This document shows positions 1 to 64,000 of a stretch of DNA of 64,000 nt, in pieces. Within the stretch, counting starts at the first letter, position 1. Every line of letters starts with the position of its first letter. The notes beneath the pieces are model-generated. The model did not search any database. It was given only the letters and a program-made list of their open reading frames with translations, and was not told the origin of the DNA. The translations under genes were made by a program, and so were the position numbers. The DNA comes from Gammaproteobacteria bacterium (GTDB taxonomy: Bacteria; Pseudomonadota; Gammaproteobacteria; Pseudomonadales; Halieaceae): positions 122,955 to 186,954 of the forward strand of contig JAUICG010000004.1 in the NCBI GenBank assembly GCA_030427485.1, written 5' to 3'.

Positions 1-826
1 CTTCCGGCTCCCGTGCTTTACTCAACGAAACCTGCGTTTGTGTGGTTAGATTAGTAACTGGTGTACGTAGTTCATGGGCGATATCTGCGGAGAAGTTGGA
101 CAGTCGCTGGAACACATCGTCCATACGCCCCATCATGTCGTTGAACGACGTAACCAGGTTTAATAAGTCGGTAGGTACACCTTCTGGACTGAGTCTCAGA
201 TTCAGCTTTTCGCTGGTGATATTACTTATTTCTGCACTAATCCTGTTTAGAGGTTGGTGTGCGAACCGAACCGCAAGCCAGGCTGACAAAAGGATCACCA
301 CGCTTGAACAGCCCAAAATAGTCCATAACGTTCTGCGAAATTCTTCAATGAACTGCAGATGAAAGTCCATAGAGGCGGCAACGACAATGGTCATCGGGTC
401 AAGTGATGGAAAAATTTCATTTCGTGCCGCTAACACCACGCCGCGATACGTACTATCGTTCTCTGTCCAACGATACAAATTGTCAGCAGTAGCCTCTTTT
501 ACGAGTGCTGTTTTGGGTAGTAAGGCCGATAATTGTGGGCCAGGGGTGGAAAAGAGTGTGTTCCCATCGCTGTCGAATACAGCATAGTAAACCCCATGAT
601 GACCAGAAACTGCATTCTCCAGTCGTTGCTGCAATTCATCGCCGTCAGTTTTTTCAGGTGCGCCTCGCAGGGCGCGCTGAACAGACGCGGAAATAACACG
701 AAGTTCATCCGCATCCTGTTCAGCGAAATGTCCGCTGATAGAGCTCTGTACAATAAGCCCAAGCATCAGTACGCAAGACAAGAAAGTTGTGCCAACGAAG
801 ATAGTTACCCTGGCGCCAAGAGACAT
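1..826 (-). CDS. cusS: Heavy-metal sensor histidine kinase, N-terminal ~275 codons; gene runs off the left edge
   Basis: Absent from the ORF track because no stop lies in the window. The reverse complement from ATG 826-824 reads MSLGARVTIFVGTTFLSCVLMLGLIV (TM helix). Near the edge it reads ...DDVFQRLSNFSADIAHELRT, a HisKA H-box. It starts ~20 nt downstream of the response-regulator stop. Confidence 0.85.
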   Translation of the reverse strand, partial: MSLGARVTIFVGTTFLSCVLMLGLIVQSSISGHFAEQDADELRVISASVQRALRGAPEKTDGDELQQRLENAVSGHHGVYYAVFDSDGNTLFSTPGPQLSALLPKTALVKEATADNLYRWTENDSTYRGVVLAARNEIFPSLDPMTIVVAASMDFHLQFIEEFRRTLWTILGCSSVVILLSAWLAVRFAHQPLNRISAEISNITSEKLNLRLSPEGVPTDLLNLVTSFNDMMGRMDDVFQRLSNFSADIAHELRTPVTNLTTQTQVSLSKAREPE

Positions 827-845
827 TTGATGCCAGTTATACGAT

Positions 846-1529
846 CTACGTATCATTCATAATATCCAGTTGATAGCCCATCCCGCGAACTGTGTGTATT
901 AGTTTTAGCGAGTAGGGTTCGTCAATTTTGACTCGCAGGCGGCGGATCGCTACGTCAATGACATTGGTATCACTGTCGAAGTTCATATCCCACACCTGAG
1001 AAGCAATGAGCGAGCGAGGTAACACTTCGCCCTTTCGTCTCACCATGAGTTCCAGCAAAGAAAATTCGCGCGTGGTCAGGTTTATTCGAACCCCTGCGCG
1101 GGTGACGCGCCTGCGTGGGAGGTCAAGTACCAGGTCGGCTATCTCTAAATGTTCCGCCATGGCGGATGTTAGGCCCCGACGCAACAGAGTACGAACCCTG
1201 GCCAATAATTCTGCGAATGCGAATGGCTTGACCAGATAATCGTCCGCGCCCAGCTCAAGGCCTTTGACTCTGTCGTCAACGCTGTCACGCGCCGTCAGGA
1301 ACAGGACCGGGGTAGTATTGTCGGCTTCCCTCAAAGATTTGATTATCCGCCAGCCATCGACATCTGGGAGCATTACATCGAGAACAATCAGGTCAAAGGA
1401 CTCTGTCATGGCAAGATGATGCCCATCAAGACCATTACGCGCCAAATCGACGAGGAACCCAGCTTCTGTCAGCCCCGTCCGCAGGTAATCGCCCGTCTTT
1501 ACTTCATCTTCGACAACCAGAAGCCGCAT
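846..1529 (-). CDS. cusR: OmpR-family heavy-metal response regulator (CusR/CopR type)
   Basis: 227-aa ORF. The receiver domain reads MRLLVVEDE...[15 protein letters not shown]...[26 protein letters not shown]. The winged-helix tail reads [30 protein letters not shown]...TVRGMGY, close to E. coli CusR as I remember it. Confidence 0.95.
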
Positions 1530-1634
1530 TTAGATTCTCCTAACGGTGAAAATTCCCAGTTTAATAGTATGAGAGCACCCGAACTGGATTGAGCATGATG
1601 ATTCCTAGATTAGGCTTATGCGCCTGTCCAAAAG

Positions 1635-1661
1635 ATTACATGAAGATTACAGATTTGTAAT
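1635..1661. promoter_or_regulatory. Cop/cus-box-like operator in the cusR-copA divergent intergenic region
   Basis: ATTACAtgaagATTACAgattTGTAAT. Two direct ATTACA units lie 11 nt apart, and the second forms a perfect palindrome ATTACA-N4-TGTAAT (1646-1661). The same geometry recurs at 13586-13612. Confidence 0.55.
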
Positions 1662-1852
1662 TCATGTGTCATCAGCGGGAAAGCACCAGCAGCGTAGTTT
1701 AGACAGCCTATGGGTCAAGGTTGGTGCTCGACAAGTCCCTTTTGTCACAGGGCAGGACGGAAGCACTACTCGCCGCCATTGATGGCGGTCTTGCGTATCA
1801 TCAGGAACAACACTGAATGTTGTTCTAGTGTCCGAGGATAGAGGGAGAAAAC

Positions 1853-4153
1853 ATGAGCGAACCTACTACCGATCTGCACCTCTCGCAGGCCGCGGCCCAT
1901 GATCTCGAGAAGGGGTTCAAACGCGATACACAAGAACTCATCATAGAGGGCGCTGGATGTGCGAGTTGTGTCACCAAGATCGAGGGAGCGATTAAGCAAG
2001 TGCCTGGAGTGACCGGCGCGGAAATGAACTTTGCACAACGGACAGTTTCTGTGAGCGGTGATGCTGACCGGAAAGCATTGGTCAAGGCCATCGAAAAAGC
2101 TGGATACAACGCAAAGCCTATTGCGGCGGGTTCTGACAATGACGCGATGGAAGAGAAAGAGAAAGCTGAATGGGCTTACTACAAGCGTCTGATGCGGGAA
2201 ATGACCATTGCTCTTTTGCTTGGTGTGCCGCTCATGATTTACAGCATTGTCGGCGGGGAGATGACCGTTACCACAAACTCCGAGCGTCTTGTCTGGTTAA
2301 TTGTGGGTCTGTTGACGCTTGGCGTTATGGTGTTTTCCGGAAAACATTTCTATATCGGCGCATGGCAGTCGTTTAAAAATCACTCCGCTAATATGGATAC
2401 GCTAATTGCCCTGGGTACAGGAACCGCATGGTTATACTCCATGGTAGTAGTTTTTGCGCCGGATATAGTGCCGGAAATGGCGCGCCATGTGTATTTCGAA
2501 GCGACCGCCATGATCATAGGGTTGATTGATTTGGGCCTGGCACTGGAGCTCAAAGCCCGTGGCCGGACCTCTCAAGCGATAAAGCGTCTGATCGGCCTAC
2601 AGGCAAAAACTGCGCGTGTTGTTCGTGATGAAAAGGACGTGGACATTGCCATAGAGCAGGTACTGCTCAATGACATCGTACGCGCCAGGCCGGGTGAAAA
2701 GATACCAGTCGATGGTCTGGTGGTAGAAGGCCATACGGCTATAGATGAATCGATGCTTACCGGCGAGCCCATGCCCATAGAGAAGAAAGAGGGTGATGAA
2801 GTTGTTGCGGGAACCTTGAACAAAACCGGTTCTATTTTATTCAAGGCAACACGAGTGGGTAAAGACACCGCGCTGGCGCAGATCATTAATATGGTAAAGC
2901 GCGCGCAGAATTCCAAACCACCGATCGGCCGCCTCGCTGATGTGATCTCAGGGTATTTTGTTCCCGTAGTGATGATAGTTGCAGTGGTTAGTGCGTTGGT
3001 CTGGTTGAACTTCGGTCCTGATCCCGCTGTTGCATTTGCGATCGTCTCAGCAACAACCGTGTTGATAATTGCCTGTCCCTGCGCGCTGGGGCTGGCCACG
3101 CCCATGTCGGTAATGGTGGGTGTGGGGAAAGCCGCCGAGGCTGGAGTCCTCATTCGCAATGGAGAGGCTCTGCAGATGGCGTCCAAAATTACTGCCATGG
3201 TGCTCGACAAGACTGGCACCATTACGCTGGGCTCCCCCAAGGTCACCGATATCGTAATGAACTCGGCGGATAGCGAAGTGACTGTATTGCAGATGGTTGC
3301 GAGCCTGGAATCAGGATCTGAACACCCCTTGGCGCTGGCAATAGTGGAGTCCGCACAGGAACGGGGCTTACAACCGGGAAAGGTCGCCAACTTCAATGCG
3401 ATAGCCGGCCATGGCGTTGAGGCCGATTACGAGGGGAAACGCTTGTTGTTCGGCAACGAAAAACTGATGCGCGAACGGAATATCGAGTGTGAATCATTAG
3501 TGGAGACAGCCCAGGAGTTGGCTACCCAGGCAAAAACGCCTATGTATTTCGCGGTAGATGACCAATTGGAGGCCATCATTGCCGTGGCAGATCCCATAAA
3601 AGAAGACTCCATCGCTGCAATCAAGCGGCTTCAACACAATGGTATACGCGTCATCATGCTCACCGGAGACAACCGCGCGACGGCAAAGGCGGTTGCTGAA
3701 AAGGTTGGTATTACAGAGTATTTCGCGGAAGTATTGCCCCAGGACAAGACAGACAAGATCGTTGAGCTGCAAATGCAGGACGAAATTGTGGGAATGACAG
3801 GCGATGGCATCAACGATGCACCCGCTCTTGCTATGGCAAATGTTGGATTTGCGATTGGGACCGGCACAGACGTGGCCATCGAAAGCGCAGATATTACTTT
3901 GATGCGCGGTTCTCTCCATGGTCTGGCGGACGCAATCGCTGTCAGCAGGGCCACTCTCCGCAACATCAAGCAGAATCTCTTCGGCGCCTTTATTTACAAT
4001 GCCGCTGGGGTGCCTGTTGCGGCGGGTGTGCTGTATCCATTCTTCGGATTGTTGTTGAGCCCAGTCATAGCGGGTGCGGCGATGGCCTTTTCTTCATTGA
4101 CCGTGGTGACCAACGCAAATCGTTTGCGCATGTTCAAGGCGCAAGAGCACTAA
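1853..4153 (+). CDS. copA: Copper-translocating P1B-type ATPase
   Basis: 766 aa. N-terminal HMA domain with GAGCASC. TM CPC motif ([13 protein letters not shown]). DKTGT phosphorylation site. Also TGDN and [19 protein letters not shown] lies upstream. Confidence 0.97.
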
Positions 4154-4165
4154 GAGGGGGGTCGT

Positions 4166-4519
4166 ATGTTATTGGTCAATATCGCTGGTATTGCACTTAT
4201 CGCACTGATTGTATGGTGGTTTTGGTTATACGAGGCTACGGATGTTGTCTTGAATGACAATGATCTGGTGATTGTTGTTGAAAATGGAACCTATCAACCG
4301 GCGCAAGTAAGGTTGGCCGCCGATCAAGCGACGGAACTACATTTCCTCCGCAAGGATAGCTCCCCGTGTTCCGAAATGGTGTTGCTCCCGGATTTGGAAA
4401 TCAGTGAGAGTCTGCCGATAGATAGGCCCAAATCCATAGCGATACCGCCACTTAAAAAGGGCGAGTACGCCTTTCACTGCCAGATGCAGATGTATCGCGG
4501 CGTACTAAAAGTGGAGTGA
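4166..4519 (+). CDS. Membrane-anchored cupredoxin-like domain protein
   Basis: 117 aa. N-terminal TM helix, then a beta-rich domain ending ...PCSEMVLLPDL...GEYAFHCQMQMYRGVLKVE, a Cys/His/Met pattern typical of cupredoxin_1-type proteins encoded next to copA. Confidence 0.7.
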   Translation: MLLVNIAGIALIALIVWWFWLYEATDVVLNDNDLVIVVENGTYQPAQVRLAADQATELHFLRKDSSPCSEMVLLPDLEISESLPIDRPKSIAIPPLKKGEYAFHCQMQMYRGVLKVE

Positions 4520-4526
4520 GGTATCT

Positions 4527-4814
4527 GTGACTAGTAACAGGACATTCTGGCGTACCCCAAAAGGTTATTCAGCGTTGGTGTTGATTGCCGCGGTGACCTA
4601 CTTTCTATTGATGGAGCACCGCGCCCATCTTTTTTACGCGCTACCCTTTCTGATTCTCTTACTTTGTCCAATGATGCATATATTTATGCATGGAGGCCAT
4701 GGAGAGGCATCACATGGCCAATCAGACGCATCCGATAACGAAGCGTATCGCAAAGGTGTGGAAGATGGTCGTAGGCAGACTCTCGACCAAACGCCTTCCG
4801 AGACGGAGAGATAA
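4527..4814 (+). CDS. DUF2933-like small membrane protein
   Basis: 95 aa with a GTG start. Two TM helices, then LLLCPMMHIFMHGGHGEASHG, the His/Met-rich signature I associate with DUF2933 in metal islands. Confidence 0.65.
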   Translation: MTSNRTFWRTPKGYSALVLIAAVTYFLLMEHRAHLFYALPFLILLLCPMMHIFMHGGHGEASHGQSDASDNEAYRKGVEDGRRQTLDQTPSETER

Positions 4815-4817
4815 TCG

Positions 4818-5483
4818 ATGCACGATGATTCAGCTTATGGTCTGTGGGTACTGGTCGCTCTTAACTCGGCAATATTCATTTTCTTCGCCTTCAGCTTTGT
4901 AAAGCCGACCTCGAAGCAGGACTGGCGAAGCTTGGGCGCTTTCTCAGCGTTTATTGTGGCGCTGTTTACCGAAATGTACGGCTACCCACTCACAATCTAC
5001 TTCTTGTCGGGGTGGTTGGCCGAGCAGTATCCCGGAATTGATTTCCTCGCTCACGACAACGGCCATTTGTTGCACACGCTATTCGGATTTGAGGGCAATG
5101 CCCATTTTGATCCGCTGCACATTGCCAGTAACATTATTATTATTTTGGGTTTCTTCCTACTATCCGCAGCCTGGCGTGTGCTGCATGCGGCCCAAAAGAC
5201 GGGCTCGCTCGCTACCACTGGTTGGTATGCGCGGTGTAGGCACCCTCAGTATGTCGCCTTCATTTTGATTATGTTTGGATTCCTCCTGCAATGGCCTACG
5301 TTACCTACACTTGTGATGTTTCCCGTGCTGGTGGTGGTTTATGTACGCTTGGGTAAACGTGAAGAACAGATGGCTATTGACGAATTTGGAGATGAGTATC
5401 GACACTATATGGAAGCTACGCCGGCGTGGATACCCAAATATGGCCGCATCTCACCAGAAGAGAAAAACCAAAGGCCTAATTAG
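4818..5483 (+). CDS. Isoprenylcysteine carboxyl methyltransferase (ICMT/PEMT) family membrane protein
   Basis: 221 aa, polytopic. Contains the ...GWYARCRHPQYVAFILIMFGFLLQWPT... motif (RHPxY) typical of the ICMT family. It starts 4 nt after the preceding gene. Confidence 0.75.
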   Translation: MHDDSAYGLWVLVALNSAIFIFFAFSFVKPTSKQDWRSLGAFSAFIVALFTEMYGYPLTIYFLSGWLAEQYPGIDFLAHDNGHLLHTLFGFEGNAHFDPLHIASNIIIILGFFLLSAAWRVLHAAQKTGSLATTGWYARCRHPQYVAFILIMFGFLLQWPTLPTLVMFPVLVVVYVRLGKREEQMAIDEFGDEYRHYMEATPAWIPKYGRISPEEKNQRPN

Positions 5484-5522
5484 AAACTGCAATACTGAAC
5501 TCGCACGAAAATATTCAAGGAG

Positions 5523-5888
5523 GTGCAAAATGTGACTCAGACTGAGCATCGACCCGGTGTATCTGAAGTTAACCTTGTGATTCGCCATCTAAAGCTGCGA
5601 GAAGCGAGTGCCGATGCTGTTACAAGAGCTTTGGGCGAAATTGATAACATTCATGGGTTGGATCACGTTTCTTTTGACCACGAATCGCAGGTGTTGAATA
5701 TTGCTTATGATGCCACGAGAACCTGTATTGATTGCATCGAGGAAATACTGGACCGTTATCAGGTACAGGTTAATGATGACTGGTGGACGCGCTTCAAAGA
5801 GGGGTACTACCGATATGTTGACCAAAACGTAAAAGATAATGCAACCCATGAGCCATTTAGCTGCCATAAGGTCCCACCGCACAAATAG
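5523..5888 (+). CDS. Hypothetical protein, possibly an HMA-like ferredoxin fold without CxxC
   Basis: 121-aa ORF with a GTG start. VNLVIRHLKLREASADAVTRALGEIDNIHGLDHVSFDHESQVLNIAYD has the beta-alpha-beta-beta spacing of HMA domains but no metal-binding cysteines. The function call is weak. Confidence 0.45.
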   Translation: MQNVTQTEHRPGVSEVNLVIRHLKLREASADAVTRALGEIDNIHGLDHVSFDHESQVLNIAYDATRTCIDCIEEILDRYQVQVNDDWWTRFKEGYYRYVDQNVKDNATHEPFSCHKVPPHK

Positions 5889-6069
5889 TAACTTGTGCCT
5901 ACTTACGTGGTGCAAAGATCTCTGACACCAGATTATTGGCTGAAGATAGAAAAGCATTTTTGTTTTTGAAAGGGCCCGAGTCGGAAGCTCGATGATAGTG
6001 TGGGTTTTTTGGTCAGCTTTACTGAAAAGTGTGCTGAAAATTCCTGAATATTTGGACGAAGCGCCAGCC

Positions 6070-7383
6070 ATGAAAATACACCAATCAGTTAGAAAGTCAC
6101 GACACTCACTAGTGGGATTCTGCCTGGTACTGCTACTAGGTTCATTTTCAAGGGCAGCAGCCAGCGCCGAGCTGGAGTCTGTATTGACTCTGGCAGAAGC
6201 TCGATCAAATGCATTGTCCAGTAACCCGGGACTGGCAGAAATGCAGGAGCGCTATGAGGCGCTCACGCATATTGCGCCTCAGGTAAGTTCATTGCCAGAC
6301 CCGGTGGTCAGTCTTAACGCGATGAATCTGCCTTGGGATTCGTTTGATGTGAACCAGGAGCCGATGACGCAAATGCAAGTTGGCGTTAGTCAAATGTTCC
6401 CTTTTCCAGGAAAGCTTTCTCTGCGCGAGGATGTCGCAGTTTTTGAAGCCGATGCAGCCCTCCATTCGGTTGCCGAGATGAGACTCAATCTGGATATGAC
6501 TGTCTCTCTAACTTGGTGGGAAATATATTTCCTTGATCGATCACTCGAAACAGTGATCAAGAATAAGTCATTAATACGACAGTTTATAAAGATCGCGAGA
6601 ACCAAATACGAAGTCGGGAACGGATTACAGCAAGATGTGTTGCTAGCGCAGTTGGAATTGTCAAAGTTGCTCGACAGAGAGATTCAGCTTAAGTCTATGA
6701 GAGAGAATCGAGTCATCCGACTCAATGTCCTTATGGATCAGTTGCCCGATCTACCGATGCAACTTCCGACAGTAATGCCTCCATTTTCTGGAACAGTCGC
6801 CAGTGAATCGAACTTATATGAACGGGCGAGATTGGCGCGGCCTCTGCTTATGCAGGAGAAGGCTGTGATCAATGCCTCAGAGTCAAGACTCGCCCTGGCA
6901 GAGAAAGAATACTATCCGGATTTCATGGTGGGAATGGCTTACGGCAAACGAGATGAGGACACTTTTGGTCGCTCGCGAAAAGATTTTCTCTCCGTAATGT
7001 TGAGCATAAATATCCCGCTTTACGCTGGTTCAAAGCAGTCAGAGGCGGTCAAGCAGCGCGCCAGAGAACTCGCAAAGAATCGATATTCACTCGTCGATGC
7101 ACGCAATATGGTGATGTCATCGATTTCCAGCTCAGTGACAGACTATGAGCAGGCTAAAGAGCAGCTGGATCTTTACGGAAATGGAATTTTGCCTCAGGCA
7201 AGGCAAACGGTGGAATCGATGCTCGTGGGTTATCAGGTGAATGAGGTCGACTTCCTGAATTTGGTTGGCAGCCAGATCACCCTGTTGAACTATGAATTAT
7301 TGTACTGGAAAGCTTTCACGGAAATTAACCAGTCGGCGGCCCGGATCAGAGCGGCAGTTGGAGAGGAGAATATTTATGAGTAA
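6070..7383 (+). CDS. cusC: Outer-membrane efflux factor (TolC/CusC family)
   Basis: The ORF-track ORF starts at 5992. The in-frame ATG at 6070 gives MKIHQSVRKSRHSLVGFCLVLLLGSFSRAAAS, a signal peptide. The length and coiled-coil repeats fit OEP-family proteins, and the gene sits directly upstream of cusBA. Confidence 0.85.
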   Translation: MKIHQSVRKSRHSLVGFCLVLLLGSFSRAAASAELESVLTLAEARSNALSSNPGLAEMQERYEALTHIAPQVSSLPDPVVSLNAMNLPWDSFDVNQEPMTQMQVGVSQMFPFPGKLSLREDVAVFEADAALHSVAEMRLNLDMTVSLTWWEIYFLDRSLETVIKNKSLIRQFIKIARTKYEVGNGLQQDVLLAQLELSKLLDREIQLKSMRENRVIRLNVLMDQLPDLPMQLPTVMPPFSGTVASESNLYERARLARPLLMQEKAVINASESRLALAEKEYYPDFMVGMAYGKRDEDTFGRSRKDFLSVMLSINIPLYAGSKQSEAVKQRARELAKNRYSLVDARNMVMSSISSSVTDYEQAKEQLDLYGNGILPQARQTVESMLVGYQVNEVDFLNLVGSQITLLNYELLYWKAFTEINQSAARIRAAVGEENIYE

Positions 7384-8797
7384 GACCATGGCTTTTGTGG
7401 CAGTGGTGGTAAGCCTGTTGATCGGCCTGGGTCTTGGATACAAGTTCATTCCGGCTTTGGATGGTGCAGGTGAGGTCGATGCAACTCTGGAAAGAAAGCC
7501 CCTCTTTTACCGCAACCCAATGAATCCGGAAGTGACGTCACCCGTTCCTGCAAAGGATTCGATGGGTATGGACTACGTTCCGGTATATGCAGATGAAGAC
7601 CAGTCTAAAACAAAGGAAATATTGTTCTATAGAAACGCTATGAATCCGGATGTCACCTCTCCTGTACCTGCTAAGGATTCAATGGGAATGGACTATGTCC
7701 CGGTGTACGCCGAGGATAGCGGTGGAGATGTTGCGGGAACGGTGAAAATTAGCCCTGTTGTACAAAACAATATTGGGTTGCGTACGGCTATTGCCGAGGT
7801 TCGAAATATGTCGAGAACCATTCGCACAATGGGTCGGGTCGACTTCAATGAAGAAAAAGTGTTTCGATTGCATCCGAAGATCGATGGGTGGATTACAAAT
7901 ATACGCGTCGATAAGACTGGGCAGCCGGTCGCTAAGGACCAAACACTTCTAGATTTCTATTCCCCCAAATTGGTATCTACTCAGCAAGAGTACTTGCTCG
8001 CACTTGAAAGCAACGCGGCGTTACAAAGCAGTTCGTTTGAAGATATACGCAGCGGTGCCCAGGAATTGGTAGCCAGCTCCCGGGCGAGACTAAAGTTGTT
8101 GGATGTTCCAGAACATCAGATCAAGGAGCTCGAAGCAACACATATCGTCAAGGAGAGCATGCATCTAAATTCCCCCGCCAGTGGAACCGTAATACGTATC
8201 GGCGCGCGGGAAGGTCAGTATGTTACACCGGGAACCGAACTCTATCAGATTGTCGATTTGAGCACCGTCTGGGTCTATGCGGACGTCTACGAGTATGAGC
8301 TTCCATGGGTCAAAGTAGGCGACGAAGCAGAGATGACTATGAAGAGTTTGCCAGGAAAGGCCCTAAAGGGAACGGTTTCCTATATTTATCCTTACTCGGA
8401 AGCAAATACACGTACGACAAAGGTCCGGTTAGTTTTTCAAAACCCCGATTTGCTGTTGCGTCCTGATGTCTTTACTGAAGTGACGATTAAGGTACAGGAG
8501 AAGTCCGATATGGTTGTTGTTCCAGCGGAGGCTGTGGTCCGATCCGGTGATTACGACCAGATGTTTGTCATGATAGAAGAGGGCACGCTTGAGCCGCGGA
8601 AAGTAACGCTGGGGGTCGAATCTGGTGAGTATGTGGCCGTACTCGATGGTATACAGGCAGGGGAGCGTGTCGTGGTATCCGCCCAGTTCCTGATCGATTC
8701 AGAATCCAAGCTGCGCGAAGCGACATCCAAGATGATGAATCCTGATAAAGGAGAATCTGATTCGCAATCTGAACATGAAGGGGGGCTCACTAAATGA
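7376..8797 (+). CDS. cusB: RND efflux periplasmic adaptor (CusB family) with duplicated N-terminal module
   Basis: The in-frame ATG at 7376 (MSKTMAFVAVVVSLLIGLGL, membrane anchor) overlaps the cusC stop by 8 nt (ATGAGTAA). The barrel-sandwich/HlyD-like body follows. The 5' part of track ORF 7292 is the cusC 3' end read in another frame. Confidence 0.88.
   Translation: MSKTMAFVAVVVSLLIGLGLGYKFIPALDGAGEVDATLERKPLFYRNPMNPEVTSPVPAKDSMGMDYVPVYADEDQSKTKEILFYRNAMNPDVTSPVPAKDSMGMDYVPVYAEDSGGDVAGTVKISPVVQNNIGLRTAIAEVRNMSRTIRTMGRVDFNEEKVFRLHPKIDGWITNIRVDKTGQPVAKDQTLLDFYSPKLVSTQQEYLLALESNAALQSSSFEDIRSGAQELVASSRARLKLLDVPEHQIKELEATHIVKESMHLNSPASGTVIRIGAREGQYVTPGTELYQIVDLSTVWVYADVYEYELPWVKVGDEAEMTMKSLPGKALKGTVSYIYPYSEANTRTTKVRLVFQNPDLLLRPDVFTEVTIKVQEKSDMVVVPAEAVVRSGDYDQMFVMIEEGTLEPRKVTLGVESGEYVAVLDGIQAGERVVVSAQFLIDSESKLREATSKMMNPDKGESDSQSEHEGGLTK
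7502..7711 (+). repeat. Two 30-aa repeat units (7502-7591, 7622-7711; 120-nt period) inside cusB
   Basis: LFYRNPMNPEVTSPVPAKDSMGMDYVPVYA (7502-7591) and LFYRNAMNPDVTSPVPAKDSMGMDYVPVYA (7622-7711). The nucleotide copies have diverged at synonymous sites. Confidence 0.9.
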
Positions 8798-11700
8798 TCA
8801 ATCGCATCATTGATGCTTCCTTGAAGGATCGTGTAATGGTTCTTCTCGTAACGGCAATTGTAGCCGTCGTCGGATACTTCTCGTACGCCAATGCGCCGCT
8901 GGACGCTATCCCGGATCTATCGGATGTGCAAGTTATCATACTGACCAAGTATCCCGGGCAGGCGCCACAAGTCGTAGAGGATCAGGTTACGTACCCATTG
9001 ACGACAGCGATGCTGGCAGTACCGGATACGAAAGTGGTTCGCGGCTATTCATTTTTCGGTCTTTCATTTGTCTACATCATATTTGAGGATAACGTTGATA
9101 TGTATTGGGCGCGCTCGCGCGTGCTCGAATCAATCAACTATGTAAGTGGAAGCTTGCCCGACGGGATAAGCCCTACGCTTGGACCGGATGCAACGGGGGT
9201 GGGTTGGGTCTATGAATATGCCTTAGTAGACAGAACCGGCCAACACGACCTCTCTGAGCTTCGCTCCCTGCAGGACTGGTACCTGCGCTATCCACTACAA
9301 ACTGTAAAGGGTGTTTCCGAGGTTGCCTCCGTGGGTGGCTTTGTGAAGCAGTACCAGGTAGAGGTCGATCCTAATGCAATGGCTCGTTACAAGATCCCAT
9401 TGCATAAAGTAAGGATGGCTCTAAAAGAGTCAAATAAAGACGTGGGTGGCCGCTTGGTTGAGCTGGCTGAAACCGAATACATGGTAAGAGGCCGAGGCTA
9501 TATTCAGGGCGTGGATGATATCAAATCCATTCCTGTCGGTGTCGATGGCTCGGGCACGCCCATCCGTATACAAGATATTGCAAATGTACAAATAGGGCCC
9601 GAGCTACGACGTGGGCTGGTAGACCTGAATGGCGAAGGTGAGGTGGCAGGCGGGGTCGTGATAATGCGCTTTGGCGAGAACGCGCTGGCAACGATACAGG
9701 GTGTTCGCGCGAAACTGGAAGAGTTAAAGACCGGACTACCCGATGGTGTAGAAATAGTGCCCGTCTATGATCGCGGAGACTTGATTGAGCGCGCGGTGGA
9801 GAGCCTTAATAGTTCTTTGCTCCAGGAACTGGTCATCGTCAGTTTGGTTGTCATTCTATTCCTGCTGCATGTACGTTCCGCATTCGTTGCAATAATTACC
9901 CTGCCACTTGGGATACTTATGGCTTTTATCGTGATGCGATTTCAGGGACTCAACGCGAACATTATGTCTTTGGGCGGTATTGCGATCACTATCGGTACGA
10001 TGGTTGACGGCGCTATTGTGATGGTAGAGAACGCCCACAAACACCTTGCTGAGGCGGGTAAAGAAAAGGGTGATGTATTGACTAGTGAAGAACGATGGGA
10101 GGTTATTGGTCAGTCAAGTCGCGAAGTGGGACCAGCACTATTCTTCTCGCTGTTGATCATAACAGTTTCCTTTCTGCCAATATTTACCATGCAAGCGCAG
10201 GAAGGCAGGCTATTTAGCCCGCTGGCGTTTACCGCGACCTATGCGATGGCTGCCGCGGCCATTCTTTCGGTGACGCTGGTTCCCGTCATGATGGGATACT
10301 TCCTGGGTGGCAAGATTATTTCTGAAAAAGCTAACCCGGTGAATCGATTGATGCATGCGTTACACACACCGGCTCTATCGTTTCTCATGAAACACAGGGG
10401 TATCACCCTCTTATGCGCGATCATCATTCTTGGAATCACTGCTTACCCCTATAGCAAGCTCGGTAGCGAATTTATGCCGCCACTGGATGAAGGCGACATA
10501 CTATACATGCCGACAACTTTCCCAGGAATCTCAATCACCAAGGCAAAAGAGCTATTGCAACAGACTGATCGTATTCTGGCGACGTTTCCCGAGGTTCATC
10601 ATGTTTTCGGTAAAGTAGGTCGAGCGCAATCGGCCACTGATTCAGCGCCACTCTCCATGATAGAAACAACTATTCGACTCAAGCCCAAAGATGAGTGGCC
10701 AGATCCGAATAAGACAACTAAGGATTTGATGAATGAAATGGACAAGGCGATCAAATTCCCCGGGGTGGCCAATGCCTGGACAATGCCTATCAAGACTCGC
10801 ATCGATATGTTGTCTACCGGCATCAAGACACCGATAGGTATCAAGGTGTCGGGCCCTGACCTGGGTATATTGCAGGACATTTCAAAAAGTATTGAGCAAG
10901 CCATGAAGACAATCCCGGATACGCTTTCAGCATTCGGTGACAGGGCAGTGGGCGGGTATTACCTGGATTTTGATATTAACAGGGAGTCTGCCGCGCGCTA
11001 TGGTTTGACGGTCGGGCAGGTTCAAGACGTCATTACGAGCGCGATTGGCGGAATGAACGTGACAGAAACCATTGAGGGTCTTGAGCGTTACCCTGTCAAT
11101 GTACGCTACCCACGGGCGTTAAGGGGGGATATGGAAGCGCTGCAGCGTGTGCTTATCCCAACGCCGACAGGCGCACAAATTCCGTTGGCAATGGTGGTGG
11201 ATATTGCCTATAACCGCGGACCGCCTGTGATCAAATCGGAGGACGCTAGACCTAATGCATGGATCTATGTGGATATATCTACTTCTGACATCGGCGGCTT
11301 TGTCCGTCAGGCCAAACAAGTTGTTGCCGACCAGGTTGAAATTCCTGCGGGCTATACTATAAGTTGGTCCGGCCAATTTGAGTACATGGAGCGAGCGGAG
11401 GCCCGACTAAAAATCGTTGCTCCAGCGACACTGCTAATTATTTTTATACTGTTGTATTTGAACTTCAGAAATGTGTTTGAGCCCATTGTAGTGATGATCT
11501 CGATCCCATTTGGGCTGGTCGGCGGTATTTGGTTAATCTACATCAATGACTACAATATTTCGGTTGCAGTAGCTGTGGGGTTTATTGCCCTCGCAGGGAT
11601 GGCTGCTGAGATTGGTGTATTGGTCCTTACCTTTATTGATGAGGAGATTGCCGTCGCTCGAAAAGAGTTAGAAGGAACACTGAGTGTAGAGGCAATAAAG

Positions 11701-11955
11701 ACAGCAGCACTATCGGCGACTTCAAAACGAGTCAGACCCGTGGTGATGACGGCGGTTTCGACGATGGCCGGTTTGATCCCGATTATGTTGAGCTCCGGCA
11801 CCGGATCTGATGTCACCCACAGGATCGCAGCACCGATGCTCGGCGGAATGGTAACCGTTCTAGTACTAAACCTGCTGGTATTGCCAATTATCTATAGCTT
11901 TGTCTTGCAATGGAGGGAGAGTGGAACCACAGAAACCACGGCAAGTTATGAGTAA
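8794..11955 (+). CDS. cusA: Heavy-metal efflux RND permease (CusA/CzcA family)
   Basis: 1053 aa with 12-TM RND architecture. The ATGA overlap with the cusB stop suggests coupling. N-terminus MINRIIDASLKDRVMVLLVTA is typical of the CusA family. Confidence 0.95.
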   Translation: MINRIIDASLKDRVMVLLVTAIVAVVGYFSYANAPLDAIPDLSDVQVIILTKYPGQAPQVVEDQVTYPLTTAMLAVPDTKVVRGYSFFGLSFVYIIFEDNVDMYWARSRVLESINYVSGSLPDGISPTLGPDATGVGWVYEYALVDRTGQHDLSELRSLQDWYLRYPLQTVKGVSEVASVGGFVKQYQVEVDPNAMARYKIPLHKVRMALKESNKDVGGRLVELAETEYMVRGRGYIQGVDDIKSIPVGVDGSGTPIRIQDIANVQIGPELRRGLVDLNGEGEVAGGVVIMRFGENALATIQGVRAKLEELKTGLPDGVEIVPVYDRGDLIERAVESLNSSLLQELVIVSLVVILFLLHVRSAFVAIITLPLGILMAFIVMRFQGLNANIMSLGGIAITIGTMVDGAIVMVENAHKHLAEAGKEKGDVLTSEERWEVIGQSSREVGPALFFSLLIITVSFLPIFTMQAQEGRLFSPLAFTATYAMAAAAILSVTLVPVMMGYFLGGKIISEKANPVNRLMHALHTPALSFLMKHRGITLLCAIIILGITAYPYSKLGSEFMPPLDEGDILYMPTTFPGISITKAKELLQQTDRILATFPEVHHVFGKVGRAQSATDSAPLSMIETTIRLKPKDEWPDPNKTTKDLMNEMDKAIKFPGVANAWTMPIKTRIDMLSTGIKTPIGIKVSGPDLGILQDISKSIEQAMKTIPDTLSAFGDRAVGGYYLDFDINRESAARYGLTVGQVQDVITSAIGGMNVTETIEGLERYPVNVRYPRALRGDMEALQRVLIPTPTGAQIPLAMVVDIAYNRGPPVIKSEDARPNAWIYVDISTSDIGGFVRQAKQVVADQVEIPAGYTISWSGQFEYMERAEARLKIVAPATLLIIFILLYLNFRNVFEPIVVMISIPFGLVGGIWLIYINDYNISVAVAVGFIALAGMAAEIGVLVLTFIDEEIAVARKELEGTLSVEAIKTAALSATSKRVRPVVMTAVSTMAGLIPIMLSSGTGSDVTHRIAAPMLGGMVTVLVLNLLVLPIIYSFVLQWRESGTTETTASYE

Positions 11956-12091
11956 CGTACCTGCTACATCAGGAAAACATTATGAATAGACTATCGGCTG
12001 CAGAAACCCGAGAGTGCAGTCGACACACGCGAGACCTTGTTTCATATTCAGAGGGGTGCAAACTCAGAAGGGTAATTAGTACGGGTGGATT

Positions 12092-12541
12092 ATGGCCATA
12101 GCAATTACCCTCGCGTTTTGTCTTGTCGCCGCAACATTTTTCTTTCACTACCGGTGTTTACTCTGGCTTGGTGAAAGCGTTCCCAGACTGAGCTCACAGT
12201 CGCAAGCGGGAGTATTGATGATTATTCTGGCCCTCTTTTGTGCGCACATTGTGGAGATTGCACTGTACGCGCTGGGCTACGCAGGGCTGGTCGAGTTTCT
12301 CGAGCTTGGCAGCTTTAATGGCGGCTCAATTGATGAGCCGTTGGACTACCTGTACTACTCTGGAGTAATGTTCACTTCTCTGGGCATTGGGGATATATAT
12401 CCCGATGGCCATATTCGATTTGTAACCTTTATTGAAGCGCTTAATGGTCTCATGCTGGTAACCTGGTCGGCATCATTTACGTTTCTGGCAATGGGTCGTC
12501 TGTGGCCTGACGCTTGTTGCAGTACTGACAGAGGTTCGTGA
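12092..12541 (+). CDS. Small two-TM ion-channel (Ion_trans_2/K+-channel-like pore) protein
   Basis: 149 aa. Pore-loop-like sequence YYSGVMFTSLGIGDIYP (TxGxGD-type filter) flanked by hydrophobic helices. Confidence 0.65.
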   Translation: MAIAITLAFCLVAATFFFHYRCLLWLGESVPRLSSQSQAGVLMIILALFCAHIVEIALYALGYAGLVEFLELGSFNGGSIDEPLDYLYYSGVMFTSLGIGDIYPDGHIRFVTFIEALNGLMLVTWSASFTFLAMGRLWPDACCSTDRGS

Positions 12542-12674
12542 ACCCTGACTTACCATCGTTGCTAAATCAGTCTTGCTAGCACAGCGAATGTGATTGCAAA
12601 GCATGTCAGGGATAACTGATCAAATAGACCATATATTAGTGACGCGGCGCGCCACGCACAAGTGTGATGAGGAA

Positions 12675-13124
12675 TTACCGCGGAGCGTAATAGGGAGAAA
12701 GTTCCTCAACAATATCATCCACCTTTACTACGGATTTTGAAACAACTGGCCACGGCCCACCCGTCTTTTTGTCAGAATATCGCTTAAGTTCAGGCATCAT
12801 ACTCATTAGCGTTTCGAAGATTGGCTGCGTTTCCATCTTGCTTTTACCATCTTCGAGCGCTTGAGATAAGTCATTAGCGACACTCACGAAGTGGCGGACA
12901 TGATACCGAAATTCCAAATGACCGCTGGAACTCGCGTCGTCGTATTTGGGTGGTGACATACGACATTCGATGCTTAATTGTCGTGCCGCCGCAAATAGAT
13001 CGTCCGATAATTGCAACACAGCTGAGGCGTTCCAAGGTTTCATCTCAGCGCGAACCAGAGGTGCTACTCCTAGAGCCATGATAATGATAATAAGGTAGAT
13101 AGTGCGATTTCTTACGCTATTCAT
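12675..13124 (-). CDS. Secreted hypothetical protein
   Basis: 149 aa. Signal peptide MNSVRNRTIYLIIIIMALGVAPLVRA/EM. No recognisable domain. Confidence 0.55.
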   Translation of the reverse strand: MNSVRNRTIYLIIIIMALGVAPLVRAEMKPWNASAVLQLSDDLFAAARQLSIECRMSPPKYDDASSSGHLEFRYHVRHFVSVANDLSQALEDGKSKMETQPIFETLMSMMPELKRYSDKKTGGPWPVVSKSVVKVDDIVEELSPYYAPR

Positions 13125-13160
13125 GGTAACCCCCTGAAGAACTAAGTCAACGTATATAGC

Positions 13161-13439
13161 TTACTGTAGGTTTTTCATCTTGCGATGGTCATGACGCTTA
13201 GTGGTTGATTTGGCTGGTTCGCATTTCGCTTTCGAATCGGTAGCAGTGTCTTTGTCGGTGGCCTTTTTTCCGCTTGGTTTGCAATCTTCACGGGCCTTAT
13301 CGTCCTTGGGTACTGAGCTGATCCCACTACCCTTTGTCATTTGATGGTCGTGTGTCGCGGGTTCTGCTGCTTGGGCTACTATCGGGCCGAAAATCATCGT
13401 AAGAATAAACAAGATGGAAACGACTTTCTTAGTGTGCAT
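13161..13439 (-). CDS. Small secreted, highly charged His/Asp/Lys-rich protein
   Basis: 92 aa. Signal peptide ...ILTMIFGPIVAQA/AE. The mature part is low-complexity with HDHQM and KRHDHRKM. A cop-box-like operator lies ~150 nt upstream. Confidence 0.55.
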   Translation of the reverse strand: MHTKKVVSILFILTMIFGPIVAQAAEPATHDHQMTKGSGISSVPKDDKAREDCKPSGKKATDKDTATDSKAKCEPAKSTTKRHDHRKMKNLQ

Positions 13440-13585
13440 TTGAATTACCTCTAATCAATGTTTACGTTAGGGCCATTGTTGGTCATTGAGACGATGAGAA
13501 ATTTCACGGGCTCAACCTGCCCGTCGGATTCCGGCATGTCTGATCGGCACGACTTGTAGGATAGCAATTGATATCTGACGCGAGG

Positions 13586-13612
13586 ATTACCTTGAAATTA
13601 CAGTTGTGTAAG
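13586..13612. promoter_or_regulatory. Second cop/cus-box-like operator
   Basis: ATTACCttgaaATTACAgttgTGTAAG. It has the same 11-nt direct-repeat spacing and the same N4-spaced palindrome as 1635-1661. It lies upstream of the minus-strand gene 13161-13439. Confidence 0.45.
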
Positions 13613-14006
13613 CTTCTCGACATGTGGTTGGCCTACCGGCAAGTTGCCAAAGCCGATCACTAGCGCTTGTTCATTGGCAAGGAGTATAAAACTGTAGCGG
13701 TCGCCCTCTTGACCGATACTGGCCATACGAAATTAGAAGCGGTGTGTTGGTAACATCCCATAACGATCAAACTGCTTTTCCCATTATAAAAGAGAGGATC
13801 GAAAGCGCAGTTGTCGATGAAACTTTCGGTTACGGTTGTTATATGGCATCACCAACATATTGAGCGCCGATGCAACTGCGTCATGGAAGGCAATATGCCC
13901 AATACCGATTGAGCTGTCCTGGTGCTTATCGTTAGTTGTCGTAGCGAAATCAACACCGCGGGCGGCCATGGGTGAGTAGCTTTGGAGAGCGGTGTGTTCG
14001 GGTTCA

Positions 14007-14129
14007 ATGAAGCAGGCTCAGAGATTCGTCACGGCCCATGCCGCAGTTCAGAATCTTTTCAACCTTGGCAGGCTATTGGTCAGCGCTCAGCACTATCGGA
14101 ATCTCAGGGTAAGTGCGTTCGTTGAGTGA
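14007..14129 (+). mobile_element. IS6-family transposase C-terminal remnant
   Basis: The 40-codon frame MKQAQRFVTAHAAVQNLFNLGRLLVSAQHYRNLRVSAFVE* resembles the (GFKS)...AQRF..HAAV.N.FN..RH tail of IS6-family transposases as I remember it. There is no catalytic domain and no IRs. Confidence 0.4.
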
Positions 14130-14209
14130 TTAGGACAGGCGTCTGAGATCCGGGGCTAGATTTCTGCAGCCTGGAAAAGTTAACTTGCCGATACCCCCTC
14201 GAGTCATTA

Positions 14210-14693
14210 ATCAAGCGTTCCGAGGCCAACGCCGATCAGGATTTCGGCATGAAGGCGCATATCTCCGTCGACAGCAAAACCCGACTCATTTCACTCGGTG
14301 GTGGCGACCGCGGCCAACGTGCACGATTCCCAGGTATTGCCTGACTTGCTTCACAGCGAAGAAACGCGGGTTTGGGGCGACTGGGTCTATGCCGGCCAAA
14401 ACAGACTATTACGCGCCCCGCGCTCAAGACTTCACTCAGGCCAAAGGCAGCCGGAATCGAAAGCTGGCCGGAGAGGAGCGCGCCAAAAACCGGAACAAAT
14501 CGCGCGTTCGCGCACGTTTGGAACATCAGTTCGGTATTATCAAACGGCAGTTTGGCTTCAACTAAGTCCGCTACCGTGGGCTGGCCAAAAATGGTCATCG
14601 CCTGTTCGTCGCGTGTGCCCTGAGCAACCTTGCTGTTGCCAAGAAGGCGCTGCTGGGTAGAAACCGAATGGAAATGCAGGGAAGTTGCGCCTA
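14210..14693 (+). pseudogene. IS5-family transposase, C-terminal part, frameshifted
   Basis: Three frames together read ...FGMKAHISVDSKTRLI / VATAANVHDSQVLPDLLHSEETRVWGD.VYAGQ / APRAQDFTQAKGSRNRKLAGEERAKNRNKSRVRARLEHQFGIIKRQFGFN / VRYRGLAKNGHRLFVACALSNLAVAKKALL. This is the classic IS5 DDE C-terminal half, interrupted by frameshifts. Confidence 0.8.
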
Positions 14694-14954
14694 ATACGCA
14701 GCAAATTGGGGCCCTGTTGCCCCGAAGGACGGAATAGGCCGGAGATTCCCTACGACGTTTCCTCGGAACCGCCACAGGAATGATGAAAAGTTGAAGGTAT
14801 TGGATTTGTCCGATGTACATCGGTAATTAATCAGATGACTCCTAGTAGAGTCGCGCAGGGTTTCGAACTGCCCAGCGAGGAACAGGTAGATCGCGAGTGA
14901 CGACAGCAGATAGGCGATGAGCAGCGTGAGCGGCTGTTGTGGCGTACATCCGAC

Positions 14955-15911
14955 CTACCGACCGAGCCCCGGGCCTACACGGTATGAAAAGATTTCCACC
15001 AACGGCTTCTCCGCGAACACTTTTAGTGAGAGAAGCTCGTGGTCTGGAGTTCTCTCAAAAAAATGGTCCGTGCACTGGGTACCTAGGTTCCAAGCTTGGG
15101 CGCGATCAATCGCGGGATCAGCTATGTTCAGTCTGAATGCTCCTGACATCACCATACCGTCGCTGATATATTCGATCGAGGCCCTTATGCTGGTGCCTAC
15201 CGCGATTTTCTCTTCTGGATCATCGAACGAGCGGCCCAAGGCTGCGGTGAAGACTTCGATCTTTCTATCTTCCGACAGACAGACCAGGCTTCGCAGTCCC
15301 ATCAACCCAATAGCGGACCTGGTCGCATTAATAACGTTGGAAAACGCGGCCACCGCCGTCCGAATGTCAGGCACGCTGGTTGGAAATGTCACCCGCATCG
15401 CATCAATGCGGTGCCCATCGTAAGGGAGTCTATGAATCAATAGCGCGAGACTGAAATTGTTCTTGTGCGCCTGCGCCACGAAGGCCTGCATCACTTCGGG
15501 TTGATAAGTCCGCAAAAACAGCTCTTCGAGCAGGATATAACCGCACACCGCGCCAAGGAAGCGAGCCTCCAGCTCGTACCTCTTGACATTGTTCGGATCC
15601 CATCGACGGGGACTGTTTAGCGAGTGATGGCGTAGCTCACCGCGCAAGAGGATAATTTCTTCAACAAGCTTCGAGACATCGCTCTCATCGCAGTCTTCGA
15701 CTGGGAGCCGACTGCTCTTTACCGCGAACTCAGCCTTGAAACTCCCCACAGCCGACTTGAGTTTGTCGACGAATACAGTCTCGCCCAGCAAACGCCTGAC
15801 CTGCTCCCTCTGCTTCGTCTTGCCGTCGCAGTAGCGTGTTTCAAGAAACAAGAAATAGCCATTGTAGGCGTCCACGTTCCGGCCCGCGGATTTCGCGATA
15901 GTGCGCAACAT
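14955..15911 (-). CDS. Hypothetical protein (downstream half of a possibly split gene)
   Basis: 318-aa ORF with ordinary amino-acid composition. It overlaps the upstream ORF by 71 nt in another frame. Contains ...EEIILLRGELRHHSLN (an Rx4H string; very weak HEPN-like hint). Confidence 0.5.
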   Translation of the reverse strand: MLRTIAKSAGRNVDAYNGYFLFLETRYCDGKTKQREQVRRLLGETVFVDKLKSAVGSFKAEFAVKSSRLPVEDCDESDVSKLVEEIILLRGELRHHSLNSPRRWDPNNVKRYELEARFLGAVCGYILLEELFLRTYQPEVMQAFVAQAHKNNFSLALLIHRLPYDGHRIDAMRVTFPTSVPDIRTAVAAFSNVINATRSAIGLMGLRSLVCLSEDRKIEVFTAALGRSFDDPEEKIAVGTSIRASIEYISDGMVMSGAFRLNIADPAIDRAQAWNLGTQCTDHFFERTPDHELLSLKVFAEKPLVEIFSYRVGPGLGR

Positions 15912-16380
15912 CTTCCAGTCTGGCCGAAGCTTCTTCCTTCATCAAAAATGCACGGGCGATGTGCTCGAACTCTATAGGATTTAGGTCCTTCTCGCCCGCG
16001 GCGTGATGAAACGAGGTCACTTGAATCGCGGAACGCTCGGATTCGTTCTCAGGCGTGAACGTTGAGCTGACATCGTCAAAGTCGATATCGATAACCAGGT
16101 ACGAAGCCAGGACAGCCTGCCATTCACGGAGTTCGCGCTCTGCTAAAACCTTATAGAAACCGCTCTCGAGAGAGAGCGTGTGTTTAGCGCCATTGTCAGT
16201 AGACGATGTTTGTGTGAATTTGGGAGCGTGTTTGACATCGATACCCCTGCGCACGATACCCGCCGAAGTTAGAAGTCCATTGTCTGTCTGCAGGAAGAGT
16301 GTGCTTTCCTTCGTTTCGACGGGAAAATGCGGTGCAATTCTGACTCTGTTCCTTATTTTGAAAGATATCGTAACTATCAA
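15841..16380 (-). CDS. Hypothetical protein (upstream half of a possibly split gene)
   Basis: 179-aa ORF. Its last 24 codons and the first 24 codons of ORF 14955-15911 read the same 71 nt (15841-15911) in two frames. This is consistent with a frameshifted ~490-aa gene or two overlapping genes. Confidence 0.45.
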   Translation of the reverse strand: MIVTISFKIRNRVRIAPHFPVETKESTLFLQTDNGLLTSAGIVRRGIDVKHAPKFTQTSSTDNGAKHTLSLESGFYKVLAERELREWQAVLASYLVIDIDFDDVSSTFTPENESERSAIQVTSFHHAAGEKDLNPIEFEHIARAFLMKEEASARLEDVAHYREIRGPERGRLQWLFLVS

Positions 16381-16437
16381 TGTCTACTCTCGTGTCCAAG
16401 TTTTTACTGATCCTGCCCACCAACAGTGGACACGTAC

Positions 16438-17160
16438 CTAAGCGACGTCTTCTGCCTCCAACGCTGCCGGGCAAATAAAGCCGTTGGCGTTGTGTCGGCG
16501 GTTTCAATTGTAGTCCACTTCGATGTACTCGAACACGGTCTGCCGCATCTCCTCTCTCTCGGAGAATCTGTCCCCATGAATGGCCTCTACCTTGAACGAG
16601 TGGAGGAAGCTATCGGCACAGGCATTGTCGTAACAGTTGCCCATGGCGCTCATACTGCATAACAGATCGTGCTCCCGGATTAACTGCTGGTAGGCGCCCG
16701 AACATTACTGGCTGTCGCGATCCGAATGCACAATGACTCCGGTGGGCATGTGGCGCCGCCACAGGGCCATCTGTAGCTCGTCACAAACCAGTTGCGCGGT
16801 CATTCGCTCGGACATGGCCCAGCCGACGACTAGACTCGAATACAGTTCGATAACCACCGGCAGATACAACCAGCCCTCCTCAGTCCAAAGATAGGTGATG
16901 TCACCCACGTATTTCTGGTTACGCCCGGTGGCCGAGAAGTCCTGCTGCAACAGGTTCGGTGCCACGGGCAAATTGTGCCGGGAATTCGTGGTCGCCTTGA
17001 ATTTCTCCGTGGCCTTGGCCCGCAAGCCCTGCCGCCGCAGGCTCTCCGCGAAGGTCTTTCGGTCATGCCGGTATCCAGCCTCTTCCATATCCCGCACCAG
17101 CCAGGGTGCCCCCGAGCGGCCTTTGCGAGCGTAAGCTTCCCCATATCGAAGACAGGACAT
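16438..17160 (-). pseudogene. IS3-family transposase OrfB (rve integrase core) with two in-frame nonsense codons
   Basis: A single frame reads ...[36 protein letters not shown]...[58 protein letters not shown]...[17 protein letters not shown]... The in-frame stops are TAA at 16707-16705 and a TGA further on. OrfA and the IRs are not recognisable upstream. Confidence 0.85.
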
Positions 17161-17566
17161 ATTTAGAGCACTTTTGGCAGCACTCCCGGAGCAGTACGTG
17201 TTCGAGGCGGGATGTCAGGTAGGCCTCGATATCCCGGTGAACATGGTCAGGCAGGCATTGCCCCGTTGGGTCAGTTGGCTCACCAAGGCAGGGTAATGCG
17301 CTTTGACGAGTCAGTGGAGCTGTGTCTGCTCGGGTTGATGGCGCTCGTAGGTGGTGTGGCCAGGGCTGTGGAATCCCTGTGGTAAAAGTAAATCTGGGAC
17401 CATCTTCCCACCCTTTCGCGCCACCTAATGCCCATCGCAATGTATTATGTCTCTGATACTGAAGGCATTAGCGGGCATTCGCAGGCGTTAGATTTGACCC
17501 CTGAAATTTCGATTCCCTCGGCTCCAGGGTGTTTAGTGAGGGACAGAGAAAATATTTTTAAGAAAA

Positions 17567-17673
17567 TTTTGAGCATGGTATTTTTCATGGTATTACCAAT
17601 TATCATGAAAGTAAGGCTATGATAATAAAAGAGAAAAAAGTCTTATTTATAATCGAGTGGGAGTGACCGGAAT
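17567..17673 (+). repeat. Island repeat element, copy A
   Basis: ttttGAGCATGGTATTTTTCATGGTATT - AT-rich ~55 nt - aagtcTTATTTATAATCGAGTGGGAGTGACCGG. It lies 283 nt upstream of the 1792-aa gene and just right of the IS3 remnant. Confidence 0.9.
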
Positions 17674-17955
17674 TGATGAATTTTGGTTGTTATTGATTTG
17701 CATTACTCGAATTTCAGGCTCTCAGCTCCCATCTAAATACTGCGCGTGGAAGCCCCAAGCCAAGGTACAGATTAGCGTTGTGTATCGTCTCGACAAGCGC
17801 ATTACGTTTTTGTCCACGCCGGTGTTTGGCCTATGCGAATATGAGCTGGTTCAAGAACCTTTCTGGGGCTACAGATTGGTGGTGACTTTGTGGGAGAATT
17901 GGTGAGTCAGTCAAACGGGCGCTAGTCGCTATCTACAGCATCTTGGAAATTAACG

Positions 17956-20900
17956 ATGACTTCGCCTGAACTTACCGGAGGCACCGGTTTTACCTACGAA
18001 GATGCTGTTGTGGCATACTACTTGGTGGCTCTCGTATCGGGGACAACTGCGGCAGGTCTTTCCTCTCGTGTGGTCGAGCGTGTTGCCCAGCAGCAAGCCG
18101 ACTTTGGTGAGCCGCTCGACGACGTCATCGTTGATGCAACCGGGCTAGCCGACGACTCGACAATGAGATTGTCACTACAAGTCAAACGTTCGCTCACGAT
18201 TTCCGATGCGGCTAGCAACACTGACTTCCGTGATGTTATGCAGCGGAGTTGGCAAACGTTACAGAAGTCGGACTTTCGCGAAAACCTTGATAGAGTGGGC
18301 GGGGTCGTGGGCACAGTCTCAGATGAGGCTTTTCGCAATTTCACGACCGTGTGTGAGTGGGCTCGCTCGTCCCAAACTACATCCTCTTTCCTCCAGCGCT
18401 TTGGTGATGGCGGCAACGCTTCTGCTGCTCACCGTGACGTGATTAACGCAGTGCGTAGTATTGCTCAAGAGTCAGCGGCGGGGCCTCTCTCCGATGGAAA
18501 CCTGCATCGGCTGTTTAGTCATCTAATCCTCGTGAAGTTGGATTTTCTGCATGAAGGGTCGACCGGCGAAGCAGACGTTCTGGCCGGGTTGCAGCGCGCA
18601 TTAGTGTCCAGTCAGTCAGGGCATGCGGCAGCGCTGTGGCAACAATTACGCCAGCTAGGGCGGGACGGTGCAGGACGCAGCGCGGAATTCACTCGCGCAT
18701 CGGTTCTCAGACAACTGACTGGCGGCATGAAGTTCGTCGGTACTCCGGCCCTTGCTGGTGACCTGCTGGTGTTGGCAGAGGGGGCCAGGCACTGGTTAGC
18801 GCAACAAGCCAATGACATCGGCGAAACCCATCTCGATCGAGCCGACTTGCGTACTAAGTTGGCCGCCGAGATGGCGGGTCATCGGCTGACCCTCATAAAG
18901 GGCCTGCCCGGGACCGGCAAGTCAGTTCTTCTGCGTGATCTACTTGCGGAGTACAACGCCGATGGATCCACATTGCTTCTGACTGCGAATAGACTCTCAG
19001 GTCGCAGTTGGGCTGAATATGCTAAAGCGATCGGACTGTCAACTGTGGCGATTGAGCCGCTCTTGGTCGAGATCGCCGCGACCGGTCACGCCTTGCTGTT
19101 GATTGACGGCTTGGATCGGATTCCTCCTGAGCAGCGACCAGTTGTTACTGACTTGCTAGGGCAGATTCTGTCGAATCCAGCGTTGGCCAATTGGCGAATC
19201 ATCGCAACCGCGCGCGACGCTGGGATTGAGCCGTTGCGGAACTGGGTGTCGCCAGTGCTTCTTTCGGGTGTGGGTGTCGGGTACGTAGATGTCAAAAACC
19301 TGACGGACGAGGAAGCGTCAACGCTCGCTGAGATGCTTCCGGCGCTGCGCGGTCTCCTGACAGAGGGCGACGATCGTGTTCGCGCTATTGCTCGACGGCC
19401 CTTTTTTGCAGCTGTCTTGGCTCGTGGGTTTGCCAAATCTACGTATTCAGCTGCGTTCGCGCCGCGATCCGAAGTGGATCTCATGGATGCTTGGTGGATG
19501 CGCGGAGGCCATGACGCACAGGATTCCCAGACACTGGCCCGGCAGCGTGCACTGATCGAGTTAGCGCAGCATGGCGCACCTGAACTTGGCCGTAATATAC
19601 GCATCCGTGATCTAACGTCAGCTACGCAGGGCGTTCTTCCGGCACTGGAGGAAGACGGGCTGGTACAGCAGGTTCGGCAGGGTCACACAGCGCAGTTCAG
19701 TCATGACATTTTCTTCGAGTGGTCGTACTACCATCTGCTGCTGGACCAAGGAGACGCGTGGATCAAAGCGTTGACGGACGCGGGTGAGCCGCCGGCGTTA
19801 GCGCGGGTCGTGGAGCTGTTGTCCCAAGCCACGTATGTCGACTCTGATGAATGGGTACATAGCGTGAAGACGCTGCAGGATGCAACGGTACGCCCGCAGT
19901 GGTTGAGAGCTTGGTTGATTGCGCCGATCTTTAGCCCGGACTTTAACGAGCGAGCTGAGATTTACGCATCGACATTGTCTGAGGACAACCACAGGTTGTT
20001 CGGCAAGCTCCTGGTTTGGATACAGGCCGAGAAGACAACACCCAATCCGGCGGTCTTGTCGGGCCAACTGGGGGGAACCAATGATATGCAGGCCGCCGCG
20101 CGCATTCGCCTTGCGGATGCGCTGGGTTGGCCTTCCGACTTTGCTGCGTGGCGCCGGTTGCTCCATTGGGCGCTGGATCATCTAGCAGCAGTCCCCGATC
20201 AATACTTGCCGGATCTCGTGACGCTGTTTGAGACGTGGCAGGTGGCTGTTGCGGACATCGCGAATCCAGTTTCTGAGAGGATTGTTCAGCAGTGCGCCAC
20301 GTGGCTGCACGCCATAGAAGATGAGAAGCAGTCTCGCCGATGGCGGCATAGCATAGACGATGTCGCTGCAGAGGAGCGGGAGCGCGTTCCCACCAATCTG
20401 GAAACTGAGCTACGCAGCTTGGTACTCAGGGCAGCGCGCGCCTACCCTGACGTGGTTAGCACCTACCTTACCAAGATTGAGACCATCGAACGACTGTCAG
20501 AGTCGGCTTTCCGTGAGGTGATGGGCTACGCACCCTTGCTGGCACAGACACATGCGGAGCTCCTAACACTGGTGGCCCGTCGCACTCTGATGAAAGAGCT
20601 ACCGGATGACATAGTGGTGCGCTGGCGCGACGAAGACCGGGAGGAGGGTCGCCATCGTGCGGAGGCCAGGGCGCTTCCCGAGGATCAGCGGACGCCTTTG
20701 GATGAGCTGATGCTAGCCAGCCCAATGTTTCCAAATTCGTTGTCGGACCACGATAGGCGCCGCTTATCGATCGGTGGCGACCATCAAGGCTATTTTCCAC
20801 CATCACCACTGCGTGAGCCATTTCACTCGCTGCTGATTCACGAGCCCGAGGTTGGACTAGTTCTCATACGCGACATGGCGAACCACGCTACGACGGCTTG

Positions 20901-23334
20901 GCATCAGTTTCATCACCATATGCAAGGCGAGGGTAGCCCCTTACCACTATCACTGGAGTTTCCGTGGGGCTGTCAGGACTTTTGGGGCACTGCACTTCAG
21001 TATCAATGGTTCCGCGGACATGGTGGGCCGCAAGCGCTAGAGTGCGCCTTGATGGCGCTTGAGCGCTGGGCGCTCAATCAACTGGATGAAGGGCGTTCAA
21101 CAGCCGAAGTTTTACAGCAGTTATTGGAAGGACATTCTAGTGTTGCCATTCTGGGCATCGCCGTGCATGTGGCCCTGCGGACTCAGGAAGTATCCGCAGT
21201 AACGTTGGCGCTGCTTGGCAGTCAGAGACTTTGGCGCTATGACCTCCAGCGGTGTGTACAAGAGTCGCAATTTCGAAGTGCAGGGCTTATTGGGTTTAAT
21301 CAAGATAATACCGAGATCACGCATCGTGAGGCCGTCATCAATGCCGGCGCTTTGGAGTCTCGTGGCTGGGAGTTGCGTTCTTTGGTTCCTCTATTTGTAC
21401 TTAGGGGTAACGAGCATTTGCGCGCTGCCTGCCGTAGTGCGCTCGAGCGATTTCCAGCAGAGTTACAGTTTGATTACGAAGAGGAGGAACAGGACGAAAA
21501 CCACGTAGCCGAACTGCGGCGGACGGCCGAGTTGTGGGCCGAGTGGGGCCGTGCCGAGAATTACGAAACTTCGGCGGTGCCAGGACGAGACGACGTGGTC
21601 GCGATTGAGCTCCGCAATCCGCGACATTCCTCTCCCGAGGTACAGGAGGCGCTACAGCGCCACGATCAGGTTTCTCAAGAAATAGAGCTTTGGCTCTGGG
21701 TTGTAAAGTGCTTCGAGTCACGCGAGTGGGCACCGGGATTTTCGCCGAGTGAAGCCGTTGAGCGAGCAAGTTCGATGTTTCTGGCTGTGGGGCAAGCAGA
21801 GTCATTGCTGCCTGATAGTGCCATCGCGCATGGCGCAATCGCCGGAACTGCGGCCGCGATTTACTGTTTCTCAGATGCGGAAGACCATAAAGCCTGGGCC
21901 GACGCTACCATAATAGCGTACATGGAAGAGTCGGATGAAGATGCGGGCGATGTGTTCTCGGGGTCGATAGTCTCGTGGCATCCCAAGATTTTTGTGGCTC
22001 ATGCCTTGGCCGCTCGCGTTCGAAGCGGCGGCGCCAGCTCGAGCGACCGTCAGGATCTCTACCAGCTTGTAACCCATCCGCTTGAAGTAGTTTCCTTTGC
22101 TGCCATCGAGGGGATCGCGAAATGCTGGAGACAGGATCAGCGTTTCGCTTGGTGTGGCTTTAACTTGGGTCTGCGTTTGGCGCAGTATAGGCATACGCAA
22201 GATGCGCACACTCTGAGCGCGACGGCCCGCCGAGAGGCGGAGGAATTACGTAGAAACGACGCTCTCACTGAAGCATGTCGAGAGTATGAATCCGAGGGGG
22301 ATCTTCCAACCTGGGTGCGGCCGCATCCGTCTTGGACACAGGATTCCTCCACCCGCAGGCACTACAGGGCCGATGAGGACGACGGTTGGCATCGCTGCGA
22401 TGATACCTGGCTCAGCGATTATGCAGCGAAAGTTTTGCATCTGGTTCCAGTGGTCGATGTCATGGGTAGTGCAGCAAGAAGCCAGTATGTCGGTGCGCTG
22501 GAGGCATTTGTTGCGTGGACGCTAGACACGCTCAACCCGGCGTGGCGAACGGAGCGTCGACGTGGTCGCGAACGTGATGGCGCCGGTTTGTATGAGTGGC
22601 AGGATGAGCTGGGGCGATTGATCGCACGAGTTGCGCCGCACCTACCTGCGGCAGAGGTGCGGGAGAAGTTGTTAGACCCCATTCTGGATCAGCCTGACGA
22701 GATTGCGATGCAACTACTACGTCCCTTTACCATAGCCATCACTTGCTCGGAAATCTTGGACTCGCCGGTGATCACGGATGACACGTTGGAGTTACTTCAG
22801 GCTGTGTTGGATCGTACGCTGCAACACCGTGACTTGTACCGATCGAGCTACAACAATGGGAGGATCAGTGGCTTCGACCTGCCTGACTTGATTAAGTCTT
22901 TGTTGTTTGTATTTGTGGAGCGTGCGGATATGGCGGCGCGATTCGCGAATGGAAACTGGAGCGACCTCCCACGGGTGTTGCCGCTAGTGGACAAAATGGT
23001 CCGGCAAGCTGGCTGGATCCCCTACATTGCGAGACAGTTTGTCACTCTCTGCGAAAGAGCAGGAGCCGACTATCCTGCGGACGTTCTCTCGGAACAGATC
23101 CTGGCACAGATTGAAGATGGAAACTTACCTTCGGGGTGGAAGGGAACGGGCATACCAGCATCGATTGCCGGAATTGTCCAAACGCATGCCGACCGACTAC
23201 ATCCTTTACCAGTTGAGTTGGCTCAAAAACTGTTACATATCTTAGATGCTCTTGTTGACCTCGGGGACCGTCGCAGCGCCGCACTTCAGTCAAGCGAATC
23301 ATTTCGTGGCGTGCGTCTACCGAGCGGCGCCTAG
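17956..23334 (+). CDS. Giant (1792 aa) NLR/STAND-like protein: Cap4/DUF4297-like PD-(D/E)xK nuclease N-domain + NACHT-like P-loop NTPase + ~1300-aa helical C-terminal region
   Basis: The N-terminus TGGTGFTYEDAVVAYYLVALV...PLDDVIVD...MRLSLQVKRS matches the GF.YQ...D...QxK pattern of Cap4-type nucleases. Walker A is LIKGLPGTGKSVLL (~18901-18924). Walker B is ALLLIDGLDRI (~19093-19116), as in NACHT modules. The rest is all-helical with no further recognisable motif. Confidence 0.75.
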   Translation: MTSPELTGGTGFTYEDAVVAYYLVALVSGTTAAGLSSRVVERVAQQQADFGEPLDDVIVDATGLADDSTMRLSLQVKRSLTISDAASNTDFRDVMQRSWQTLQKSDFRENLDRVGGVVGTVSDEAFRNFTTVCEWARSSQTTSSFLQRFGDGGNASAAHRDVINAVRSIAQESAAGPLSDGNLHRLFSHLILVKLDFLHEGSTGEADVLAGLQRALVSSQSGHAAALWQQLRQLGRDGAGRSAEFTRASVLRQLTGGMKFVGTPALAGDLLVLAEGARHWLAQQANDIGETHLDRADLRTKLAAEMAGHRLTLIKGLPGTGKSVLLRDLLAEYNADGSTLLLTANRLSGRSWAEYAKAIGLSTVAIEPLLVEIAATGHALLLIDGLDRIPPEQRPVVTDLLGQILSNPALANWRIIATARDAGIEPLRNWVSPVLLSGVGVGYVDVKNLTDEEASTLAEMLPALRGLLTEGDDRVRAIARRPFFAAVLARGFAKSTYSAAFAPRSEVDLMDAWWMRGGHDAQDSQTLARQRALIELAQHGAPELGRNIRIRDLTSATQGVLPALEEDGLVQQVRQGHTAQFSHDIFFEWSYYHLLLDQGDAWIKALTDAGEPPALARVVELLSQATYVDSDEWVHSVKTLQDATVRPQWLRAWLIAPIFSPDFNERAEIYASTLSEDNHRLFGKLLVWIQAEKTTPNPAVLSGQLGGTNDMQAAARIRLADALGWPSDFAAWRRLLHWALDHLAAVPDQYLPDLVTLFETWQVAVADIANPVSERIVQQCATWLHAIEDEKQSRRWRHSIDDVAAEERERVPTNLETELRSLVLRAARAYPDVVSTYLTKIETIERLSESAFREVMGYAPLLAQTHAELLTLVARRTLMKELPDDIVVRWRDEDREEGRHRAEARALPEDQRTPLDELMLASPMFPNSLSDHDRRRLSIGGDHQGYFPPSPLREPFHSLLIHEPEVGLVLIRDMANHATTAWHQFHHHMQGEGSPLPLSLEFPWGCQDFWGTALQYQWFRGHGGPQALECALMALERWALNQLDEGRSTAEVLQQLLEGHSSVAILGIAVHVALRTQEVSAVTLALLGSQRLWRYDLQRCVQESQFRSAGLIGFNQDNTEITHREAVINAGALESRGWELRSLVPLFVLRGNEHLRAACRSALERFPAELQFDYEEEEQDENHVAELRRTAELWAEWGRAENYETSAVPGRDDVVAIELRNPRHSSPEVQEALQRHDQVSQEIELWLWVVKCFESREWAPGFSPSEAVERASSMFLAVGQAESLLPDSAIAHGAIAGTAAAIYCFSDAEDHKAWADATIIAYMEESDEDAGDVFSGSIVSWHPKIFVAHALAARVRSGGASSSDRQDLYQLVTHPLEVVSFAAIEGIAKCWRQDQRFAWCGFNLGLRLAQYRHTQDAHTLSATARREAEELRRNDALTEACREYESEGDLPTWVRPHPSWTQDSSTRRHYRADEDDGWHRCDDTWLSDYAAKVLHLVPVVDVMGSAARSQYVGALEAFVAWTLDTLNPAWRTERRRGRERDGAGLYEWQDELGRLIARVAPHLPAAEVREKLLDPILDQPDEIAMQLLRPFTIAITCSEILDSPVITDDTLELLQAVLDRTLQHRDLYRSSYNNGRISGFDLPDLIKSLLFVFVERADMAARFANGNWSDLPRVLPLVDKMVRQAGWIPYIARQFVTLCERAGADYPADVLSEQILAQIEDGNLPSGWKGTGIPASIAGIVQTHADRLHPLPVELAQKLLHILDALVDLGDRRSAALQSSESFRGVRLPSGA

Positions 23335-23456
23335 AAGGTTGAAAACTTGTAGGGTAACTTGATTGGCCTTAAAGCGGCCGGGGTGCCTAGATTCAGACAG
23401 GGAATAATTAAGGTGTCGGAAATATGTATATATAATTCGGACTTTTGGCTTGCTGA

Positions 23457-23488
23457 ATGTCCGAAATAATGGTACAAATTTCGGACAT
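23457..23488. promoter_or_regulatory. Inverted-repeat operator candidate abutting the abiEi start
   Basis: ATGTCCGAAAT-aatggtacaa-ATTTCGGACAT (11-bp perfect arms). Related TCGGA half-sites occur at 23415-23419 and 23437-23441. The right arm ends in the probable abiEi ATG (23487). Confidence 0.5.
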
Positions 23489-24140
23489 GAGAGACACTAC
23501 ATCAGACTTGAAGACTGCGATCTTGGCGCGTATCGAAAACGGTGTGCAGCAAGGGGTCTGGACGCCACGAGATTTCCTCGATCTTGGCGCGCGCGATGCC
23601 GTTGACAAAACACTGCAGAGGCTGACACGCTCTGGAATTTTGCGGCGAGTCGATCGTGGTCTTTACGACAAGCCCTTACTCAATAGCCTGACACAACAGA
23701 GCAGTCCCCCCGATCCAAGACATGTCATTGATGCGATTGCTCGGCGAGATCAGGTTCGTGTACTTGTCGATGGCATGACCGCGGCAAATGATCTTGGGCT
23801 GACGAATGCGGTTCCTGCGAAGGTTGTTGTGCATACCGATGCGCGGCTCAAACCAATCTCGCTCGGCCAAATGGAAATCATCTTCAAGCCAACGGCTGCA
23901 AGCAAGTTATATTGGGCCGGGAGGCCGGCAATGCGCATCGTTCAGGCGCTGCATTGGTTGCGAGATACCATGGGCCAGGGAGATGAAGACGAGATATTGA
24001 TCCGTCGCCTGAACGCAATTCTTCATGATCAGGATGATGGCCGAATGCTTCGAGCGGATTTGTCTGAGGGCCTGCCGACACTGCCGAGCTGGATGCAGAG
24101 TTTGCTGAACCCGATGCTAAAAGAGCAGGTTAGCTCATGA
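23487..24140 (+). CDS. abiEi: AbiEi-type (DUF6088-like) type IV TA antitoxin / transcriptional regulator
   Basis: The track ORF starts at 23457, and I prefer the in-frame ATG at 23487 (MRDTTSDLKTAILARIENG...). ...WTPRDFLDLGARDAVDKTLQRLTRSGILRRVDRGLYDKP... is the wHTH signature of AbiEi-like antitoxins. The stop overlaps the abiEii start (ATGA). Confidence 0.75.
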   Translation: MRDTTSDLKTAILARIENGVQQGVWTPRDFLDLGARDAVDKTLQRLTRSGILRRVDRGLYDKPLLNSLTQQSSPPDPRHVIDAIARRDQVRVLVDGMTAANDLGLTNAVPAKVVVHTDARLKPISLGQMEIIFKPTAASKLYWAGRPAMRIVQALHWLRDTMGQGDEDEILIRRLNAILHDQDDGRMLRADLSEGLPTLPSWMQSLLNPMLKEQVSS

Positions 24141-25233
24141 TGAATCCTGAATTCGATCAGATTATGTCAGCGGACCACGAGACGCGGTTGGGTCTTTTTA
24201 CGACAACGGCTCAGCGTTTGGGAACCACTGCCCAGAATGTCGAAAAGGACTTCTGGGTTTGCTGGACTCTCGATGCGCTTTTCAATGGATTGCAAGACAG
24301 ACCCCGGCTGCTGTTCAAGGGTGGCACATCGCTCTCCAAAGGATATGGACTGATAAAACGATTCTCAGAAGATATCGACGTTACGGTATTCCGTGACGCT
24401 CTGGGAGAAGCGGCTTCAATTGAAGAGCTAAAAGCACTCAGCGGTAAGAAACGTGGCAAGGCTCTGGATGACATCAAGGCAGCCTGCGAGACTTACATCA
24501 ACGGACCGTGCTTAGCTGGACTTTCAGCGATCGTTAGCGAAGTAGCGAAGTAGCGAATCGCAATGGATTCAACAAAAGCCAATTTTTCGTCGAGCCAGAT
24601 CCTGAAGACAATCAGGCTCTATATCTGCGCTACCCGACCGCGACGCCTGTCGACACCTATATCACCAAGACGGTAAAAATAGAGTCGGGCGCCAAATCGG
24701 CCCTCGATCCCAACTCCAAACGCATCATCCGACCATATCTAGAAGACGATGTCCCTGGTATCGATCTGTCTGTCGGCAATGTTACAACAGTCGATGCGCA
24801 ACGAACCTTCTGGGACAAGGTTGTGATCCTGCATGGGCTTCGGCGCTGGTTCGATATCCGCGGTGAGCTCAAAGGGGATGGCCAGCCCGTATCGCGCCAC
24901 TATTATGATGCTTGCCAGCTATTGGCATCGCCGGTCGGGCAAAAGGCGCTGCAGGATCGCGAACTGGGCGCCGACTGCGTCGCACATGCCCGCATGTTCT
25001 TCAACCGTCCTGCCTTCGATCTCGCGACAGCAGTGGCGCCCACATTTGCCATTCGTCCGGAAGGAAAGGTGCTCGACGACCTTCGGCGCGACTATCGCGC
25101 CATGTCGGGCATGATCTTCGGCAAAGCTCCCGCGTTCGAAGCGATTATCGAGGACATAGCCGTGCTTGAGACAGCGCTGAACGCACAACCGACAGAGGGC
25201 GCTTCAGAGGCTGGCGGCCAGGGGCATGGCTAA
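24137..25233 (+). pseudogene. abiEii: AbiEii/AbiGii-family nucleotidyltransferase toxin (DUF1814), disrupted by an 8-bp tandem repeat expansion
   Basis: The N-terminal part (24137-24553) contains FKGGTSLSKGYGLIKRFSEDIDVTVF, the NTase GS...DxD motif. The frame stops at TAG 24551-24553. The rest continues stop-free in the frame of track ORF 24823-25233 from 24559 (RNGFNKSQFFVEPDPEDNQALYLRYP...). Deleting one 8-nt unit restores a 362-aa ORF. Confidence 0.8.
24535..24558 (+). repeat. 8-bp tandem repeat x3 inside abiEii
   Basis: TAGCGAAG TAGCGAAG TAGCGAAT. The third unit supplies the premature TAG. Confidence 0.95.
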
Positions 25234-28200
25234 AAAAACAAAAGCCAGAAAGCGGCGTCGCGATTCGAAGCAAGCTCCACATTTAGCCAAGGCAGCATCG
25301 AGAGCCGGATCGAATGCTGGGCGAGGGTTCAGGTATCAGGACGCAGTCTCGGTTTGGTTGGCGATAGAGATATGGACCGGTCGCCGGGCGCCGGCTATCT
25401 TGATCCCGGAAGGTGGTGATGATGTCGAATTACGTGGCGAAGAAACCACGTATATCCAAGTCAAAAGCCGACGCGAACATCTCGGTGATTATTCGGAAGG
25501 CGTGGCAGCAGGTTATATAAAAGAGCTGTGGGGCCGATCGCTTAGTTCCTCCCCGCAGCCGGAACGACTGGAGCTCGTTCTCGAACGGAACGTCGTCGGC
25601 TTTACCCCTCTCGGAGTGCAGCCAGCAAGTCGCGCTATCGAGGGACCAATCGCTACGAAGCTTTTTGAGTTCAGCCCATCTGACGAACTTCTCCCGAAAA
25701 CATCGATACAAATTTCCACCTCGCCCCAAGAGTGGTCAATCAGCATGATTGTCGACCAATTGAATTGTTCTCCGATCGCGGCCCAGATGTGTTTCGCAGA
25801 ACTGCTAGTTCGCGTGGGTGCTTTAGCCGATGCCAACGGCCGACTTTCGCCGGGAAACTATCGTGGACTTTCGGTCAGTGATATCGAGACATCAATTCGC
25901 GATGTAATGGCCGCTGTCGATGTTGCCTCAATCGAGGGCGCTATCCAGGAAGGTATCTGCGAACCGGTCGACTTTCTGACACCCCTCAATGATCCGAACT
26001 TCTATCTCGGGGTCGATGTGCAGCCAGGCCACATCGCCGCAGGGCTGGTTTCGGAACGCCCCAAGGGTCGGTTTGCTTTGGTTCAGGGCCTTGAAGAACG
26101 TCGCGCCGCCCTGATCATAGGTCCGTCCGGAGCGGGGAAATCTGCGTTGATGTGGGAGGCAGCCAACGCGTTGCGCCATACGGTGCGATGGTTCCAGATC
26201 CGTCGGCTCGAGATGACAGATATTCCCGCCATACGACAACTGATTCGGACGTTCCGCGCTTCCCAAGGAAGTCCCGTGGGTTTCGTAATGGACGATGTCG
26301 GGCGAAACAGTCCGGAGAGTTGGGGAGCACTGCTCAAAGAATCGATGTCGATTCCCGGTGTCATCATGCTCGGTTCGGCCCGGGAAGAAGATGTAACGTT
26401 GATCGCGGAGCGCGCTCGTGCAGTCGAAGTACGCGCGGACCCTGACGGTGAATTGGCGGAGCGACTCTGGAAGGAATTGCGCGAAGCTGGAAAGACGGAC
26501 TGGGCGGGTTGGCGAGAGCCATGGAAACTGAGTGATGGTCTCCTTCTTGAATATGTCCATATTCTTACGCGCGGCCGGAGGATGCAGGAAGTATTGGCCG
26601 ATCAGGTCGCGGCTAGAATCTCGGACCCAGCGCGTTCGCTTGAGCTCGATATTTTGCGATCCGCCTCATGGGCTGGTGCGGCAAATGCTGAAATCGATGC
26701 CTCGCGATTGGTCCGCACGCTCTCTGTAAGTGAAGCTGATCTATCCTCAGCGCTGCAGCGGCTAATCCACGAGCATTTGGTTCGGTCGCCTGTGCCTGGT
26801 ACTCTTGCTGGTCTGCACCAACTTCGATCTAAAGAGTTACTGCGTGTGACCCATCAGACAATGTTGCCGACTCTGCAAACGAGTTTCGAACGGACAGTCG
26901 CGAGCGTGCATGCTGTCAATCTCGAACCCTTGGTCGCCGACGCCTTATTTGCGCGGCGCCTGCCGGTCTTGGCAGTGCTCAATAGTTTGATCGTCCGGTT
27001 GGAGAATGAACCAGATGCACGGGCTCTCGCATCAGGACTTCGAGGCTTGGGCTCCGGACGCATTTCTGCTGGAGTGGATGAGTGGCTGGAAACTTCCGAG
27101 GCCCGCGCCCTCCCGCGAACGCAGGTCGGGACCGCTGCAATGTTCGGAATCGCCGGTATCGATCTTGGCAGTCTCGACATTATCCCGGAAGTTCAAGCTG
27201 CAGCCGATCGGCTCTCCCGGATCAAAGGTTCGCCGGAAGATGACCCTCGTCGCTTGCTGATGGAGCGTATGGCCTCGTCCACCTTGTCTGTTCTGATAGA
27301 GGAGGCGGATCTGACGAGCCTTGATGAGATTCTTGGAGCTCTACTCGGTGTGCCTTTATCAGTGGCAGTGCGGTCCGCACTCAGGCGGATTCCATCAAAC
27401 TTACTGAATGCTGATTTGCACCTCGTAGGCTCAGTTATGGGAACGTTGACCGCGCTCGACCGCGAGATCGCGATCCAGTGGGCCACTGAGGTCGGACAAG
27501 AGGTGCTCTTTGCAAAGATTCAGGCAGAGACCGCTTGGGCCGGACCTGTATCTATTGAAAAAGGGGATGACGGAGTGATCGTTCACTGCGACCTCTGGTA
27601 TGTGGCTGGGTCCGTTCAAGGAAATCCGCATGACACAGTTGTGAGTCTATGCGAGTTGATCTTGGCTCTGTGCCCGTCGGCTGACATCGCGATGTCGAGT
27701 GCAATCACTGTGAGCGGTGAGTTGGCAGGTCTTGCTGAGCTGCCGCTTGTAACCAAACGTATACCGCGAGGGAATCTCCCGCCACCATCTCTTCCGCAAT
27801 GGAACAGGCGCTGGGGCGATCTGGTTTCCCGTCGCATCGCCGCTCCAAGTTATAGCGACTATCTTGCAAGAGGTGTGGCTATCCTCGAAGTCCTTGTGCC
27901 CACGTTGGCGAAGATCTTCGATGCACATTTTCGCGGAAAGGAGGCGCCTAGCGGCCTTTTCGAGACGCTCAATTCGCTCAATGCAGAGACCGAGGCGCTG
28001 ACACCTCCAGCTATTTCGTCATTTGTCGCGTCAGGCGCAGGGAGTGAAGACGCAAGCACCGCAGTCACCAAGTTCCAGAATCTGCTTCACAGCTCAAGTG
28101 TGAATCTGATTAAAGGGTTCGCGAAGCTACCTGAACAAGCAGGCGCGTATATCGCTTGGTTGAATGATCTCATCACTGATGTGGATGTTGAGATTGCTGA

Positions 28201-29116
28201 GGAGCCATGGCAGCTTATTGCCGATTGCTCCCCATCAGCGCTAGCGCGACTGAAGGCCCTTTTGGAAACACTGCGGTTGCTTGCCGGTGAAGCCCATGAG
28301 CGACAGGAGCCTCCGGCAGCAACTTGGGCGGGCCGTGGCAAGGGGGCGCGCGTGGGTAACGCCTTACGGCGGGTGTCGCTTTCAGCTGAGGCTGCAGGAG
28401 AAAAGCGATTGGTTCAGCTTAAGGCAGAAATTGAACGGTCGACGAAAGAGGCGGGGATCAAGGCGGTTTTCCATCTCCGGGTCAACCCAAACGGTATTCT
28501 GCCGTGGCCTCCGGTGGATGTTCTCGCGCTGCTTCCGTCTAGTGACGTTGCAGGTGCAGTGATTGCGCTCAATCAGCAAACGGATCTGTTGCGATCGTTT
28601 GTAGATTCCGCGATGCATCTGACAGTCCTGCCCTTTATCAATGGTGTTGCGTTCCCAGCGCTCGCGAAGTCTGGAATTCGGACTTTTTTACCAGATATTG
28701 AGGGCGCCACAGCTTGGACCAAAAATCTCAATTTGGCGTGCGCGTCATCAGAGACGTCTGGTCTGTTTGGCGAAGTGCTGAGCGTGGCGGCTGAACTCCG
28801 AGCAATGGATCGTCTGGAGCTTGGTGTCGAATCTCGGCCTGAAGCCGAAGTGATCGCACGCCGAAGCCTGGAGGTCTCTTTCGGTGAGAAGAGAGAACAG
28901 CTGGTCCAACAACTGGGCAACTTTGACCGGGATGCTCAAACAGATTTTTTCGAGTTGATCGAGCGTCTGCGAACCGGGGAAATAGATTTTATTGCGGAAG
29001 CGCAGGCAGCGATTGGCGGGGTCTCAACAGAGATTATGGAAACTACAGGTTATTTGACCCTGCTTGTGATCGAATATGAGTGGCAGGCCGAAGTGGTCAA
29101 AAGGGAATCGAAATAG
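25226..29116 (+). CDS. Giant (1296 aa) Cap4/DUF4297-like nuclease + P-loop NTPase + helical C-terminal protein
   Basis: Basic tail MAKKTKARKRRRDSKQ. Then GRGFRYQDAVSVWLAIEIW...IPEGGDDVELRGEETTYIQVKSRRE, which is GF.YQ / E..DD / QxK. Walker A is ALIIGPSGAGKSALMWE (~26120-26143). The Walker-B-like motif is VGFVMDDVG. The start ATG overlaps the abiEii stop (ATGGCTAA). Confidence 0.8.
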   Translation: MAKKTKARKRRRDSKQAPHLAKAASRAGSNAGRGFRYQDAVSVWLAIEIWTGRRAPAILIPEGGDDVELRGEETTYIQVKSRREHLGDYSEGVAAGYIKELWGRSLSSSPQPERLELVLERNVVGFTPLGVQPASRAIEGPIATKLFEFSPSDELLPKTSIQISTSPQEWSISMIVDQLNCSPIAAQMCFAELLVRVGALADANGRLSPGNYRGLSVSDIETSIRDVMAAVDVASIEGAIQEGICEPVDFLTPLNDPNFYLGVDVQPGHIAAGLVSERPKGRFALVQGLEERRAALIIGPSGAGKSALMWEAANALRHTVRWFQIRRLEMTDIPAIRQLIRTFRASQGSPVGFVMDDVGRNSPESWGALLKESMSIPGVIMLGSAREEDVTLIAERARAVEVRADPDGELAERLWKELREAGKTDWAGWREPWKLSDGLLLEYVHILTRGRRMQEVLADQVAARISDPARSLELDILRSASWAGAANAEIDASRLVRTLSVSEADLSSALQRLIHEHLVRSPVPGTLAGLHQLRSKELLRVTHQTMLPTLQTSFERTVASVHAVNLEPLVADALFARRLPVLAVLNSLIVRLENEPDARALASGLRGLGSGRISAGVDEWLETSEARALPRTQVGTAAMFGIAGIDLGSLDIIPEVQAAADRLSRIKGSPEDDPRRLLMERMASSTLSVLIEEADLTSLDEILGALLGVPLSVAVRSALRRIPSNLLNADLHLVGSVMGTLTALDREIAIQWATEVGQEVLFAKIQAETAWAGPVSIEKGDDGVIVHCDLWYVAGSVQGNPHDTVVSLCELILALCPSADIAMSSAITVSGELAGLAELPLVTKRIPRGNLPPPSLPQWNRRWGDLVSRRIAAPSYSDYLARGVAILEVLVPTLAKIFDAHFRGKEAPSGLFETLNSLNAETEALTPPAISSFVASGAGSEDASTAVTKFQNLLHSSSVNLIKGFAKLPEQAGAYIAWLNDLITDVDVEIAEEPWQLIADCSPSALARLKALLETLRLLAGEAHERQEPPAATWAGRGKGARVGNALRRVSLSAEAAGEKRLVQLKAEIERSTKEAGIKAVFHLRVNPNGILPWPPVDVLALLPSSDVAGAVIALNQQTDLLRSFVDSAMHLTVLPFINGVAFPALAKSGIRTFLPDIEGATAWTKNLNLACASSETSGLFGEVLSVAAELRAMDRLELGVESRPEAEVIARRSLEVSFGEKREQLVQQLGNFDRDAQTDFFELIERLRTGEIDFIAEAQAAIGGVSTEIMETTGYLTLLVIEYEWQAEVVKRESK

Positions 29117-29123
29117 GCTAGAT

Positions 29124-29230
29124 TTTTTGATCATGGTATTTTTCATGGTATTTCGTTTTTGGTAAAATGTAACTAATTGAAAAATAAGTAATATAAATGG
29201 CTATTTACAATCGAGTGGGAGTGACCGGAA
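29124..29230 (+). repeat. Island repeat element, copy B
   Basis: ttttttGATCATGGTATTTTTCATGGTATT - AT-rich - aatggCTATTTACAATCGAGTGGGAGTGACCGGAA. It starts 8 nt after the 1296-aa gene stop and ends 130 nt upstream of 29360. Confidence 0.9.
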
Positions 29231-29359
29231 CTGACAGGCAATGTCTGGGACTGGCAGGCGTGGCCGGTTGAAAGTTGGGTAATAATGCTACAATTGTAGG
29301 CTTGCGCAGAGCGCTTGATACTTTGACAAAGCAGCCACCGGACATTTCGGACAAACAGA

Positions 29360-30820
29360 ATGATTGATGATTTCCCGCAACTCGTTGAACAGCTGAGTGC
29401 AAGTGGTTTCACCGTAGATCCGCCTCACCTCCATGGCCTGCTGACCGGTTTCGCCACCACGCCGGACCCGGATATGAGCAAGCTGTGGAAATCGATGGGG
29501 GGCGATCAGCCGCTCGCGGTCGCGATTAAAGAAGCGGTTACCGATCTCCTCGATTCCCTGTCTGAAGCTCTTTCTGTAAATGAGTTCCGGGCCGAGTTCA
29601 GAGAAGACCGAGACGACCCGCCGCGGTGGCTAAAAGGTTATTTTCGGGCTATTGAACTCCATGAGGAGCAGTGGCTGGAGGAGAACGAGAACCACCCAAA
29701 AGCTGCAATGGCCCTCATGCTGCTTCAGTCGTTGCTTAATGAGGAGCTGCGAAAGGATCTCCAAATCGAGCAGCCCGGACACGAAGAACTGAGGGATAAT
29801 CCACACATCGTTTCCGAACTCGTGGTGGCGATCTACCAACGTATATATGGGGACCTGGACGAAGAGTTCGACTTCGCACAAGACCAGTCTCTCTGCACTC
29901 CCAGTTTCTCCCGAGACATGCTGATGGCGATGGATGAAGATGCGCTTTTCTCAATCGTTACGGGTTACAACGACCGACTGCCCCTTGAAGTCGTAAAGGA
30001 GTGCGCGAATCGGGGAGACGCCATGGTGCCGATTTTACGGCGGCATTTGGAGTATGAAGCCAGCTGGGGTATTGATGCAGACTCCGGCGATTGGTGGGCG
30101 TTACTACATGCCGTTTTCATCCTTGGTCTTATACCAGGTGATGCATCAGCCCAGGCACTGCTGGAGGGTTTTCGCCGCATCACCTTCGATGCAGACGGCA
30201 ACAATTTGGCCGACTGGATTTCTGGTTACTGGCCTGCTCTGTGCCACAATAAATCGGACTATACGAATGAGCCGTTGCGAAGGATCGCAGAAGATAGGAC
30301 GCTGGACTGGTATCCCCGCAGCCATGCCGTAGAATGTGTGCTCGCCGAGGCCTCTGAGCAATGCCCCAACAGTTTGGAAGCCGCACTGGACTGGCTCGCT
30401 GCTCTCTGTGCCGATGAGTCGAATCCCCCAGATTTCCGCGTTCTGGCCGCAAATCACCTGCTTAGCTTCCCCAGACAGCGGCATCGGCTATTGATGAATG
30501 AGCTGATAGCACTACAGAAGTCGGGCTCCTGGTACAGCAATTCCTTTGGCCATAGCGATATCGAAAGTTCCTTCGCCAGGGGCGACGATCCTGATTGGGT
30601 TCGCTTCGACAATCCCTGGCGGTTCTACGAGCCGAATGAAATTGAACGGCGACAGCGCCGCTGGATTCGGGAAGACAGGGAGCGGGAAGAGAGAGAATGC
30701 ATCGATCACTGCATCCATGAGCCGGTGGAAACCTACGTCAGAGATCAGTCCAAGGTCGGTCGAAACGATTCCTGCCCTTGTGGCAGCGGTAGAAAGTACA
30801 AAAAGTGCTGCTTGCAATGA
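29360..30820 (+). CDS. UPF0149 (YgfB/YecA-like N-domain) / DUF1186-like / SEC-C motif protein
   Basis: 486 aa. The N-terminus ...FTVDPPHLHGLLTGFATTP... resembles UPF0149. The C-terminus GRNDSCPCGSGRKYKKCC is a canonical SEC-C zinc motif. Confidence 0.75.
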   Translation: MIDDFPQLVEQLSASGFTVDPPHLHGLLTGFATTPDPDMSKLWKSMGGDQPLAVAIKEAVTDLLDSLSEALSVNEFRAEFREDRDDPPRWLKGYFRAIELHEEQWLEENENHPKAAMALMLLQSLLNEELRKDLQIEQPGHEELRDNPHIVSELVVAIYQRIYGDLDEEFDFAQDQSLCTPSFSRDMLMAMDEDALFSIVTGYNDRLPLEVVKECANRGDAMVPILRRHLEYEASWGIDADSGDWWALLHAVFILGLIPGDASAQALLEGFRRITFDADGNNLADWISGYWPALCHNKSDYTNEPLRRIAEDRTLDWYPRSHAVECVLAEASEQCPNSLEAALDWLAALCADESNPPDFRVLAANHLLSFPRQRHRLLMNELIALQKSGSWYSNSFGHSDIESSFARGDDPDWVRFDNPWRFYEPNEIERRQRRWIREDREREERECIDHCIHEPVETYVRDQSKVGRNDSCPCGSGRKYKKCCLQ

Positions 30821-30872
30821 TCGGATCGATCCTCCTTGAAGAGACGGAGCAAAATACTTCGCATAGTCATGG

Positions 30873-30904
30873 GGCGCAGCCTTGCGCCTTACGTATCATT
30901 TTTT
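30873..30904 (+). terminator. Weak intrinsic-terminator candidate after the SEC-C gene
   Basis: GGCGCA-gcct-TGCGCC hairpin (30873-30888), followed 10 nt later by T6 (30899-30904). The stem is short and the T-tract is displaced. Confidence 0.3.
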
Positions 30905-30956
30905 GAACGAGTGTGGCGTGATTTAGAACCACAAACACGCCAACTAAGTCTTTTTA

Positions 30957-30987
30957 ATGGCGTGATTAAACGCTAAAATCCCGCCAT
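30957..30987. promoter_or_regulatory. Palindrome upstream of fic paralog 1
   Basis: ATGGCGTGA-N13-TCCCGCCAT. It has the same geometry as 42903-42933. A further TGGCGTG...CACGCCA pair lies at 30914-30952. Confidence 0.4.
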
Positions 30988-31059
30988 GACAAAGTGGCAG
31001 GACAGACAGTTTGCACGGCTGAAAGCCGCCCGCCAAGGTGCGGCACAGGGATGTGCCGC

Positions 31060-32205
31060 ATGAAATGGATATGGCAGCAACCCGACTGGCCAGATTTTCG
31101 CTATGACAATCGCGCGCTCAATGATCGGGAACTTGAGTTTCGTCTGAACTCAGAGCGCTTGGCGGGTAGCTTTGATGCACTTCCCATGGCATCTAAACAG
31201 GATGCCACGATCGATTTGATGCTTTCCGAGGCCATCAAAACTAGCGCCATTGAAGGCGAGAATCTGGACAGGGAATCAGTCAGGTCATCGCTACTCTCTT
31301 TGATAACATCGGATACGTTGCGGGACAACTCAGACGTGAAAGCGGCGGGGGCTGCTGCGCTGCTGGTGGACGTTCGCAAGAACTGGCGTTCATCCCTGAC
31401 ACATGACCTGCTGGGCAAGTGGCAATCCATGGCTGTACCGGAACAGCGCTATACGCCTATTTTGCGAGGCGCATATCGCAACGACCCTTCGCCAATGCAA
31501 ATCGTGAGCGGGCCTTATGGCCGGGAAAAGGTTCATTATGAAGCTCCGCCAGCGATCCGGGTGCCTGATGAAATGGCGAGATTTCTCGGCTGGTACAACA
31601 AGACCAGTCCTTCAAGAGATCACAACACGAAATCAGGGATTGCCCGAGCCGGTATTGCCCATCTGTGGTTTGAAATTATTCATCCCTTTGACGATGGTAA
31701 TGGGCGAGTCGGTAGGGCGATCGCTGACCACGCTCTTTCGCAGTTTCTCGGTTATCCGACAACCGCCTGCCTTGCCACTGCGATAGAGGCGGATAAGAAA
31801 ACTTATTACCTGCAACTGGAGAAAGCGAGTCGTACAAGTCTGGACGTTAACACCTGGCTCGATTACTTTGCCGATAGGGTCATCATGGCACAGGAAATTG
31901 CCCGGGAAGAGGTACACTTTGTATTGAGCAAGACACGTTTTTATGAGGTCTATGGTAATCAGTTGAATGACCGGCAGGCCCGGATGGTGTCGCGGGTATT
32001 CGCTGAAGGCCGGAAGGGCTTTGAAGGTGGAATAACGACCAGGAAATATGAAGCGATCACCAAGTGCCCAAACCGAACGGCTAGCCGCGATTTGTCAGAC
32101 CTGGTTGCCAAAGGAATCATCATCCCGCTACCGGGTGGAGGCAGGACGACCCGATATGAGTTGAGCATTGACGAACCGGTCGGTTTTGGTTTCGGGGAGA
32201 GATAA
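31060..32205 (+). CDS. Fic/DOC family protein with DUF4172-like N-terminus and C-terminal wHTH (paralog 1, intact)
   Basis: The start is chosen by alignment with paralog 2 (MKWIWQQPDWPDFRY vs MRWIWQQSDWPGFRY); the track ORF begins at 30994. Fic motif HPFDDGNGRVGRA. N-terminal inhibitory-helix-like TSAIEG, matching (S/T)xxxE(G/N). Confidence 0.9.
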   Translation: MKWIWQQPDWPDFRYDNRALNDRELEFRLNSERLAGSFDALPMASKQDATIDLMLSEAIKTSAIEGENLDRESVRSSLLSLITSDTLRDNSDVKAAGAAALLVDVRKNWRSSLTHDLLGKWQSMAVPEQRYTPILRGAYRNDPSPMQIVSGPYGREKVHYEAPPAIRVPDEMARFLGWYNKTSPSRDHNTKSGIARAGIAHLWFEIIHPFDDGNGRVGRAIADHALSQFLGYPTTACLATAIEADKKTYYLQLEKASRTSLDVNTWLDYFADRVIMAQEIAREEVHFVLSKTRFYEVYGNQLNDRQARMVSRVFAEGRKGFEGGITTRKYEAITKCPNRTASRDLSDLVAKGIIIPLPGGGRTTRYELSIDEPVGFGFGER

Positions 32206-32250
32206 TTTATGGTGTTTACGGGTGACTTTTGTATTGATTAGCCGGACTTT

Positions 32251-32347
32251 CCAAGTATGGTATTTTTCATGGTATTCACCTGTGGCAAGAAATTAAGCTA
32301 TTGGATATAGAAGAGAATAAAGTCTTATTGATAATCGAGTGGAAGTA
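32251..32347 (+). repeat. Island repeat element, copy C
   Basis: ccaagTATGGTATTTTTCATGGTATT - AT-rich - aagtcTTATTGATAATCGAGTGGAAGTA. It lies 46 nt after the fic-1 stop and 380 nt upstream of the RelE-like gene. Confidence 0.85.
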
Positions 32348-32700
32348 GCGCAGATCTGGCACTGGCTTGCACTCGCAGGTATCAAGACGCAGGAAGCTCG
32401 CAAAACCAATCACGTATCCTCATTGCTGTCTGGCAACATCTGGTACTGGCAGGCATCGGCAAGCAGTTAGCACCACTTTTCCATGGTATAGATCATCGTA
32501 CCGCCACACCCACTATCAGCGTCGCTCAGCTATACCATGTCACGCGCGTCGCCCCGTTATGGTATTAGTGGCCAAGTGCTAGCTATACTGACTCGAGTGC
32601 TCCCATGGCCATGAACTCACCCAGATCACTTTCCTCTCTCTGGGCGGCGGAGTTGTTTGCTCTAAAATTTCTAGCTTTCATGTTCAAAGGCTTGTAAAGC

Positions 32701-32716
32701 GTACCAAATATGGTAC
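32701..32716. promoter_or_regulatory. Palindromic operator candidate of the RelE/XRE pair
   Basis: GTACCA-aata-TGGTAC, 10 nt upstream of ATG 32727. The half-site overlaps the ATGGTA motif of the island repeat. Confidence 0.4.
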
Positions 32717-32726
32717 GCTTTTTCGC

Positions 32727-33071
32727 ATGGATGTCGATATGCCTCTTGAAGTGGCTTTTTACCGAACGGAATCGGGAAATGAACCGGTTCGCGCGTGGTT
32801 GCGGGAGCTGAGCAAACAGGACAAAAGGGTAATCGGTGGCGATATTAAAACCGTTCAATATGGCTGGCCTACCGGGATGCCAGTGGTTCGAAAAATGGAG
32901 TCCGGGCTATGGGAAGTCAGATGTCGGCTTGATCAACGTATTGCTCGAATTCTGTTTACAGTAAAGGGTGAAAAGATGATTTTGCTGCATGGCTTCATCA
33001 AGAAATCCCAGAAGACACCACAAACCGATTTGCAGTTGGCTAAAGACCGGAAAGCCAACCTGGAGAAGTGA
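32727..33071 (+). CDS. RelE/ParE-superfamily toxin (Gp49/HigB-like, DUF891-type)
   Basis: 114 aa. FYRTESGNEPVRAWLRELSKQDKRVIGGDIKTVQYGWPTGMPVVRKMESGLWEVRCRL..RIARILFTVKGEKMILLHGFIKKSQKTP is a typical phage Gp49-like toxin sequence. Confidence 0.85.
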   Translation: MDVDMPLEVAFYRTESGNEPVRAWLRELSKQDKRVIGGDIKTVQYGWPTGMPVVRKMESGLWEVRCRLDQRIARILFTVKGEKMILLHGFIKKSQKTPQTDLQLAKDRKANLEK

Positions 33072-33072
33072 C

Positions 33073-33354
33073 ATGAGCAAACACATTGGTAGTAACTTCG
33101 ATGACTTTCTGGAAGAGGAAGGTGTGCTTGCGGAAGCGGAAGCTATCGCAGTTAAGCGTGTGCTTGCCTTTCAACTCGAGGAATTGATGAAAGCGCATAA
33201 ACTCAACAAGACACAACTGGCCAGGCGGATGAATACCAGCCGTTCCGCATTGGAGCGGTTGCTGGATCCCGAGAATCCTTCGGTGACGCTGCTGACCCTG
33301 GAGCGCGCGGCCAGAGCGCTGGGCAAGAACATAAGGATTGAGCTCGCAGTTTGA
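33073..33354 (+). CDS. XRE-family HTH antitoxin
   Basis: The in-frame ATG at 33073 lies 2 nt after the toxin stop. The product MSKHIGSNFDDFLEEEG...LNKTQLARRMNTSRSALERLLDPENPSVTLLTLERAARALGKNIRIEL contains an HTH_XRE. Confidence 0.85.
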   Translation: MSKHIGSNFDDFLEEEGVLAEAEAIAVKRVLAFQLEELMKAHKLNKTQLARRMNTSRSALERLLDPENPSVTLLTLERAARALGKNIRIELAV

Positions 33355-33445
33355 GGTATGAGGCACCTGTTTGTCTGATGTTCAGTATAGAGGCGAACGC
33401 CAGTGAACGTTGTGAACTGTTCAATGCACTGTTTATGAGGGTCTG

Positions 33446-34906
33446 GTGAATTTTTCCGGCTGGCAGGCCAGGTTTCGCCGTTTACAGGATGAACACGCGA
33501 CCTGGAAGTTGTTGCGCGCGGACAACGCCCCCATCATTCTCGCCTTCATTGCCGATCTGTTCGCGGAGGAGAATGAAGTACCCTTCGCGCGGGCACGCAT
33601 CGCTCTGGATGCGGAACTGGAACGCGGCCGGGAATTGGGTTACTGGCAAAGCGAAAGCGGGGCAGGCATCTACCTGAACCAGTGGATACGCGCGGGCTGG
33701 CTGCGAGAAATGGACGACATGCTGAGTAAAACTGACGCCAGTGAAACCGCGTTACGATTTTGCCGGACACTCGACGAACCGACTGCCGGTACCTCCGCCT
33801 CCCATCTTCGAATCGTACAGGAAGCGGTGCGAGATTTTGCTGTTGCGGTCAACCCGGATCTTGACGAGCGGGTCGCCCAGCTTGAGCAACGCCAGCAGGA
33901 AATCCAGCACAGCATAGACGATCTGCGTGCGGGCGCGAGCGTGGAGCTCAGTGAAACCGAACAACGTGAACGCATACGCGAGATTTACCAGTTGGCGTCG
34001 GTGCTGACCGGTGATTTTCGCCGTGTGGAGGATGAGATTCGACGCATTGACAAGGATTTAAGAATCCAGATCATCGAAGGTGATTCCACCCGCGGGAACG
34101 TGTTGCTCGAACTGATGGAGAAGGAGATTCTGCTAGCGAATACTGATGCGGGCAGTGCATTCGAAGGATTTTTTCAGCTGTTGTGTGACCAGAACCGCTC
34201 GACCGAATTCAGCGATCAGTTACGTGGTATCCTCAGCCTGCCGGTGGCCCATCACCTCAATCCCGCCCAGCGCCAGTTCCTTGTCCGGTTGATGCGCGAA
34301 TTGTCACGCGAGAGCGAGCGCGTGTTCCGCATCCGTCGGCGTACCGAAGAGGGCTTGCGCGGGTATATCGAAAGTGGCGTGGCTCAGGAAAACCGCGCGG
34401 TGACGCGCCTGTTGTCCGAGCTGGAACGCAGCGCCATCGCCCTACGCGAAAACGGCTGTGATTTGAAGACACGAACCCGGCTGGAACTGCAGGTTGGCGT
34501 ACCCGAAATTCGATCTCCCGAAAGCATGAATCTGCGACTGCCAGACGAAAACCTGGATACCTCTGGCGTCGAGGAGCAGGCCAATCGCCGCGAGCCGAGT
34601 AAGGAAATGCTCGACAGCCTGGAGGCGGTACAGATCCGCCGAGTCGCCGAGCGTACCCTGGCGGCCCTGCGCCGATATGGTCCCATGACGATTTCCGCGT
34701 TATCCCGATACCAACCGCTACAGGCGGGGCTGGAAGAACTGGTTGCCTGTATGAGGGTGGCCCGTGCCGTTCACGCGACGGACCTCAATACCACCGAACT
34801 GGTCGAAGTCCACGATAAACAGGGTTCGCGGATTATGGCCTCGATTCCCGGGCTCCTGATGAGCGCCGAATTGTTTCCCGCCAACATCGACGAGCTGACG
34901 CTGTAG
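33446..34906 (+). CDS. jetA: Wadjet JetA (DUF3375 / MksB-like kleisin)
   Basis: 486 aa with a GTG start. It is the first of four tightly packed genes. The N-terminus ...WKLLRADNAPIILAFIADLF... and the length fit DUF3375. Confidence 0.8.
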   Translation: MNFSGWQARFRRLQDEHATWKLLRADNAPIILAFIADLFAEENEVPFARARIALDAELERGRELGYWQSESGAGIYLNQWIRAGWLREMDDMLSKTDASETALRFCRTLDEPTAGTSASHLRIVQEAVRDFAVAVNPDLDERVAQLEQRQQEIQHSIDDLRAGASVELSETEQRERIREIYQLASVLTGDFRRVEDEIRRIDKDLRIQIIEGDSTRGNVLLELMEKEILLANTDAGSAFEGFFQLLCDQNRSTEFSDQLRGILSLPVAHHLNPAQRQFLVRLMRELSRESERVFRIRRRTEEGLRGYIESGVAQENRAVTRLLSELERSAIALRENGCDLKTRTRLELQVGVPEIRSPESMNLRLPDENLDTSGVEEQANRREPSKEMLDSLEAVQIRRVAERTLAALRRYGPMTISALSRYQPLQAGLEELVACMRVARAVHATDLNTTELVEVHDKQGSRIMASIPGLLMSAELFPANIDELTL

Positions 34907-34909
34907 CCT

Positions 34910-35677
34910 ATGAGCGAAAAGGACTTCTTCGACGATCTGATCAAGGCGCAGTCGACTGTATCGGTCGAGGCTGATCCACTAAACATGGATGAGGACAACG
35001 GTATTGAGCAGTCGTCAGCGGATGCACCGTCCTCCGCGCCAGCGATCGATGATCAGCCGGCACCCTTGACACACGAAGCCCGCCGCGCGCTGGTGTATCT
35101 GTTGCGCCAGGGTTCGGCGCTGGCACGGCAAAAAAGCGAGATATTCGAACTGACTTGCCGATACCAGGATGCCTTGCGCAACCACCTCGAGAATATGTAC
35201 CTGCGACTGGTCATCGATGAGCGCTACGGCGTCGCGTTTATCGCCAACGCGCAAAACCCCAATGACGGGGACGACGATGGCGAGAGCGTCAGGCTGATCA
35301 GTCGTCGAACGCTGACCCTTTACGATACACTGCTGACCCTGGTGTTGCGCAAGTATTTTCAGGACCGTGAAACTCAGGGTGAGCAGAAGATTAATATCGA
35401 TATCGAAACGGTAGAAGCAGGCCTGAGCCCGTTTTTGCCTTTGACCAACAGCACTCGCTCGGACCGCAAACAACTGGTCACTTCGCTGAAACGCATGATC
35501 GAAAAGCGCATCCTGGTAGTTGTTCGCGGCAGTGAAGAACGCTTTGAGATTTCGCCACTGATTCGTCACGTGGTATCTGCCGAATTTCTTCAGCATATGT
35601 TAAATGAGTATCAACGCCTGGCTGACGAACAATCGGGTGAAGAACAGATACGAGACGATCCACAGGACGATGACTGA
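34910..35677 (+). CDS. jetB: Wadjet JetB (DUF4194 / MksE-like)
   Basis: 255 aa with an acidic N- and C-terminus. The core ...ARRALVYLLRQGSALARQKSEIFELTCRYQDALRNHLENMYLRLVIDERYGVAFI fits DUF4194. It starts 4 nt after jetA. Confidence 0.8.
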   Translation: MSEKDFFDDLIKAQSTVSVEADPLNMDEDNGIEQSSADAPSSAPAIDDQPAPLTHEARRALVYLLRQGSALARQKSEIFELTCRYQDALRNHLENMYLRLVIDERYGVAFIANAQNPNDGDDDGESVRLISRRTLTLYDTLLTLVLRKYFQDRETQGEQKINIDIETVEAGLSPFLPLTNSTRSDRKQLVTSLKRMIEKRILVVVRGSEERFEISPLIRHVVSAEFLQHMLNEYQRLADEQSGEEQIRDDPQDDD

Positions 35678-38600
35678 ATCGACGAACTACAGCCGCGATT
35701 TTTTTGCCATAGGGCAGATTCGTCTCAGCGAGTTGTCCGTGTACAACTGGGGGTCGTTTCACGGTCTGCACAGCGCCCGCATCGACCCGGAGGGCACCTT
35801 GGTCACCGGCGATAACGGTTCTGGAAAATCGACCTATATCGACGCCCTGATGGCGCTGTTACTGCCCGCGGGCAAGGCGAGCTTCAATGTCGCGGCCGCG
35901 CAAGGCGACAAGGCGGATCGCTCTTTGCTGTCGTACATGCGCGGCAGTTTCGGTTCCGCGCACGATGGCGCTGCCACGCGCGTCAAGAGCAAGCGCGAGG
36001 GCGCAGTGGTCACCGCGCTGAGGGCCGCTTACCGCGCCGATGACGGCAGCGAGCTGACACTGCTGGCGATGTTCTGGACCACCCAGGCGAGCAATGCGCT
36101 GGCGGACGTCAAACGTGTGTACGCGGTGGCGCGTAGGAATGTCGGCTTGAAGTCCGTTCTCGATGCCTTCGGCGAGGGTAATGCGCGGGCGCTCAAACAA
36201 TGGCTGCGCGCCGATCAGGCGATTACCTGCTGCGACGAGAATTTTGCCGAATACCAGGAGTTGTATCGCAAGCTGCTGATGATGGAGAACCGCAACGCGC
36301 CGGCCTTGCTGTCACGTGCCCTCGGCTTGAAAAAGATCGATGACCTGACCGCGCTGATCCGCGAACTGGTGCTGGAGCCCAGTGGCGTCCGGGACGATGC
36401 ACGTAAGGTGGTTGCCGAGTTCGCCGACCTGGTGGCGATACATGCGCAGTTACTCGACGCTCGGCAGCAGCAGGCACACCTCGCCAGATTGCCGGAGTTG
36501 AAAGACGTGATCGACAAAGCGGAAACCGAAATCCGGTTGTTGAGCGAGGAAAAGCAGGGCCTGCCGGTGTATTTCGGCGAGTTGCTGGTCGCTTTGTTGT
36601 CCGAGCGGATCGCAGGGTTGGACGCGCAGCGGCAGGATCTGAAACTCGACATCAAACAGCGGGAACAGGCAAGGGAGGATGCGAACCGATTGGTTGAACG
36701 TCGGCACGAAGTGTATCTGCAGCTCGGCGGCGATCGGGTCGAATCGCTCAACAAGGAGCTGGAGCACACCCGGGAACGACTGAAGTTCGTCACTACTGAG
36801 TCATCCCGCTATCAACGAGCTGCCCGTGAACTGGAATGGTCCGATGCCCTGGAAGCGTCAGTGTTCCAGCAAAGTCAGGCATCGGCGGAGCAGGGCTTGG
36901 TATCCATCGAGAACGATACCAAGGCAAGTCAGGACCGCTTCGCTGAAGTCAGCGCGCAGTTGAGCGCAACGCAAGCGGAGATCAGGACAACCACCGATGA
37001 GATCGCCGAAATCACCGCACGGCCCGGTTCGAATATTCATATCGCCTATCAGCGCTTGCGTGACGAGCTGGTCGACTCGCTCGGCCTGCCTGCCGGGGAC
37101 TGCCTGTTCATCGGCGAATTACTCGATGTCAGGGACGAAGAGCGGTCGTGGCAGGGGGCCATCGAACGCGCCCTGGGTGGTTTGCGTACCACACTTGCAG
37201 TGCCTGAACAAAGTTTCTCGATGGTCACCAAATGGCTGAATGCGCGGCATACCGGCCTGCATGTTCGGGTTCAGGTGGTGCGGGAATCGAAGGTCAAAGC
37301 GCCGATGCCCGAGTTTCGCCCCGATGGTTTTCTGCGCAAGCTGGAGTGGCGGCAGCATCGTTATCGGGAGTGGCTGAAACAGCATTTGCAGCGCTTTGAC
37401 CTGTCCTGCGTTGCGGATACCGCGACGTTGGATGCCACACCCTTTTCCATGACGCGAGAAGGCCTGATCCACAAGGAAAAAGGGCGTTTCGAGAAAAAGG
37501 ATCTGGCGCGCATCGACGATCGTAACGAATGGCAACTTGGATTTTCCAATGCGTCGCGTTTGAAACTGTTGAACGAGCACCTGGCGAAACTGAATACACG
37601 TCTGACTGTGGAAAATGGCCAGGTGGACCAGGCGCGTGCGGACTGGGATCGATTTGGCAAACGCAAAAACCTGTTGCAACGGATCAGGGAAACAGAGTGG
37701 GAGAGTATCGACGCGCCTTACTGGAACGGCCGGCTGGCGCAATTGGACGACGAACTGAAGCGACTGCAATCCTCCAGTGGCGACCTGGAGGAGGCTCGCA
37801 AGGGGTGGGAGGCTGCCAAACAGGCGTTGCAGGATATATCGGATGCGATCATCGAACTGGCCCGTCAGCGCGGCGCCATCGAAAGTGAGCTGGCCGCTGC
37901 CCGAGCCCGCAAAAGCGAGGCGGTGGCAGAAGCGGAAAAAGGGCTTTCCGATACCTGCCGTGCAGCGCTCGTCGGGCGGGTCAGAACGATTTTAATCGAG
38001 GATCTCGAACGGGTATCCGCGATCATGTTCGACATCGAACGCGACCTGGACGGATTGCTGGCCCGGGCGCGTAACGACCAGAGTCAGGCGGAAAACTCCG
38101 CAATCGGTGTCATGTCCTCGTTTCGAGGTAAGGATCGCTGGCAGTCGTTGACCGCGGACTGGCCCGCGGGTCTGGCCGGTCTGACGGATTTCCTCGATCA
38201 CCTCGAGCGACTGGTCAGCGAGGGCTTGCCAGCGCTGGTAGAGCAATTCGTCGAACGGCTCAACAGACATGCCACACAGTCACTGGCACGGATCAAATCA
38301 CGCCTGGACAGCGAGCGCGAAGACATACTCGAGCGCATCGATGTCATCAACCAGGTCCTGGCGCGTACCGAGTTCAGACAGGGCTCTTACCTGAAGCTGG
38401 GATCGCGCCGGGAAAAATACCCGCATGTGCAGGATTTCGAGAAGCAGTTGAATCTGGTGCTGAGCCAGGTTACCAGCGATGATCATGAGGGACGTTTCCA
38501 GCAACTTGAAACGGTGGTGGCGATACTGGAAAAGGCCAGCACAGTCGGCACGGCCAGCACGCTCGAAAGCCTGCGTCTGCTCGATCCCCGCTATCAACTT

Positions 38601-39083
38601 TCGTTCTTTGCCGAGGAAGTCGGCTTCGAAGACGGCGAAACGCGTGACGTGCTGGATTCCTCCAGTGGAAAATCCGGCGGCGAAAAGGAATCCTTCGCCG
38701 GCACCATCGTCGCCGCGAGCCTGGCTTACGTGCTGACCCCCGAGGGACATGACCGGCCGGTATATTGTACCGTGTTCCTCGACGAGGCTTTTTCCAACAC
38801 CGCCGAGGCGGTCAGTCGCCGGGTATTGAAGGTCTTCAAGGCCCTGCATATCCATGTGAACCTGATTACCCCGTACAAGAACCTGAATCTGGCGCGGGAT
38901 TCGGCCCGTGCCTTATTGATTGCAGAACGCGATGCGGAGCGGCACGAAAGCCATCTGTGCGAAATCACCTGGGAGGAGGTGGACCGGCGTCTGGGTGAGC
39001 AGCGGGAGGTGAAACTGGCAGATGATCTGCTGCGGCTGGATATCGAAATTGAAAACCGTCCCGGAATGACCAGCGATGTCTGA
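35670..39083 (+). CDS. jetC: Wadjet JetC (SMC/MksF-like ABC ATPase)
   Basis: The ATG at 35670 overlaps the jetB stop (ATGACTGA); the track ORF starts at 35604. Walker A is VTGDNGSGKSTYIDAL. A long coiled-coil middle follows. The C-terminal signature/Walker B region is SSGKSGGEKESFAG...YCTVFLDEAFS. Confidence 0.9.
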   Translation: MTESTNYSRDFFAIGQIRLSELSVYNWGSFHGLHSARIDPEGTLVTGDNGSGKSTYIDALMALLLPAGKASFNVAAAQGDKADRSLLSYMRGSFGSAHDGAATRVKSKREGAVVTALRAAYRADDGSELTLLAMFWTTQASNALADVKRVYAVARRNVGLKSVLDAFGEGNARALKQWLRADQAITCCDENFAEYQELYRKLLMMENRNAPALLSRALGLKKIDDLTALIRELVLEPSGVRDDARKVVAEFADLVAIHAQLLDARQQQAHLARLPELKDVIDKAETEIRLLSEEKQGLPVYFGELLVALLSERIAGLDAQRQDLKLDIKQREQAREDANRLVERRHEVYLQLGGDRVESLNKELEHTRERLKFVTTESSRYQRAARELEWSDALEASVFQQSQASAEQGLVSIENDTKASQDRFAEVSAQLSATQAEIRTTTDEIAEITARPGSNIHIAYQRLRDELVDSLGLPAGDCLFIGELLDVRDEERSWQGAIERALGGLRTTLAVPEQSFSMVTKWLNARHTGLHVRVQVVRESKVKAPMPEFRPDGFLRKLEWRQHRYREWLKQHLQRFDLSCVADTATLDATPFSMTREGLIHKEKGRFEKKDLARIDDRNEWQLGFSNASRLKLLNEHLAKLNTRLTVENGQVDQARADWDRFGKRKNLLQRIRETEWESIDAPYWNGRLAQLDDELKRLQSSSGDLEEARKGWEAAKQALQDISDAIIELARQRGAIESELAAARARKSEAVAEAEKGLSDTCRAALVGRVRTILIEDLERVSAIMFDIERDLDGLLARARNDQSQAENSAIGVMSSFRGKDRWQSLTADWPAGLAGLTDFLDHLERLVSEGLPALVEQFVERLNRHATQSLARIKSRLDSEREDILERIDVINQVLARTEFRQGSYLKLGSRREKYPHVQDFEKQLNLVLSQVTSDDHEGRFQQLETVVAILEKASTVGTASTLESLRLLDPRYQLSFFAEEVGFEDGETRDVLDSSSGKSGGEKESFAGTIVAASLAYVLTPEGHDRPVYCTVFLDEAFSNTAEAVSRRVLKVFKALHIHVNLITPYKNLNLARDSARALLIAERDAERHESHLCEITWEEVDRRLGEQREVKLADDLLRLDIEIENRPGMTSDV

Positions 39084-40290
39084 GCCGGAAGCTGCCACGT
39101 GGGGCATCATGCCGGAACAGGCCGCGGCTCAGGCACGCAAAAGGTACTGGGACAATCGCCCGGTTTTGAAAGCCTTGATGACCGGTGAGCGCGGTTTCCC
39201 GCTACATATCCCGCTGAAGCCGCCCAACGCCAGACAACCCTTGGAGAATCTGGCTCATCTGCGGGATTGGATCGAAGTCTGGAAAAAGTTCACCATGCCG
39301 GACCTTCTGCACTGGAAAACGGTCAGTTTTCGCCAATTGGGCCAACAGCGACTGCCCGCGCGAATCACCATCGGCAACTTCCAGCAGCTCACGCAACTCT
39401 GCGGTCCGTCCGCGAACGCGCAATCCGCGCGATGGCAGGCGAATATGCTCCCGCTGCTACGGCAGTATCCACATGAGCGGGTCTATCCTGTTCTAGTCAG
39501 GCACATCGAGGCCGTTGAAAGTCTTGGTAGGAATGATGCTGAATTACTCACCCATGTATTGCCGCAGTTGCATCGAGGGCTCGGCGCGGGTGGTTACCTG
39601 CGTGCGCTACCATTGCAGGGTGCCGATACCAAGTTTGTCGAAACATGTTCGGGCCTGATCGAAGCACTACTGGATGCGGTGCATGATGGAGAGATCACAG
39701 CGTCCGGCGGCCTGTATTCCTGGCTGGATTGCATCCACCTCCCCAGAGGGCTTGCCCAGGGCGTACCGGTGGTACGTCCTCTGAGTGCGGATACGCGGCA
39801 TGCTTATCAGGGTTTGTCGCTGTTTCAGTTGAGCGCGGAATTGCTGCGGCAACATGCACTGCCGGCTGCCAACATCCTGGTGGTGGAGAATCTTCAATCG
39901 GGTCTGGCCTTGCCCGATCTTGACGATACCATTGCCGTGATCGGCGGGGGGCGGAACGTTAGCTGGATGAATGCGTCCTGGTTGACGGCGAAACGTGTCG
40001 GTTACTGGGGCGATATCGACAGCTGGGGGCTATCCATATTGAGTGATGCTCGCACCAGTCTGGCCTCAGTGGAGCCATTGATGATGGATGTTACTACGCT
40101 AAATGCGCACGAAGAGCGGATGGTGCAGGAACCCGAACCGTTGAACACGCTACCCGCACAGTTGACCGGTCAGGAACAGCAATTGTTCCTTGATCTCGCA
40201 GCCGGCCGGTTCCTTTCTACCCGTTTGGAACAGGAAAGGATTTCATCCGATTTTATCAGCGCTGCACTCGAAACCTGGTTAGTATCCTAG
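39076..40290 (+). CDS. jetD: Wadjet JetD (DUF3322 + DUF2220 Toprim-like nuclease subunit)
   Basis: 404 aa. It overlaps the jetC stop by 8 nt. The C-terminal NILVVENLQSGLALP...IGGGRNVSW...VGYWGDIDSWGLSILSDAR is the Toprim/DUF2220 signature. Confidence 0.88.
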   Translation: MSEPEAATWGIMPEQAAAQARKRYWDNRPVLKALMTGERGFPLHIPLKPPNARQPLENLAHLRDWIEVWKKFTMPDLLHWKTVSFRQLGQQRLPARITIGNFQQLTQLCGPSANAQSARWQANMLPLLRQYPHERVYPVLVRHIEAVESLGRNDAELLTHVLPQLHRGLGAGGYLRALPLQGADTKFVETCSGLIEALLDAVHDGEITASGGLYSWLDCIHLPRGLAQGVPVVRPLSADTRHAYQGLSLFQLSAELLRQHALPAANILVVENLQSGLALPDLDDTIAVIGGGRNVSWMNASWLTAKRVGYWGDIDSWGLSILSDARTSLASVEPLMMDVTTLNAHEERMVQEPEPLNTLPAQLTGQEQQLFLDLAAGRFLSTRLEQERISSDFISAALETWLVS

Positions 40291-40317
40291 CGCAGCATCG
40301 AAACCTGAGAAAAAAAT

Positions 40318-41961
40318 TCAATCCTGCCGGTGATCCGATACCAGAAGGAGTTGGAAGGGATTCTGATGGCCGTCTTGTCTCTCAGGGGTAGCTGTAAGGC
40401 CGAGAACGTATCGTGCTCGAACTTCGTTCAGTACCATCTCAACGCGCGGCGCGGATACGTGGTGGCATTCGTCAACGATTACATGGCCGTATTCCTGAAT
40501 AATCTGAGAAACAGTGTTTTCTTTCTTGTTTATCAAACTTTGATATGTCGCTATATCAATGTTGCCGGTGGGCTTTTTCTTTCCCCCGCGGATGACGCCA
40601 ATCTCCGCTTCTGGTAAAAACGAATGCAGTCTAGCCTGCCATTGAGCAAGTAATTGGCGACTGTGTACAAGAATGAGCGTGTTTACTTTGCGCTTGGTGA
40701 TCATTCCGATAGCCGTCACTGTTTTCCCGAACGCTGTAGGTGCATGCAGGATTCCTGCATCGTACTTGCTCATTTCCTTTATGGCGGCTTGTTGATTTTT
40801 CCTCAAAGCTAATAACGGCTTCATACTTGAAAGTTTTATGCCCAACTCACGCTTGTCATCGATTTGAACGTCTATATTGTTCTCTTTCAATAGCGCGAGC
40901 GCATCATCCAAACACCCTCTGGGCAATGCCAGGTAGCCACGTTCAATGCGAGCACAGGAAATGAATCGAGGAATGCCGTGGGTCAAAAAGCGAAGCGCCT
41001 GTGTCTTAAAGAAAACCGGATTTGAAAAGCTGGCTAAACGCCTTAATCTCGCTAAAAGAGCACTTGGTAGTGCCTTTGCCTCAAAGTAGATGTGGTTGGC
41101 CAGCGTTATCGTAATCTGTTGTGGCGGGCTGTCCAGAATCAGAGGTTTGGGTTTGGCTGTCACCTCCCAGGGCGGCAGGATATCGGTAACGTCCTGCTTT
41201 GAAATCAGGCTTTCATTGGGGGAAATCTTTGAAAGAAGTTGATTTAGCTCCTGTCTGGAAAGTTTCTTTATCTGTGAGAGGTGTTGCCATTGATCCTTAA
41301 TGACATTCAAATCTGCATCGACAGAAAAGCTATTGCCCGTGTGTCTGGCTTCGCGCTGTAGTGGTAATGCAATCAAATTGCCAAATCCTCCTTCAGGCAG
41401 AATATCCTGATTAGGAAATAATCTGTCATAGGAGTTGAAAGACAGGTTCGGATAAATCTACATCGCTTTTACTTCGTCTTGCCAGCTTCCTTTATCAAAA
41501 TCGGCGGCCAACAAATAGCATGTGTTGTTGTGGAGCAATGGATACAGGCCCACAACCTGTTGTCCCGCCAGGTGGCGATAGATGATTTGATCGGTTGATT
41601 CGCTGAACTGGCGGTGTGTGCAGTCAAGACATTTGATCCTCGGTTTGTTGCAGACACCCTGAACCCACTCATTGTCACAGGCTACGGAATAGCCACTTCG
41701 TCCTCGCTGGTTTTCCCAGCGATTGGCAAAAATATCAGTGCGCCCACGAAACAGATTTCTGAAAACTGCTATCTTTTGTTCCGGAGAAAAGGAATCTGAA
41801 ATGGGCGGTGCTGGCCTCGATTCTTGCAGTTCTGCTCTGAGCGTGATGAGCTGCTACTTTTCTCGTTCAAGCTCAACCAGCCTCGAATCGATAACGGAGA
41901 GATCAGGAAATTTATCTCCGCTGCCGCGTAGCTTCTCTTCGGTTGGAGAGCGATCAGGCAT
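40318..41961 (-). pseudogene. Degraded archaeo-eukaryotic-primase (AEP) + SF2 DEAD/DEAH helicase fusion gene (TOTE-conflict-system-like)
   Basis: One frame of 548 codons carries two internal TAG stops (41856-41854 and 41460-41458). The N-terminal part reads ...EQKIAVFRNLFRGRTDIFANRWENQRGRSGYSVACDNEWVQGVCNKPRIKCLDCTHRQF...GLYPLLHNNTCYLLAADFDKGSW, then SYDRLFPNQDILPEGGFGNLIALPLQ. Helicase motifs are HAPTAFGKTV and VIVDECHH...LTATPERQDG. The frame then ends, so helicase motifs IV-VI are absent. Confidence 0.75.
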
Positions 41962-42322
41962 GAACCTGAGGTGGTTTGATCAGCGACTCAGCCGGAATAC
42001 CCAAACCTTCGTGGAGCTTCCAGATCATCTTTAAAGTCAGCGAGCGCTTGTGATTTAGGATCTCGTAAACGCGATTACTTTTGCCGATCATCGGCTCCAG
42101 GTCTTTTACGGTTAAGCCCTTGCGTTCCATCTCGAACTTGATTGCCTCAACAGGATCGGGCAAATCCATCGGGAAATGCTTGGCTTCATAAGCCTCAATA
42201 AGCGTGACCATGACATCCAGCTTTTCGCCTTCTGGAGTGTCTGGTTCAGCCATCATCAGGCTTTCAACTTCATTTAATGCCGCGCGGTAGTCGGCATCAG
42301 TTTTAATGGGTTTGATGTCCAT
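41954..42322 (-). CDS. higA: HigA-type HTH antitoxin
   Basis: 122 aa. ...DADYRAALNEVESLM...EAIKFEMERKGLTVKDLEPMIGKSNRVYEILNHKRSLTLKMIWKLHEGLGIPAESLI contains an XRE HTH. Its stop overlaps the pseudogene ATG (ATGCCTGA). Confidence 0.85.
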   Translation of the reverse strand: MDIKPIKTDADYRAALNEVESLMMAEPDTPEGEKLDVMVTLIEAYEAKHFPMDLPDPVEAIKFEMERKGLTVKDLEPMIGKSNRVYEILNHKRSLTLKMIWKLHEGLGIPAESLIKPPQVHA

Positions 42323-42339
42323 GATTGATCCTCCGGCAG

Positions 42340-42642
42340 TTAAATGGTTTGTACATCAATCTTGTCGTACTGCATATGGGTGCCAATAAAGCGGATGTAG
42401 ACAACTCGGTAGGCATAGTTGATCCACACGACAAGTCGATACTTGTTCCCCGCGATATTGAAAACCACTCGGCCATCTTTAAGGATGCTGGCATTTCCAA
42501 AGTCCTGCTTTACCTCGGCAGGCGAACTCCAGTCGGCTTGCAAGGCATGACGGTACCAGGCCAAAGTTGGCTCCTTTGCATCCTGATATTCCGGGTTCTC
42601 TTCCCAGAAGGCTTTCAGGGTCGACAGTGCGATGATTCTCAT
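42340..42642 (-). CDS. higB: HigB-type mRNA-interferase toxin
   Basis: The in-frame ATG at 42642 gives MRIIALSTLKAFWEENPEYQDAKEPTLAWYRHALQADWSSPAEVKQDFGNASILKDGRVVFNIAGNKYRLVVWINYAYRVVYIRFIGTHMQYDKIDV, the classic HigB_toxin family sequence. Confidence 0.88.
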   Translation of the reverse strand: MRIIALSTLKAFWEENPEYQDAKEPTLAWYRHALQADWSSPAEVKQDFGNASILKDGRVVFNIAGNKYRLVVWINYAYRVVYIRFIGTHMQYDKIDVQTI

Positions 42643-42805
42643 GTGTCCGATATAATAGTCCCAAAATGGGACTATAGCAACAGCTTTTTTGGTCAAGCGC
42701 AGATTTGGATAACACCATCAACCTGTATATCCTCTTGAAATAGCGTTCGAATGAGACATCGAGTGCTTACGAATTTGTGGAAAAAATGAGCTCATTTCAA
42801 GAAAC

Positions 42806-42826
42806 TTCTGAGCATGGTATTTTTCA
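42806..42826 (+). repeat. Island repeat element, copy E (21-nt stub)
   Basis: TTCTGAGCATGGTATTTTTCA is identical to the first 21 nt of copy D (44121-44141). Similarity ends exactly between the two ATGGTAT units. Confidence 0.8.
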
Positions 42827-42902
42827 AACGACGTTCAGATGCCAGTATTTTATCCAGGCTGGCGTTATTGCCGGCCATAATCGCGCCATATATATGTATT
42901 AT

Positions 42903-42933
42903 ATGGCGTGAATAAGTACTAGAATCACGCCAT
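42903..42933. promoter_or_regulatory. Palindrome overlapping the fic paralog 2 start
   Basis: ATGGCGTGA-N13-TCACGCCAT with 9-bp perfect arms. The right arm ends in ATG 42932. Confidence 0.4.
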
Positions 42934-44076
42934 GAGATGGATATGGCAACAATCTGATTGGCCTGGTTTCCGCTACGACGAGCTTCCTCTCGAACACAGG
43001 GAACTTGAGTTTCGCCTGAACTCAGAGCGTCTGGCGGGTAGCTTTGATGCACTTCCTCAAGCGTCCCAGGCGGAGGCCATGATCGATTTGATGCTTTCCG
43101 AGGCCATCAAAACCAGCGCCATTGAGGGCGAGAATCTGGACAGAGAGTCGGTCAGGTCATCGCTGCTCTCATTAATTACCTCGGATACGCTGCCGGATAA
43201 CTCAGACCAGAAAGCGGCGGGAGCTGCATCGTTGCTGGTGGACGTTCGCAAGAACTGGCAAACATCCCTGTCGCATGACCTGCTGGGCAAGTGGCAGTCC
43301 ATGGCTATCCCGGAACAGCGCTACACGCCTGTTGTGAGAGGTGCATACCGCAATGATCCTTCACCAATGCAAATCGTGAGCGGGCCTTACGGAAGCGAAA
43401 AGGTTCACTATGAGGCCCCACCAGCGGCCCGGGTGCCTGATGAAATGGTGAAGTTTATCGAATGGTACAACCAATCCAGTCCCTTGAATGGGGATAAGAC
43501 AATACCCGGGATTGCCCGAGCAGGTATTGCTCATCTCTGGTTCGAAGTGATTCACCCCTTCGATGATGGTAATGGTCGGGTTGGCAGGGCGATCGCTGAC
43601 CATGCACTTTCGCAGTCGCTCGGCTATCCAACCACGGCTTGTCTGGCTACAGCAATAGAGGGGGAAAAAAATCCTATTATCTGCAACTGGAGAAAGCGAG
43701 TCGTGGAAGCCAGGATATTAACGCCTGGCTGGATTATTTCGCAGACACAATCATCAAGGCACAGGAAATTGCCAGAGATGAAGTGAATTTTGTACTGGCT
43801 AAGACACGTTTCTACGAAGCTTACGGCGATCATCTGAATGAACGGCAGGCGAAGATGGTATCTCGGGTGTTCGCTGAAGGACGAACAGGCTTTGAAGGCG
43901 GAATAACGACCAGAAAATATGAAGTCATCACCAGGTGCCCCAATCGAACAGCCAGCCGTGATCTTTCTGATCTGGTTGCCAAAGGTATAATCATACCGTT
44001 ACCAGGTGGTGGTAGAACAACGCGATATGAGTTGACGATTGTTAAACCGGTTCGGTCTGGTCCGACGAAGAAGTAA
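42932..44076 (+). pseudogene. Fic/DOC family protein paralog 2, frameshifted in a G5A7 tract
   Basis: Track ORFs 42932-43786 and 43639-44076 are the two halves. Most residues are identical to paralog 1 by eye, including HPFDDGNGRVGRA. At 43660-43671 (GGGGGAAAAAAA), adding one A restores ...IEGEKKSYYLQLEKA..., colinear with ...IEADKKTYYLQLEKA... in paralog 1. Confidence 0.85.
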
Positions 44077-44118
44077 GTTACCCTGTGGGTCGTTGATTTT
44101 TTGTGTCGATTAGCAGGA

Positions 44119-44226
44119 TTTTCTGAGCATGGTATTTTTCATGGTATTACGATTTAGCAGAGTAATAAGCCACTGTATCTAAGAGACAAAAATGGCCTAT
44201 TTACAATCGAGCGGGAGCGAGCGGCA
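44119..44226 (+). repeat. Island repeat element, copy D
   Basis: ttTTCTGAGCATGGTATTTTTCATGGTATT - AT-rich - aatggCCTATTTACAATCGAGCGGGAGCGAGCGG. It lies 43 nt after the fic-2 stop and 146 nt upstream of the TPR-Fic gene. Confidence 0.9.
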
Positions 44227-44371
44227 CACAGTATCGTGTTCGAGTGCCGCCACGCCGGGACACCGTTGCCGACTCAGCCAGCGGATGCACGTATAACACA
44301 ATTGTTTCCGTCATTGCCTGCAGGCGGCAGCCGAGTCTGCAGGAAGCCGGATTTGCACAGGGGGGCAGGAG

Positions 44372-45811
44372 ATGAACGCACCGGCTCAGAACGAGCAGAA
44401 GTGGCTGCGCTGTATGAGTTCCGGCAGGAAGAGCTTCGAGGGACGGAAGCTCGACAAGGCCCTCAATTCGTTCCGCAAAGCGGTCAGGATTCTCCCGCAG
44501 CGGAAGGAGGGCTGGGTCAACCTGGGTTCCACGCTGCTGGAGGCGAAGCGTTACCAGGAGGCCGCCCGCGCGCTGGAGAGGGCGATATCCATCGACAACC
44601 GGTTGATGCTCGCCCACCTGCTGCTGGGTGACTGCCTGCGCATGTCGGGTAAGCGGCCGGAAGCCAGTGCCTGCTACCGCAACGCCCTGGCCCTGCAACG
44701 CTCACCCTTATCCCTTAACAGGATGGCCTGTGCGTTGCGGGAGGACAAAAAACTCGATCTGGCGGAGGGGCTCTATCGGGAAGCGCTTTCCATGGATTCC
44801 GGTTTCACGCTGGCCAGGGTCAACCTGGCCACTCTGGAGGTAGAGAGGTGTAACACCGACAGGGCCAGGGAGCATTTGAACGCACTGGCGGGTGCCATGC
44901 TCGCGCCCGCGGAGCAGCAGGAAGTCGATTCCGCCAACTGGGCACTGACAGAATTCCAGCGGCTGGATACGCCCATCAACACCCTGGTACAGGAGGGCGA
45001 CAGCTCACTACTGGAGCACGCCCTGCGGGCGAGCCCCGCGATGGGAGTCGACCAGGAACTGCTTGCTGCTATTCAGCGCTATGCGCGGTCGGCGCGCCGC
45101 CTGTCCCATGGAGAAGCGATCTCCGGGGGTGTCGTGCTGGATGACTGGCCGGAGATCGAGGCAGCCTTCCTTATTCCCCTTGTGAGCGAGTTCGAGGAAT
45201 ACCGCCTGCTTCGGAGTCACCGGGAGGCGGGCAGGCTTCCCGGCGAGGACCGGCAAAAACTGGAGCAGTGGGTACAGACGATAACGACCGCAAGGGCCTG
45301 CCGGGATGACATGCTCGATCCGCTCAAGGCGGAACTGCAGCTCAGGTACTGGCATGCCCTGGCCTGCAAAGACAGCAGCGAGTTGCAGCCCGGGCACTTC
45401 AAGTACGTCGTGAACTGGATTCCCACGAATCCGAACCAGCGCCGGGTTTCGCCGGCGCAGGCGTCCGGAACCTTCCGTCACTTTATCGAGGCGATATACG
45501 GCAAGCTGGAACCTGGCTACGGACGCGCCGCCACGGTGTACATGGCGCTTGTCGACCTGCACCTGTTCTCCGACGGCAACGGACGCATTGCGCGGAACTG
45601 GCTGAACCGGGAACTGGAATGGGCGGGGCTGGTACCCTGCCTGTTCCGCAAGGGGCAAAAAACAAGCGATGGCTTCAAGCAGGCGATATTCGCGGTGCGC
45701 GGCGCCGGTGGAGACCTGTCCCCACTGATTGAGTTCATAAAAGCGTGCCAGCGGGAAGCCCTGGCATGCTGCGAGGCGCTCCGGCAGGACTCCGGGCCGC
45801 AGTCTCGTTGA
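44372..45811 (+). CDS. TPR-repeat / Fic-domain fusion protein
   Basis: 479 aa. N-terminal TPRs (...ALNSFRKAVRILPQRKEGWVNLGSTLLEAKRYQEAARALERAISIDN...). C-terminal Fic motif DLHLFSDGNGRIARNWLN, matching HxFxxGNGRxxR. Confidence 0.8.
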   Translation: MNAPAQNEQKWLRCMSSGRKSFEGRKLDKALNSFRKAVRILPQRKEGWVNLGSTLLEAKRYQEAARALERAISIDNRLMLAHLLLGDCLRMSGKRPEASACYRNALALQRSPLSLNRMACALREDKKLDLAEGLYREALSMDSGFTLARVNLATLEVERCNTDRAREHLNALAGAMLAPAEQQEVDSANWALTEFQRLDTPINTLVQEGDSSLLEHALRASPAMGVDQELLAAIQRYARSARRLSHGEAISGGVVLDDWPEIEAAFLIPLVSEFEEYRLLRSHREAGRLPGEDRQKLEQWVQTITTARACRDDMLDPLKAELQLRYWHALACKDSSELQPGHFKYVVNWIPTNPNQRRVSPAQASGTFRHFIEAIYGKLEPGYGRAATVYMALVDLHLFSDGNGRIARNWLNRELEWAGLVPCLFRKGQKTSDGFKQAIFAVRGAGGDLSPLIEFIKACQREALACCEALRQDSGPQSR

Positions 45812-45839
45812 TGCCCGGTAGCGCCGCGCCAACGGGTAA

Positions 45840-46880
45840 TTACACTGTGGCGGTCACGTGCAGTCCGGCCTCCCGATCCCGCGCCACTTGCGTACGCAGG
45901 TAGTCGCGCAGCAATGCACGCCGTTCGTCCGCTGCGACCGGCGGTGGCTTCCTGTCGAGGCGCCCCTGCGCCAGCGCCCGGCGGTATTCCCCGACGAAAG
46001 CCTTGTCGTAGCGGGATATCTCCGGGTAGTTATCGATGGCGAAGTCGCGGAACCAGCCCCGGGCCAGGGTCGTGCAGATTCTTCGCAAGGCGTGCTGGAA
46101 GCCGTCATTTTCAGCGTAGTCGATGCCGAGGTCCTGCGCAGGAATCAGGACACGCTCCAGCGCCAGCGCGTAGCACTCCTCCCGGACGAGGCGTATCCGC
46201 TCATCGTGGGACAGCCGTTCGAAACTGGCGGCGGGTACATAGGCGAGATCGGCGTTTTCCTTCATTTGCTGGTACATGGGCACACTGCCATAGCAGGTTA
46301 CCCGGTGCAGATCGTCATGTTCATGCACGCGCAGCCAGGGGTACTTGAAGTCCTGGAAGAACGCCTCGTTGCTGACCCGCATGGTAAAGTCGCTGTCCGA
46401 GACCGCATCCAGGCGACCGGTCACCTCCGAGCGCAGGCCCGCGAAGGCCGCCCGTTCCGCGGCCGTGGGATTCAGGGGCCCCACTTGCTCAAGCAGGGCA
46501 TGGTACAGACTTATCGCCCGGTGCCAGCCGCGGGCCTCATACAGGTAAGCCCGCTTTATCAACAGCACACTGGCGGGAGACGCTATGCGGATTTCAACGC
46601 TGCCGCCAACGGGCAGCCTGGTGCTATCGCGGTTGGCGGCAATGAAGGGGATGCGGGCATCGCCATCCCGCAGCATTCTCACCGGGATGCGGTGATCCGC
46701 AACCCGCAGGTAGCCGCGGTGGCCGGACTCGTCGGTGTGGTCCCGGGAAAGCAGGGCGCCCTCAAGCGCCGGAGCATCTTCCGCCGAAGCCCACAATTCC
46801 CAGTCGTTTTCATCGATGTCTGTGCACAATGCCGGCCCGGACAACGCCAGGGCCCGATATGCGGTCAGTAACATTGCCAC
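45840..46880 (-). CDS. Hypothetical protein
   Basis: 346-aa ORF convergent with the TPR-Fic gene. Composition is ordinary and no motif is recognisable. The overlapping + strand ORF 45858-46871 is R/G/P-rich and looks like a shadow. Confidence 0.55.
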   Translation of the reverse strand: MAMLLTAYRALALSGPALCTDIDENDWELWASAEDAPALEGALLSRDHTDESGHRGYLRVADHRIPVRMLRDGDARIPFIAANRDSTRLPVGGSVEIRIASPASVLLIKRAYLYEARGWHRAISLYHALLEQVGPLNPTAAERAAFAGLRSEVTGRLDAVSDSDFTMRVSNEAFFQDFKYPWLRVHEHDDLHRVTCYGSVPMYQQMKENADLAYVPAASFERLSHDERIRLVREECYALALERVLIPAQDLGIDYAENDGFQHALRRICTTLARGWFRDFAIDNYPEISRYDKAFVGEYRRALAQGRLDRKPPPVAADERRALLRDYLRTQVARDREAGLHVTATV

Positions 46881-47136
46881 CCCGATACCTGAATTCTGTG
46901 GCGGATACGCGCTGCAGTCGCCATGCTGTTATTATCGCCCCGGGCAGTTGAACCGTACAAGCGAAGCGCCGTGCGCTGGATCAAGCTAGCTCGATTTCCT
47001 AGGTATATTCTTCGTCGCTGTATGCACGTTCGTTTTGCCGCTTGACTGATTTCACCGGCAACGGACAGTTGGGAAGCGGGGTCGATTCCGGTTGCATCGG
47101 ACCGAAAACTCCAGCATCCTTATCAGCACAAAAGCC

Positions 47137-47149
47137 AATGATTCTCATT
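47137..47149. promoter_or_regulatory. Fur-box-like palindrome
   Basis: AATGATTCTCATT (AATGA-N3-TCATT core of the Fur consensus), ~100 nt upstream of the small membrane-protein/PepSY operon. Confidence 0.4.
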
Positions 47150-47252
47150 GCTTTCTGAAACGCGCTACTGCGCCCGAGGCGAGGTTTACACCAGGCCCGA
47201 GTGACGGCAGCTGAAAAATGGTGCCTTTATCAACACGATCTTCACAAGCCTG

Positions 47253-47519
47253 TTGCTGGCGACCGCTTCCGGGGGACTCAGCCATTTGGCGGTGCGCTAT
47301 ACATGTGGCGCAGGCCGGCTTTCGTTGCTGGCTCTCGCGCTGGCGCTGCTGGCCTGGTCATTCATTCCAGGACGCGCCCTGGGTGGATTCTGGCCGGGAG
47401 TCTATGCGCTGTTATCCGCCTTCTTCCTGGCCTGCATGGCGATGCCTCTTCTGGATCTCCTGGTCCGCCGCGCACTGCGTGTGGCCTCCAGTGAACGAGA
47501 AGACGCTGATGCTGGCTAG
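47253..47519 (+). CDS. Small membrane protein
   Basis: 88 aa. ...GRLSLLALALALLAWSFIPGRALGGFWPGVYALLSAFFLACMAMPLLDLLV forms two clear TM helices. I prefer it over the N-terminal half of track ORF 47218-47772, which is W/C/R-rich. Confidence 0.5.
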   Translation: MLATASGGLSHLAVRYTCGAGRLSLLALALALLAWSFIPGRALGGFWPGVYALLSAFFLACMAMPLLDLLVRRALRVASSEREDADAG

Positions 47520-47772
47520 ATCACTGGTCGCCTTGTTGCTCTCGATGCCTGCGACTGTCGCACTGCTCGGCTCGTTCTTGGCGATACTGCCGTCCACCAG
47601 CCAGTTTACCCTGCCCGCGCTGTTGATGGTCTTTCCGGTCTGGGTCGGGATGGCCTGCGCCAGCTACCTGATGCCGACGGCACGCGGCGCTGCGGCGGTC
47701 CTGTGCGGCCTTACAGCGTTGGGTTTCGGGCTGATCGCCGCACTAAAATTCCTCGGGATCTCCGGAGTATGA
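47509..47772 (+). CDS. Small membrane protein (DUF3649-like position upstream of PepSY gene)
   Basis: In-frame ATG at 47509 within track ORF 47218-47772. The product MLARSLVALLLSMPATVALLGSFLAILP...VFPVWVGMACASYLMP...LTALGFGLIAALKFLGISGV has three TM helices. Its stop overlaps the next start (ATGA). Confidence 0.5.
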   Translation: MLARSLVALLLSMPATVALLGSFLAILPSTSQFTLPALLMVFPVWVGMACASYLMPTARGAAAVLCGLTALGFGLIAALKFLGISGV

Positions 47773-49394
47773 AGACCTCGACATTGAAAACGTTTCTCGA
47801 CGTACACACCTGGACAGGCCTGGGTTCCGGCCTTGCCCTGTTCATTGCGTTTTACACCGGCGCGCTGACTGTTTTCTGGACGGAACTGGACATATGGGAT
47901 CACTACCGGGACCAGCCCGCACAACACCAGGACTTCCAACAGGCCCAGCAGTTACTCGATCAGGCACTCATCGAGCAACCTGGCGCCGCGGACGCCGTGC
48001 GGCTGGACCTGTCGGCGCCGGACAAGCCCGGCCACCTGGTCCGCTGGTTCGAGCGCCTCGAAGACGACTCCTTTGAGCGGCACGAGTTTCGGCTACAGGC
48101 GGCAGGTACGCTCGACACGGAAGCCGACGACGCCAGCCTCGCGAACTTTATCTACCGGCTCCACTACACTGCGGGCCTGCCGGAAAGTTTCGGCCTCTAC
48201 GTGCTGGGCATCGTCTGCGTGATTTACGGGGTGGCCCTGGTCACGGGCCTGCTTGTGTTCCTGCCCAATTTCGTGCGCGACCTGTTCATCGTGCGGCCGG
48301 GACGCAACAAGAAACGGTTCTGGCTCGATACGCACAATGTAGTCGGCGTCTTATCGCTGCCCTGGCATATCGTGTTCGCGTGGAGCAGTGCCTTGCTGGC
48401 CATCGGGTTGTTCGTGCTGGCACCGTTCCAGTACCTGGTATTCAAAGAGGACCTGCAGGTCCTGCTCGGTAAGGAACTTGGCGCCATCGAACACCTGGAG
48501 CCGACAGGAGAATCTGCGCCGGTTCTCCCTGTAGCAAGCATCGTGGAAGTTGCCCAGCGCGCATTGCCCGGTATTGAACCTAGCCAGCTCCGCTATGACC
48601 ACGTCGGCGATGCGAATGCGACCGTCGCCGTGCGCGGCAGGGTCGAATCCGGCACGCTCTACCCGTTCGCTACTGTTTTTATGAATGCGAGCAGTGGAGA
48701 TGTGTTCCATATTCATGACCCCGCCCAGGCATCGATGGGCTCCACCTTCTACAACGGGCTGGTATCCCTGCACTTTGCCACATTTGGCGGCTACGTCACC
48801 CGCTGGCTATATTTCGTCCTCGGCCTCGCCGGGGCGTTTTTATTCTATTCGGGGAACCTGCTGTGGATCGAATCCCGGCGCAAGCGGCGCAGCAGCGAGC
48901 AGACGCGCGGCGCAGTGTTCCTGGCACGGCTGAATAGCGGCGTGTGCATAGGCTGTATCGCCGGCGTGTCTGCGGCCTTCCTCGCAAGCCGCGGTTTTGC
49001 CGGCATCGCCGGCCGCGCTGCACTGACTGAATCTGCCTATTTCGCCGTTTTCTTCCTGTCGATAGCCTGGTGTTACCTGCGCCCCGTAGCGGCCGGCAGC
49101 CGCGATCTGCTCTACCTAGCCGCCGTGCTCACCGCCGCTATTCCGCTGGTGGACCTGGCACTGGTCGATACCCCGCCTTGGCCGGAAGTGCTGGGGAGCC
49201 ACTGGGCCCTGCTGATGATTGATGCGTTGGCGATCTTCTCGGCACTGGCGCTGTGGCGAATGGGTGCGGCGGTACAGCGGCGCTCGCAACGCGGTGAATC
49301 CAATAGTGTCTGGTCAGCCGACAGGGTCAGCGCGCACCCCGGTGAACCGCGAATCCGACTGGAAACTTCCTTGCACTCGGAATCGGCCGGATAA
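47769..49394 (+). CDS. PepSY-associated TM-helix (PiuB-like) membrane protein
   Basis: The in-frame ATG at 47769 gives MKTSTLKTFLDVHTWTGLGSGLALFIAFYTGALTVF, the usual PepSY_TM N-terminus. The protein is polytopic and lies next to a TonB-dependent receptor. Confidence 0.8.
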   Translation: MKTSTLKTFLDVHTWTGLGSGLALFIAFYTGALTVFWTELDIWDHYRDQPAQHQDFQQAQQLLDQALIEQPGAADAVRLDLSAPDKPGHLVRWFERLEDDSFERHEFRLQAAGTLDTEADDASLANFIYRLHYTAGLPESFGLYVLGIVCVIYGVALVTGLLVFLPNFVRDLFIVRPGRNKKRFWLDTHNVVGVLSLPWHIVFAWSSALLAIGLFVLAPFQYLVFKEDLQVLLGKELGAIEHLEPTGESAPVLPVASIVEVAQRALPGIEPSQLRYDHVGDANATVAVRGRVESGTLYPFATVFMNASSGDVFHIHDPAQASMGSTFYNGLVSLHFATFGGYVTRWLYFVLGLAGAFLFYSGNLLWIESRRKRRSSEQTRGAVFLARLNSGVCIGCIAGVSAAFLASRGFAGIAGRAALTESAYFAVFFLSIAWCYLRPVAAGSRDLLYLAAVLTAAIPLVDLALVDTPPWPEVLGSHWALLMIDALAIFSALALWRMGAAVQRRSQRGESNSVWSADRVSAHPGEPRIRLETSLHSESAG

Positions 49395-49472
49395 ATTGAA
49401 GCGCTGCTGCTGGTGCACGGTATAGCCCGGAGAGGGGCTGGCGTGCTGCAGTCCTGCCCCCGCAATTATATT

Positions 49473-49491
49473 AATGATAATTATTATCATT
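49473..49491. promoter_or_regulatory. Fur box
   Basis: AATGATAATTATTATCATT is a near-perfect match to the 19-bp Fur consensus (GATAATGATAATCATTATC). It lies 40 nt upstream of the receptor gene start. Confidence 0.75.
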
Positions 49492-49530
49492 TAGTTTAAA
49501 ATTCCGATTTTTGAAGGCTCGGAGACCCCG

Positions 49531-51702
49531 ATGTGTTTTTGTCGTAACGCCGTCATCACCCTCGTCCTGGCGGCGTTCTGCCCCTGGTTGACCGCAGAGG
49601 AACTACCCGAGGAGAAAATGAAAATGGAGGAATTGTTGGTGACCGGCAAGCTCACCCGCACCTCGGCCACGAAATCCGATACGCCGATCATGGAAACGTC
49701 GCGTTCCGTCGACATCATCCCTGAGCATCTGCTGATCGACCGCGGCGCCCTTCACCTCGACAACGCGCTCACATACAATGCCGGCGTCGTGGGCATGCCC
49801 TACGGTTTCGCAACCCGCGGTGATTTCGCATTCATCCGCGGTCTCGAGGGCCCTTTATACCAGGACAGCCTTCAGTCGCTGTTCGGAAACTATAACAACC
49901 CGCGGCCGGACATCTACAACATCGAACAGGTGGAAATACTCAAGGGTCCGGCGGGCGCGCTGTATGGCAAAGGCTCTCCCGGTGGCCTGATCAATATCGT
50001 GAGCAAACGCCCGCAGGAAGCGGCCCGCCGGGAGTTGATGGGTGCGTTCGGGAATTTCAACTACGGCGAAGCGGCAATCGACTTTACCGGCCCGCTCGAC
50101 GACCAGGGGCAGTGGCTGTATCGCCTGGTCGCGGTCTATCGCGAGACTGATACCCAGGTGAATCACGTGGACGACAATCGTCGCGTGCTGGCGCCCTCGC
50201 TGACCTGGCGCCCGACGGACCGGACCGATATCACACTGCTGGCGGCATTAAACCGTACTCGGGCAGACACTGCCGCTCAGTTCCTCAATCTCTCTGGCAC
50301 CCTGTACCCGGCCGCCAACGGGCAGCGCATCGATTACGATGCGTACATGGGGGATACAAGCTTCAACAAGTACAACCCGGAGAGCAAGTCTGTGACGGTG
50401 CTGGTCAACCAGGAGTTAAACGACGTCTGGAGCATGGAGGTGAACAGCCGCTATACCGATGCGAAAGCGGATTACCAGCAGACGTGGGCCACGTTCGGGT
50501 TCGCACCCCCGATTCCGCGGTACTCTCCGGCGTACATCAATAATGACCGCTACCTGTACAATGCCGATGGCACGCTTTACCAGAACGGCCTGGTTCCGCG
50601 CACGTGGTCCCGCGCCGACTCGACCTCTGAGCAGTACGCGATCGACACCCGCTTTCGCGCGGATTTCACCACTGGAGCAGTCGGCCACGAGGTCCTGATG
50701 GGTGCTCAGTACCAAGATGTTTCGACCAGTACCTCCGGGTACAATGCCTACGCGCTGGGCTACGGCGTGATCTCGGGCGGACTCAACAGCCCGTTTGGTG
50801 ACGCTTACTGGATCGACGTGTTCAACCCGTCGAGCGCGGTCGGGCCCTCGGAGCAGGTGCTGGCAGACCTGTACTACACGGAGCAGCCTAACGTCGACTC
50901 CACCGATATGGGCGTTTACATCAGCGACCAGATGACAATAGGTCGCTGGATACCCACGCTGGGCGTACGCTTCGACCAGACCGAAACCGATGATGTGGAC
51001 AGCACGCAGAGTGACTCCAAGGTCAGCACCAGCGTCGGGCTGCTGTACCAGCTCGACAACGGATTGGCGCCTTACGTTAGCTACGCCGACACGTTCGAGC
51101 CTGAAATCGGGGATAACGGCCGGGGTGAGGCGCTGGATCCGAGGGAAGGAAGGCAGTACGAAGCGGGAATCAAGTATGAACCAGACGCATATCCCGGCCT
51201 GATTACGCTCGCCGCGTTCGACATCCACCAGACCAATCTTCCCGACCCCCTCGCCAGGCCGGGGTTCTACGAACAGCAGTCCGGCAAGGCGAAGATCCGC
51301 GGCGTTGAGTTGGAGAGCCAGGTGGCGCTGGGTGCCTTTTTCTGGCAGTTCAGTTTCAGCCAACTCGACACGCAGAATCCCGAGGGTTACCGGCTCGCCA
51401 GCGTACCGGACACCCAGGCTTCCACCTGGCTGAGCTACCGGCCGCAGGGCGCCTGGTCGGGCTTCAAGAGCGGTGTGGGAATACGTTACGTTGGTGACTC
51501 CCGGGACGGAGCGGACCGCAACAGGACGTCATCCTACACGCTGGGGGACCTGATGATCGGGTACGAACAGCTCAATTGGGATATCGCGCTGAACGTGAAC
51601 AATGTCACCGACAAGGAGTTCCTCGCCACCTGCCTGGCGCGTAGCGACTGTTTTCCCGGCGCACGGCGCACGGTGGTCGGCACTGTCCGTTACATCTTCT
51701 GA
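49531..51702 (+). CDS. TonB-dependent siderophore receptor
   Basis: 723 aa. Signal peptide. TonB-box-like EELLVTG. Plug motifs (...IEQVEILKGPAGALYGKGSPGGLINIVSKRP). The C-terminal beta-barrel ends in ...GTVRYIF. Confidence 0.92.
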   Translation: MCFCRNAVITLVLAAFCPWLTAEELPEEKMKMEELLVTGKLTRTSATKSDTPIMETSRSVDIIPEHLLIDRGALHLDNALTYNAGVVGMPYGFATRGDFAFIRGLEGPLYQDSLQSLFGNYNNPRPDIYNIEQVEILKGPAGALYGKGSPGGLINIVSKRPQEAARRELMGAFGNFNYGEAAIDFTGPLDDQGQWLYRLVAVYRETDTQVNHVDDNRRVLAPSLTWRPTDRTDITLLAALNRTRADTAAQFLNLSGTLYPAANGQRIDYDAYMGDTSFNKYNPESKSVTVLVNQELNDVWSMEVNSRYTDAKADYQQTWATFGFAPPIPRYSPAYINNDRYLYNADGTLYQNGLVPRTWSRADSTSEQYAIDTRFRADFTTGAVGHEVLMGAQYQDVSTSTSGYNAYALGYGVISGGLNSPFGDAYWIDVFNPSSAVGPSEQVLADLYYTEQPNVDSTDMGVYISDQMTIGRWIPTLGVRFDQTETDDVDSTQSDSKVSTSVGLLYQLDNGLAPYVSYADTFEPEIGDNGRGEALDPREGRQYEAGIKYEPDAYPGLITLAAFDIHQTNLPDPLARPGFYEQQSGKAKIRGVELESQVALGAFFWQFSFSQLDTQNPEGYRLASVPDTQASTWLSYRPQGAWSGFKSGVGIRYVGDSRDGADRNRTSSYTLGDLMIGYEQLNWDIALNVNNVTDKEFLATCLARSDCFPGARRTVVGTVRYIF

Positions 51703-51752
51703 CGGCACGTGGGACATCACTTATTCCGCCACCATCCCAACAGGATTGTGTT

Positions 51753-52910
51753 ATGAGCAACTATGCCACATCGCGCTGGTTTCGCGTCAACCTCTGGCTT
51801 CATCGCTGGAGCAGTCTGGTCGCGACGATTCCCTTTCTGATCCTGTGTCTCACCGGTACCGTGCTGATTTTCCATGAAGAGATAGACCACGCCCTGGGCC
51901 ACGAGCCGGAGTTACACGAGACTCTGCCGGAACAGCAGCGACCACTGGCTGTGGCGATCGACAAGGTGCATGCGCAGTTCCCGGGCGAGCGCGTGCTCTC
52001 CACCAGCTTTGATCCCGAGGGCCACCCGGGCATGCAACTGCTGGTAACCGCCCCCAGGGATAACACCGGCTTTGACAATGCGAGGCTGCGCTTCGCCGAT
52101 CTCGCCACCGGTGAACTGGTGGCGGAATCCGACCCGGCCAGGACGCTGACCGGTTTTCTGCTCGAACTGCACGCGCAGTGGTTCCTGGGGCCTGTGGGTG
52201 AGTTGATCGGTGCGCTGATTGCCCTGCTGGTTCTGATTTCGCTGGTCTCCGGCATGGTGGTGTACGCACCCTACGTGAAGCGGGTTGCGTTCGGTGTGCT
52301 GCGACGCAGTCGCGGGCCGCGCCTGCTTCAACTGGACCTGCACAACTTCATTGGCGCCCTGGTATTGGGCTGGGCACTGGTTGTCACTGTGACCGGTCTT
52401 GCGTTGGGTTTCGGCACCCTGGCGCTCGGTATCTGGCAAATGACAGAGCTGGGGCCTATGCGCGAACAGGTCGCGGCCATGCAGCCGGTGGACAGCCGGT
52501 CCCCGCCGGCTGACGCAGACGCGGCATTTGCCGCCGCGCAAGCCGGTGCGGGGGAAGGCTGGAACGTGGTCACGCTAATTCTACCGGACACCGAGTTTTC
52601 CACGCCACGCCACTACACCGCCTTGCTCGTAGGCAGTGAGGGTGTGGAAGAACGCTTGTTTCGCGTCGTCGTCATCGACGCCAGGACCGGGGAGTTGACT
52701 CTGGTGCCGCAGGTACCCTGGTACATCATGGCTATCTCACTGTCCGAACCGCTGCACTTCGGCGATTATGGCGGCCTGCCGCTAAAGCTTCTGTGGACCG
52801 CGTGCACCTGGCTCACGCTGTTCATCACTGCCAACGGCGCATGGCTGTGGTGGGATCGGCGCCGCCGGCGCACATCGAAGGCTGTGGCGGCTGAAGGCGT
52901 GTCGGCATGA
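51753..52910 (+). CDS. PepSY domain-containing membrane protein
   Basis: 385 aa. The N-terminus ...RWFRVNLWLHRWSSLVATIPFLILCLTGTVLIFHEEID and C-terminus ...EPLHFGDYGGLPLKLLWTACTWLTLFITANGAWLWW are typical of the PepSY_TM family. Confidence 0.85.
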   Translation: MSNYATSRWFRVNLWLHRWSSLVATIPFLILCLTGTVLIFHEEIDHALGHEPELHETLPEQQRPLAVAIDKVHAQFPGERVLSTSFDPEGHPGMQLLVTAPRDNTGFDNARLRFADLATGELVAESDPARTLTGFLLELHAQWFLGPVGELIGALIALLVLISLVSGMVVYAPYVKRVAFGVLRRSRGPRLLQLDLHNFIGALVLGWALVVTVTGLALGFGTLALGIWQMTELGPMREQVAAMQPVDSRSPPADADAAFAAAQAGAGEGWNVVTLILPDTEFSTPRHYTALLVGSEGVEERLFRVVVIDARTGELTLVPQVPWYIMAISLSEPLHFGDYGGLPLKLLWTACTWLTLFITANGAWLWWDRRRRRTSKAVAAEGVSA

Positions 52911-53083
52911 AAGGGCGTCGCACGATGCGACTGGTACTCACCCTCGCACTGCTCAGTGTGGGTGGGCTGATCGGCATGCTGGTCGCCACTAACGATTGGG
53001 ATCTTGCGTACTTCCTGCTGTCCGCCCTGCCGATAGTGGTCGGCGGCTGGTGCGCCTGGCTGATGCGCGGCAAAACCAGGTAG
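52907..53083 (+). CDS. Small (58 aa) two-TM membrane protein
   Basis: Below the ORF-track size cut-off. Its ATG overlaps the PepSY stop (ATGA). The product is MKGRRTMRLVLTLALLSVGGLIGMLVATNDWDLAYFLLSALPIVVGGWCAWLMRGKTR. Confidence 0.45.
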   Translation: MKGRRTMRLVLTLALLSVGGLIGMLVATNDWDLAYFLLSALPIVVGGWCAWLMRGKTR

Positions 53084-53197
53084 TGCCACGCCCCGGGTCG
53101 ATTCCCCGTGGCCTTGCGCGCGGATGACGGCGACAGGCTGGCGCGTGACAAGACTGCGCTGCGGTTCAGTGAAACTGTTGGTCGGGCGGGTTCATTC

Positions 53198-55423
53198 TCA
53201 ATACTCGTAAGCGAGGGAGAACACATAATTACGCGGCGTGGACGTGCCCACCCGCACCGCGGCGAATGCATCCGACGTCGTCAAGGCCTGGCTGAGCTGG
53301 TACTCCTCGTCGGTCACGTTGCCTGCGTTGAACTGTATTTTCCACGGCCCCTGTTTGTAGTAAGCGGCGAGGTCGATTTGCGTCCATTCGTCGTAGGTGC
53401 CGTTGTTCTCGGTGCTGATGTACACCTCGTCCTGGTAGAACAGGCCGCCGCCCAAGCCACCGAAGCCAGGGCCGAGTGGGAACTCATAGAATGTGAACAC
53501 GTTGAAGTTGTTGTCCGCAATGCCCGGCAGCGAATTGCCCTCGGGGAAGTTGTCGTTAAATTGACCGGTACCGCCATCGGCGATGTTGCTGTCGATGTAT
53601 GCATAGCCGGCCTGTATGCGCCAGCGGTCGGTGATGTAACCCACGGCTTCCAGTTCCACGCCGGAACTCTCGATCGCGCCGATGTTGCCAAAGAACCGGT
53701 CTTCCGGCGGTGCGTCGGGGTTCTGTATATAGGCCACGTCTTCCTTCCTGATATCGTACAGTGTCGCCGTCAGCAGCAACTGCTCGTGCGGTTCCCACTT
53801 GGCGCCGAGTTCCCACGCCTCCGAGGTTTCCGGTTCTATCGGCTCTTCGAACTCGTCCAGCCGGCCGGCGGTGTTCGTGTAGCCTTGCGAGTAGCTGACG
53901 TAGACGGACATGTCTTCGCGCAGGTTATACACCACGCCCGTCCTCAGGCTGAAGTTGTCATCGTCGTAGTCCTCAAGGTTGTCCTCATACCACGAGTAGC
54001 GCCCACCGATCAGCCACGCCCAGTGTTCGTTGAAGTCAATGTAGTCGAGCAGGTTGACGCCGTACTCGTCATAATCCTGGTTGGTCGTGTTACCGCGATC
54101 ACTGAGCCCGAAGAAAACGCCATCTTCGATGCGGATTTCTTCGTCCGTTGTAGCGACGGGCCGCCTATCGCGTATTGAATAGTCGCGGCTCTGCACGTTG
54201 AAATACACAGGCCTGTCACTGCGGTAACTGGTGGATTCGGTGGAGAAGTCCTCGTACGTGAAGGACACCAGGGCCTGGTGTGAGAAATCCAGGCCATCGG
54301 TAAATCTAAACGTGTTCTTCAGGTCGTAGCGGCTGGTATCGCCGTCGCCATCGGACTTGCGCGGGTCGATCACGACCATGTTTTCGTCCGCTGTGCCCGG
54401 AGCACCCACGACGGCGGCGTTTGCACCGATATATAGCGGCGACGAGTCGAAGTTGGTCTTGTCGTTCTTCGTGTAGTTGAAGTCGAAGTCCAGTGTCCAG
54501 ATTGCGTTGATCTCGCGCGACGCGAACAGGTATGTGCGCGAGGATTCCGCCTTCGTCCTACGGTTCCAGTCCGGTATGCCGAAGAACAGGGTGGCGTCGA
54601 GCAGGTCGCCGTAAAAATACCCGTCCACGCTGTTGCCCTGCAGTACCTGGCCGCGGTCCTGGGTGTACTCGTCGTCGATGTACTCGTAGCCGAGCGTCAC
54701 GCGAGTGCGGTCATCCGGCAGCCAGGTCACGCTGGGATTCAGCAGCAGGCGCTTGCGTTCGACCTCGTCGCGGTAGCTCTCGGAATCCTCGTAAGCGCCG
54801 ACCAGGCGGCCGGCGAACTGCTCGCTGTCGGTCAGTGCGCCGGTCGCGTCGAACTCGCCTTTCCTGAACGAATCGCTGCCGTACAGCGCCTCGACGCTCG
54901 CTCCGCGCTCCAGTTCCGGACGCTTGGTGTAATAGTTGATGATACCGCCTGGTTCGCCCTGGCCGTACAACAGGGCCGAAGGCCCCTTCAACACTTCGAT
55001 GCGATCGATGTTCGCCGTTTCCGTCGACGGGATATTGGAGGCGTTCAACGGGTTGTTGATGCGCGCGCCGTCCTTGTAGATCGATTGCGAGGCATCGAAA
55101 CCGCGGATCGAGAACTTCTCCTCGCCGCCGTTGCCGGTCTTGAACTTGGTCACGCCGGCGACGTTGCGCAGGGCATCGTCCACGTTGTTGACCTGCTGGT
55201 CTTTCAGCAGGTCCTCAGTGATCACACTCACTGCGGCCGGCGTTTCCAGCAGCTTCAGGTCGAGTCCGATGGCGGAGTCCGCGCTGTCGATGCGATAGTC
55301 GCGGTAGTGGGCGGTGACGATCACCTCTTCCAGCGCGGACTCCTGCGCGGCCGCAAGCGGCGACGAGTCGGCGAGGGCGCAGGCCAATAGTCCGCAGGGT
55401 AACAAGTTTTTGATGTCGGGCAC
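53198..55423 (-). CDS. TonB-dependent receptor
   Basis: 741 aa. Signal peptide ...LLACALADSSPLAAA. TonB box EEVIVTA. Plug motif IEVLKGPSALLYGQGEPGGIINYYTKRP. C-terminal ...NYVFSLAYEY. Confidence 0.92.
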   Translation of the reverse strand: MPDIKNLLPCGLLACALADSSPLAAAQESALEEVIVTAHYRDYRIDSADSAIGLDLKLLETPAAVSVITEDLLKDQQVNNVDDALRNVAGVTKFKTGNGGEEKFSIRGFDASQSIYKDGARINNPLNASNIPSTETANIDRIEVLKGPSALLYGQGEPGGIINYYTKRPELERGASVEALYGSDSFRKGEFDATGALTDSEQFAGRLVGAYEDSESYRDEVERKRLLLNPSVTWLPDDRTRVTLGYEYIDDEYTQDRGQVLQGNSVDGYFYGDLLDATLFFGIPDWNRRTKAESSRTYLFASREINAIWTLDFDFNYTKNDKTNFDSSPLYIGANAAVVGAPGTADENMVVIDPRKSDGDGDTSRYDLKNTFRFTDGLDFSHQALVSFTYEDFSTESTSYRSDRPVYFNVQSRDYSIRDRRPVATTDEEIRIEDGVFFGLSDRGNTTNQDYDEYGVNLLDYIDFNEHWAWLIGGRYSWYEDNLEDYDDDNFSLRTGVVYNLREDMSVYVSYSQGYTNTAGRLDEFEEPIEPETSEAWELGAKWEPHEQLLLTATLYDIRKEDVAYIQNPDAPPEDRFFGNIGAIESSGVELEAVGYITDRWRIQAGYAYIDSNIADGGTGQFNDNFPEGNSLPGIADNNFNVFTFYEFPLGPGFGGLGGGLFYQDEVYISTENNGTYDEWTQIDLAAYYKQGPWKIQFNAGNVTDEEYQLSQALTTSDAFAAVRVGTSTPRNYVFSLAYEY

Positions 55424-55467
55424 GGTTCGCGGGCATGGTGATGGAAGGTGGGCGCGAGTATAACTAA

Positions 55468-55490
55468 ATGAGAATGATTATTGTAATTAT
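55468..55490. promoter_or_regulatory. Fur-box-like site upstream of the minus-strand receptor
   Basis: AATGAGAATGATTATTGTAATTAT, 45 nt upstream of ATG 55423. It contains GAGAATGATTATT, which resembles the Fur consensus. Confidence 0.55.
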
Positions 55491-55558
55491 TTCGCGTTGG
55501 CATTTTGCCAGGTTGGTGACGACTCGGGGAGCGACCGGGAAAAAGGTGCCTGGCAGGA

Positions 55559-55678
55559 CTACTTGATTTTCCTGCCTTTGCAGACCTTGTCCCTGTTCTT
55601 GACGACAGCACCGCATTTCCTGCACTCATAGTGGTTGGTTTTGCGCTTGTGCGTCGACTTGCCCTTCCTGCATCCCAT
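55559..55678 (-). CDS. Small (39 aa) very basic zinc-ribbon-like protein
   Basis: Below the ORF-track cut-off. The product is MGCRKGKSTHKRKTNHYECRKCGAVVKNRDKVCKGRKIK, with CxxC plus a distal C. An AGGAGA RBS lies 7-8 nt upstream of the ATG. The gene sits inside shadow ORF 55321-55629. Confidence 0.45.
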   Translation of the reverse strand: MGCRKGKSTHKRKTNHYECRKCGAVVKNRDKVCKGRKIK

Positions 55679-55886
55679 AATTGTCAGTCTCCTGTTATTG
55701 GGCAATACGATGCCCTAAGTAGGAGCGGGAATCCACTCGCCGCGCTGTCGAGATTGTCGAAACCCCTTTTGTTGCACGAAACGCCGGGACGTGCCCCGGT
55801 TATCGCTGGTCAACATTGGGGAGCGGGTGAGCAGCTAACGATAATCGGGGACAGCGGTACTCCGCCGTATCTGTCGGCGCCGCTTT

Positions 55887-56747
55887 TCACAGGCTTCCGA
55901 ATGTACCGCGTTGCAGGTCCTCGAAGGCCTGCAGAATTTCCTGCCGGGTGTTCATCACGAAGGGGCCATGGCCCACGACAGGCTCATTAATCGGCTCGCC
56001 ACTGAGCAGCAGGACCAGGCTGTTTTGCGCGGCCTGCAGCCTGACCCCGGTGTCCCGGCGGCTGAGTAACGCCATATTGCCGTCACCGACAGGGTCCGAG
56101 CCATTCACACTGACTTCGCCTTCCAGGATTACCACGGCCGTGGTCCAGCCTTCCGGCAGGTCAAACCGGGCTTGCCCGCCGGCGTTGAGTTTCAAGTCCC
56201 AAATCTGCATCGGGCTGAACGTATTGGCCGGGCCCGGTTGGCCGTCAAAACTGCCGGCGATCGGGCGCAGGGTTCCGGCGTTGTTATCCAGCACCACTTC
56301 GGGGATGTCCGCGCTGGTGATGGCCTGGTATCCCGGCCTGGTCATCTTGTCCTGCCTGGGCAGATTGACCCAGAGCTGGACCATTTGCAAATCGCCGCCG
56401 CTGCGGCTGAACGCACTGGAGTGGAATTCCTCGTGCAGAATACCGGCGCCGGCGGTCATCCACTGCACATCGCCGGGGCCGATAACCCCGCCCTGGCCGG
56501 TCGAGTCACGATGCTCCACCTCGCCCTGATAGACGATGGTGACCGTCTCGAAACCACGGTGCGGGTGTTCGCCCACGCCACGTTTCATCCCGTCGGCCGG
56601 AAAGCGCATCGGGCCGGCGTGATCCAGCAGCAGGAAGGGGCTCATCCGGGCGGCCTGATCGTGATAGGAAAACAGTGAACGGACCGGGAAGCCGTTGCCC
56701 ACCCAGTGGGGCGTGGGCGCCTTGATAATGCCGGATAGGGTTTTCAT
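55887..56747 (-). CDS. Pirin family protein
   Basis: The in-frame ATG at 56747 has an AGGAGAAT RBS. The product reads MKTLSGIIKAPTPHWVGNGFPVRSLF...GVGEHPHRGFETVTIVYQGEVEHRDSTG...VQWMTAGAGILHEE, a cupin with metal-binding His residues. The upstream 305 codons of the track ORF are antisense to the LysR gene. Confidence 0.9.
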   Translation of the reverse strand: MKTLSGIIKAPTPHWVGNGFPVRSLFSYHDQAARMSPFLLLDHAGPMRFPADGMKRGVGEHPHRGFETVTIVYQGEVEHRDSTGQGGVIGPGDVQWMTAGAGILHEEFHSSAFSRSGGDLQMVQLWVNLPRQDKMTRPGYQAITSADIPEVVLDNNAGTLRPIAGSFDGQPGPANTFSPMQIWDLKLNAGGQARFDLPEGWTTAVVILEGEVSVNGSDPVGDGNMALLSRRDTGVRLQAAQNSLVLLLSGEPINEPVVGHGPFVMNTRQEILQAFEDLQRGTFGSL

Positions 56748-56843
56748 AAAATTCTCCTGAGATTTCACTTGTTGTGATGATATACGCGGTACAGCGATTG
56801 GGTAGACTGCTAAAATGAGCCTCACTGTTGCACTGGTGGAACG

Positions 56844-57755
56844 ATGGTCATGCAGGATCTCAACGATCTCTATTATTTTGTGAAGGCGGTGGAATACGGC
56901 GGCTTTGCTCCGGCCGGTCGGGCGCTCTGTATTCCCAAGTCTACGCTGAGCCGCAGGATCGCAGCGCTGGAAAAACGGCTGGACACCCAACTGATCTACC
57001 GTTCCACCCGCAGCTTTCATCTGACAGAAGTGGGGCAGACCTATTTCCAACACTGCAAGGCTATGCTGGAGGAGGCCGAATCGGCGCAGGAAGCCATCGA
57101 TTCGTTGAAATCCGAGCCCAGAGGCACCGTGCGCCTGGCCTGTCCCATCGCGCTGTTGCATGCCCATATTGGCTGCATGCTGGCCGAATTCATGGTGCGT
57201 TATCCCCAGGTGAGCATCCAGCTGGAAGCCACTAATCGTCGCGTGGACCTGGTCGCCGAAGGCGTGGACGTGGCGATTCGGGTGCGTCCGCCGCCGCTGG
57301 AGGACAGCGACCTCATTCTGCGGGAGTTTTCGAAGCGCAGATTGAGCCTGGTGGCCAGCCCGGGCCTGGTAGACGCCCACGGCCATCCCAACCATCTGCG
57401 AGACCTGTGTGGCTGGCCCAGCCTGGGACTGGGCCAGCCTCAATACCAGTTTACCTGGCGCTGGAACTCGCCGGACAACGAAAGCGTCGAGGCGCCGTTC
57501 AAGCCGCGTTTTGTGACCACCGATATGGTGGCCTTGCGCAATGCGGCCCTGGCCGGGGTGGGGGTGGTGCAACTGCCGACCCTGATGGTCACCGAGCAGA
57601 TCAGGGACGGCAGTTTGATCCGGCTGCTCGACGGCTGGCATGCGCCGCCGGATATCATCCACGCGGTATTTCCGTCCCGCCGGGGCTTATTGCCTTCGGT
57701 CAGGGCGCTGATTGACTTCCTGGCCGAGCGTTATGCCAGCTTCGATGAGGAGTAG
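56844..57755 (+). CDS. LysR-family transcriptional regulator
   Basis: 303 aa. N-terminal HTH LNDLYYFVKAVEYGGFAPAGRALCIPKSTLSRRIAALE. Divergent from the pirin gene. Confidence 0.92.
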   Translation: MVMQDLNDLYYFVKAVEYGGFAPAGRALCIPKSTLSRRIAALEKRLDTQLIYRSTRSFHLTEVGQTYFQHCKAMLEEAESAQEAIDSLKSEPRGTVRLACPIALLHAHIGCMLAEFMVRYPQVSIQLEATNRRVDLVAEGVDVAIRVRPPPLEDSDLILREFSKRRLSLVASPGLVDAHGHPNHLRDLCGWPSLGLGQPQYQFTWRWNSPDNESVEAPFKPRFVTTDMVALRNAALAGVGVVQLPTLMVTEQIRDGSLIRLLDGWHAPPDIIHAVFPSRRGLLPSVRALIDFLAERYASFDEE

Positions 57756-57766
57756 TTCAATTCCCC

Positions 57767-59677
57767 TCAACCAATTTCTTTCGTATAGTCTTTCGGCGGC
57801 GGCGTCCAGCCGCGTTCGGCGCCGCTGTGCCTGTCATCCGGACTCTGCTGCATCATCGCCGTGAGCTGCTCCTGGAATTTGATAAACAGTTGGCGATACT
57901 GGTGATCGAAGCCGACGTTTTCACCTTCATTGCGCCAGCTGTGGAACAGCTCTTCAAAAAAACTGTGTTCGGCGCGGGTGAAGTGCTGCTTCAATTGCTC
58001 GGCCTGAAACGGGTGTATACCCAAACGCTGTAACACCTCGCCGCCCATCTGCAGCGCGGAGTTATACACCTCGCTGATCACATAATCGGCGCCGGCATCG
58101 TTGAGTTCGTAGTGGTGACCGCGATCATAGGCGCGTACCAGCACCTCGACATGGGGATGGGCGTGTTTGACGTGTTTAACCATTTCCACTGCCCTGGTTC
58201 TGTCGTCGATGGCGATGACCAGCAGGCGAGCGTCGTCGATGCCGGCGGTATGCAGTAGCTCGGAACGGCCGGCATCGCCGTAGTAACTCTTGATATTGAT
58301 TTTGCGCAGGGTATCCACCTGGCTGGCCTTGTAGTCCAGCACCACGGTGGGAATCTGGTTGGCAATCAACAGGCGATTGACGACCTGGCCAAAACGACCG
58401 ATGCCGGCGATGATCACCGGGCCCAGCTCGTCCACCGTACTGGTTTGTGGGCCTGATTCCTGTTGTCGATAGCGCGGCTGTATAATTTTTTCGAACAGGA
58501 TGAACAACGCCGGGGTCAGAAACATGGACAGCGCCACCACCATGGACAGCAGTTGCGCCAGCGCATTGTCCAGCACGTGTTGGCCGACGGCATACGTCAA
58601 CAATACAAAACCGAATTCACCCGCCTGGGCCAGGCTCAATGTAAACAGCCAGCGGTCACTGGCGTGCACGCCGAACAGGATCGCCAGGCCGAAGAGCAGG
58701 AGCGCCTTCAATATCATCAGGCCCACCGCCAGGCCGACGACAGTTGTGAGGTTTGCGCTGAGAATGTCGAAGTTGATGCCCGCACCAACGGTGATAAAAA
58801 ACAGCCCGAGCAGGAGCCCCTTGAAGGGTTCGATATCGGCTTCCAGTTCGTGCCGAAATTCACTGTTGGCCAGTACCACTCCGGCCAGGAACGTACCGAG
58901 CGCGGGGGACAGGCCGACCAGGCTCATCAGGGCTGCAATCCCGATCACCAGCATCAATGCCGCCGCGGTAAACGCTTCGCGCAGGCCCGACTCGGCTACA
59001 TAGCGAAACAGCGGTCGACTGAGAAAATGCCCGGCGATCACCAGGCCTGTGATTGAGAGCAGCACTACCAGCGCTGCCGCCCAGTTGGGCAGCCCGGCGA
59101 CCAGGCTGATGGTCTGCTGGTGGTCGGGGCCGTGAGCGGCGTCACCGGCGCCGGCCTGTAACGCGGGCAGGGCCAGCAGGGGCAGTAACGCGAGCATGGG
59201 AATGACGGCGATATCCTGGAACAGCAAGACCGAGAACGCACTGCGGCCGCCCTCGGTTTTACTCAACCCCTTTTCGTTGAAGGTCTGCAATACGATTGCG
59301 GTAGACGAGAGTGAGAACATCAGGCCAATGGCGACAGCGGTGCGCCACTGTTGACCCAGTGCCAGCGCAATGGCGGAGATCACCAGCGCGGTCAAAAGCA
59401 CCTGCAGGCCGCCAAGGCCAAACAGGCGATTGCGCATCTCCCAGAGGGTGGCCGGTTGCAGTTCCAGCCCCACCAGAAACAGCATCATCACCACACCGAA
59501 CTCCGCAAAGTGCTGAATGGTGGTGGTTTCCTGTCCGACCAGGCCTGTCAGTGGGCCGATAATGACGCCGGCAATCAGGTAGCCCAGCACTGACCCCAGG
59601 CCGAGGCGTTTGGCCAGAGGCACCATCACGACGGCGGCGCATAAATAGATAAAAGCCTGGATAAAAATTGCGGTCAT
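57767..59677 (-). CDS. Glutathione-regulated K+-efflux antiporter, KefB/KefC type (CPA2 + RCK/KTN)
   Basis: 636 aa. 12-13 TM Na_H_Exchanger domain, then the Rossmann motif VIIAGIGRFGQVV (GxGxxG). Confidence 0.9.
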   Translation of the reverse strand: MTAIFIQAFIYLCAAVVMVPLAKRLGLGSVLGYLIAGVIIGPLTGLVGQETTTIQHFAEFGVVMMLFLVGLELQPATLWEMRNRLFGLGGLQVLLTALVISAIALALGQQWRTAVAIGLMFSLSSTAIVLQTFNEKGLSKTEGGRSAFSVLLFQDIAVIPMLALLPLLALPALQAGAGDAAHGPDHQQTISLVAGLPNWAAALVVLLSITGLVIAGHFLSRPLFRYVAESGLREAFTAAALMLVIGIAALMSLVGLSPALGTFLAGVVLANSEFRHELEADIEPFKGLLLGLFFITVGAGINFDILSANLTTVVGLAVGLMILKALLLFGLAILFGVHASDRWLFTLSLAQAGEFGFVLLTYAVGQHVLDNALAQLLSMVVALSMFLTPALFILFEKIIQPRYRQQESGPQTSTVDELGPVIIAGIGRFGQVVNRLLIANQIPTVVLDYKASQVDTLRKINIKSYYGDAGRSELLHTAGIDDARLLVIAIDDRTRAVEMVKHVKHAHPHVEVLVRAYDRGHHYELNDAGADYVISEVYNSALQMGGEVLQRLGIHPFQAEQLKQHFTRAEHSFFEELFHSWRNEGENVGFDHQYRQLFIKFQEQLTAMMQQSPDDRHSGAERGWTPPPKDYTKEIG

Positions 59678-60294
59678 GCCCGTTTCTCCAGAAGGCTATC
59701 GACATAGGGATTAATCGTGAGCGCGTCGTCCGGCAAATCAGCAGCGAGGTTGCCTTCGGTGAGCGCATCCAGTAAACGTCGCCAGCGGGCAACATGATCG
59801 CCCACGCGGCCTTCCTCGGCCGCGGTGCGTGCACCGAAGAGGGCAAACGGCGGTAGATACCTCATGCCTGTCAGGGAAGCTGTTTGCTCCAGCGGTTGTA
59901 ACAATTCGCGAATGGTGAAGTGGTTGTAGCCATCGGCGTGATAGGCCTTTTCAGCGCCGCCCGCGCTAAGCACGCACAAGAATGCTTTGCCATGGAGCGC
60001 CGTGCCGTCCTGGCCGTAAGCAAAACCGTATTCCAGCACCAGGTCCTGCCATTCTTTCAATATAGAGGGCGTGGAATACCAGTAAAGCGGAAACATGAAC
60101 ACGATGACGTCGTGGTCGCGCAAGCGCTGCTGTTCCCGCTCGATATCAATCAGGTAGGTCGGGTATTCACGGTAAAGATCTACCAGGGTGACATTGTCGC
60201 GATGTCTGGAGGCTTCAAGCAGTTGTCGGTTCACCTCGGAACGATGCAGCGAGGGGTGGGCAAAGAGGATCAATACCCGTTGCTGTGTAGGCAT
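59674..60294 (-). CDS. KefF/KefG-type flavodoxin-like NAD(P)H oxidoreductase (Kef ancillary subunit)
   Basis: 206 aa. VLILFAHPSLHRSEVNRQLL...VIVFMFPLYWYSTPSILKEWQDLVL resembles E. coli KefG/KefF as I remember it. ATGA overlap with the antiporter gene. Confidence 0.85.
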   Translation of the reverse strand: MPTQQRVLILFAHPSLHRSEVNRQLLEASRHRDNVTLVDLYREYPTYLIDIEREQQRLRDHDVIVFMFPLYWYSTPSILKEWQDLVLEYGFAYGQDGTALHGKAFLCVLSAGGAEKAYHADGYNHFTIRELLQPLEQTASLTGMRYLPPFALFGARTAAEEGRVGDHVARWRRLLDALTEGNLAADLPDDALTINPYVDSLLEKRA

Positions 60295-60761
60295 TACTGG
60301 CTCCCGGAAATTGTTGCCTGGCGGCGTACTCCCTGTTGCGTGGGTTATGCAATGTGGGAATTTCCGCCAGTTTATAGTGTCTATAACAATTACTTAATGG
60401 CTGCCGGCGAGAATTGCCGAATTCAGGTCACGCTCGGTGTCGGCGGGCGGGCCCGCTGCCCGTACGTCAAAGTCGTAAAAAGTTGCGTGTTCGGAAACCT
60501 GTGGATTTTTTCCCTTTTTTCCCCGCGTTTGTGAGGACTAGTATGGGTCGGGCAGGTAGCAGCCAGGTCTGTGTCAGAGCCTGCGGTGGAGCGGTGTATG
60601 AAACGCATAAGAGAAAACAAACCCGTCAGTGCCAGGCATGATCAGCCGCGGGAGACGATCACGATGCTGGCAATTCTTGCGCTCTCCACGCGGCAGATCG
60701 AGGAAGGCAGGATGCAGGCTGCTAGGGATGTCCTGCAGCGAACCAGGGTGCGCAGCAAGCC

Positions 60762-60792
60762 TCGCTGAGTCACGACCGTCGTGACTCAGCGA
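60762..60792. other. Perfect 14-bp-stem hairpin in a 640-nt intergenic region
   Basis: TCGCTGAGTCACGA-ccg-TCGTGACTCAGCGA. No T-tract follows, so it is not a canonical intrinsic terminator. Confidence 0.6.
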
Positions 60793-60935
60793 CTGTGACA
60801 GGGTGGGAAGCCGCTGGCGGAAGTCGCGGGGCAGCTCGCCCGAATCCGAAGACTGCCACAATAAACGTTGACGATGACTGTATAACCTGAACAAACTGCG
60901 AGTCAGGAGTTTCAGCGAAAACGGCAGCGCACTCG

Positions 60936-61583
60936 ATGACAACAGACCGTGACTTACTGACGACCCGGCCCGCGGCGGATGCTGGCGGCGCCAGCAACAT
61001 TCCCACGGGCGAGGCTATTGCCGGCCTCCACCGGTCGTTTCTCAATGCAGACGATTGGCCGGGCGATCTAGCCACGCGGTCCGGCGCAGACATCTGGACC
61101 CTGATAGCGAACAACCACCGCTGCAACAGTTTGCTGTGGTTGGAGGAGAGCAACGTCCGGCGCCCCGGCGCCTCGGATGCGCGCATCGCGGCCGGCCAAC
61201 GGGCCATTAACCGGTACAATCAGCAGCGCAATGAGACGGTCGAACAGATCGATGAGCTGATACTGTCCTTGCTGGCGCCGGTAGTGCCGGCATCTGATGC
61301 CTGGCTGAACAGCGAAACTGCCGGCTCAATCATCGATAGATTGTCTATCCTCACGCTGAAGATTCACCATTGGCATCAGCAGTGCGCGTTTGAGGACCAG
61401 GCGCCCGCTCATCAGCGGCGCGCCGCGGACACGCTGGACCAGTTGCGCGACCAGCACGCCGATCTCGTGCACTGTTTCCAGCATCTCATGGACAATTGCG
61501 TGAAAGGTTCTGCCAGGTTCAGGCGCTACCGTCAGCACCGGCTTTACAACGCTGCCCGAAACCCCGAATCCGGCGCGGACTGA
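60936..61583 (+). CDS. DUF4254 domain protein
   Basis: 215 aa. ...NHRCNSLLWLEESNVRR...INRYNQQRNETVEQIDELIL...IIDRLSILTLKIHH matches my memory of DUF4254, which often sits next to GT9 genes. Confidence 0.6.
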   Translation: MTTDRDLLTTRPAADAGGASNIPTGEAIAGLHRSFLNADDWPGDLATRSGADIWTLIANNHRCNSLLWLEESNVRRPGASDARIAAGQRAINRYNQQRNETVEQIDELILSLLAPVVPASDAWLNSETAGSIIDRLSILTLKIHHWHQQCAFEDQAPAHQRRAADTLDQLRDQHADLVHCFQHLMDNCVKGSARFRRYRQHRLYNAARNPESGAD

Positions 61584-61595
61584 GGCGGCTCCTGT

Positions 61596-62954
61596 ATGCC
61601 CGGCCCATTCAGCCCCTTTCCCGCCATGCGCTCGCGTACTTCCGGCAGATCCGCGCGTTCCCTCCGCGCGCTGCAGCGGACACTGGAAAGCCAGGGCGGC
61701 GGCGCGGCGCAATGGCACAGCCTGGGTGAAATGCTGTTGCAGGAGCACCGCTTCGAGGACGGCCTCGGCGCCATGCGGATGGCGGTGCAACTGGCACCCG
61801 GCAACACGCGTTTTTGCTGTGGCCTGGCAACGGCGCTCAGCTGGAACCGGCGATACGAGGAGGCCATAGACTTGCGCCGGTCGCTGCAACAGCTGAATGG
61901 CCGGGAGCTTGCCGCGCTGGCCGATGACCTGAAGTACACGCACGATTTCGACGGCGCCATCGAGGCTGTGGATGCCGCCGAGCGCGAAGGCAGGGCGATT
62001 CCGGCGGCGAAGGTGGTGCGCGGTATCGCGCGGCTCTTCCTGGGGCGTTACCGGGACGGATTTGCCGACATGGAGTATCGCTTTGACGGCGGCCTGGCGA
62101 AGCTGCCCGGCAATATACCGCTGCGCCGCTGGAATGGTGAGCAGCGCTACGGATTGCGCTTGCTGGTGTGTCCCGACCAGGGCCTGGGCGACGACATCAT
62201 GATGACGCGCTTCCTGCCTGCGCTCACGGCGGCCGGCGTGCGAGTCACTTTTCTCGCCCGTGCGCCGCTGGAGGCCCTGATGAAGGACTCGCCCATCGGC
62301 GCGACGGTGCAGAGCGTGGTGCGTGATTTTTCACAGTTTGACGCCTGGTGCCCGGTGGGCAGCCTGCCGCATTTTCTGGGTTGCGCCACAGTCCCGCCGC
62401 CGACCGTGTTATCGCCGACCGCAGCCGCGCTGCGCTACGGCCGATCCGTTACCGCCGGTCATGCCGGCACCTTCAAGATAGGCGTGTGCTGGACTGGCAA
62501 CCCGAACTACCCGCGCAATGCGATGCGCTCCGCGTCTCCGCGGTTGTTCGAGACGCTGGCGCGCCGTGACGGGGTGACGCTGTTCAGCCTGTGCCACGGT
62601 GCGGATGTCGATGCGCTCGCCGGCGCCGGTATGCGATCGGCGGTGGTCGACGCCTGTTCAGACGCCGATTTCGCGGATACCGCCGGTGTTATCGCACAGC
62701 TGGACCTGGTGGTTTCCACCGACACCGCAGTGGTGCACCTGGCTGCAAGCCTTGGCAAGCCGGTCTGGAACCTGCTCCCGGAAGAGGGGTTCTGGCAGTA
62801 CGGCGCCGCTGGCGATACCACGCCGTGGTATCCGTCGATGCGCCTGTTCAGGCAGGCCGGGCGCGGTGACTGGGACGGCGTGATCACGCGGGTGCAAGGC
62901 GCGCTGGCGGAGCAGATTCAGGCAAGTGCGGGTACTGCAAACAGGTCGTCGTGA
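61596..62954 (+). CDS. TPR + glycosyltransferase family 9 (heptosyltransferase-like) protein
   Basis: 452 aa. N-terminal TPRs. C-terminal ...IAQLDLVVSTDTAVVHLAASLGKPVWNLLP, typical of the GT9 donor-binding region. Confidence 0.75.
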   Translation: MPGPFSPFPAMRSRTSGRSARSLRALQRTLESQGGGAAQWHSLGEMLLQEHRFEDGLGAMRMAVQLAPGNTRFCCGLATALSWNRRYEEAIDLRRSLQQLNGRELAALADDLKYTHDFDGAIEAVDAAEREGRAIPAAKVVRGIARLFLGRYRDGFADMEYRFDGGLAKLPGNIPLRRWNGEQRYGLRLLVCPDQGLGDDIMMTRFLPALTAAGVRVTFLARAPLEALMKDSPIGATVQSVVRDFSQFDAWCPVGSLPHFLGCATVPPPTVLSPTAAALRYGRSVTAGHAGTFKIGVCWTGNPNYPRNAMRSASPRLFETLARRDGVTLFSLCHGADVDALAGAGMRSAVVDACSDADFADTAGVIAQLDLVVSTDTAVVHLAASLGKPVWNLLPEEGFWQYGAAGDTTPWYPSMRLFRQAGRGDWDGVITRVQGALAEQIQASAGTANRSS

Positions 62955-63706
62955 CCGATGCGGTCGATCCATTCGTAGCCCTGCGCCCGCATGATGTCCA
63001 GCACCGGCTCGCGACATCCGGCGGTTTCTATGCACCAGCAATCAACGCTAATCGCATCGAAAGGGAAGCTTTCCAGTACCGGCGTTTCCGCACCCTCGAT
63101 ATCCACACACAACAGGTCAATTCGCGTGATATCCTGCGCCAGCAGGATATCACCCAGGCGCTGTGTTTCGCGGGTATCGACGCGCAGGCTGGTGCTGGCC
63201 TGCTCATCCACCCAGGCGCGCCGCGTCGCATCGTAACTCGCAACCAGGCCGCTCATCTGTACCGGCCCGGCGTCGATGGTGAGGAATTCCGCCGGCCCGC
63301 CATCGCCGACCAGCGCCTGGACGCAGGCACAGCGGCGAAACGCGCTGGCGGCGTCGAAATGCTCGGGCACGGCCTCGATCATCAGGCCGGACCAGCCGCG
63401 GAAGATTTCAAAGAACAGGCAGTTGGAGCCGGTCACGCCGTCGAAGCCGCCCACCTCGACGAACACGCCGTCGCGCTTGCCACCGAAGATATGGTTGTCC
63501 AGGTAGGCATCCTGCCCGTACTGTGAAAAAAAGCGGTCGCGGCTCGCCTGTCCGGCCGCGCATTCCCACAGCAGTGCGTTGATTCTGCCGCGCAGGAGGG
63601 GGTCTTCTGTCGAGTCCGCCAGGTGGGCGAGGTCGTGGTAGGCGGCGGCAAGATCGCGCTTCGCCGAGTCGACGCTGGCGCTCGTGCGGAGTACGGCTGG
63701 ATCCAA
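62918..63706 (-). CDS. FkbM-family methyltransferase
   Basis: GVFVEVGGFDGVTGSNCLFFE...GWSGLMIEAVPEHF is an FkbM/SAM-MTase motif. The track ORF reaches 63898 but overlaps the PEP-CTERM gene. A TTG at 63706, 4 nt after that gene's stop, is my tentative start. Confidence 0.7.
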   Translation of the reverse strand: MDPAVLRTSASVDSAKRDLAAAYHDLAHLADSTEDPLLRGRINALLWECAAGQASRDRFFSQYGQDAYLDNHIFGGKRDGVFVEVGGFDGVTGSNCLFFEIFRGWSGLMIEAVPEHFDAASAFRRCACVQALVGDGGPAEFLTIDAGPVQMSGLVASYDATRRAWVDEQASTSLRVDTRETQRLGDILLAQDITRIDLLCVDIEGAETPVLESFPFDAISVDCWCIETAGCREPVLDIMRAQGYEWIDRIGHDDLFAVPALA

Positions 63707-63710
63707 GCGT

Positions 63711-64000
63711 TCAGTCTTCCCTGCGTCGGCGTCCGATTCTGTCTGCGGCGAGCAGCCCGACCAACCACGGCAGCACCAGCATCCCGGTGCCGGGGGCAGG
63801 TACCGCGGCAGGCTCGTAGGTGTAACTGTAGGCGATGACGCCGGTGGTATTCCCGGTGGGGAAGACTGAACCGTCGCCGAACAGGAGGTTGAAGTCAAAC
63901 GTGACCGTGTTCAGGTCGACGCCTATGTTGTTGATATCCAACTGGACGGTGGCCATTCCGTCCGCCAGGTCGCGCACAAGTGCCTCGGTCAGGTCCACGC
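63711..64000 (-). CDS. PEP-CTERM sorting-domain protein, C-terminal part (open to the right edge)
   Basis: It ends ...YEPAAVPAPGTGMLVLPWLVGLLAADRIGRRRRED, which is a VPAP/PEP motif, a TM helix and an Arg cluster. The frame is open to the window edge. Confidence 0.7.
   Translation of the reverse strand, partial: VDLTEALVRDLADGMATVQLDINNIGVDLNTVTFDFNLLFGDGSVFPTGNTTGVIAYSYTYEPAAVPAPGTGMLVLPWLVGLLAADRIGRRRRED

Follow-up and report, generated by a model that had tools for sequence, protein, structure and literature searches.

Repeats that partition a bacterial defence island are very probably GIsul2/CR2-family attachment sites between stacked integrase-less cassettes

[quoted passage not shown] 2017 and Zhang et al. 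2022 (PMC9376610). The latter study demonstrated experimentally that Int(GIsul2) recombines 19-bp sites which lie at the guaA 3' end and have GAGTGGGA in common, and that it mobilizes GIsul2 as well as the CR2-sul2 unit, which has no integrase of its own and is an accepted member of the group that is moved in trans. The same guaA 3' end serves as attB for integrative mobilizable elements such as the IncP island, BcenGI2 and the PIMEs (bioRxiv 10.64898/2026.01.12.698999; review PMC5704250), whose integrase family has an arm-binding domain and which also carry immune systems as cargo. In addition, tandem accretion and cis-mobilizable elements (CIMEs) at the att sites of ICEs and IMEs have been reported (Pavlovic 2004; Bellanger 2011; both as summarized in PMC5704250). 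The window analysed here, a stretch of 64 kb from an environmental bacterium, very probably adds to this family: five repeats in its defence island appear to be GIsul2/CR2-type attachment sites which mark serially stacked defence cassettes devoid of an integrase.

Alignment and a repeat finder placed four full copies and one stub of the element in the window, all on the + strand, at the positions proposed by the first-pass annotation (A, 17567-17673; B, 29124-29230; C, 32251-32347; D, 44119-44226; stub E, ending at 42826). While the copies are real, their conserved extent had been drawn too short: A spans 17550-17704, C 32234-32395 and E 42790-42826, and weaker homology of copy A, to locus L039 of another genome, reaches back to 17395. 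ATGGTATTTTTCA occurs five times in the window, each time exactly with up to two mismatches permitted, as compared to 1.0 expected, and this count was reached in none of 100 shuffles. Similarly, an nhmmer profile of the element (armR), made solely from sequences of other genomes, matched the five copies and nothing else in the 64 kb. The two ATGGTAT units at a 12-nt period that had been noticed in the 5' block precede each core by 80 and 68 nt; the window contains 17 such heptamers (5.6 expected), 12 of which fall at the five sites and have fixed offsets.

Each copy corresponds to the distal arm (arm1) and the core of an attachment site of the GIsul2/CR2-sul2/IncP-island type. Over about 100-137 nt, the element shares 78-84% identity with the spacer that separates sul2 from rcr2 of ISCR2 (L122, 3985/4001-4100/4137), i.e., with the 304-bp sul2-side region. 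A total of 3909 plasmids possess this spacer, as do 1612 of 5426 E. coli genomes, and blastn with the element itself matched 3909 plasmids and 1764 E. coli records. The 304-bp (from sul2) and 119-bp (from rcr2) boundaries given in PMC9376610 coincide with the core in L122. The 3' block, ACA-ATC-GAG-TGG-GAG-TGA, mimics the C-terminus of guaA (T-I-E-W-E-stop) and includes the published core GAGTGGGA; the core proper comprises about 15 nt, ATCGAGTGGGAGTGA, which represent the last codons and the stop of guaA and enclose GAGTGGGA as the crossover region. An AT-rich spacer of about 55 nt separates the ATGGTAT units from the core. Since the same units adjoin the integrase gene of canonical members, they are probably arm-type sites to which the N-terminal arm-binding domain of the integrase would bind. 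Neither these units nor the second conserved arm types are described in the accessible part of PMC9376610. A block downstream of the core which had been recognized as common to B and C is real; it corresponds to the post-core arm located before rcr2 of ISCR2 and matches attLR on its CR2 side.

The modules between the sites had been assigned correctly, as Pfam and PADLOC recovered the NACHT/Avs-like giant, AbiE, SEC-C, Fic, HigBA, Wadjet and TPR-Fic proteins. On the + strand, site A consists of arm1 at 17550..17651 (ATGGTAT at 17575 and 17587, i.e., at -80/-68; armR E=8.7e-34; 83.6% identity to the sul2-ISCR2 spacer) and an exact core ATCGAGTGGGAGTGA at 17652..17666, the I-E-W-E-stop mimic of the guaA end. 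It is followed by the cargo of cassette 1 (17667..29120, +; Pfam, PADLOC), which encodes a 1792-aa NACHT/Avs4-like protein, AbiE (DUF6088 and a split AbiEii) and a 1296-aa AAA_16 protein and extends to site B with arm1 at 29121..29209 (+; ATGGTAT at 29133 and 29145; armR E=5.7e-27) and core ATCGAGTGGGAGTGA at 29210..29224 (+). The adjacent CR2-type post-core arm (…ACAGGCAATGTCTGGGACTGGCAGGC; 29225..29264, +) aligns to L122 4100-4141 and is the counterpart of what has been termed the terIS region in ISCR2, the sequence of which is quoted in PMC9376610. The next cargo is a SEC-C/UPF0149 protein (29360..30820, +; Pfam). Downstream of it, a remnant of a Fic-type proximal arm and fic upstream region with GGCGTGA repeats (30896..30993, +) aligns with the Fic cassettes of four other loci, blastn similarity commencing at 30896; because the 19-mer conserved in arm1 and the core are lost here, we regard this stretch as an eroded boundary between the SEC-C and fic1 cassettes. 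The fic1 gene itself (30994..32205, +; DUF4172 and Fic, SoFic-like; PADLOC SoFic) is a cassette gene common to at least 12 other arrays, with 85% amino acid identity to the Fic protein of L048 and 81-85% nucleotide identity to 12 loci.

Site C comprises arm1 at 32234..32333 (+; ATGGTAT at 32257 and 32269; armR E=1.7e-30) and core ATCGAGTGGAAGTAG at 32334..32348 (+), which has three mismatches to the ATCGAGTGGGAGTGA pattern, one of them within GAGTGGGA. The proximal arm (arm2) that follows (32349..32590, +) contains TGGCAC-type repeats and then ATGGTAT at 32483 (+), 32532 (-) and 32559 (+), and is 77-78% identical to the post-core arms of three other loci including L039. Its units, at +146/+195(-)/+222, match those at +190(-)/+217 of integrase-bearing elements. 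Cargo of this cassette is a HigB(Gp49)/HTH toxin-antitoxin pair and Wadjet JetABCD (32727..40290, +; Pfam). A PrimPol(AEP-TOTE)-helicase cassette, truncated and accompanied by two small ORFs, occupies 40318..42789 on the - strand (Pfam, PADLOC); it is shared with guaA-proximal cassettes elsewhere, has 78-88% nucleotide identity with five loci, and alignments of the region with four loci end at 42826. This is the end of site E (42790..42826, +; armR E=1e-6), in which arm1 is truncated inside the 19-mer, the core is lost, and the arm is fused to a partial proximal arm of the fic2 cassette; a comparable core-less hybrid is found in L070 at 6404. The fic2 cassette (42827..44076, +) begins with this partial arm and its GGCGTGA repeats (42827-42931), and fic2 is a frameshifted fic (42932-43786 and 43639-44076, +). 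Finally, site D is composed of arm1 at 44107..44205 (+; ATGGTAT at 44129 and 44141; armR E=1.8e-32) and core ATCGAGCGGGAGCGA at 44206..44220 (+) with two mismatches. Thus, GAGTGGGA is exact in A and B and carries one substitution each in C (GAGTGGAA) and D (GAGCGGGA), while the core is absent from E and from the SEC-C/fic1 boundary. Part of the array is a fossil; the sites of the window may still be recombination-competent, with the reservation that cores C and D carry substitutions.

A comparison with species-representative genomes identified the 19-mer in at least 119 loci; where a locus has several copies, they are always on one strand. These loci were gathered by exact match, which inflates the apparent invariance of the 19-mer, and among sites found via the 3' part alone 59 of 72 have it exactly. 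The gene guaA is present in 25 of the at least 119 loci, ending at the core, and tadA forms the distal flank in seven. The order 19-mer, 82 nt, core is seen at 86 sites and the order core, 81 nt, 19-mer at 35, about 20 of which directly follow a guaA ORF ending in ...KPPATIEWE* (15 of these ORFs were read over at least 150 aa, mostly 520-580 aa). Many of the related cassettes are single genes of 0.9-3.4 kb. None of guaA, tadA, a tyrosine integrase or AlpA was found in the window or the 9 kb to its left, and for the integrase and AlpA tblastn and Pfam searches yielded no homologue in the window or in L123. As all four are missing there, the array is not demonstrably at the canonical site.

Recombination breakpoints, as judged from the alignments, lie at the core. 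One and the same fic cassette (82-88% nucleotide identity) continues into a different sequence in each of four genomes, its similarity stopping at the 3' edge of the core, and at site D similarity to three other fic cassettes stops at 44216-44220. The first-pass annotation had looked to cassette differences between strains with breakpoints inside the element, and such a case was found: L130 and L131 have the order guaA|Fic, whereas L129 has guaA|[ParE-Phd + ISCR-like rcr]|Fic, the 3.39-kb insert being bounded by cores and the flanks being 98.7-99.4% identical. The fic genes of the window are 79-82% identical to each other and up to about 85% (fic1) and about 88% (fic2) identical to cassettes of other genomes, suggesting that the two were acquired independently. 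Of the two explanations offered initially, that of attachment sites left by serial insertion, with no attC symmetry and no integrase in the window, is therefore supported by the GIsul2 core in the 3' block, relatives that start at guaA, breakpoints at the core and the cassette gained or lost between near-identical strains.

The other explanation was a shared promoter/operator, in which the ATGGTAT block would bind a regulator and TACAAT would act as a -10 box, placing the defence modules under common control. All five copies in the window are, as had been stated, upstream of + strand genes, copy B contains one weak promoter-like match (TTTTCA-17-TAAAAT), and canonical elements have a GAGCATGGTAT(T) unit, some 30 nt ahead of the start codon of int, that could also serve as an operator there. 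However, in none of A, B and D is the TACAAT/TATAAT hexamer part of a predicted sigma-70-type site (-35/-10 hexamers, 16-18 nt spacing, pointing to the regulated gene); the presumed -10-like hexamer instead represents the ACA/ATA-ATC codons (Thr/Ile-Ile) of the guaA-end mimic with its tails ...TIEWE/...IIEWE. Moreover, cargo of other arrays occurs in either orientation relative to the sites and is often on the opposite strand (DUF4143, 15/16; ParE, 9/9; PrimPol-helicase, 7/7), and sites are also located directly after guaA and directly before tadA. We therefore consider co-regulation highly unlikely. It is very unlikely indeed that the copies are rolling-circle ends, i.e., termination signals (terIS) left by repeated one-ended transposition of ISCR2/IS91-type elements. 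The element abuts rcr2 in ISCR2, the proposed terIS GGGAGTGAC..GGCACTGGC overlaps the core (PMC13393415, PMC9376610), and Rcr homologues are encoded in about 10 environmental loci, but rcr is absent from most arrays; the window has no Rcr, the sole tblastn match of Rcr2 covering 30 aa (E=0.002), and lacks any oriIS-like 15-mer at up to two mismatches. The copies also show no significant tendency to form hairpins (z -1.6 to +0.8), and they share no inverted repeat that is conserved. Their core copies the end of guaA, where the arrays begin, and recombination at the sites was demonstrated to need Int and att sites (PMC9376610).

That the copies are a generic repeat of the dispersed REP/MITE kind, or arose through homologous recombination and local duplication, and in either case have no role in cassette exchange, is hardly probable at all. 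Copies C and D accompany a diverged fic gene pair and are carried along with the duplicate, and the core-less hybrids (E and the one in L070) indicate that ordinary recombination or deletion between repeats takes place as well. Yet both fic1 and fic2 resemble cassettes of other genomes more closely than they resemble one another, terminal inverted repeats are absent, breakpoints are at the core, and the copies, rather than being scattered irrespective of context, occur in the window only inside the island and are linked to guaA or tadA elsewhere.

The serial insertion of cassettes at attachment sites would proceed as in the family of tyrosine-integrase-driven islands that target the guaA 3' end (GIsul2, the CR2-sul2 unit, the IncP island and PIMEs). 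A circular element with arm1-core-arm2 would recombine with any resident core, and repeated insertion would stack cassettes head to tail, each of them followed by arm1-core. The window would thus comprise a row of no fewer than five or six cassettes that lack an integrase (NACHT/AbiE; SEC-C; fic1; HigBA and Wadjet; the PrimPol-helicase remnant; fic2), two boundaries of which, SEC-C/fic1 and stub E, are eroded, as opposed to the single unit of CR2-sul2. The logic is the same as in GIsul2/CR2-sul2, an integrase-less unit between two att sites and an integrase from another element (PMC9376610). In contrast, the cargo here consists of anti-phage and toxin-antitoxin genes instead of sul2/rcr2, and integrase, guaA and rcr2 are missing from the window. 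The units likewise differ from the IncP island, BcenGI2 and PIMEs, elements of 15-25 kb, in having no int, alpA, replication or mobilisation genes. CIMEs, as portrayed in PMC5704250, are similar in forming arrays without integration genes that keep attL/attR and grow as elements integrate site-specifically at an att site already in place, but they are described as decayed ICEs/IMEs, whereas many units here look minimal, have complete conserved arms and recur across genera. With integron arrays (IntI/attC) they share same-orientation, promoter-poor, often single-gene cassettes (toxin-antitoxin, defence) with sites between them and one integrase. An attC identity, i.e., imperfect inverted repeats R''/L''-L'/R' folding as a single-strand hairpin, a GTTRRRY core and IntI nearby, was ruled out: single-strand folding gave z -1.6 to +0.8 on both strands, there is no conserved inverted repeat or integrase in the window, and GTTRRRY is not visible in the element consensus by inspection. 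Instead, the sites are of conserved sequence, about 300 nt long and lambda-like (arm-core-arm), the platform is the end of a housekeeping gene with no adjacent intI/attI/Pc, and cargo orientation is mixed.

Accordingly, the assembly and module boundaries of the island can be explained by units captured singly at a known integrase target, not by a co-regulated regulon. This ties environmental anti-phage and toxin-antitoxin cassettes to the recombination system by which sul2 and tet(X) are disseminated together with CR2 on clinical plasmids, and it supports the published suggestion that the 'terIS' of ISCR2 is an att core. It might further be speculated, although we rate this as somewhat short of probable, that the arrays are more than decayed islands, namely an active integron-like platform at the guaA stop codon that is widespread among environmental Gammaproteobacteria, where small cassettes devoid of an integrase but each with a complete and conserved arm-core-arm site (Fic, HipA, ParE, DUF4143/PDC-S01, PrimPol-helicase and sometimes large defence systems) are shuffled in trans by the IncP-island/GIsul2-type integrase brought by mobilizable elements. 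If so, ISCR2/CR2 would be only one cargo of such a cassette and its 'terIS' an att site. Should a trans-acting integrase be confirmed, the conserved junction of about 300 nt would provide a simple tag for mobile defence cassettes in metagenomes.

In about 95 environmental loci, no integrase was found over the 8-20 kb around the sites. The cassettes would have been moved in trans, by a conserved integrase of the E. coli/IncP-island type. In canonical members, integrase and AlpA adjoin guaA, as in E. coli HKUOPY1 with the order guaA | Tyr-integrase - AlpA - RepA ... sul2 - [element] | yfgI, and the integrase has Arm-DNA-bind_3 and Phage_integrase domains. This IncP-island/GIsul2-type integrase is unusually conserved, with 87-95% identity across alpha-, beta- and gamma-proteobacteria. 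In the canonical, IncP-island-type elements, the same CATGGTAT/ATACCATG units are found in the int-proximal arm, roughly at +190/+217 relative to the core. For an integrase subfamily with only about 55% identity, the arm contains GACGGTAT units in their place, and the ATGGTAT-type units thus appear to track the type of integrase.

The five same-strand copies reported in the first-pass annotation were recovered by the repeat finder as families D3-D6, all on the + strand, and an alignment of the five stretches agreed with the description of the element. The positions were correct, but the element turned out to be somewhat longer than proposed, extending over 17550-17704 in copy A, 32234-32395 in copy C and 42790-42826 in stub E. 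The 13-mer ATGGTATTTTTCA is observed five times in the window compared to 1.0 expected (0 of 100 shuffles gave five), and a profile built from other genomes matched exactly these five copies and nothing else in the 64 kb (E-values of 9e-34 to 1e-6). Searches of the entire window against Rfam at gathering thresholds and for tRNAs gave no matches.

It is highly probable that the copies are attachment (att) sites of the GIsul2/CR2 guaA family, made by site-specific recombination. According to Zhang et al. (2022; PMC9376610), GIsul2 is located at the 3' end of guaA, and the sites attL, attLR and attR share the core 5'-GAGTGGGA-3' and are recombined by the GIsul2 tyrosine integrase, which mobilises GIsul2 as well as the integrase-less CR2-sul2 unit. 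In the window, the cores of copies A and B are perfect, and those of copies C and D have one substitution apiece within GAGTGGGA (three and two mismatches, respectively, to the 15-nt pattern ATCGAGTGGGAGTGA). In the reference plasmid locus L122, the distances given in that paper, 304 bp from sul2 and 119 bp from rcr2, both fall on the 3' block of the element. This block, ACA-ATC-GAG-TGG-GAG-TGA, reads Thr-Ile-Glu-Trp-Glu-stop and is a mimic of the guaA C-terminus; what had been taken for a -10-like hexamer (TACAAT/TATAAT/GATAAT) is nothing but the Thr/Ile-Ile codons of this mimic.

Among the loci listed, the sites occur in two layouts: in 86 of them, the window copies included, the 19-mer ATGGTATTTTTCATGGTAT is followed after 82 nt by the core, and in 35 the core is followed after 81 nt by the 19-mer. 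About 20 sites of the latter class lie directly 3' of an ORF whose ...KPPATIEWE* end falls exactly on the core; in 15 cases, 150 aa or more of the ORF can be read (520-580 aa in most), and the one tested by Pfam is a GMP synthase (GATase and GMP_synt_C). The remaining core-first sites come after a copy of the first class, and thus the 'pairs' spaced by 161-164 nt are junctions of a distal arm, the core and a proximal arm. When all ORFs of the listed loci were clustered, guaA was identified in 25 loci and a probable guaB in 16, both genes sharing the strand of the sites; tadA (deaminase) is the distal flank in seven loci. The canonical layout is found in E. coli HKUOPY1, where xseA-guaB-guaA is followed by the element with its tyrosine integrase, AlpA-like HTH and RepA genes, then TrbJ/L and TraI, and finally sul2 and the repeat, which borders on yfgI.

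Species-representative genomes contain the 19-mer in at least 119 stretches; the matches listed are mostly from Gammaproteobacteria and in part from other phyla. Among these matches, the copies in multi-copy sequences lie on one strand in 24 of 24 cases (23 loci and the window), at spacings of 161-164 nt or 0.8-6 kb. At sites found by the 3' part only, the 19-mer is exact in 59 of 72 and differs by one to a few changes in 13; it is therefore strongly conserved, not invariant. Versions with ~84% identity are also carried by 3909 plasmids and by 1612 of the 5426 complete E. coli genomes; there, the element is positioned between sul2 and rcr2, the IS91-family transposase gene of ISCR2/CR2. The array of Sedimenticola selenatireducens (L127) is, like that of the window, not adjacent to guaA. 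In this array, a 4.6-kb metabolic cassette (11273-15900; LigB, GST, DoxX, dehydrogenase, LysR) lies between two like sites, and the cargo is therefore not confined to defence genes.

Comparison of cassettes between genomes places the breakpoints at the core. To the Fic cassettes of at least 12 other arrays, Fic1 of the window shows 85% protein identity and, arm included, 81-88% DNA identity, and hundreds of homologues with 84-89% identity are spread across genera. The fic1 and fic2 genes are only 79-82% identical to each other and have, therefore, been acquired independently. What lies behind the fic cassette differs in each of four genomes, their similarity stopping at the 3' edge of the core. 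The PrimPol-helicase segment 40361-42826 is the guaA-proximal cassette in three other loci (L026, L049, L072), and several alignments of this segment with other loci stop within the 19-mer of stub E. An identical Fic protein is encoded in L129, L130 and L131; the latter two share the xseA-guaB-guaA flank, and that of L129 is 98.7-99.4% identical to that of L130. In L130 and L131 guaA directly adjoins the Fic cassette, whereas in L129 a 3.39-kb insert encoding ParE-Phd and an ISCR-like rcr with a LexA box separates the two, with the 13-nt core at either end followed by different arms. Hence, strain-level presence or absence of a cassette with breakpoints inside the element, proposed earlier as a check, is indeed seen, and together with the match to the guaA att core it supports the suggestion of serial site-specific insertion. 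In L129, a degenerate core (AATCGAGTGCAGAG) and the LexA-box-like CTGTATAGAAACACAA, which has one mismatch to CTGT-N8-ACAG, precede rcr in the guaA cassette (7540-7582); this upstream region resembles the SOS-regulated Prcr2 of ISCR2 (PMC13393415).

The first-pass annotation had also considered that the copies might act as a common promoter or operator co-regulating the defence modules. This is not supported, as the hexamer is used by no sigma-70-type promoter in copies A, B and D and the orientation of the cargo is mixed in other arrays. A generic dispersed repeat of the REP/MITE type, named at the time as the refuting outcome, is argued against by the linkage of the context to guaA and tadA. 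The position next to rcr2 in plasmids might suggest ends of the ISCR/IS91 type (terIS), generated by rolling-circle transposition; we reject this since the window lacks Rcr and oriIS and the copies have no hairpin potential. Similarly, integron attC sites are rejected, as no palindromic structure exists in the copies, in line with the absence of attC-type symmetry noted before.

Also as noted before, the window is devoid of an integrase: neither a tyrosine integrase nor guaA, tadA or AlpA was found there or in the adjoining 9 kb on the left, taken from L123 (identity of 100% over 11.5 kb, hence the same genome). No integrase was found near the sites in ~95 environmental loci or in the 20-kb contexts of L125, L127 and L129, and a Pfam scan of 125 ORFs, 300-460 aa long and taken from environmental loci, yielded no recurrent integrase family; among the loci examined, integrases occur only beside clinical sul2-type copies and in canonical elements. 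The 19-mer-bearing proximal arm of environmental arrays matched neither E. coli genomes nor plasmids, so no annotated integrase can be linked by this route. An exact-protein look-up of the DUF7275 gene right of the array gave no match, and both flanks, compared with all loci at the protein level, showed generic ABC/RND similarity only. The identity of the integrase acting on the window array, and present-day activity of its sites, we infer rather than observe.

The heptamers ATGGTAT/ATACCAT occur 17 times in the window (5.6 expected), 12 of them belonging to the five sites, with offsets of -80 and -68 from every core; copy C has further ones at +146, +195 (inverted) and +222. Matching units are present in the canonical guaA-int arm, with ATACCATG at ~+172/+190 and CATGGTAT both at +217 and, ~30 nt 5' of the int start codon, at +286. 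The integrases of canonical elements consist of Arm-DNA-bind_3 and a catalytic domain. In integrases of only ~55% identity to the E. coli one, the arm of the element has another unit, GACGGTAT/ATACCGTC, in a similar layout (L116, 500-720; L002, from core to int on the minus strand). The unit therefore tracks the integrase subfamily, which would fit a role of ATGGTAT as putative arm-type binding site. The ~55%-identical subfamily is also found directly 3' of a sul2 unit whose arm bears ATGGTAT, so that one core is common to two element types. The E. coli-type integrase shows 87-95% identity across Brucella ('IncP island'), Xanthomonas, Paraburkholderia, Shewanella, Pseudomonas and Vibrio and adjoins guaA in every case, and the unusual conservation of the arm across taxa would be explained by this conserved, always guaA-linked integrase. 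TGGCAC/TGGCAT repeats right after the core are common to the ISCR2 'terIS' (L122, 4092-4141), copies B and C (29213-29264 and 32337-32460) and the int-proximal arm of integrase-bearing elements (L124 and L132-L136, after the guaA stop), and might serve as a further module for protein binding (RDF or core-type sites). A sigma-54-type reading of TGGCAC…TTGC after copy C was discarded, its spacing being one base short by eye.

Trans-mobilisation of an integrase-less unit has already been described, as have the guaA target, the site family and its core (PMC9376610); the concept of tandem accretion and of CIMEs is established (PMC5704250), and guaA-linked elements and immune-system-rich islands have been reported (bioRxiv 10.64898/2026.01.12.698999; PMC11680222). 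In our literature searches, we encountered neither integrase-less multi-cassette arrays with defence and TA genes from environmental bacteria, nor a conserved arm architecture with ATGGTAT units, nor minimal single-gene cassettes recurring across genera; no publication was found for the 19-mer, and the 8-mer core lacked the specificity for such a search. It might be speculated that the arrays form an active integron-like platform, although we lean slightly against this.

The modules around the copies were confirmed by Pfam and PADLOC and comprise an Avs4-like NACHT giant, AbiE, SEC-C/UPF0149, two SoFic-like Fic genes, HigBA, Wadjet JetABCD, a truncated PrimPol-helicase and TPR-Fic. From the left, site A is followed by a cassette of the NACHT giant, AbiE and an AAA_16 giant, and site B by a CR2-type post-core arm and SEC-C. 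The boundary between SEC-C and fic1 (30896-30993) is eroded, an arm surviving there solely in its fic-proximal part. Site C follows fic1 and is succeeded by a ~240-nt proximal arm conserved in L039, L112 and L106, then HigBA and Wadjet and the truncated PrimPol-helicase cassette. In stub E, the distal arm is cut within the 19-mer and joined to a partial arm belonging to the following cassette, and the core is lost; the frameshifted fic2 and site D complete the order. Several genes are decayed: fic2 (42932-44076) consists of two overlapping ORFs, fic1 being an intact ORF of 403 aa, AbiEii (24137-25233) is split in two, and the PrimPol(AEP-TOTE)-helicase (40318-41376) has 352 aa compared to 809 aa in L072. 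HigBA showed no homology to the standalone Gp49/HTH cassette of L129. In all Fic cassettes, GGCGTGA/TCACGCC repeats are conserved between the arm and the fic start codon (30930-30990 and 42870-42930 in the window; also in L048, L119, L070 and L009), probably as an operator regulating Fic. Left of the array, a low-GC (0.47-0.52) copper/silver resistance region (1-12000 and L123; CopA-type ATPase, CusCBA, CusRS) is followed by IS remnants (rve fragment, 16705-17160). Just upstream of copy A, 30 aa encoded at 17260-17349 on the minus strand share 43% identity with ISCR2 transposase residues 18-47 (E=0.002); this may be a remnant of an ISCR or have arisen by chance.

Follow-up and report, generated by a model that had tools for sequence, protein, structure and literature searches.

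The open reading frame at positions 17956..23334 (+ strand) of the window, i.e. of the whole 64,000-nt stretch of DNA that was analysed, encodes a 1792-aa protein in which a nuclease domain of the Cap4 fold, a STAND NTPase and an Avs4-like sensor follow one another. We regard it as quite likely that its product is a stand-alone antiviral STAND (Avs-type) receptor, which represents a large and divergent sister branch of Avs4. The protein is a distant relative of Avs4 with a different (Cap4-type) effector, not a member of a new, unassigned family. The first-pass annotation had correctly recognized the three parts of the layout (effector, STAND NTPase, sensor), and its reading of the gene as a defence gene, based on this layout and on the island context, proved to be sound. 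Its designation of the family as unassigned fails in part, because the protein exhibits a confident match to a specific Avs type, an outcome that the annotation itself had named as evidence against its proposal; it retains some value in that the protein is too divergent for the current Avs4 annotation model (91 vs 1500 bits).

The gene and its N-terminal nuclease domain

The gene is complete, from the ATG start to the stop codon, which is included in the above coordinates; the ORF list and the translation reproduced the 1792-aa frame as it had been described, together with all the motifs that had been quoted from it. The start codon is supported by the invariance of M1, S3, E5, L6 and T7 in 20 homologues. 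D55, D56, Q75, K77, K322, D384, D387, R388 and R420 are invariant in all 78 of the 78 full-length relatives, which come from at least 8 phyla, and the occurrence of the motifs is, as judged at the level of sequence, far beyond chance.

The N-terminal domain (residues ~1–240; 17956..18675, + strand) was identified as a PD-(D/E)xK nuclease domain of the Cap4/DUF4297 fold from the AF2 model, the Foldseek search and residue conservation. In the Foldseek search carried out with the model of residues 1–300 (pLDDT 87.6, pTM 0.81 for the N-terminal region), the top 17 PDB matches are all Cap4, LmuA or HamA (among them 6vm5, 6wan, 6vm6, 6wam, 9hr5, 8zue and 9nxx, with E-values from 4e-5 to 9e-3 and probabilities of 0.98–1.0) and no other fold in the PDB rises above noise; the TM scores are moderate (0.42–0.45), being calculated over 300 residues with the linker included. 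The putative catalytic residues are E15 in TGGTGFTYEDAV (residues 7–18), D55/D56 in LDDVIVD (residues 54–60) and Q75-x-K77 in LQVK (residues 74–77), of which E15 is kept in 77 of the 78 full-length relatives and the others in all of them. Thus, in the predicted structure, the domain has a Cap4-type fold with conserved E / D / QxK residues. The E...D...QxK active-site pattern is common to Cap4 (CBASS), LmuA (Lamassu) and HamA (Hachiman), the sole significant structural matches of this region, but the activators of these nucleases are cyclic oligonucleotides, acting via a SAVED domain, or else partner ATPases or helicases, and none of the three is fused to a STAND NTPase. The model does not show an Mrr-like N-terminal effector as in EcAvs4, but matches Cap4, LmuA and HamA; the EcAvs4 structure 8dgf is absent from the top 50 N-terminal Foldseek matches.

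The Pfam profile of the Cap4 nuclease (PF14130) found no match in the 1792-aa protein at E ≤ 0.1, nor in 20 close and 5 distant relatives at E ≤ 0.01, and the precomputed Pfam domains of the relatives listed all leave the N-terminal domain uncovered. The Cap4 call was therefore made by structure, and the nuclease assignment rests on the predicted structure and the conservation of the motifs. The Cap4/DUF4297-type signature proposed in the first-pass annotation is accordingly borne out by the structural comparison (Cap4, LmuA and HamA in Foldseek, E-value 4e-5, probability 1.0), but not by the PF14130 profile. The closest sequence-level relative of the domain is the accessory protein of type VIII retrons, whose PADLOC model DUF626_VIII matches residues 2–173 (E-value 2e-17); that protein differs in being 474 aa long, in its annotation as a serine esterase and in its partnership with a reverse transcriptase (PMC7736814). 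Models of the PADLOC candidate PDC-M54A match the N-terminal domain and the NTPase (residues 112–607, E-value 2e-12, with relatives reaching 2e-24), but PDC-M54 is a candidate with several genes, as yet untested, whose C-terminal part has no match here. The nuclease domain is connected to the NTPase by a helical linker (residues ~241–295; 18676..18840, + strand; AF2 model and conservation), with helices at 247–253 and 264–283, lower pLDDT (63–77) and a sequence that ranks with the least conserved blocks of the N-terminal part in the 78 full-length relatives.

The STAND NTPase and the winged-helix part

The nucleotide-binding domain of the STAND NTPase (residues ~296–450; 18841..19305, + strand) was delimited by weak Pfam matches, invariant residues and hhalign, which aligns it to the corresponding domain of Avs4. 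It exhibits the Walker A motif GLPGTGKS (residues 316–323; 18901-18924, + strand), the Walker B motif LLLIDGLD (residues 380–387; 19093-19116, + strand), followed by R388, and the sensor-1 residue R420 in ATARD. The helical and winged-helix part of the module (residues ~451–619; 19306..19812, + strand; hhalign and family alignment) contains the invariant motif SHDIFFEW (residues 582–589), in which H583, D584, I585, F587, E588 and W589 do not vary in the family alignment, and which is aligned by hhalign to the invariant THDIYEEW of canonical Avs4 (residues 468–475 in EcAvs4). All the elements by which a STAND NTPase is recognized from its sequence, i.e. Walker A, Walker B with two acidic residues, the sensor-1 Arg and the WHD His, are thus present with their key residues invariant; the placement of each motif in its subdomain and the assignment of residues 451–619 to the WHD follow from position and not from measurement.

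The first-pass annotation had called the P-loop module NACHT-like, and this call turned out to be weak: the protein scores 23.6 bits with Pfam NACHT (PF05729), below the gathering score of 26.7, while NACHT is matched weakly by 20 of 20 relatives, the best of which reaches an E-value of 2.6e-8, and many relatives carry precomputed PF05729 matches. At residues 305–450 the protein also matches AAA_22, NPHP3_N and nSTAND, like NACHT below threshold, and the weak matches in the protein or its relatives include nSTAND3, nSTAND_NTPase5 and AAA_16. In distant members of the family nSTAND1, nSTAND3 and AAA match as well as NACHT, and canonical Avs4 has no match to the NACHT profile. The matches in the relatives and the NCBI label 'NACHT domain-containing protein' could be taken to suggest a bNACHT-type guard triggered indirectly via a host factor, e.g. 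a chaperone as in DnaJ-dependent bNACHT, the more so as indirect sensing is reported for a bacterial NACHT protein (PMC11185742). Architectures of this kind are known in the REase bNACHT proteins, e.g. bNACHT25, which share with the protein a REase-type nuclease, a NACHT-like NTPase and a helical C-terminus and exert their antiphage function from a single gene. We consider such a guard improbable, since the NACHT score remains below the gathering score, the nSTAND1, nSTAND3 and AAA families match about equally, and for the NTPase and WHD the best alignment is obtained with Avs4, a direct binder. The protein differs from REase bNACHT in that its NTPase is marginally NACHT-like according to Pfam and its homology is clearly closest to Avs4; no PADLOC model named bNACHT or NLR-like is among the matches.

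The sensor and its relationship to Avs4

Residues 620–1792 (19813..23331, + strand) constitute an Avs4-like α-helical sensor, as indicated by the AF2 model, Foldseek and hhalign. The first-pass annotation had described the remainder of the protein as mostly helical, in agreement with the AF2 model of this region (1173 aa, pLDDT 77.4, moderate global confidence with pTM 0.54), which consists mainly of helices with a few hairpins. Its further statement, that no named subtype is similar to the C-terminal region or to the protein as a whole, had to be abandoned, as NCBIfam, PADLOC, hhalign and the Foldseek match to 8dgf all identify Avs4. The top Foldseek matches of the sensor are 8dgf_A and 8dgf_B, i.e. 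EcAvs4 with the portal (E-value 4e-15, TMq 0.53–0.54, 1255 alignment columns), which lead the next match by ten orders of magnitude, and the remaining matches are generic solenoids with TM ≤ 0.24. By the thresholds with which Lee et al. 2026 clustered sensors (Foldseek E-value ≤ 1e-10, TM ≥ 0.40, 80% coverage) the predicted structure would be placed in the Avs4 sensor fold, a placement that applies the published thresholds, not the exact clustering pipeline, to an AF2 model whose pTM is 0.54.

The relationship was also detected by the comparison of profiles, for which full-length Avs4 sequences were taken by tblastn against plasmids. The hhalign analysis against five Avs4 and Avs4-like proteins yielded a probability of 99.6% (E-value 5.9e-24, 1281 columns), and against three canonical Avs4 alone a probability of 91.9% (E-value 7e-7, 1224 columns). 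The alignments begin at the P-loop region (query columns 329–331 vs Avs4 positions 181–195) and extend to template position 1540 of 1556, with residues 1–290 lying outside. The NTPase, the WHD and the whole sensor are homologous to Avs4, end to end.

The only stretch of the protein that is matched to Avs4 by sequence models is the most conserved block of the sensor, residues 933–1154 (20752..21417, + strand), which contains the GDHQGYFPPSPLREPF motif. The NCBIfam Avs4 model (NF041815) matches residues 937–1154 with its positions 768–988 (E-value 3.6e-26), the PADLOC Avs4 model matches residues 936–1154 with ~210 of its 1570 positions (E-value 9e-17), and the family profile matches 8dgf_A among the PDB sequences (933–1143 vs 771–987, E-value 1.9e-6); this last match is significant only with the family profile, the single-sequence phmmer search of the PDB sequences having given a non-significant one (E-value 0.21). 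Within the family, conservation is highest at residues 951–1100 (78 full-length relatives). In distant members the PADLOC Avs4 model is matched over longer regions (positions 191–1082 with E-value 1e-38 and 190–1161 with E-value 1e-31).

Membership in Avs4 in the strict sense of the NF041815 equivalog is ruled out, as the protein scores 90.8 bits, mainly from residues 937–1154, vs the cut-off of 1500; canonical Avs4 proteins score 1868–2064 bits and divergent relatives 442–583 bits. To the latter range belongs a plasmid protein from Hymenobacter (442 bits on the Avs4 model), which shows 25% identity to residues 7–676, i.e. to the N-terminal domain and the NTPase (BLASTP, E-value 3e-30), and which, as far as the sequences tell, is an intermediate form that bridges the family described here and Avs4. 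Like Avs4 (EcAvs4, PDB 8dgf, NF041815), the protein is a single-gene STAND receptor with an N-terminal nuclease of the PD-(D/E)xK superfamily, the motifs (S/T)HDI(F/Y)xEW and H(Q/H)xY(F/Y)PxSP are common to both, and both occur in defence islands and on plasmids; it differs in the effector, which is of the Cap4/DUF4297 fold instead of Mrr-like, and in the length and divergence of the sensor, which is ~200 residues longer and exhibits 13–17% identity to that of EcAvs4. The conservation analysis also revealed a C-terminal tail, LDALVDLGDRRSAALQSSESFRGVRL (residues 1751–1792; 23206..23331, + strand), whose mean conservation (0.71) is the highest outside the nuclease and which retains 62% identity to a distant subfamily. 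The Avs4 consensus has a similar LDxxVxxG motif close to its C-terminus, and BLASTP aligned ILDALVDLG of the tail to LLDKMVDFG of the Hymenobacter protein, although this segment alone is non-significant (E-value 0.38).

Considering the low identity and the extra ~200 residues of the sensor, its trigger could differ from that of Avs4. We see somewhat less than an even chance that the Avs-type mechanism of receptor and nuclease operates here with a trigger other than the portal; this could be a different protein of the virion or of replication, or there could be several unrelated triggers, as has been reported for bNACHT11. The divergence and the length of the sensor are in line with this possibility, as is the poor conservation of residues 801–850, 1151–1350 and 1401–1550 even within the family; furthermore, each Avs family has its own target, and the unrelated sensors of Avs4 and Avs11 converge on the portal (Lee et al. 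2026). On the other hand, the whole sensor superimposes on the sensor of portal-bound EcAvs4 (TM 0.53), and among those studied so far homologous sensors tend to keep the target class: the major capsid protein is the target of both Avs7 and Dsr1, and the terminase that of both Avs1 and Avs3 (also of Avs2, whose sensor is unrelated). It is also conceivable, if rather unlikely, that the protein represents a distinct unnamed Avs family, in which a longer sensor derived from Avs4 has been retargeted away from the portal, and in which the rigid architecture and the near-invariant tail reflect an additional conserved interaction, e.g. with a host co-factor such as EF-Tu in Avs7.

Predicted mechanism

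The preferred reading, an Avs-type receptor related to Avs4, combines the observed anatomy of three modules, the Cap4 fold, the intact catalytic residues, the Avs4 homology, the single-gene organization and the defence-island context with a trigger, an oligomeric state, a DNase activity and an abortive outcome that are suggested by analogy with the characterized Avs3, Avs4 and Avs7. Upon target binding, Avs3 (Cap4 effector; terminase), Avs4 (Mrr; portal) and Avs7 (Cap4; major capsid protein) form nuclease tetramers (PMC13581612; bioRxiv 10.64898/2026.08.25.746987). The protein would rest as an autoinhibited monomer until, during infection, its ~1170-aa Avs4-like sensor binds a conserved phage protein, for which the portal is the first candidate by homology to Avs4. 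Binding would free the STAND NTPase to bind ATP and to oligomerize, possibly into a tetramer as in Avs3, Avs4 and Avs7, whereby the N-terminal Cap4-fold PD-(D/E)xK domains would be united into active nuclease dimers that may degrade dsDNA indiscriminately and thus abort the infection.

SeAvs3 (PDB 8dgc) and SeAvs7 share with the protein the combination of a Cap4-type nuclease, a STAND NTPase and a TPR-like sensor, and the protein is likely to be activated in the way they are, by a target-induced tetramerization that assembles Cap4 dimers (PMC13581612). They differ in that no sequence similarity to them is detectable, the family profile having identified Avs4 alone in the PDB below an E-value of 0.1, and in their sensors, which recognize the terminase in Avs3 and the major capsid protein together with EF-Tu in Avs7.

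Extent and significance of the family

The homologues listed include at least 120 full-length proteins with 61–81% identity and 80 genome loci with 35–74% identity, nearly all of which span residues 1–1790. The sensor region is matched by 1582 representatives at 50% identity from many phyla, and family members were found in 224 species genomes in a search by two peptide patterns alone; no homologue was found in the phage collection. The architecture of ~1790 aa is fixed at 35–40% identity in no fewer than 8 phyla, and the members examined show no swapping of the effector; the ORF has been subject to strong purifying selection across phyla. The architecture is more uniform than that reported for classical Avs families.

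The NCBI names of the relatives are generic ('NACHT domain-containing protein', 'ATP-binding protein'), so that a large and phylogenetically broad family is at present listed under such names, and the NCBIfam and PADLOC Avs4 models cover at most a ~220-aa block of the protein. The link to Avs4 provides the family with a testable mechanism and a first candidate trigger, the portal. No new category is opened, as Cap4-STAND-TPR receptors (Avs3, Avs7) are already known and at least 90 Avs families have been systematically catalogued (Lee et al., Nature 2026). The coupling of an Avs4-type sensor to a Cap4-type instead of an Mrr-type effector constitutes a natural experiment, and both this coupling and the Hymenobacter intermediate are of use in studies of how sensors and effectors of STAND receptors diversify.

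Genomic neighborhood

In the window the gene is flanked by remnants of IS elements and by a group comprising AbiE, a second Cap4-STAND protein, a SoFic-like Fic protein and Wadjet. The AbiE neighbour noted in the first-pass annotation is present, with one correction: AbiEi (23457-24140) is followed by an AbiEii whose reading frame is broken into two ORFs (24137-24553 and 24823-25233) and which is therefore probably a pseudogene. The neighbour of like layout was also found, as a second large protein (25226-29116) with a weak Cap4_nuclease match and an AAA_16 match and with no match among the PDB sequences. The two proteins were rejected as paralogues, given that BLASTP reveals no similarity between them beyond a GxGFxYxDAV-like N-terminal motif.

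Homologues in other genomes are accompanied by McrBC and an integrase, by HigBA, Abi_2 and an ICE, or by a retron and a Gabija-like pair. This context of defence islands and mobile elements with variable neighbours is that of a defence gene in general, as judged from the listing of loci. A partner gene was sought because PDC-M54 is a multi-gene candidate, but the idea of a conserved one had to be rejected, as even the best neighbour cluster was present in just 5 of the 82 loci.

The gene is carried on plasmids, ICEs and integrase-flanked islands, and some of its neighbours in the window are partly decayed (the split AbiEii, an rve fragment and a truncated TOTE helicase), which might indicate that it plays no immune role, being either a STAND-regulated nuclease that serves its mobile element (addiction, competition between elements) or a decayed gene. 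This appears very improbable in view of the full-length ORF, the intact catalytic residues and the strong purifying selection across phyla; moreover, the neighbours in other genomes are mostly known defence systems, and defence genes are typically carried by mobile elements.

Scanning the surroundings of the gene for promoter and terminator consensus sequences was uninformative: shuffled sequences contained more sites. No tRNA was found in the window. The island repeat that had been reported in front of the gene is indeed there, as a ~93-nt copy at 17572-17664 (+ strand), 290 nt upstream. It belongs to a family of direct repeats with copies at 17572, 29130 and 32254, whose 20-nt core, ATGGTATTTTTCATGGTATT, occurs 4 times vs 0 expected, and it may mark the boundary of a cassette or serve in regulation, with a putative link to the gene.

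Domain organization

The target is the 1792-aa product of an ORF at 17956–23334 (+ strand, ATG start), and its translation contains all the motifs quoted in the first-pass annotation: TGGTGFTYEDAV (aa 7–18), LDDVIVD (aa 54–60), LQVK (aa 74–77), GLPGTGKS (aa 316–323) and LLLIDGLD (aa 380–387). The start codon is supported by the alignment, in which homologs exhibit invariant residues from M1 on. The annotation was right about the three-part layout and in reading the protein as a defence candidate, and the repeat copy, AbiE and second large protein that it placed nearby were all located.

The proposed Cap4-type N-terminus found no backing in Pfam: residues 1–300 gave no matches in the target, 20 close relatives or 5 distant relatives, and no precomputed Pfam domain covers this region among the 120 listed matches of an N-terminus-only search. 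The proposal holds for the fold and the active site. The AlphaFold2 model of residues 1–300 (input alignment of 44 sequences) is confident (pLDDT 87.6, pTM 0.81), and its only significant Foldseek matches in the PDB are Cap4 (6vm5, 6wan, 6vm6, 6wam), Lamassu LmuA (9hr5, 9nxx) and Hachiman HamA (8zue), with E-values of 4e-5 to 9e-3, probability ~1.0 and TM-scores of 0.40–0.45. The order of secondary structure elements in the model (helix 14–28, strands 39–45, 57–62 and 69–79, helix 89–102, strand 113–120) places E15, D55/D56 and Q75-x-K77 at the positions expected for a PD-(D/E)xK site, and D55, D56, Q75 and K77 are invariant in all 78 full-length relatives from many phyla (E15 in 77). Thus, the structural matches, site geometry and residue conservation support a Cap4-type fold with a putative PD-(D/E)xK active site.

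The sole sequence-level match of this domain is the PADLOC model DUF626_VIII (aa 2–173, nt 17959–18474; E-value 2e-17), which represents the type VIII retron accessory protein (PMC7736814); the N-terminus of that protein is the nearest sequence-level relative of the target nuclease domain. It has been annotated as a "putative serine esterase, DUF626" (PMC7736814), and the similarity suggests that the retron VIII effector may also contain a Cap4-fold nuclease module overlooked by annotation.

The region around residues 296–450 is a STAND NTPase. It shows sub-threshold Pfam matches to NACHT, AAA_22, NPHP3_N, nSTAND3 and nSTAND_NTPase5, the NACHT score of 23.6 bits falling below the gathering score of 26.7. 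NACHT is matched by all 20 relatives searched (best E-value 2.6e-8), and the NACHT label given to relatives at NCBI is weakly supported. Walker A K322, Walker B D384 and D387 together with R388, and sensor-1 R420 are invariant in the 78 full-length relatives. The motif SHDIFFEW (aa 582–589), within the region taken to be the winged-helix part, is likewise invariant in the family alignment.

Relationship to Avs4

The first-pass annotation could place no motif in the C-terminal region, saw no resemblance to a named subtype and left the family unassigned; profile and structure comparisons contradict this and place the target and its relatives with Avs4. Residues 937–1154 match the NCBIfam Avs4 equivalog model (E-value 3.6e-26) and the PADLOC Avs4 model (E-value 9e-17), each covering just this short block of the target. 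A 20-member family profile searched against PDB sequences identified the EcAvs4 chain of 8dgf (E-value 1.9e-6) and no other match below E 0.1. Distant family members, found with a C-terminal profile among 1.84 billion representatives, match the PADLOC model over positions 191–1082 (E-value 1.3e-38) and 190–1161 (E-value 1.3e-31). The AlphaFold2 model of residues 620–1792 (pLDDT 77.4, pTM 0.54) has as its best Foldseek match chains A and B of 8dgf, EcAvs4 bound to the PhiV-1 portal (E-value 4e-15, TM-score 0.53–0.54, 1255 columns), followed by generic alpha-solenoids (exportins, karyopherins, PA200) with E-values of at least 3e-5 and TM-scores of at most 0.24.

To gauge the extent of the homology, Avs4 genes were taken from plasmids for comparison. 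Their products scored on the NCBIfam Avs4 model as follows: EcAvs4 (WP_062914738.1) 2064 bits, a second E. coli type Avs4 2054, Calothrix Avs4 1868, a Haliscomenobacter protein 582 and a Hymenobacter protein 442. The hhalign alignment of the target family with all five (probability 99.6%, E-value 5.9e-24) spans 1281 columns, from the P-loop region to position 1540 of 1556; with the three canonical Avs4 alone (probability 91.9%, E-value 7e-7) it spans 1224 columns, from the P-loop region to 1499 of 1576. It pairs SHDIFFEW with THDIYEEW and HQGYFPPSP with HHDYYPESP of Avs4, and both families have an LDxxVxxG-like motif near the C-terminus.

The Hymenobacter protein (WP_245097727.1, 1679 aa, annotated as hypothetical; Hymenobacter aerilatus plasmid NZ_CP095054.1, locus 1843–6879) combines the target's Cap4-like N-terminal domain with an NTPase and sensor recognized by the Avs4 model. 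It shows 25% identity to the target over residues 7–676 (E-value 3e-30), with the GGxG, DD and QxK motifs kept, and bridges, as an intermediate in evolution, canonical Avs4 and the target family. The latter belongs to the Avs4 superfamily as a divergent branch, with a Cap4-fold nuclease in place of the Mrr-like effector of EcAvs4. Strictly speaking, the target is no Avs4, since it scores 91 bits against the NCBIfam cut-off of 1500, has a different effector, is ~200 residues longer than EcAvs4 and shares only 13–17% identity with it in the sensor.

Predicted mechanism

Among the characterized nuclease-bearing Avs proteins, Avs3 has a Cap4 effector and senses terminase, Avs4 has an Mrr effector and senses the portal, and Avs7 has a Cap4 effector and senses the major capsid protein. 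In all three, autoinhibition is lifted once the sensor has bound its phage protein, the NTPases build a tetramer and the nuclease dimers become active and degrade dsDNA (PMC13581612; bioRxiv 10.64898/2026.08.25.746987). The target, with its modules and catalytic residues intact and its homology to Avs4, quite probably follows this nuclease-bearing Avs model. By analogy, a phage protein would bind the sensor and relieve autoinhibition, the NTPase domains would then assemble into a tetramer, and the nuclease domains would pair into active dimers that degrade dsDNA, with an abortive outcome. Kinship with the portal-sensing Avs4 makes the portal a candidate trigger, at somewhat short of an even chance; the main rival, a phage protein other than the portal, is a serious if lesser possibility, with the low sensor identity to EcAvs4 in its favour. 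Proteins that join a Cap4 nuclease to a STAND NTPase and a helical sensor are already known, and the sensor and NTPase come from a named family; a systematic catalogue of prokaryotic STANDs (Lee et al. 2026) distinguishes 589 clades, 684 sensor clusters and no fewer than 90 Avs families.

Distribution and genomic neighborhood

The full-length search returned 878 matches, the 120 listed being all ~1790 aa long, 61–81% identical and generically named, from Pseudomonas, Burkholderia, Paraburkholderia, Polaromonas, Azotobacter and Rhodanobacter. The C-terminal profile retrieved 1582 representatives at 50% identity (370 at E ≤ 1e-30); full-length ones have ~1690–1940 aa, nearly all 1720–1820, and the profile match has the same starting point in all of them. 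When species-representative genomes were screened with two peptide patterns, 224 were positive, and the 80 loci kept, nearly all covering residues 1–1790 at 35–74% identity, come from Alpha-, Beta- and Gammaproteobacteria, Desulfobacterota, Nitrospirota, Firmicutes, Verrucomicrobiota, Acidobacteriota, Fibrobacteres and Actinobacteria. The gene resides on several plasmids, e.g. in Polaromonas naphthalenivorans CJ2 (64% identity), and a phage collection yielded no matches. Conservation within the family peaks in the nuclease (1–100), the Avs4-like block (951–1100) and the C-terminal tail (1651–1792), and is lowest at 801–850, 1151–1350 and 1401–1550.

Neighbors vary from locus to locus: one homolog is flanked by integrase, HNH and McrBC, another by HigBA, Abi_2 and ICE T4SS genes, a third by a Gabija-like pair and a retron RT with PRTase. 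When the flanking ORFs of 82 loci were clustered all against all, no cluster was present in more than 5 loci. The target is a single-gene system.

The defence island and its repeat

The target lies in an island of low GC (~0.48–0.59 vs ~0.61 past 44 kb) with heavy-metal efflux genes, IS remnants, AbiE, a second Cap4-STAND protein, a SEC-C protein, three Fic genes, Wadjet and a TOTE/ResIII helicase. AbiEi (23457–24140, +) is intact; AbiEii is split into two ORFs (24137–24553 and 24823–25233, +) ~270 nt apart, of which one aligns with the N-terminal third of Pfam's AbiEii profile and the other with its positions 156–237, and is probably a disrupted pseudogene, with AbiEi left as an orphan antitoxin. 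The second large protein (25226–29116, +; 1296 aa) has a weak N-terminal match to Cap4_nuclease (PF14130, E-value 1e-3), matches to the LmuA/HamA PADLOC models (E-value 4e-4 or weaker) and an AAA_16/nSTAND P-loop match; BLASTP found no similarity to the target and a PDB sequence search gave no matches. Possibly it is a further Cap4-STAND defence protein, though a less well placed one. Wadjet JetABCD (33446–40290, +) is complete, its four genes encoding DUF3375, DUF4194/MksE, an SMC-like ATPase of 1159 aa and JetD. Two of the three Fic genes (30994–32205, 42932–43786 and 44372–45811, all +) have a DUF4172 N-terminus, the first matching the SoFic defence model (E-value 2e-35); in the third, the Fic domain is fused with TPR repeats. 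A truncated ResIII/DEAD helicase (40318–41376, −), which at its start retains only the last ~46 positions of the TOTE AEP primase profile, and a fragment of an rve integrase core immediately upstream of the target (16705–17160, −) point to decay and rearrangement of the island.

An AT-rich repeat of ~93 nt occurs in four copies, all on the same strand (17572–17664, 29130–29222, 32254–32346 and 44129–44148, the last within about 44094–44234), with zero expected by chance. Its core ATGGTATTTTTCATGGTATT, itself a direct repeat of ATGGTATT, is invariant, and its 3' end TATTnAnAATCGAGnGGnAG is conserved; none of 88 fetched loci contains it. The repeat splits the island into four blocks: the target, AbiE and the second Cap4-STAND; SEC-C and Fic; Wadjet, the TOTE fragment and Fic; and, after the last copy, TPR-Fic. 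It could mark a boundary of the cassette or att type, or act as a shared operator, and its last copy falls at the GC jump at ~44 kb.

Follow-up and report, generated by a model that had tools for sequence, protein, structure and literature searches.

Does the AbiE pair that runs directly into a gene for a 1296-amino-acid nuclease-NTPase form one immune system with it, or have separate defence modules come to share an operon? Both the literature and the annotation tools used here treat AbiE as two genes that form a self-contained module. The locus lies in a 64,000-nucleotide stretch of DNA that was analysed as a whole (the window), and the gene for the large protein is hereafter called big. AbiE and big comprise the following features.

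23414-23442, + strand: operator-like palindrome 1, GTCGGAAAT-N10-AATTCGGAC, in the abiE promoter region (repeat search)
23458-23486, + strand: operator-like palindrome 2, GTCCGAAAT-N10-ATTTCGGAC, immediately 5' of the conserved ATG at 23487 (repeat search)
23457-24140, + strand: abiEi, an intact ORF encoding a DUF6088-type AbiEi, antitoxin/repressor by family
24137-24553, + strand: abiEii 5' fragment of 138 aa, ending in a premature TAG (Pfam AbiEii, 7e-14)
24536-24551, + strand: 8-bp tandem duplication, AGCGAAGT x2 (alignment against four intact orthologues)
24559-25233, + strand: abiEii 3' fragment in the +2 frame (PADLOC AbiEii PDLC02289, positions 119-305 of 309)
25226-29116, + strand: big, an intact ORF encoding the 1296-aa Avs-like STAND nuclease

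Both gene overlaps described in the initial annotation were confirmed from the ORF list and the sequence. The abiEi stop codon (TGA, 24138-24140) overlaps the abiEii start at 24137 in an ATGA, and the stop of the abiEii frame (TAA, 25231-25233) overlaps the ATG of big at 25226 in ATGGCTAA, leaving no intergenic space between abiEii and big. The second overlap is no chance feature, because the identical junction is found in AbiE-linked relatives, and the overlap of stop and start codons leaves big without an intergenic promoter region of its own. A consensus scan was uninformative: it returned no terminator-like site between abiEii and big, with counts no higher than in shuffled sequence, and three promoter-like sites against 3.7 expected by chance. 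Most likely, big would be transcribed from a promoter controlled by AbiEi and translationally coupled to abiEii.

The two palindromes in front of abiEi are spaced about 44 nt apart, and the pair is kept 5' of abiEi in 13 of 13 AbiE-linked loci examined. In the second, the half-sites (23457-23467 and 23478-23488) are an 11-nt inverted repeat without mismatch. Translation of abiEi probably begins at the ATG at 23487, since this codon is conserved directly after the conserved palindromic operator; the triplet aligned to the window's ATG at 23457 is CTG, TTG, GTG or CCG in most relatives. The product matches PADLOC AbiEi PDLC02233 (1e-100, residues 16-224) and Pfam DUF6088 (1.2e-26), and its match to the AbiEi_4 HTH is weak. 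Negative autoregulation by AbiEi through inverted-repeat operators in the promoter is known for characterised abiE loci (PMC7319586; PMC3985639), and the palindrome architecture of the window, compared at the sequence level, appears to resemble the published inverted-repeat operators of AbiEi and Rv2827c (PMC7319586). Both palindromes would presumably be bound by the AbiEi repressor.

The toxin gene of the window is a pseudogene, frameshifted by the 8-bp tandem duplication. The inserted 8 bp are present in the window only, and are missing from the four intact orthologues in the alignment. The 5' fragment carries the nucleotidyltransferase motifs FKGGTSLSK and SEDIDVTV and matches PADLOC PDLC02289 at positions 3-114 of 309, so that both halves match one AbiEii model. 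With one 8-bp copy removed, the frame encodes a 362-aa AbiEii with 79-82% identity to intact orthologues; the orthologues in L131, L003, L023 and other loci are intact and likewise 362 aa long. Homology to the DUF1814/COG2253 nucleotidyltransferase AbiEii is clear in the window, and the ORF is split. The abiEi and big ORFs remain intact despite the dead toxin gene. This decay bears on the possibility that the three genes constitute one integrated immune system, in which the AbiEii nucleotidyltransferase and the STAND nuclease would depend on each other and AbiEi would restrain both. The STAND sensor might, for example, trigger AbiEii activity or its release from AbiEi, or a modification or signal made by AbiEii might license the Cap4-like nuclease. 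Against such interdependence, big or abiEi persist beside a frameshifted abiEii in the window and in L043.

The large protein itself is divided as follows.

25226-25330, + strand: Lys/Arg-rich N-terminal tail, aa 1-35, predicted to be disordered (pLDDT <50)
25331-25975, + strand: Cap4-like PD-(D/E)xK nuclease domain, aa ~36-250
26063-26905, + strand: STAND-type P-loop NTPase module, aa ~280-560 (Pfam AAA_16, 4.5e-6; nSTAND3 weak)
27023-29113, + strand: C-terminal domain of about 700 aa, presumed to be the sensor (AF2 pLDDT 88, pTM 0.76)

All of the peptide motifs reported earlier are present in its translation, namely MAKKTKARKRRRDSK (aa 1-15), GRGFRYQDAV (aa 32-41), GGDDVEL (aa 63-69), YIQVKSR (aa 76-82) and GPSGAGKS (aa 299-306). 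The basic N-terminal tail was also confirmed, and is basic in all homologues, even those with the first ~12 codons exchanged. The assignment as a Cap4-like nuclease joined to an NTPase is supported, with a weak match to the Pfam Cap4_nuclease profile (1.2e-3; 19.5 bits against a gathering cut-off of 26.2); matches to PADLOC LmuA/HamA cover residues 23-84 only (E 3.5e-4 to 3.5e-3). The nuclease core motif PEGGDDVE...QVKSRR lies at 25406-25474, and the residues E62, D65, D66, E68, Q78 and K80 are all present and invariant across 18 homologues, as are the Walker A (GPSGAGKS, 26120-26143) and Walker B (GFVMDDVG, around 26282-26302) motifs. The nuclease domain is modelled with confidence (pLDDT mostly 75-93 over aa 40-240). 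For a model of the N-terminal 620 aa the top Foldseek matches are Avs3 (8DGC, 1.9e-8) and Avs4 (8DGF, 4e-7), and HamA (8zue) is among the fold matches. The C-terminal domain, also modelled with confidence, is predicted to consist of helical repeats and two alpha/beta subdomains. A fold search of the PDB gave it no match below E = 0.1, and it has no match in Pfam, NCBIfam or PADLOC; a PDB sequence search with the family profile of big returned nothing. As modelled, this domain resembles no known Avs sensor. The family is sizeable and uniform, with 773 homologues of about 1300 aa each and 1115 representative clusters at 50% identity, nearly all of about 1.3 kaa.

This tripartite layout, in which a single chain joins a nuclease of Cap4 or Mrr type at the N-terminus to a central STAND ATPase and a large C-terminal domain, is that of Avs3 and Avs4 (PDB 8DGC and 8DGF; bioRxiv 10.64898/2026.08.25.746987), and it is found in big together with both Walker motifs, as judged from the motifs, the fold matches and the C-terminal pLDDT of 88. 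Unlike those proteins, big matches no Avs or other family profile in PADLOC 2.0 or NCBIfam r20 (more recent catalogues reportedly list over 90 Avs families), none of the matches makes its C-terminal domain TPR-like, no solved structure is related to that domain, the basic disordered tail is present, and its gene often stands between AbiE and a NACHT giant. By analogy with Avs3 and Avs4, the C-terminal domain may bind a phage protein, upon which big would oligomerise through its ATPase, the nuclease would become active and DNA would be destroyed. The N-terminal PD-(D/E)xK variant (D...D/E...QxK, of the Cap4/DUF4297/DUF1837 type) is shared with Cap4, LmuA and HamA, and differs from them in being fused to a STAND ATPase. 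Membership of Lamassu or Hachiman was rejected, the match being confined to the N-terminal nuclease motif with no LmuB or HamB gene adjoining the unit; the sole SMC-type ATPase found nearby is Wadjet JetC (35604-39083). A nucleotidyltransferase with a Pol-beta fold next to a Cap4-like effector loosely recalls the logic of CBASS, and this would suit an integrated system; against it, Pfam and PADLOC detected no SAVED or other nucleotide-sensor domain in big. CBASS itself was rejected as a reading, there being no SAVED domain and no CD-NTase nearby, and AbiEii being of the DUF1814 family.

AbiEi-AbiEii-big with the ATGGCTAA junction was found in 15 of 44 species-representative genomes, from Rhodobacterales, Sphingomonadales, Hyphomicrobiales, Rhodospirillales, a Nitrococcus (Gammaproteobacteria) and an Oligoflexia MAG. 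Among metagenome relatives, the two nearest also have it: L131, at 85% identity and with an intact abiEii, and L130, at 76%. The check proposed in the initial annotation, whether homologues of big are encoded directly 3' of AbiEii in other genomes, is therefore positive, and the three genes are a recurrent, tightly coupled unit. AbiE-linked loci are scattered across the tree of big, and are non-independent samples because most are 84-97% identical to each other in big. Independent events are few: a single old fusion, retained down to ~72% protein identity, a single replacement of the cassette and a single separate coupling of AbiE to a NACHT protein. The replacement is seen in L007, L039 and L043, where a different AbiE lineage, 52-58% identical, stands at the ATGGCTAA junction; homology is regained only over the final ~45 nt, a sign that the cassette was exchanged. 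Divergence of AbiEii and of big is weakly correlated (r = 0.40) because one AbiE lineage was swapped in, and was discarded as evidence of co-evolution.

These junctions can be read in opposite ways. An integrated system would be favoured by the conservation of the stop/start overlap in AbiE-linked loci down to ~72% identity in big, by the persistence of the trio as a compact unit amid otherwise different surroundings (L130, L131, L014, L023), and by a distinct AbiE subtype (AbiEi_1 + AbiEii) that likewise overlaps another nuclease-NACHT giant, through ATGGCTGA or ATGTCTGA, in L027 and L033. Alternatively, the adjacency could be the product of one accidental insertion that spread with its island and has no functional consequence, big being expressed from its own signals. 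The high identity among most linked loci is consistent with such hitch-hiking, as are the integrases that flank many AbiE/big loci, the frequent independent loss or truncation of AbiE or big (L016, L018, L039, L042-L044) and the density of defence genes in the window (an Avs4-like gene, AbiE, big, a Fic/SoFic-like gene, Wadjet JetABCD and a TOTE-like fragment). It is nevertheless rather unlikely: the exact 8-nt overlap is kept through ~28% protein divergence and across bacterial classes, the junction survives the exchange of the AbiE cassette, and an intergenic promoter has no room. In AbiE-less loci, moreover, the whole 5' region and the first ~12 codons of big have been replaced, which fits expression signals supplied from upstream. 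Remnants of the abiEii 3' end persist directly 5' of big in the AbiE-deleted loci L016 (last ~60 nt) and L018 (about 160 nt), and given these deletion remnants big could have a promoter or ribosome-binding site of its own inside the abiEii 3' end; if so, the case for its dependence on the abiE promoter would be weaker.

Each part also occurs without the other. About half of the close homologues of big (~20) lack AbiE and are intact, with at least two alternative 5' regions, and five of five distant homologues sampled (27-61% identity) have neither AbiE nor a co-directional giant partner. Conversely, big was present at none of 80 related AbiE loci (51-70% identity). The initial annotation had proposed an obligate third cistron; the many intact AbiE-less homologues, the 80 AbiE loci and the dead toxin gene of the window speak against this, and the arrangement therefore resembles a stacked defence operon more than an obligate three-gene machine. 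The same separability of the partners argues against an integrated immune system, as does the finding that AbiE cassettes also head unrelated cargo operons, and no relevant paper linking AbiE, AbiEii or DUF1814 to STAND, NACHT, Avs or a third gene was found. Integration of the three genes is accordingly judged unlikely.

The explanation that we favour, with moderate confidence, is modular stacking: a promoter repressed by AbiEi would head an operon whose cargo is an autonomous Avs-like sensor. The defence operon in the window would then be mobile and modular, and this copy of it partly decayed. Its first module would be the AbiE cassette, with the two operators followed by abiEi and abiEii, and its second would be big, acting as an autonomous single-chain immune sensor of Avs type; neither module would need the other. 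AbiE would contribute tight, autoregulated expression and possibly, through addiction, stabilisation of the island, and where it is intact it may add a second, independent layer of abortive infection.

The cassette has the layout of AbiE, a toxin-antitoxin abortive-infection system classed as type IV and recently proposed as type VII (PMC3985639, Dy et al. 2014; PMC7319586, Beck et al. 2020; bioRxiv 10.64898/2026.01.19.700257, Arrowsmith et al. 2026): an AbiEi-family HTH antitoxin precedes a DUF1814/COG2253 nucleotidyltransferase toxin, with an ATGA overlap. It differs in that AbiE is described as bicistronic, whereas here and in at least 15 other genomes the operon runs without a gap into a STAND nuclease, often with a fourth, giant gene added after big in relatives; in addition, AbiEi is of the DUF6088 subtype and the toxin gene of the window is frameshifted. 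Nor is big the only cargo. Of 61 AbiE loci whose downstream sequence was long enough, 16 have another co-directional gene starting -70 to +20 nt from the abiEii stop, and genes found directly 3' of AbiE encode type I-C Cas3/Csd1, a Lamassu-like set of SIR2 and LmuB, and an M78-UvrD-PD-(D/E)xK protein. It is conceivable that AbiE pairs serve generally as operon heads that arm and restrain large immune effectors by tying the cargo's expression or activation to a toxin-antitoxin switch. An AbiEi-repressed promoter would then drive the toxin together with its cargo (the STAND nuclease, NACHT giants, type I-C Cas or Lamassu-like sets), and loss of AbiEi during infection, for example, would de-repress the nuclease. 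This generalisation, the strongest form of which is an integrated three- or four-gene circuit, is doubtful. A parallel exists in WYL-domain regulators, which co-localise with diverse phage defence systems (PMC9122601): there too a small DNA-binding autoregulator and palindromic operators stand 5' of diverse, unrelated cargo. The AbiE head differs in being a whole toxin-antitoxin pair, and control of the cargo by AbiEi is putative.

One AbiE subfamily has thus been fused repeatedly, through overlapping stop and start codons and behind a conserved operator, to immune sensors of very large size and to other defence cargo, which suggests how immune proteins that are costly or toxic could be tightly controlled and yet stably inherited. 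Defence predictors that stop at AbiE therefore miss the attached genes. The family of big, unannotated and Avs-like, is a good candidate for a new phage-recognition specificity.

A second giant gene precedes AbiE in the window.

17956-23334, + strand: gene for a 1792-aa NACHT/Avs4-like protein (NCBIfam Avs4, 90.8 bits against a cut-off of 1500)

Its PADLOC match to Avs4 (9e-17) is partial. The locus had been read as giant - AbiE - giant, a paired arrangement that did not hold up as conserved: in three of three contexts sampled, a homologue of the 1792-aa protein is found by itself, and L130, the closest relative with upstream sequence, has housekeeping genes 5' of AbiE-big and no 1792-aa gene. 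From the contexts of its homologues, the 1792-aa gene is an independent defence gene, an unrelated neighbour outside the AbiE-big unit.

The commonest partner of big is instead a downstream giant of HNH-NACHT-NCAB2 type, absent from the window, where a UPF0149/SEC-C gene lies directly 3' of big. Of 41 loci that could be assessed, about 28 have a co-directional giant (1200 to about 2000 aa) directly after big, and L027 and L033 carry this giant family next to big after an AbiE pair. These associations would suit an NLR-like pair in which big and a second giant STAND protein act as sensor and helper, with AbiE as an accessory; in the window, the 1792-aa protein would have to take the second role. 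Its stand-alone homologues speak against this, as does the lack of a downstream giant here, and its alignment to the partner family extends over the N-terminal ~390 aa only. Plasmids of Methylocystis and Rhizobium etli carry homologues of the partner giant without big, and big occurs without any giant in L130, L014, L018, L023 and L127-L129, so that the pair is a quite improbable account of this locus. Orthology of the 1792-aa protein to the downstream partner was likewise rejected, since the ~390 aa align only to the L027/L033 variant; a domain search found no NCAB2 domain in the 1792-aa protein, and no relevant papers on NCAB2 were found. The pairing of big with an HNH-NACHT giant nevertheless offers a testable bacterial case of tandem NLR-like genes. 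Most of the downstream giants are of HNH-NACHT-NCAB2 type; others are NACHT-like without family matches, and one each is an Avs3a, an Avs4-like protein and an MkoC-like helicase. Where the junction was read, the giant overlaps the big stop by 8-14 nt; in more divergent loci it starts within about 100 nt of big, and in a few it is truncated or displaced by an IS element.

The genes considered here lie head to tail as three ORFs, all on the forward strand of the window:

23457-24140, forward strand, abiEi (antitoxin/repressor)
24137-25233, forward strand, abiEii (nucleotidyltransferase toxin), split over two frames
25226-29116, forward strand, the gene of a 1296-aa Avs-like STAND nuclease, hereafter called the giant

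The overlaps claimed in the initial annotation were confirmed in the window sequence. The abiEi stop shares an ATGA with the abiEii start, and the stop of the 3' frame of abiEii overlaps the start of the giant at ATGGCTAA (25226-25233); the peptide motifs quoted with them were all found in the translation. A sequence scan found neither an intergenic gap nor a terminator-like site between abiEii and the giant. In profile searches AbiEi matched the PADLOC AbiEi model (1e-100) and Pfam DUF6088 (1e-26), and the two abiEii pieces corresponded to positions 3-114 and 119-305 of a single 309-position PADLOC AbiEii model. The gene is disrupted by an 8-bp tandem duplication, two copies of AGCGAAGT at 24536-24551, which was absent from four intact orthologues in an alignment. 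Removal of one copy yielded a 362-aa AbiEii that was 79-82% identical to the intact orthologues. Because the duplication breaks the reading frame, abiEii is a pseudogene in the window, and the AbiE toxin has thus decayed in this genome; the abiEi and giant ORFs are intact. With ribosomes stopping at 24553, translational coupling from abiEii to the giant is lost here, and the giant must therefore depend on an SD-like AGGGG just 5' of its ATG.

By architecture the giant is an antiviral-STAND (Avs-like) nuclease. Its sequence-profile matches were weak: AAA_16 (4.5e-6), Cap4_nuclease (1.2e-3, under the gathering cut-off) and nSTAND3, with weak LmuA and HamA matches at the N-terminus. No NCBIfam family was matched, no relative was found in a PDB sequence search, and the protein fell outside every Avs family recognisable by the PADLOC and NCBIfam profiles used. 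In an alignment of 18 homologues (55-85% identity) the nuclease core (PEGGDDxE...QxKSRR), the Walker A motif (GPSGAGKS) and the Walker B motif (MDDVG) did not vary. An AlphaFold model of residues 1-620 showed a disordered basic tail (residues 1-35), a confident alpha/beta nuclease domain and a P-loop domain. Its best PDB fold matches were Avs3 (8DGC, 1.9e-8) and Avs4 (8DGF), and SAMD9, Hachiman HamA and many generic AAA+ ATPases were also among the matches. Residues 600-1296 were likewise modelled confidently (pLDDT 88, pTM 0.76), and a PDB fold search with this part returned nothing better than E = 0.1. A search with residues 1-620 retrieved 1115 representative clusters at E <= 1e-3, of which 413 reached E <= 1e-30, and their members are nearly all about 1.3 kaa long; close homologues with a source name were labelled mostly 'hypothetical protein'. 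The public gene call at this locus (P0001, 1123 aa) is 100% identical over 87% of the giant and 173 residues shorter (residues 1-173, window 25226-25744). Its start is apparently an internal Met, and most of the nuclease domain would drop out of the annotated protein.

The initial annotation had proposed the three genes as one system and named, as a test, the recurrence of giant homologues directly downstream of AbiE in other genomes. A linkage scan limited to a single genome for each species gave 44 loci, and this arrangement did recur in 15 of them (L001, L003, L007, L010, L012, L014, L019, L023, L026, L029, L034, L039 and L042-L044), including cases with just the visible part of the AbiEi-AbiEii pair at a contig edge. 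Cultured strains whose operon is intact include Gymnodinialimonas mytili (L003), Hyphomonas sp. CY54-11-8 (L023) and Roseitalea sp. MMSF_3546 (L029). In nearly all 15, the abiEii stop lies 7 nt inside the giant, within the same ATGGCTAA. Of the window's two closest metagenome relatives, L131 (85% identical) has an intact 362-aa AbiEii and the same overlaps, and L130 (76% identical) has AbiEi-AbiEii-giant with housekeeping genes upstream and QatABC downstream. Two further loci, L016 and L018, retain just the 3' end of abiEii 5' of the giant and are deletion remnants. In a tree of the giant protein, AbiE-linked and AbiE-less loci were interleaved; between the window/L001 branch and the main group the giant is about 72% identical and AbiE about 80% identical. 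The interleaving, together with the AbiE shared by the window/L001 branch, indicates that the AbiE-giant fusion is old and was lost repeatedly. Internal deletions were seen in the AbiE-linked loci L039 (10001-13448) and L042-L044, which have lost all of the giant but its first 100-230 codons; in L039 the piece that is left directly adjoins a truncated HNH-NACHT gene. These deletions indicate that AbiE and its cargo decay independently.

A repeat search located two palindromic units 44 nt apart at the head of abiEi:

23414-23442, palindromic unit 1, 29 nt, 5' of abiEi
23458-23486, palindromic unit 2, 29 nt, GTCCGAAAT-N10-ATTTCGGAC, abutting the ATG at 23487

All 13 AbiE-linked relatives examined have kept the pair. 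Opposite the ATG at 23457, most of these relatives read CTG, TTG, GTG or CCG in the alignment; since this ATG is not conserved as a start, the true abiEi start is likely the ATG at 23487. abiE is known to be autoregulated by AbiEi-family antitoxins that bind paired inverted repeats (PMC7319586; PMC3985639), and by analogy the window palindromes are putative operators to which AbiEi would bind.

The giant is not the obligate third cistron that had been supposed: about 20 loci carry it without AbiE, in most of them intact, and the reverse search found it in none of the 80 best metagenome loci with an AbiEii gene (51-70% identity). Upstream of the giant, the AbiE-less loci carry one of two or more alternative regions, one with a ChaC-like gene, and the first approximately 12 codons of the giant are exchanged too, remaining Lys/Arg-rich. 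The ChaC-like gamma-glutamylcyclotransferase gene lies 40-91 nt upstream and co-directional in L005 (429-1001), L006, L009, L015, L020 (8990-9961) and L031, and this group has its own version of those codons. Neither AbiE nor a co-directional giant partner was found beside the homologues sampled in L127-L129 (55-61% identity) and Agrobacterium pAt (27%). An integrated three-component system, in which all three genes act together, would fit the recurrent linkage and the overlaps; given the giants without AbiE and AbiE without giants, we consider it unlikely.

Among the 61 of the 80 metagenome loci with at least 600 nt of downstream sequence, the downstream neighbour of AbiE was on the opposite strand in 35, the classical bicistronic arrangement, and a co-directional gene started -70 to +20 nt from the abiEii stop in 16. 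Co-directional genes behind AbiE of the DUF6088 subfamily, as in the window, included those for type I-C Cas3/Csd1, a SIR2 plus LmuB Lamassu-like set, an M78-UvrD-PD-(D/E)xK protein and a TPR-VRR-NUC protein; such cassettes lie within a few nt 5' of unrelated defence cargo in L067 (4106-9247), L084 (2975-7724), L061 (7077-11912) and L050 (1554-3224). In L007, L039 and L043 this position is taken by a second AbiE lineage (52-58% identical), and identity to the main lineage returns just in the last approximately 45 nt before the giant start, a recombination breakpoint near AbiEii residue 346. AbiE-less giants, giant-less AbiE, other cargos and the lineage swap together indicate that AbiE acts as an exchangeable 5' cassette heading varied defence cargo.

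Pure hitch-hiking of the two parts, a rather improbable reading, would accord with their independent decay and less readily with the overlap retained in nearly all linked loci. On balance, we lean towards an AbiE-headed stacked operon that carries an autonomous Avs-like giant. The comparisons establish an abiE promoter region with putative operators, conserved stop/start overlaps, and gain, loss and exchange of the parts. Transcription of abiEi-abiEii-giant would proceed from an AbiEi-repressed promoter. The C-terminal domain of the giant would sense a phage protein, as in Avs3 and Avs4, after which the giant would oligomerise via its STAND ATPase and the Cap4-like nuclease would be activated. 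AbiE would add autoregulated low expression and possibly island stabilisation, and an intact AbiE may form an independent abortive-infection layer. The recurrence of AbiE with the giant rests on few independent evolutionary events, and any functional dependence between the two would be hypothetical. Avs proteins that carry Cap4 or Mrr nucleases are a familiar group, and the number of Avs families is put at more than 90, so the giant alone joins a known kind and the AbiE-headed operon is the new part. AbiE has been described as bicistronic (PMC3985639), whereas here it heads an operon that continues into the giant. Literature searches found no paper tying AbiE, AbiEii or DUF1814 to a STAND or NACHT third gene.

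When all neighbouring ORFs were clustered, about 28 of 41 assessable loci proved to have a co-directional second giant directly 3' of the first. At the junctions that were read, the second giant overlaps the stop of the first by 8-14 nt, with ATGGCTAA again in two loci; more divergent loci have its start within about 100 nt, and in a few it is split or truncated, or else displaced by an IS element. Most second giants are about 1470 aa long and combine an HNH endonuclease domain and a NACHT P-loop with NCAB2 at the C-terminus. With the first giant they make up a candidate tandem NLR-like pair, for example in L003 (10001-18296), L007, L019, L026, L034 and plasmid CP010856.1 (L125, 7013-15194). 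Others are NACHT-like without family matches (L016, L021, L038), Avs3a (L035), Avs4-like (L036) or an MkoC-like helicase (L030). On the Marinovum plasmid pMaD1 both members of the pair are annotated only as hypothetical proteins. Each also occurs singly, the partner on Methylocystis and R. etli plasmids and the first giant in L130, L014, L018 and L023. A second-giant variant with a PD-(D/E)xK N-terminus (PD-(D/E)xK-NACHT-NCAB2) is present in L027 (3223-9744) and L033, where a ATGGCTGA or ATGTCTGA overlap couples it to AbiE of a different subtype (AbiEi_1 + AbiEii). These genes lie on the minus strand upstream of the first giant's homologue, which is divergently transcribed beside them; AbiE has here been fused to an NLR-like nuclease a second time, independently.

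The window has no copy of the second giant. The upstream 1792-aa NACHT protein, which resembles Avs4 in part (NCBIfam Avs4 90.8 bits, cut-off 1500; PADLOC Avs4 9e-17), had been read as completing a 'giant - AbiE - giant' arrangement. Its family is large and uniform, with members of about 1790 aa, and it shares just its N-terminal approximately 390 aa with the L027/L033 giant. That arrangement did not hold up, as homologues stood alone, with neither AbiE nor the 1296-aa giant nearby, in three of three sampled genomes. A paired-giant system with this protein as the partner is very unlikely; the gene order in the window is best read as island crowding. The whole window is a defence island, with these further genes:

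29360-32205, UPF0149 protein with SEC-C motif (PADLOC PDC-S12 match on the motif), then DUF4172-Fic protein (PADLOC SoFic, 1.7e-35), directly 3' of the giant
33446-40290, complete Wadjet-type JetABCD (DUF3375, DUF4194/MksE, SMC-like ATPase, JetD)
40318-41376, reverse strand, TOTE-like ORF (C-terminal end of TOTE AEP primase and N-terminus of ResIII/DEAD helicase), probably what is left of a longer TOTE conflict-system gene

The first of these occupies the position where relatives have the HNH-NACHT partner or QatABCD. The 64-kb window contains no tRNA gene. G+C is about 48-59% over 1-44000 and about 59-65% over 44000-64000, a shift at about 44 kb that hints at an acquired island with both the heavy-metal efflux genes (1853-11955) and the defence genes on it.
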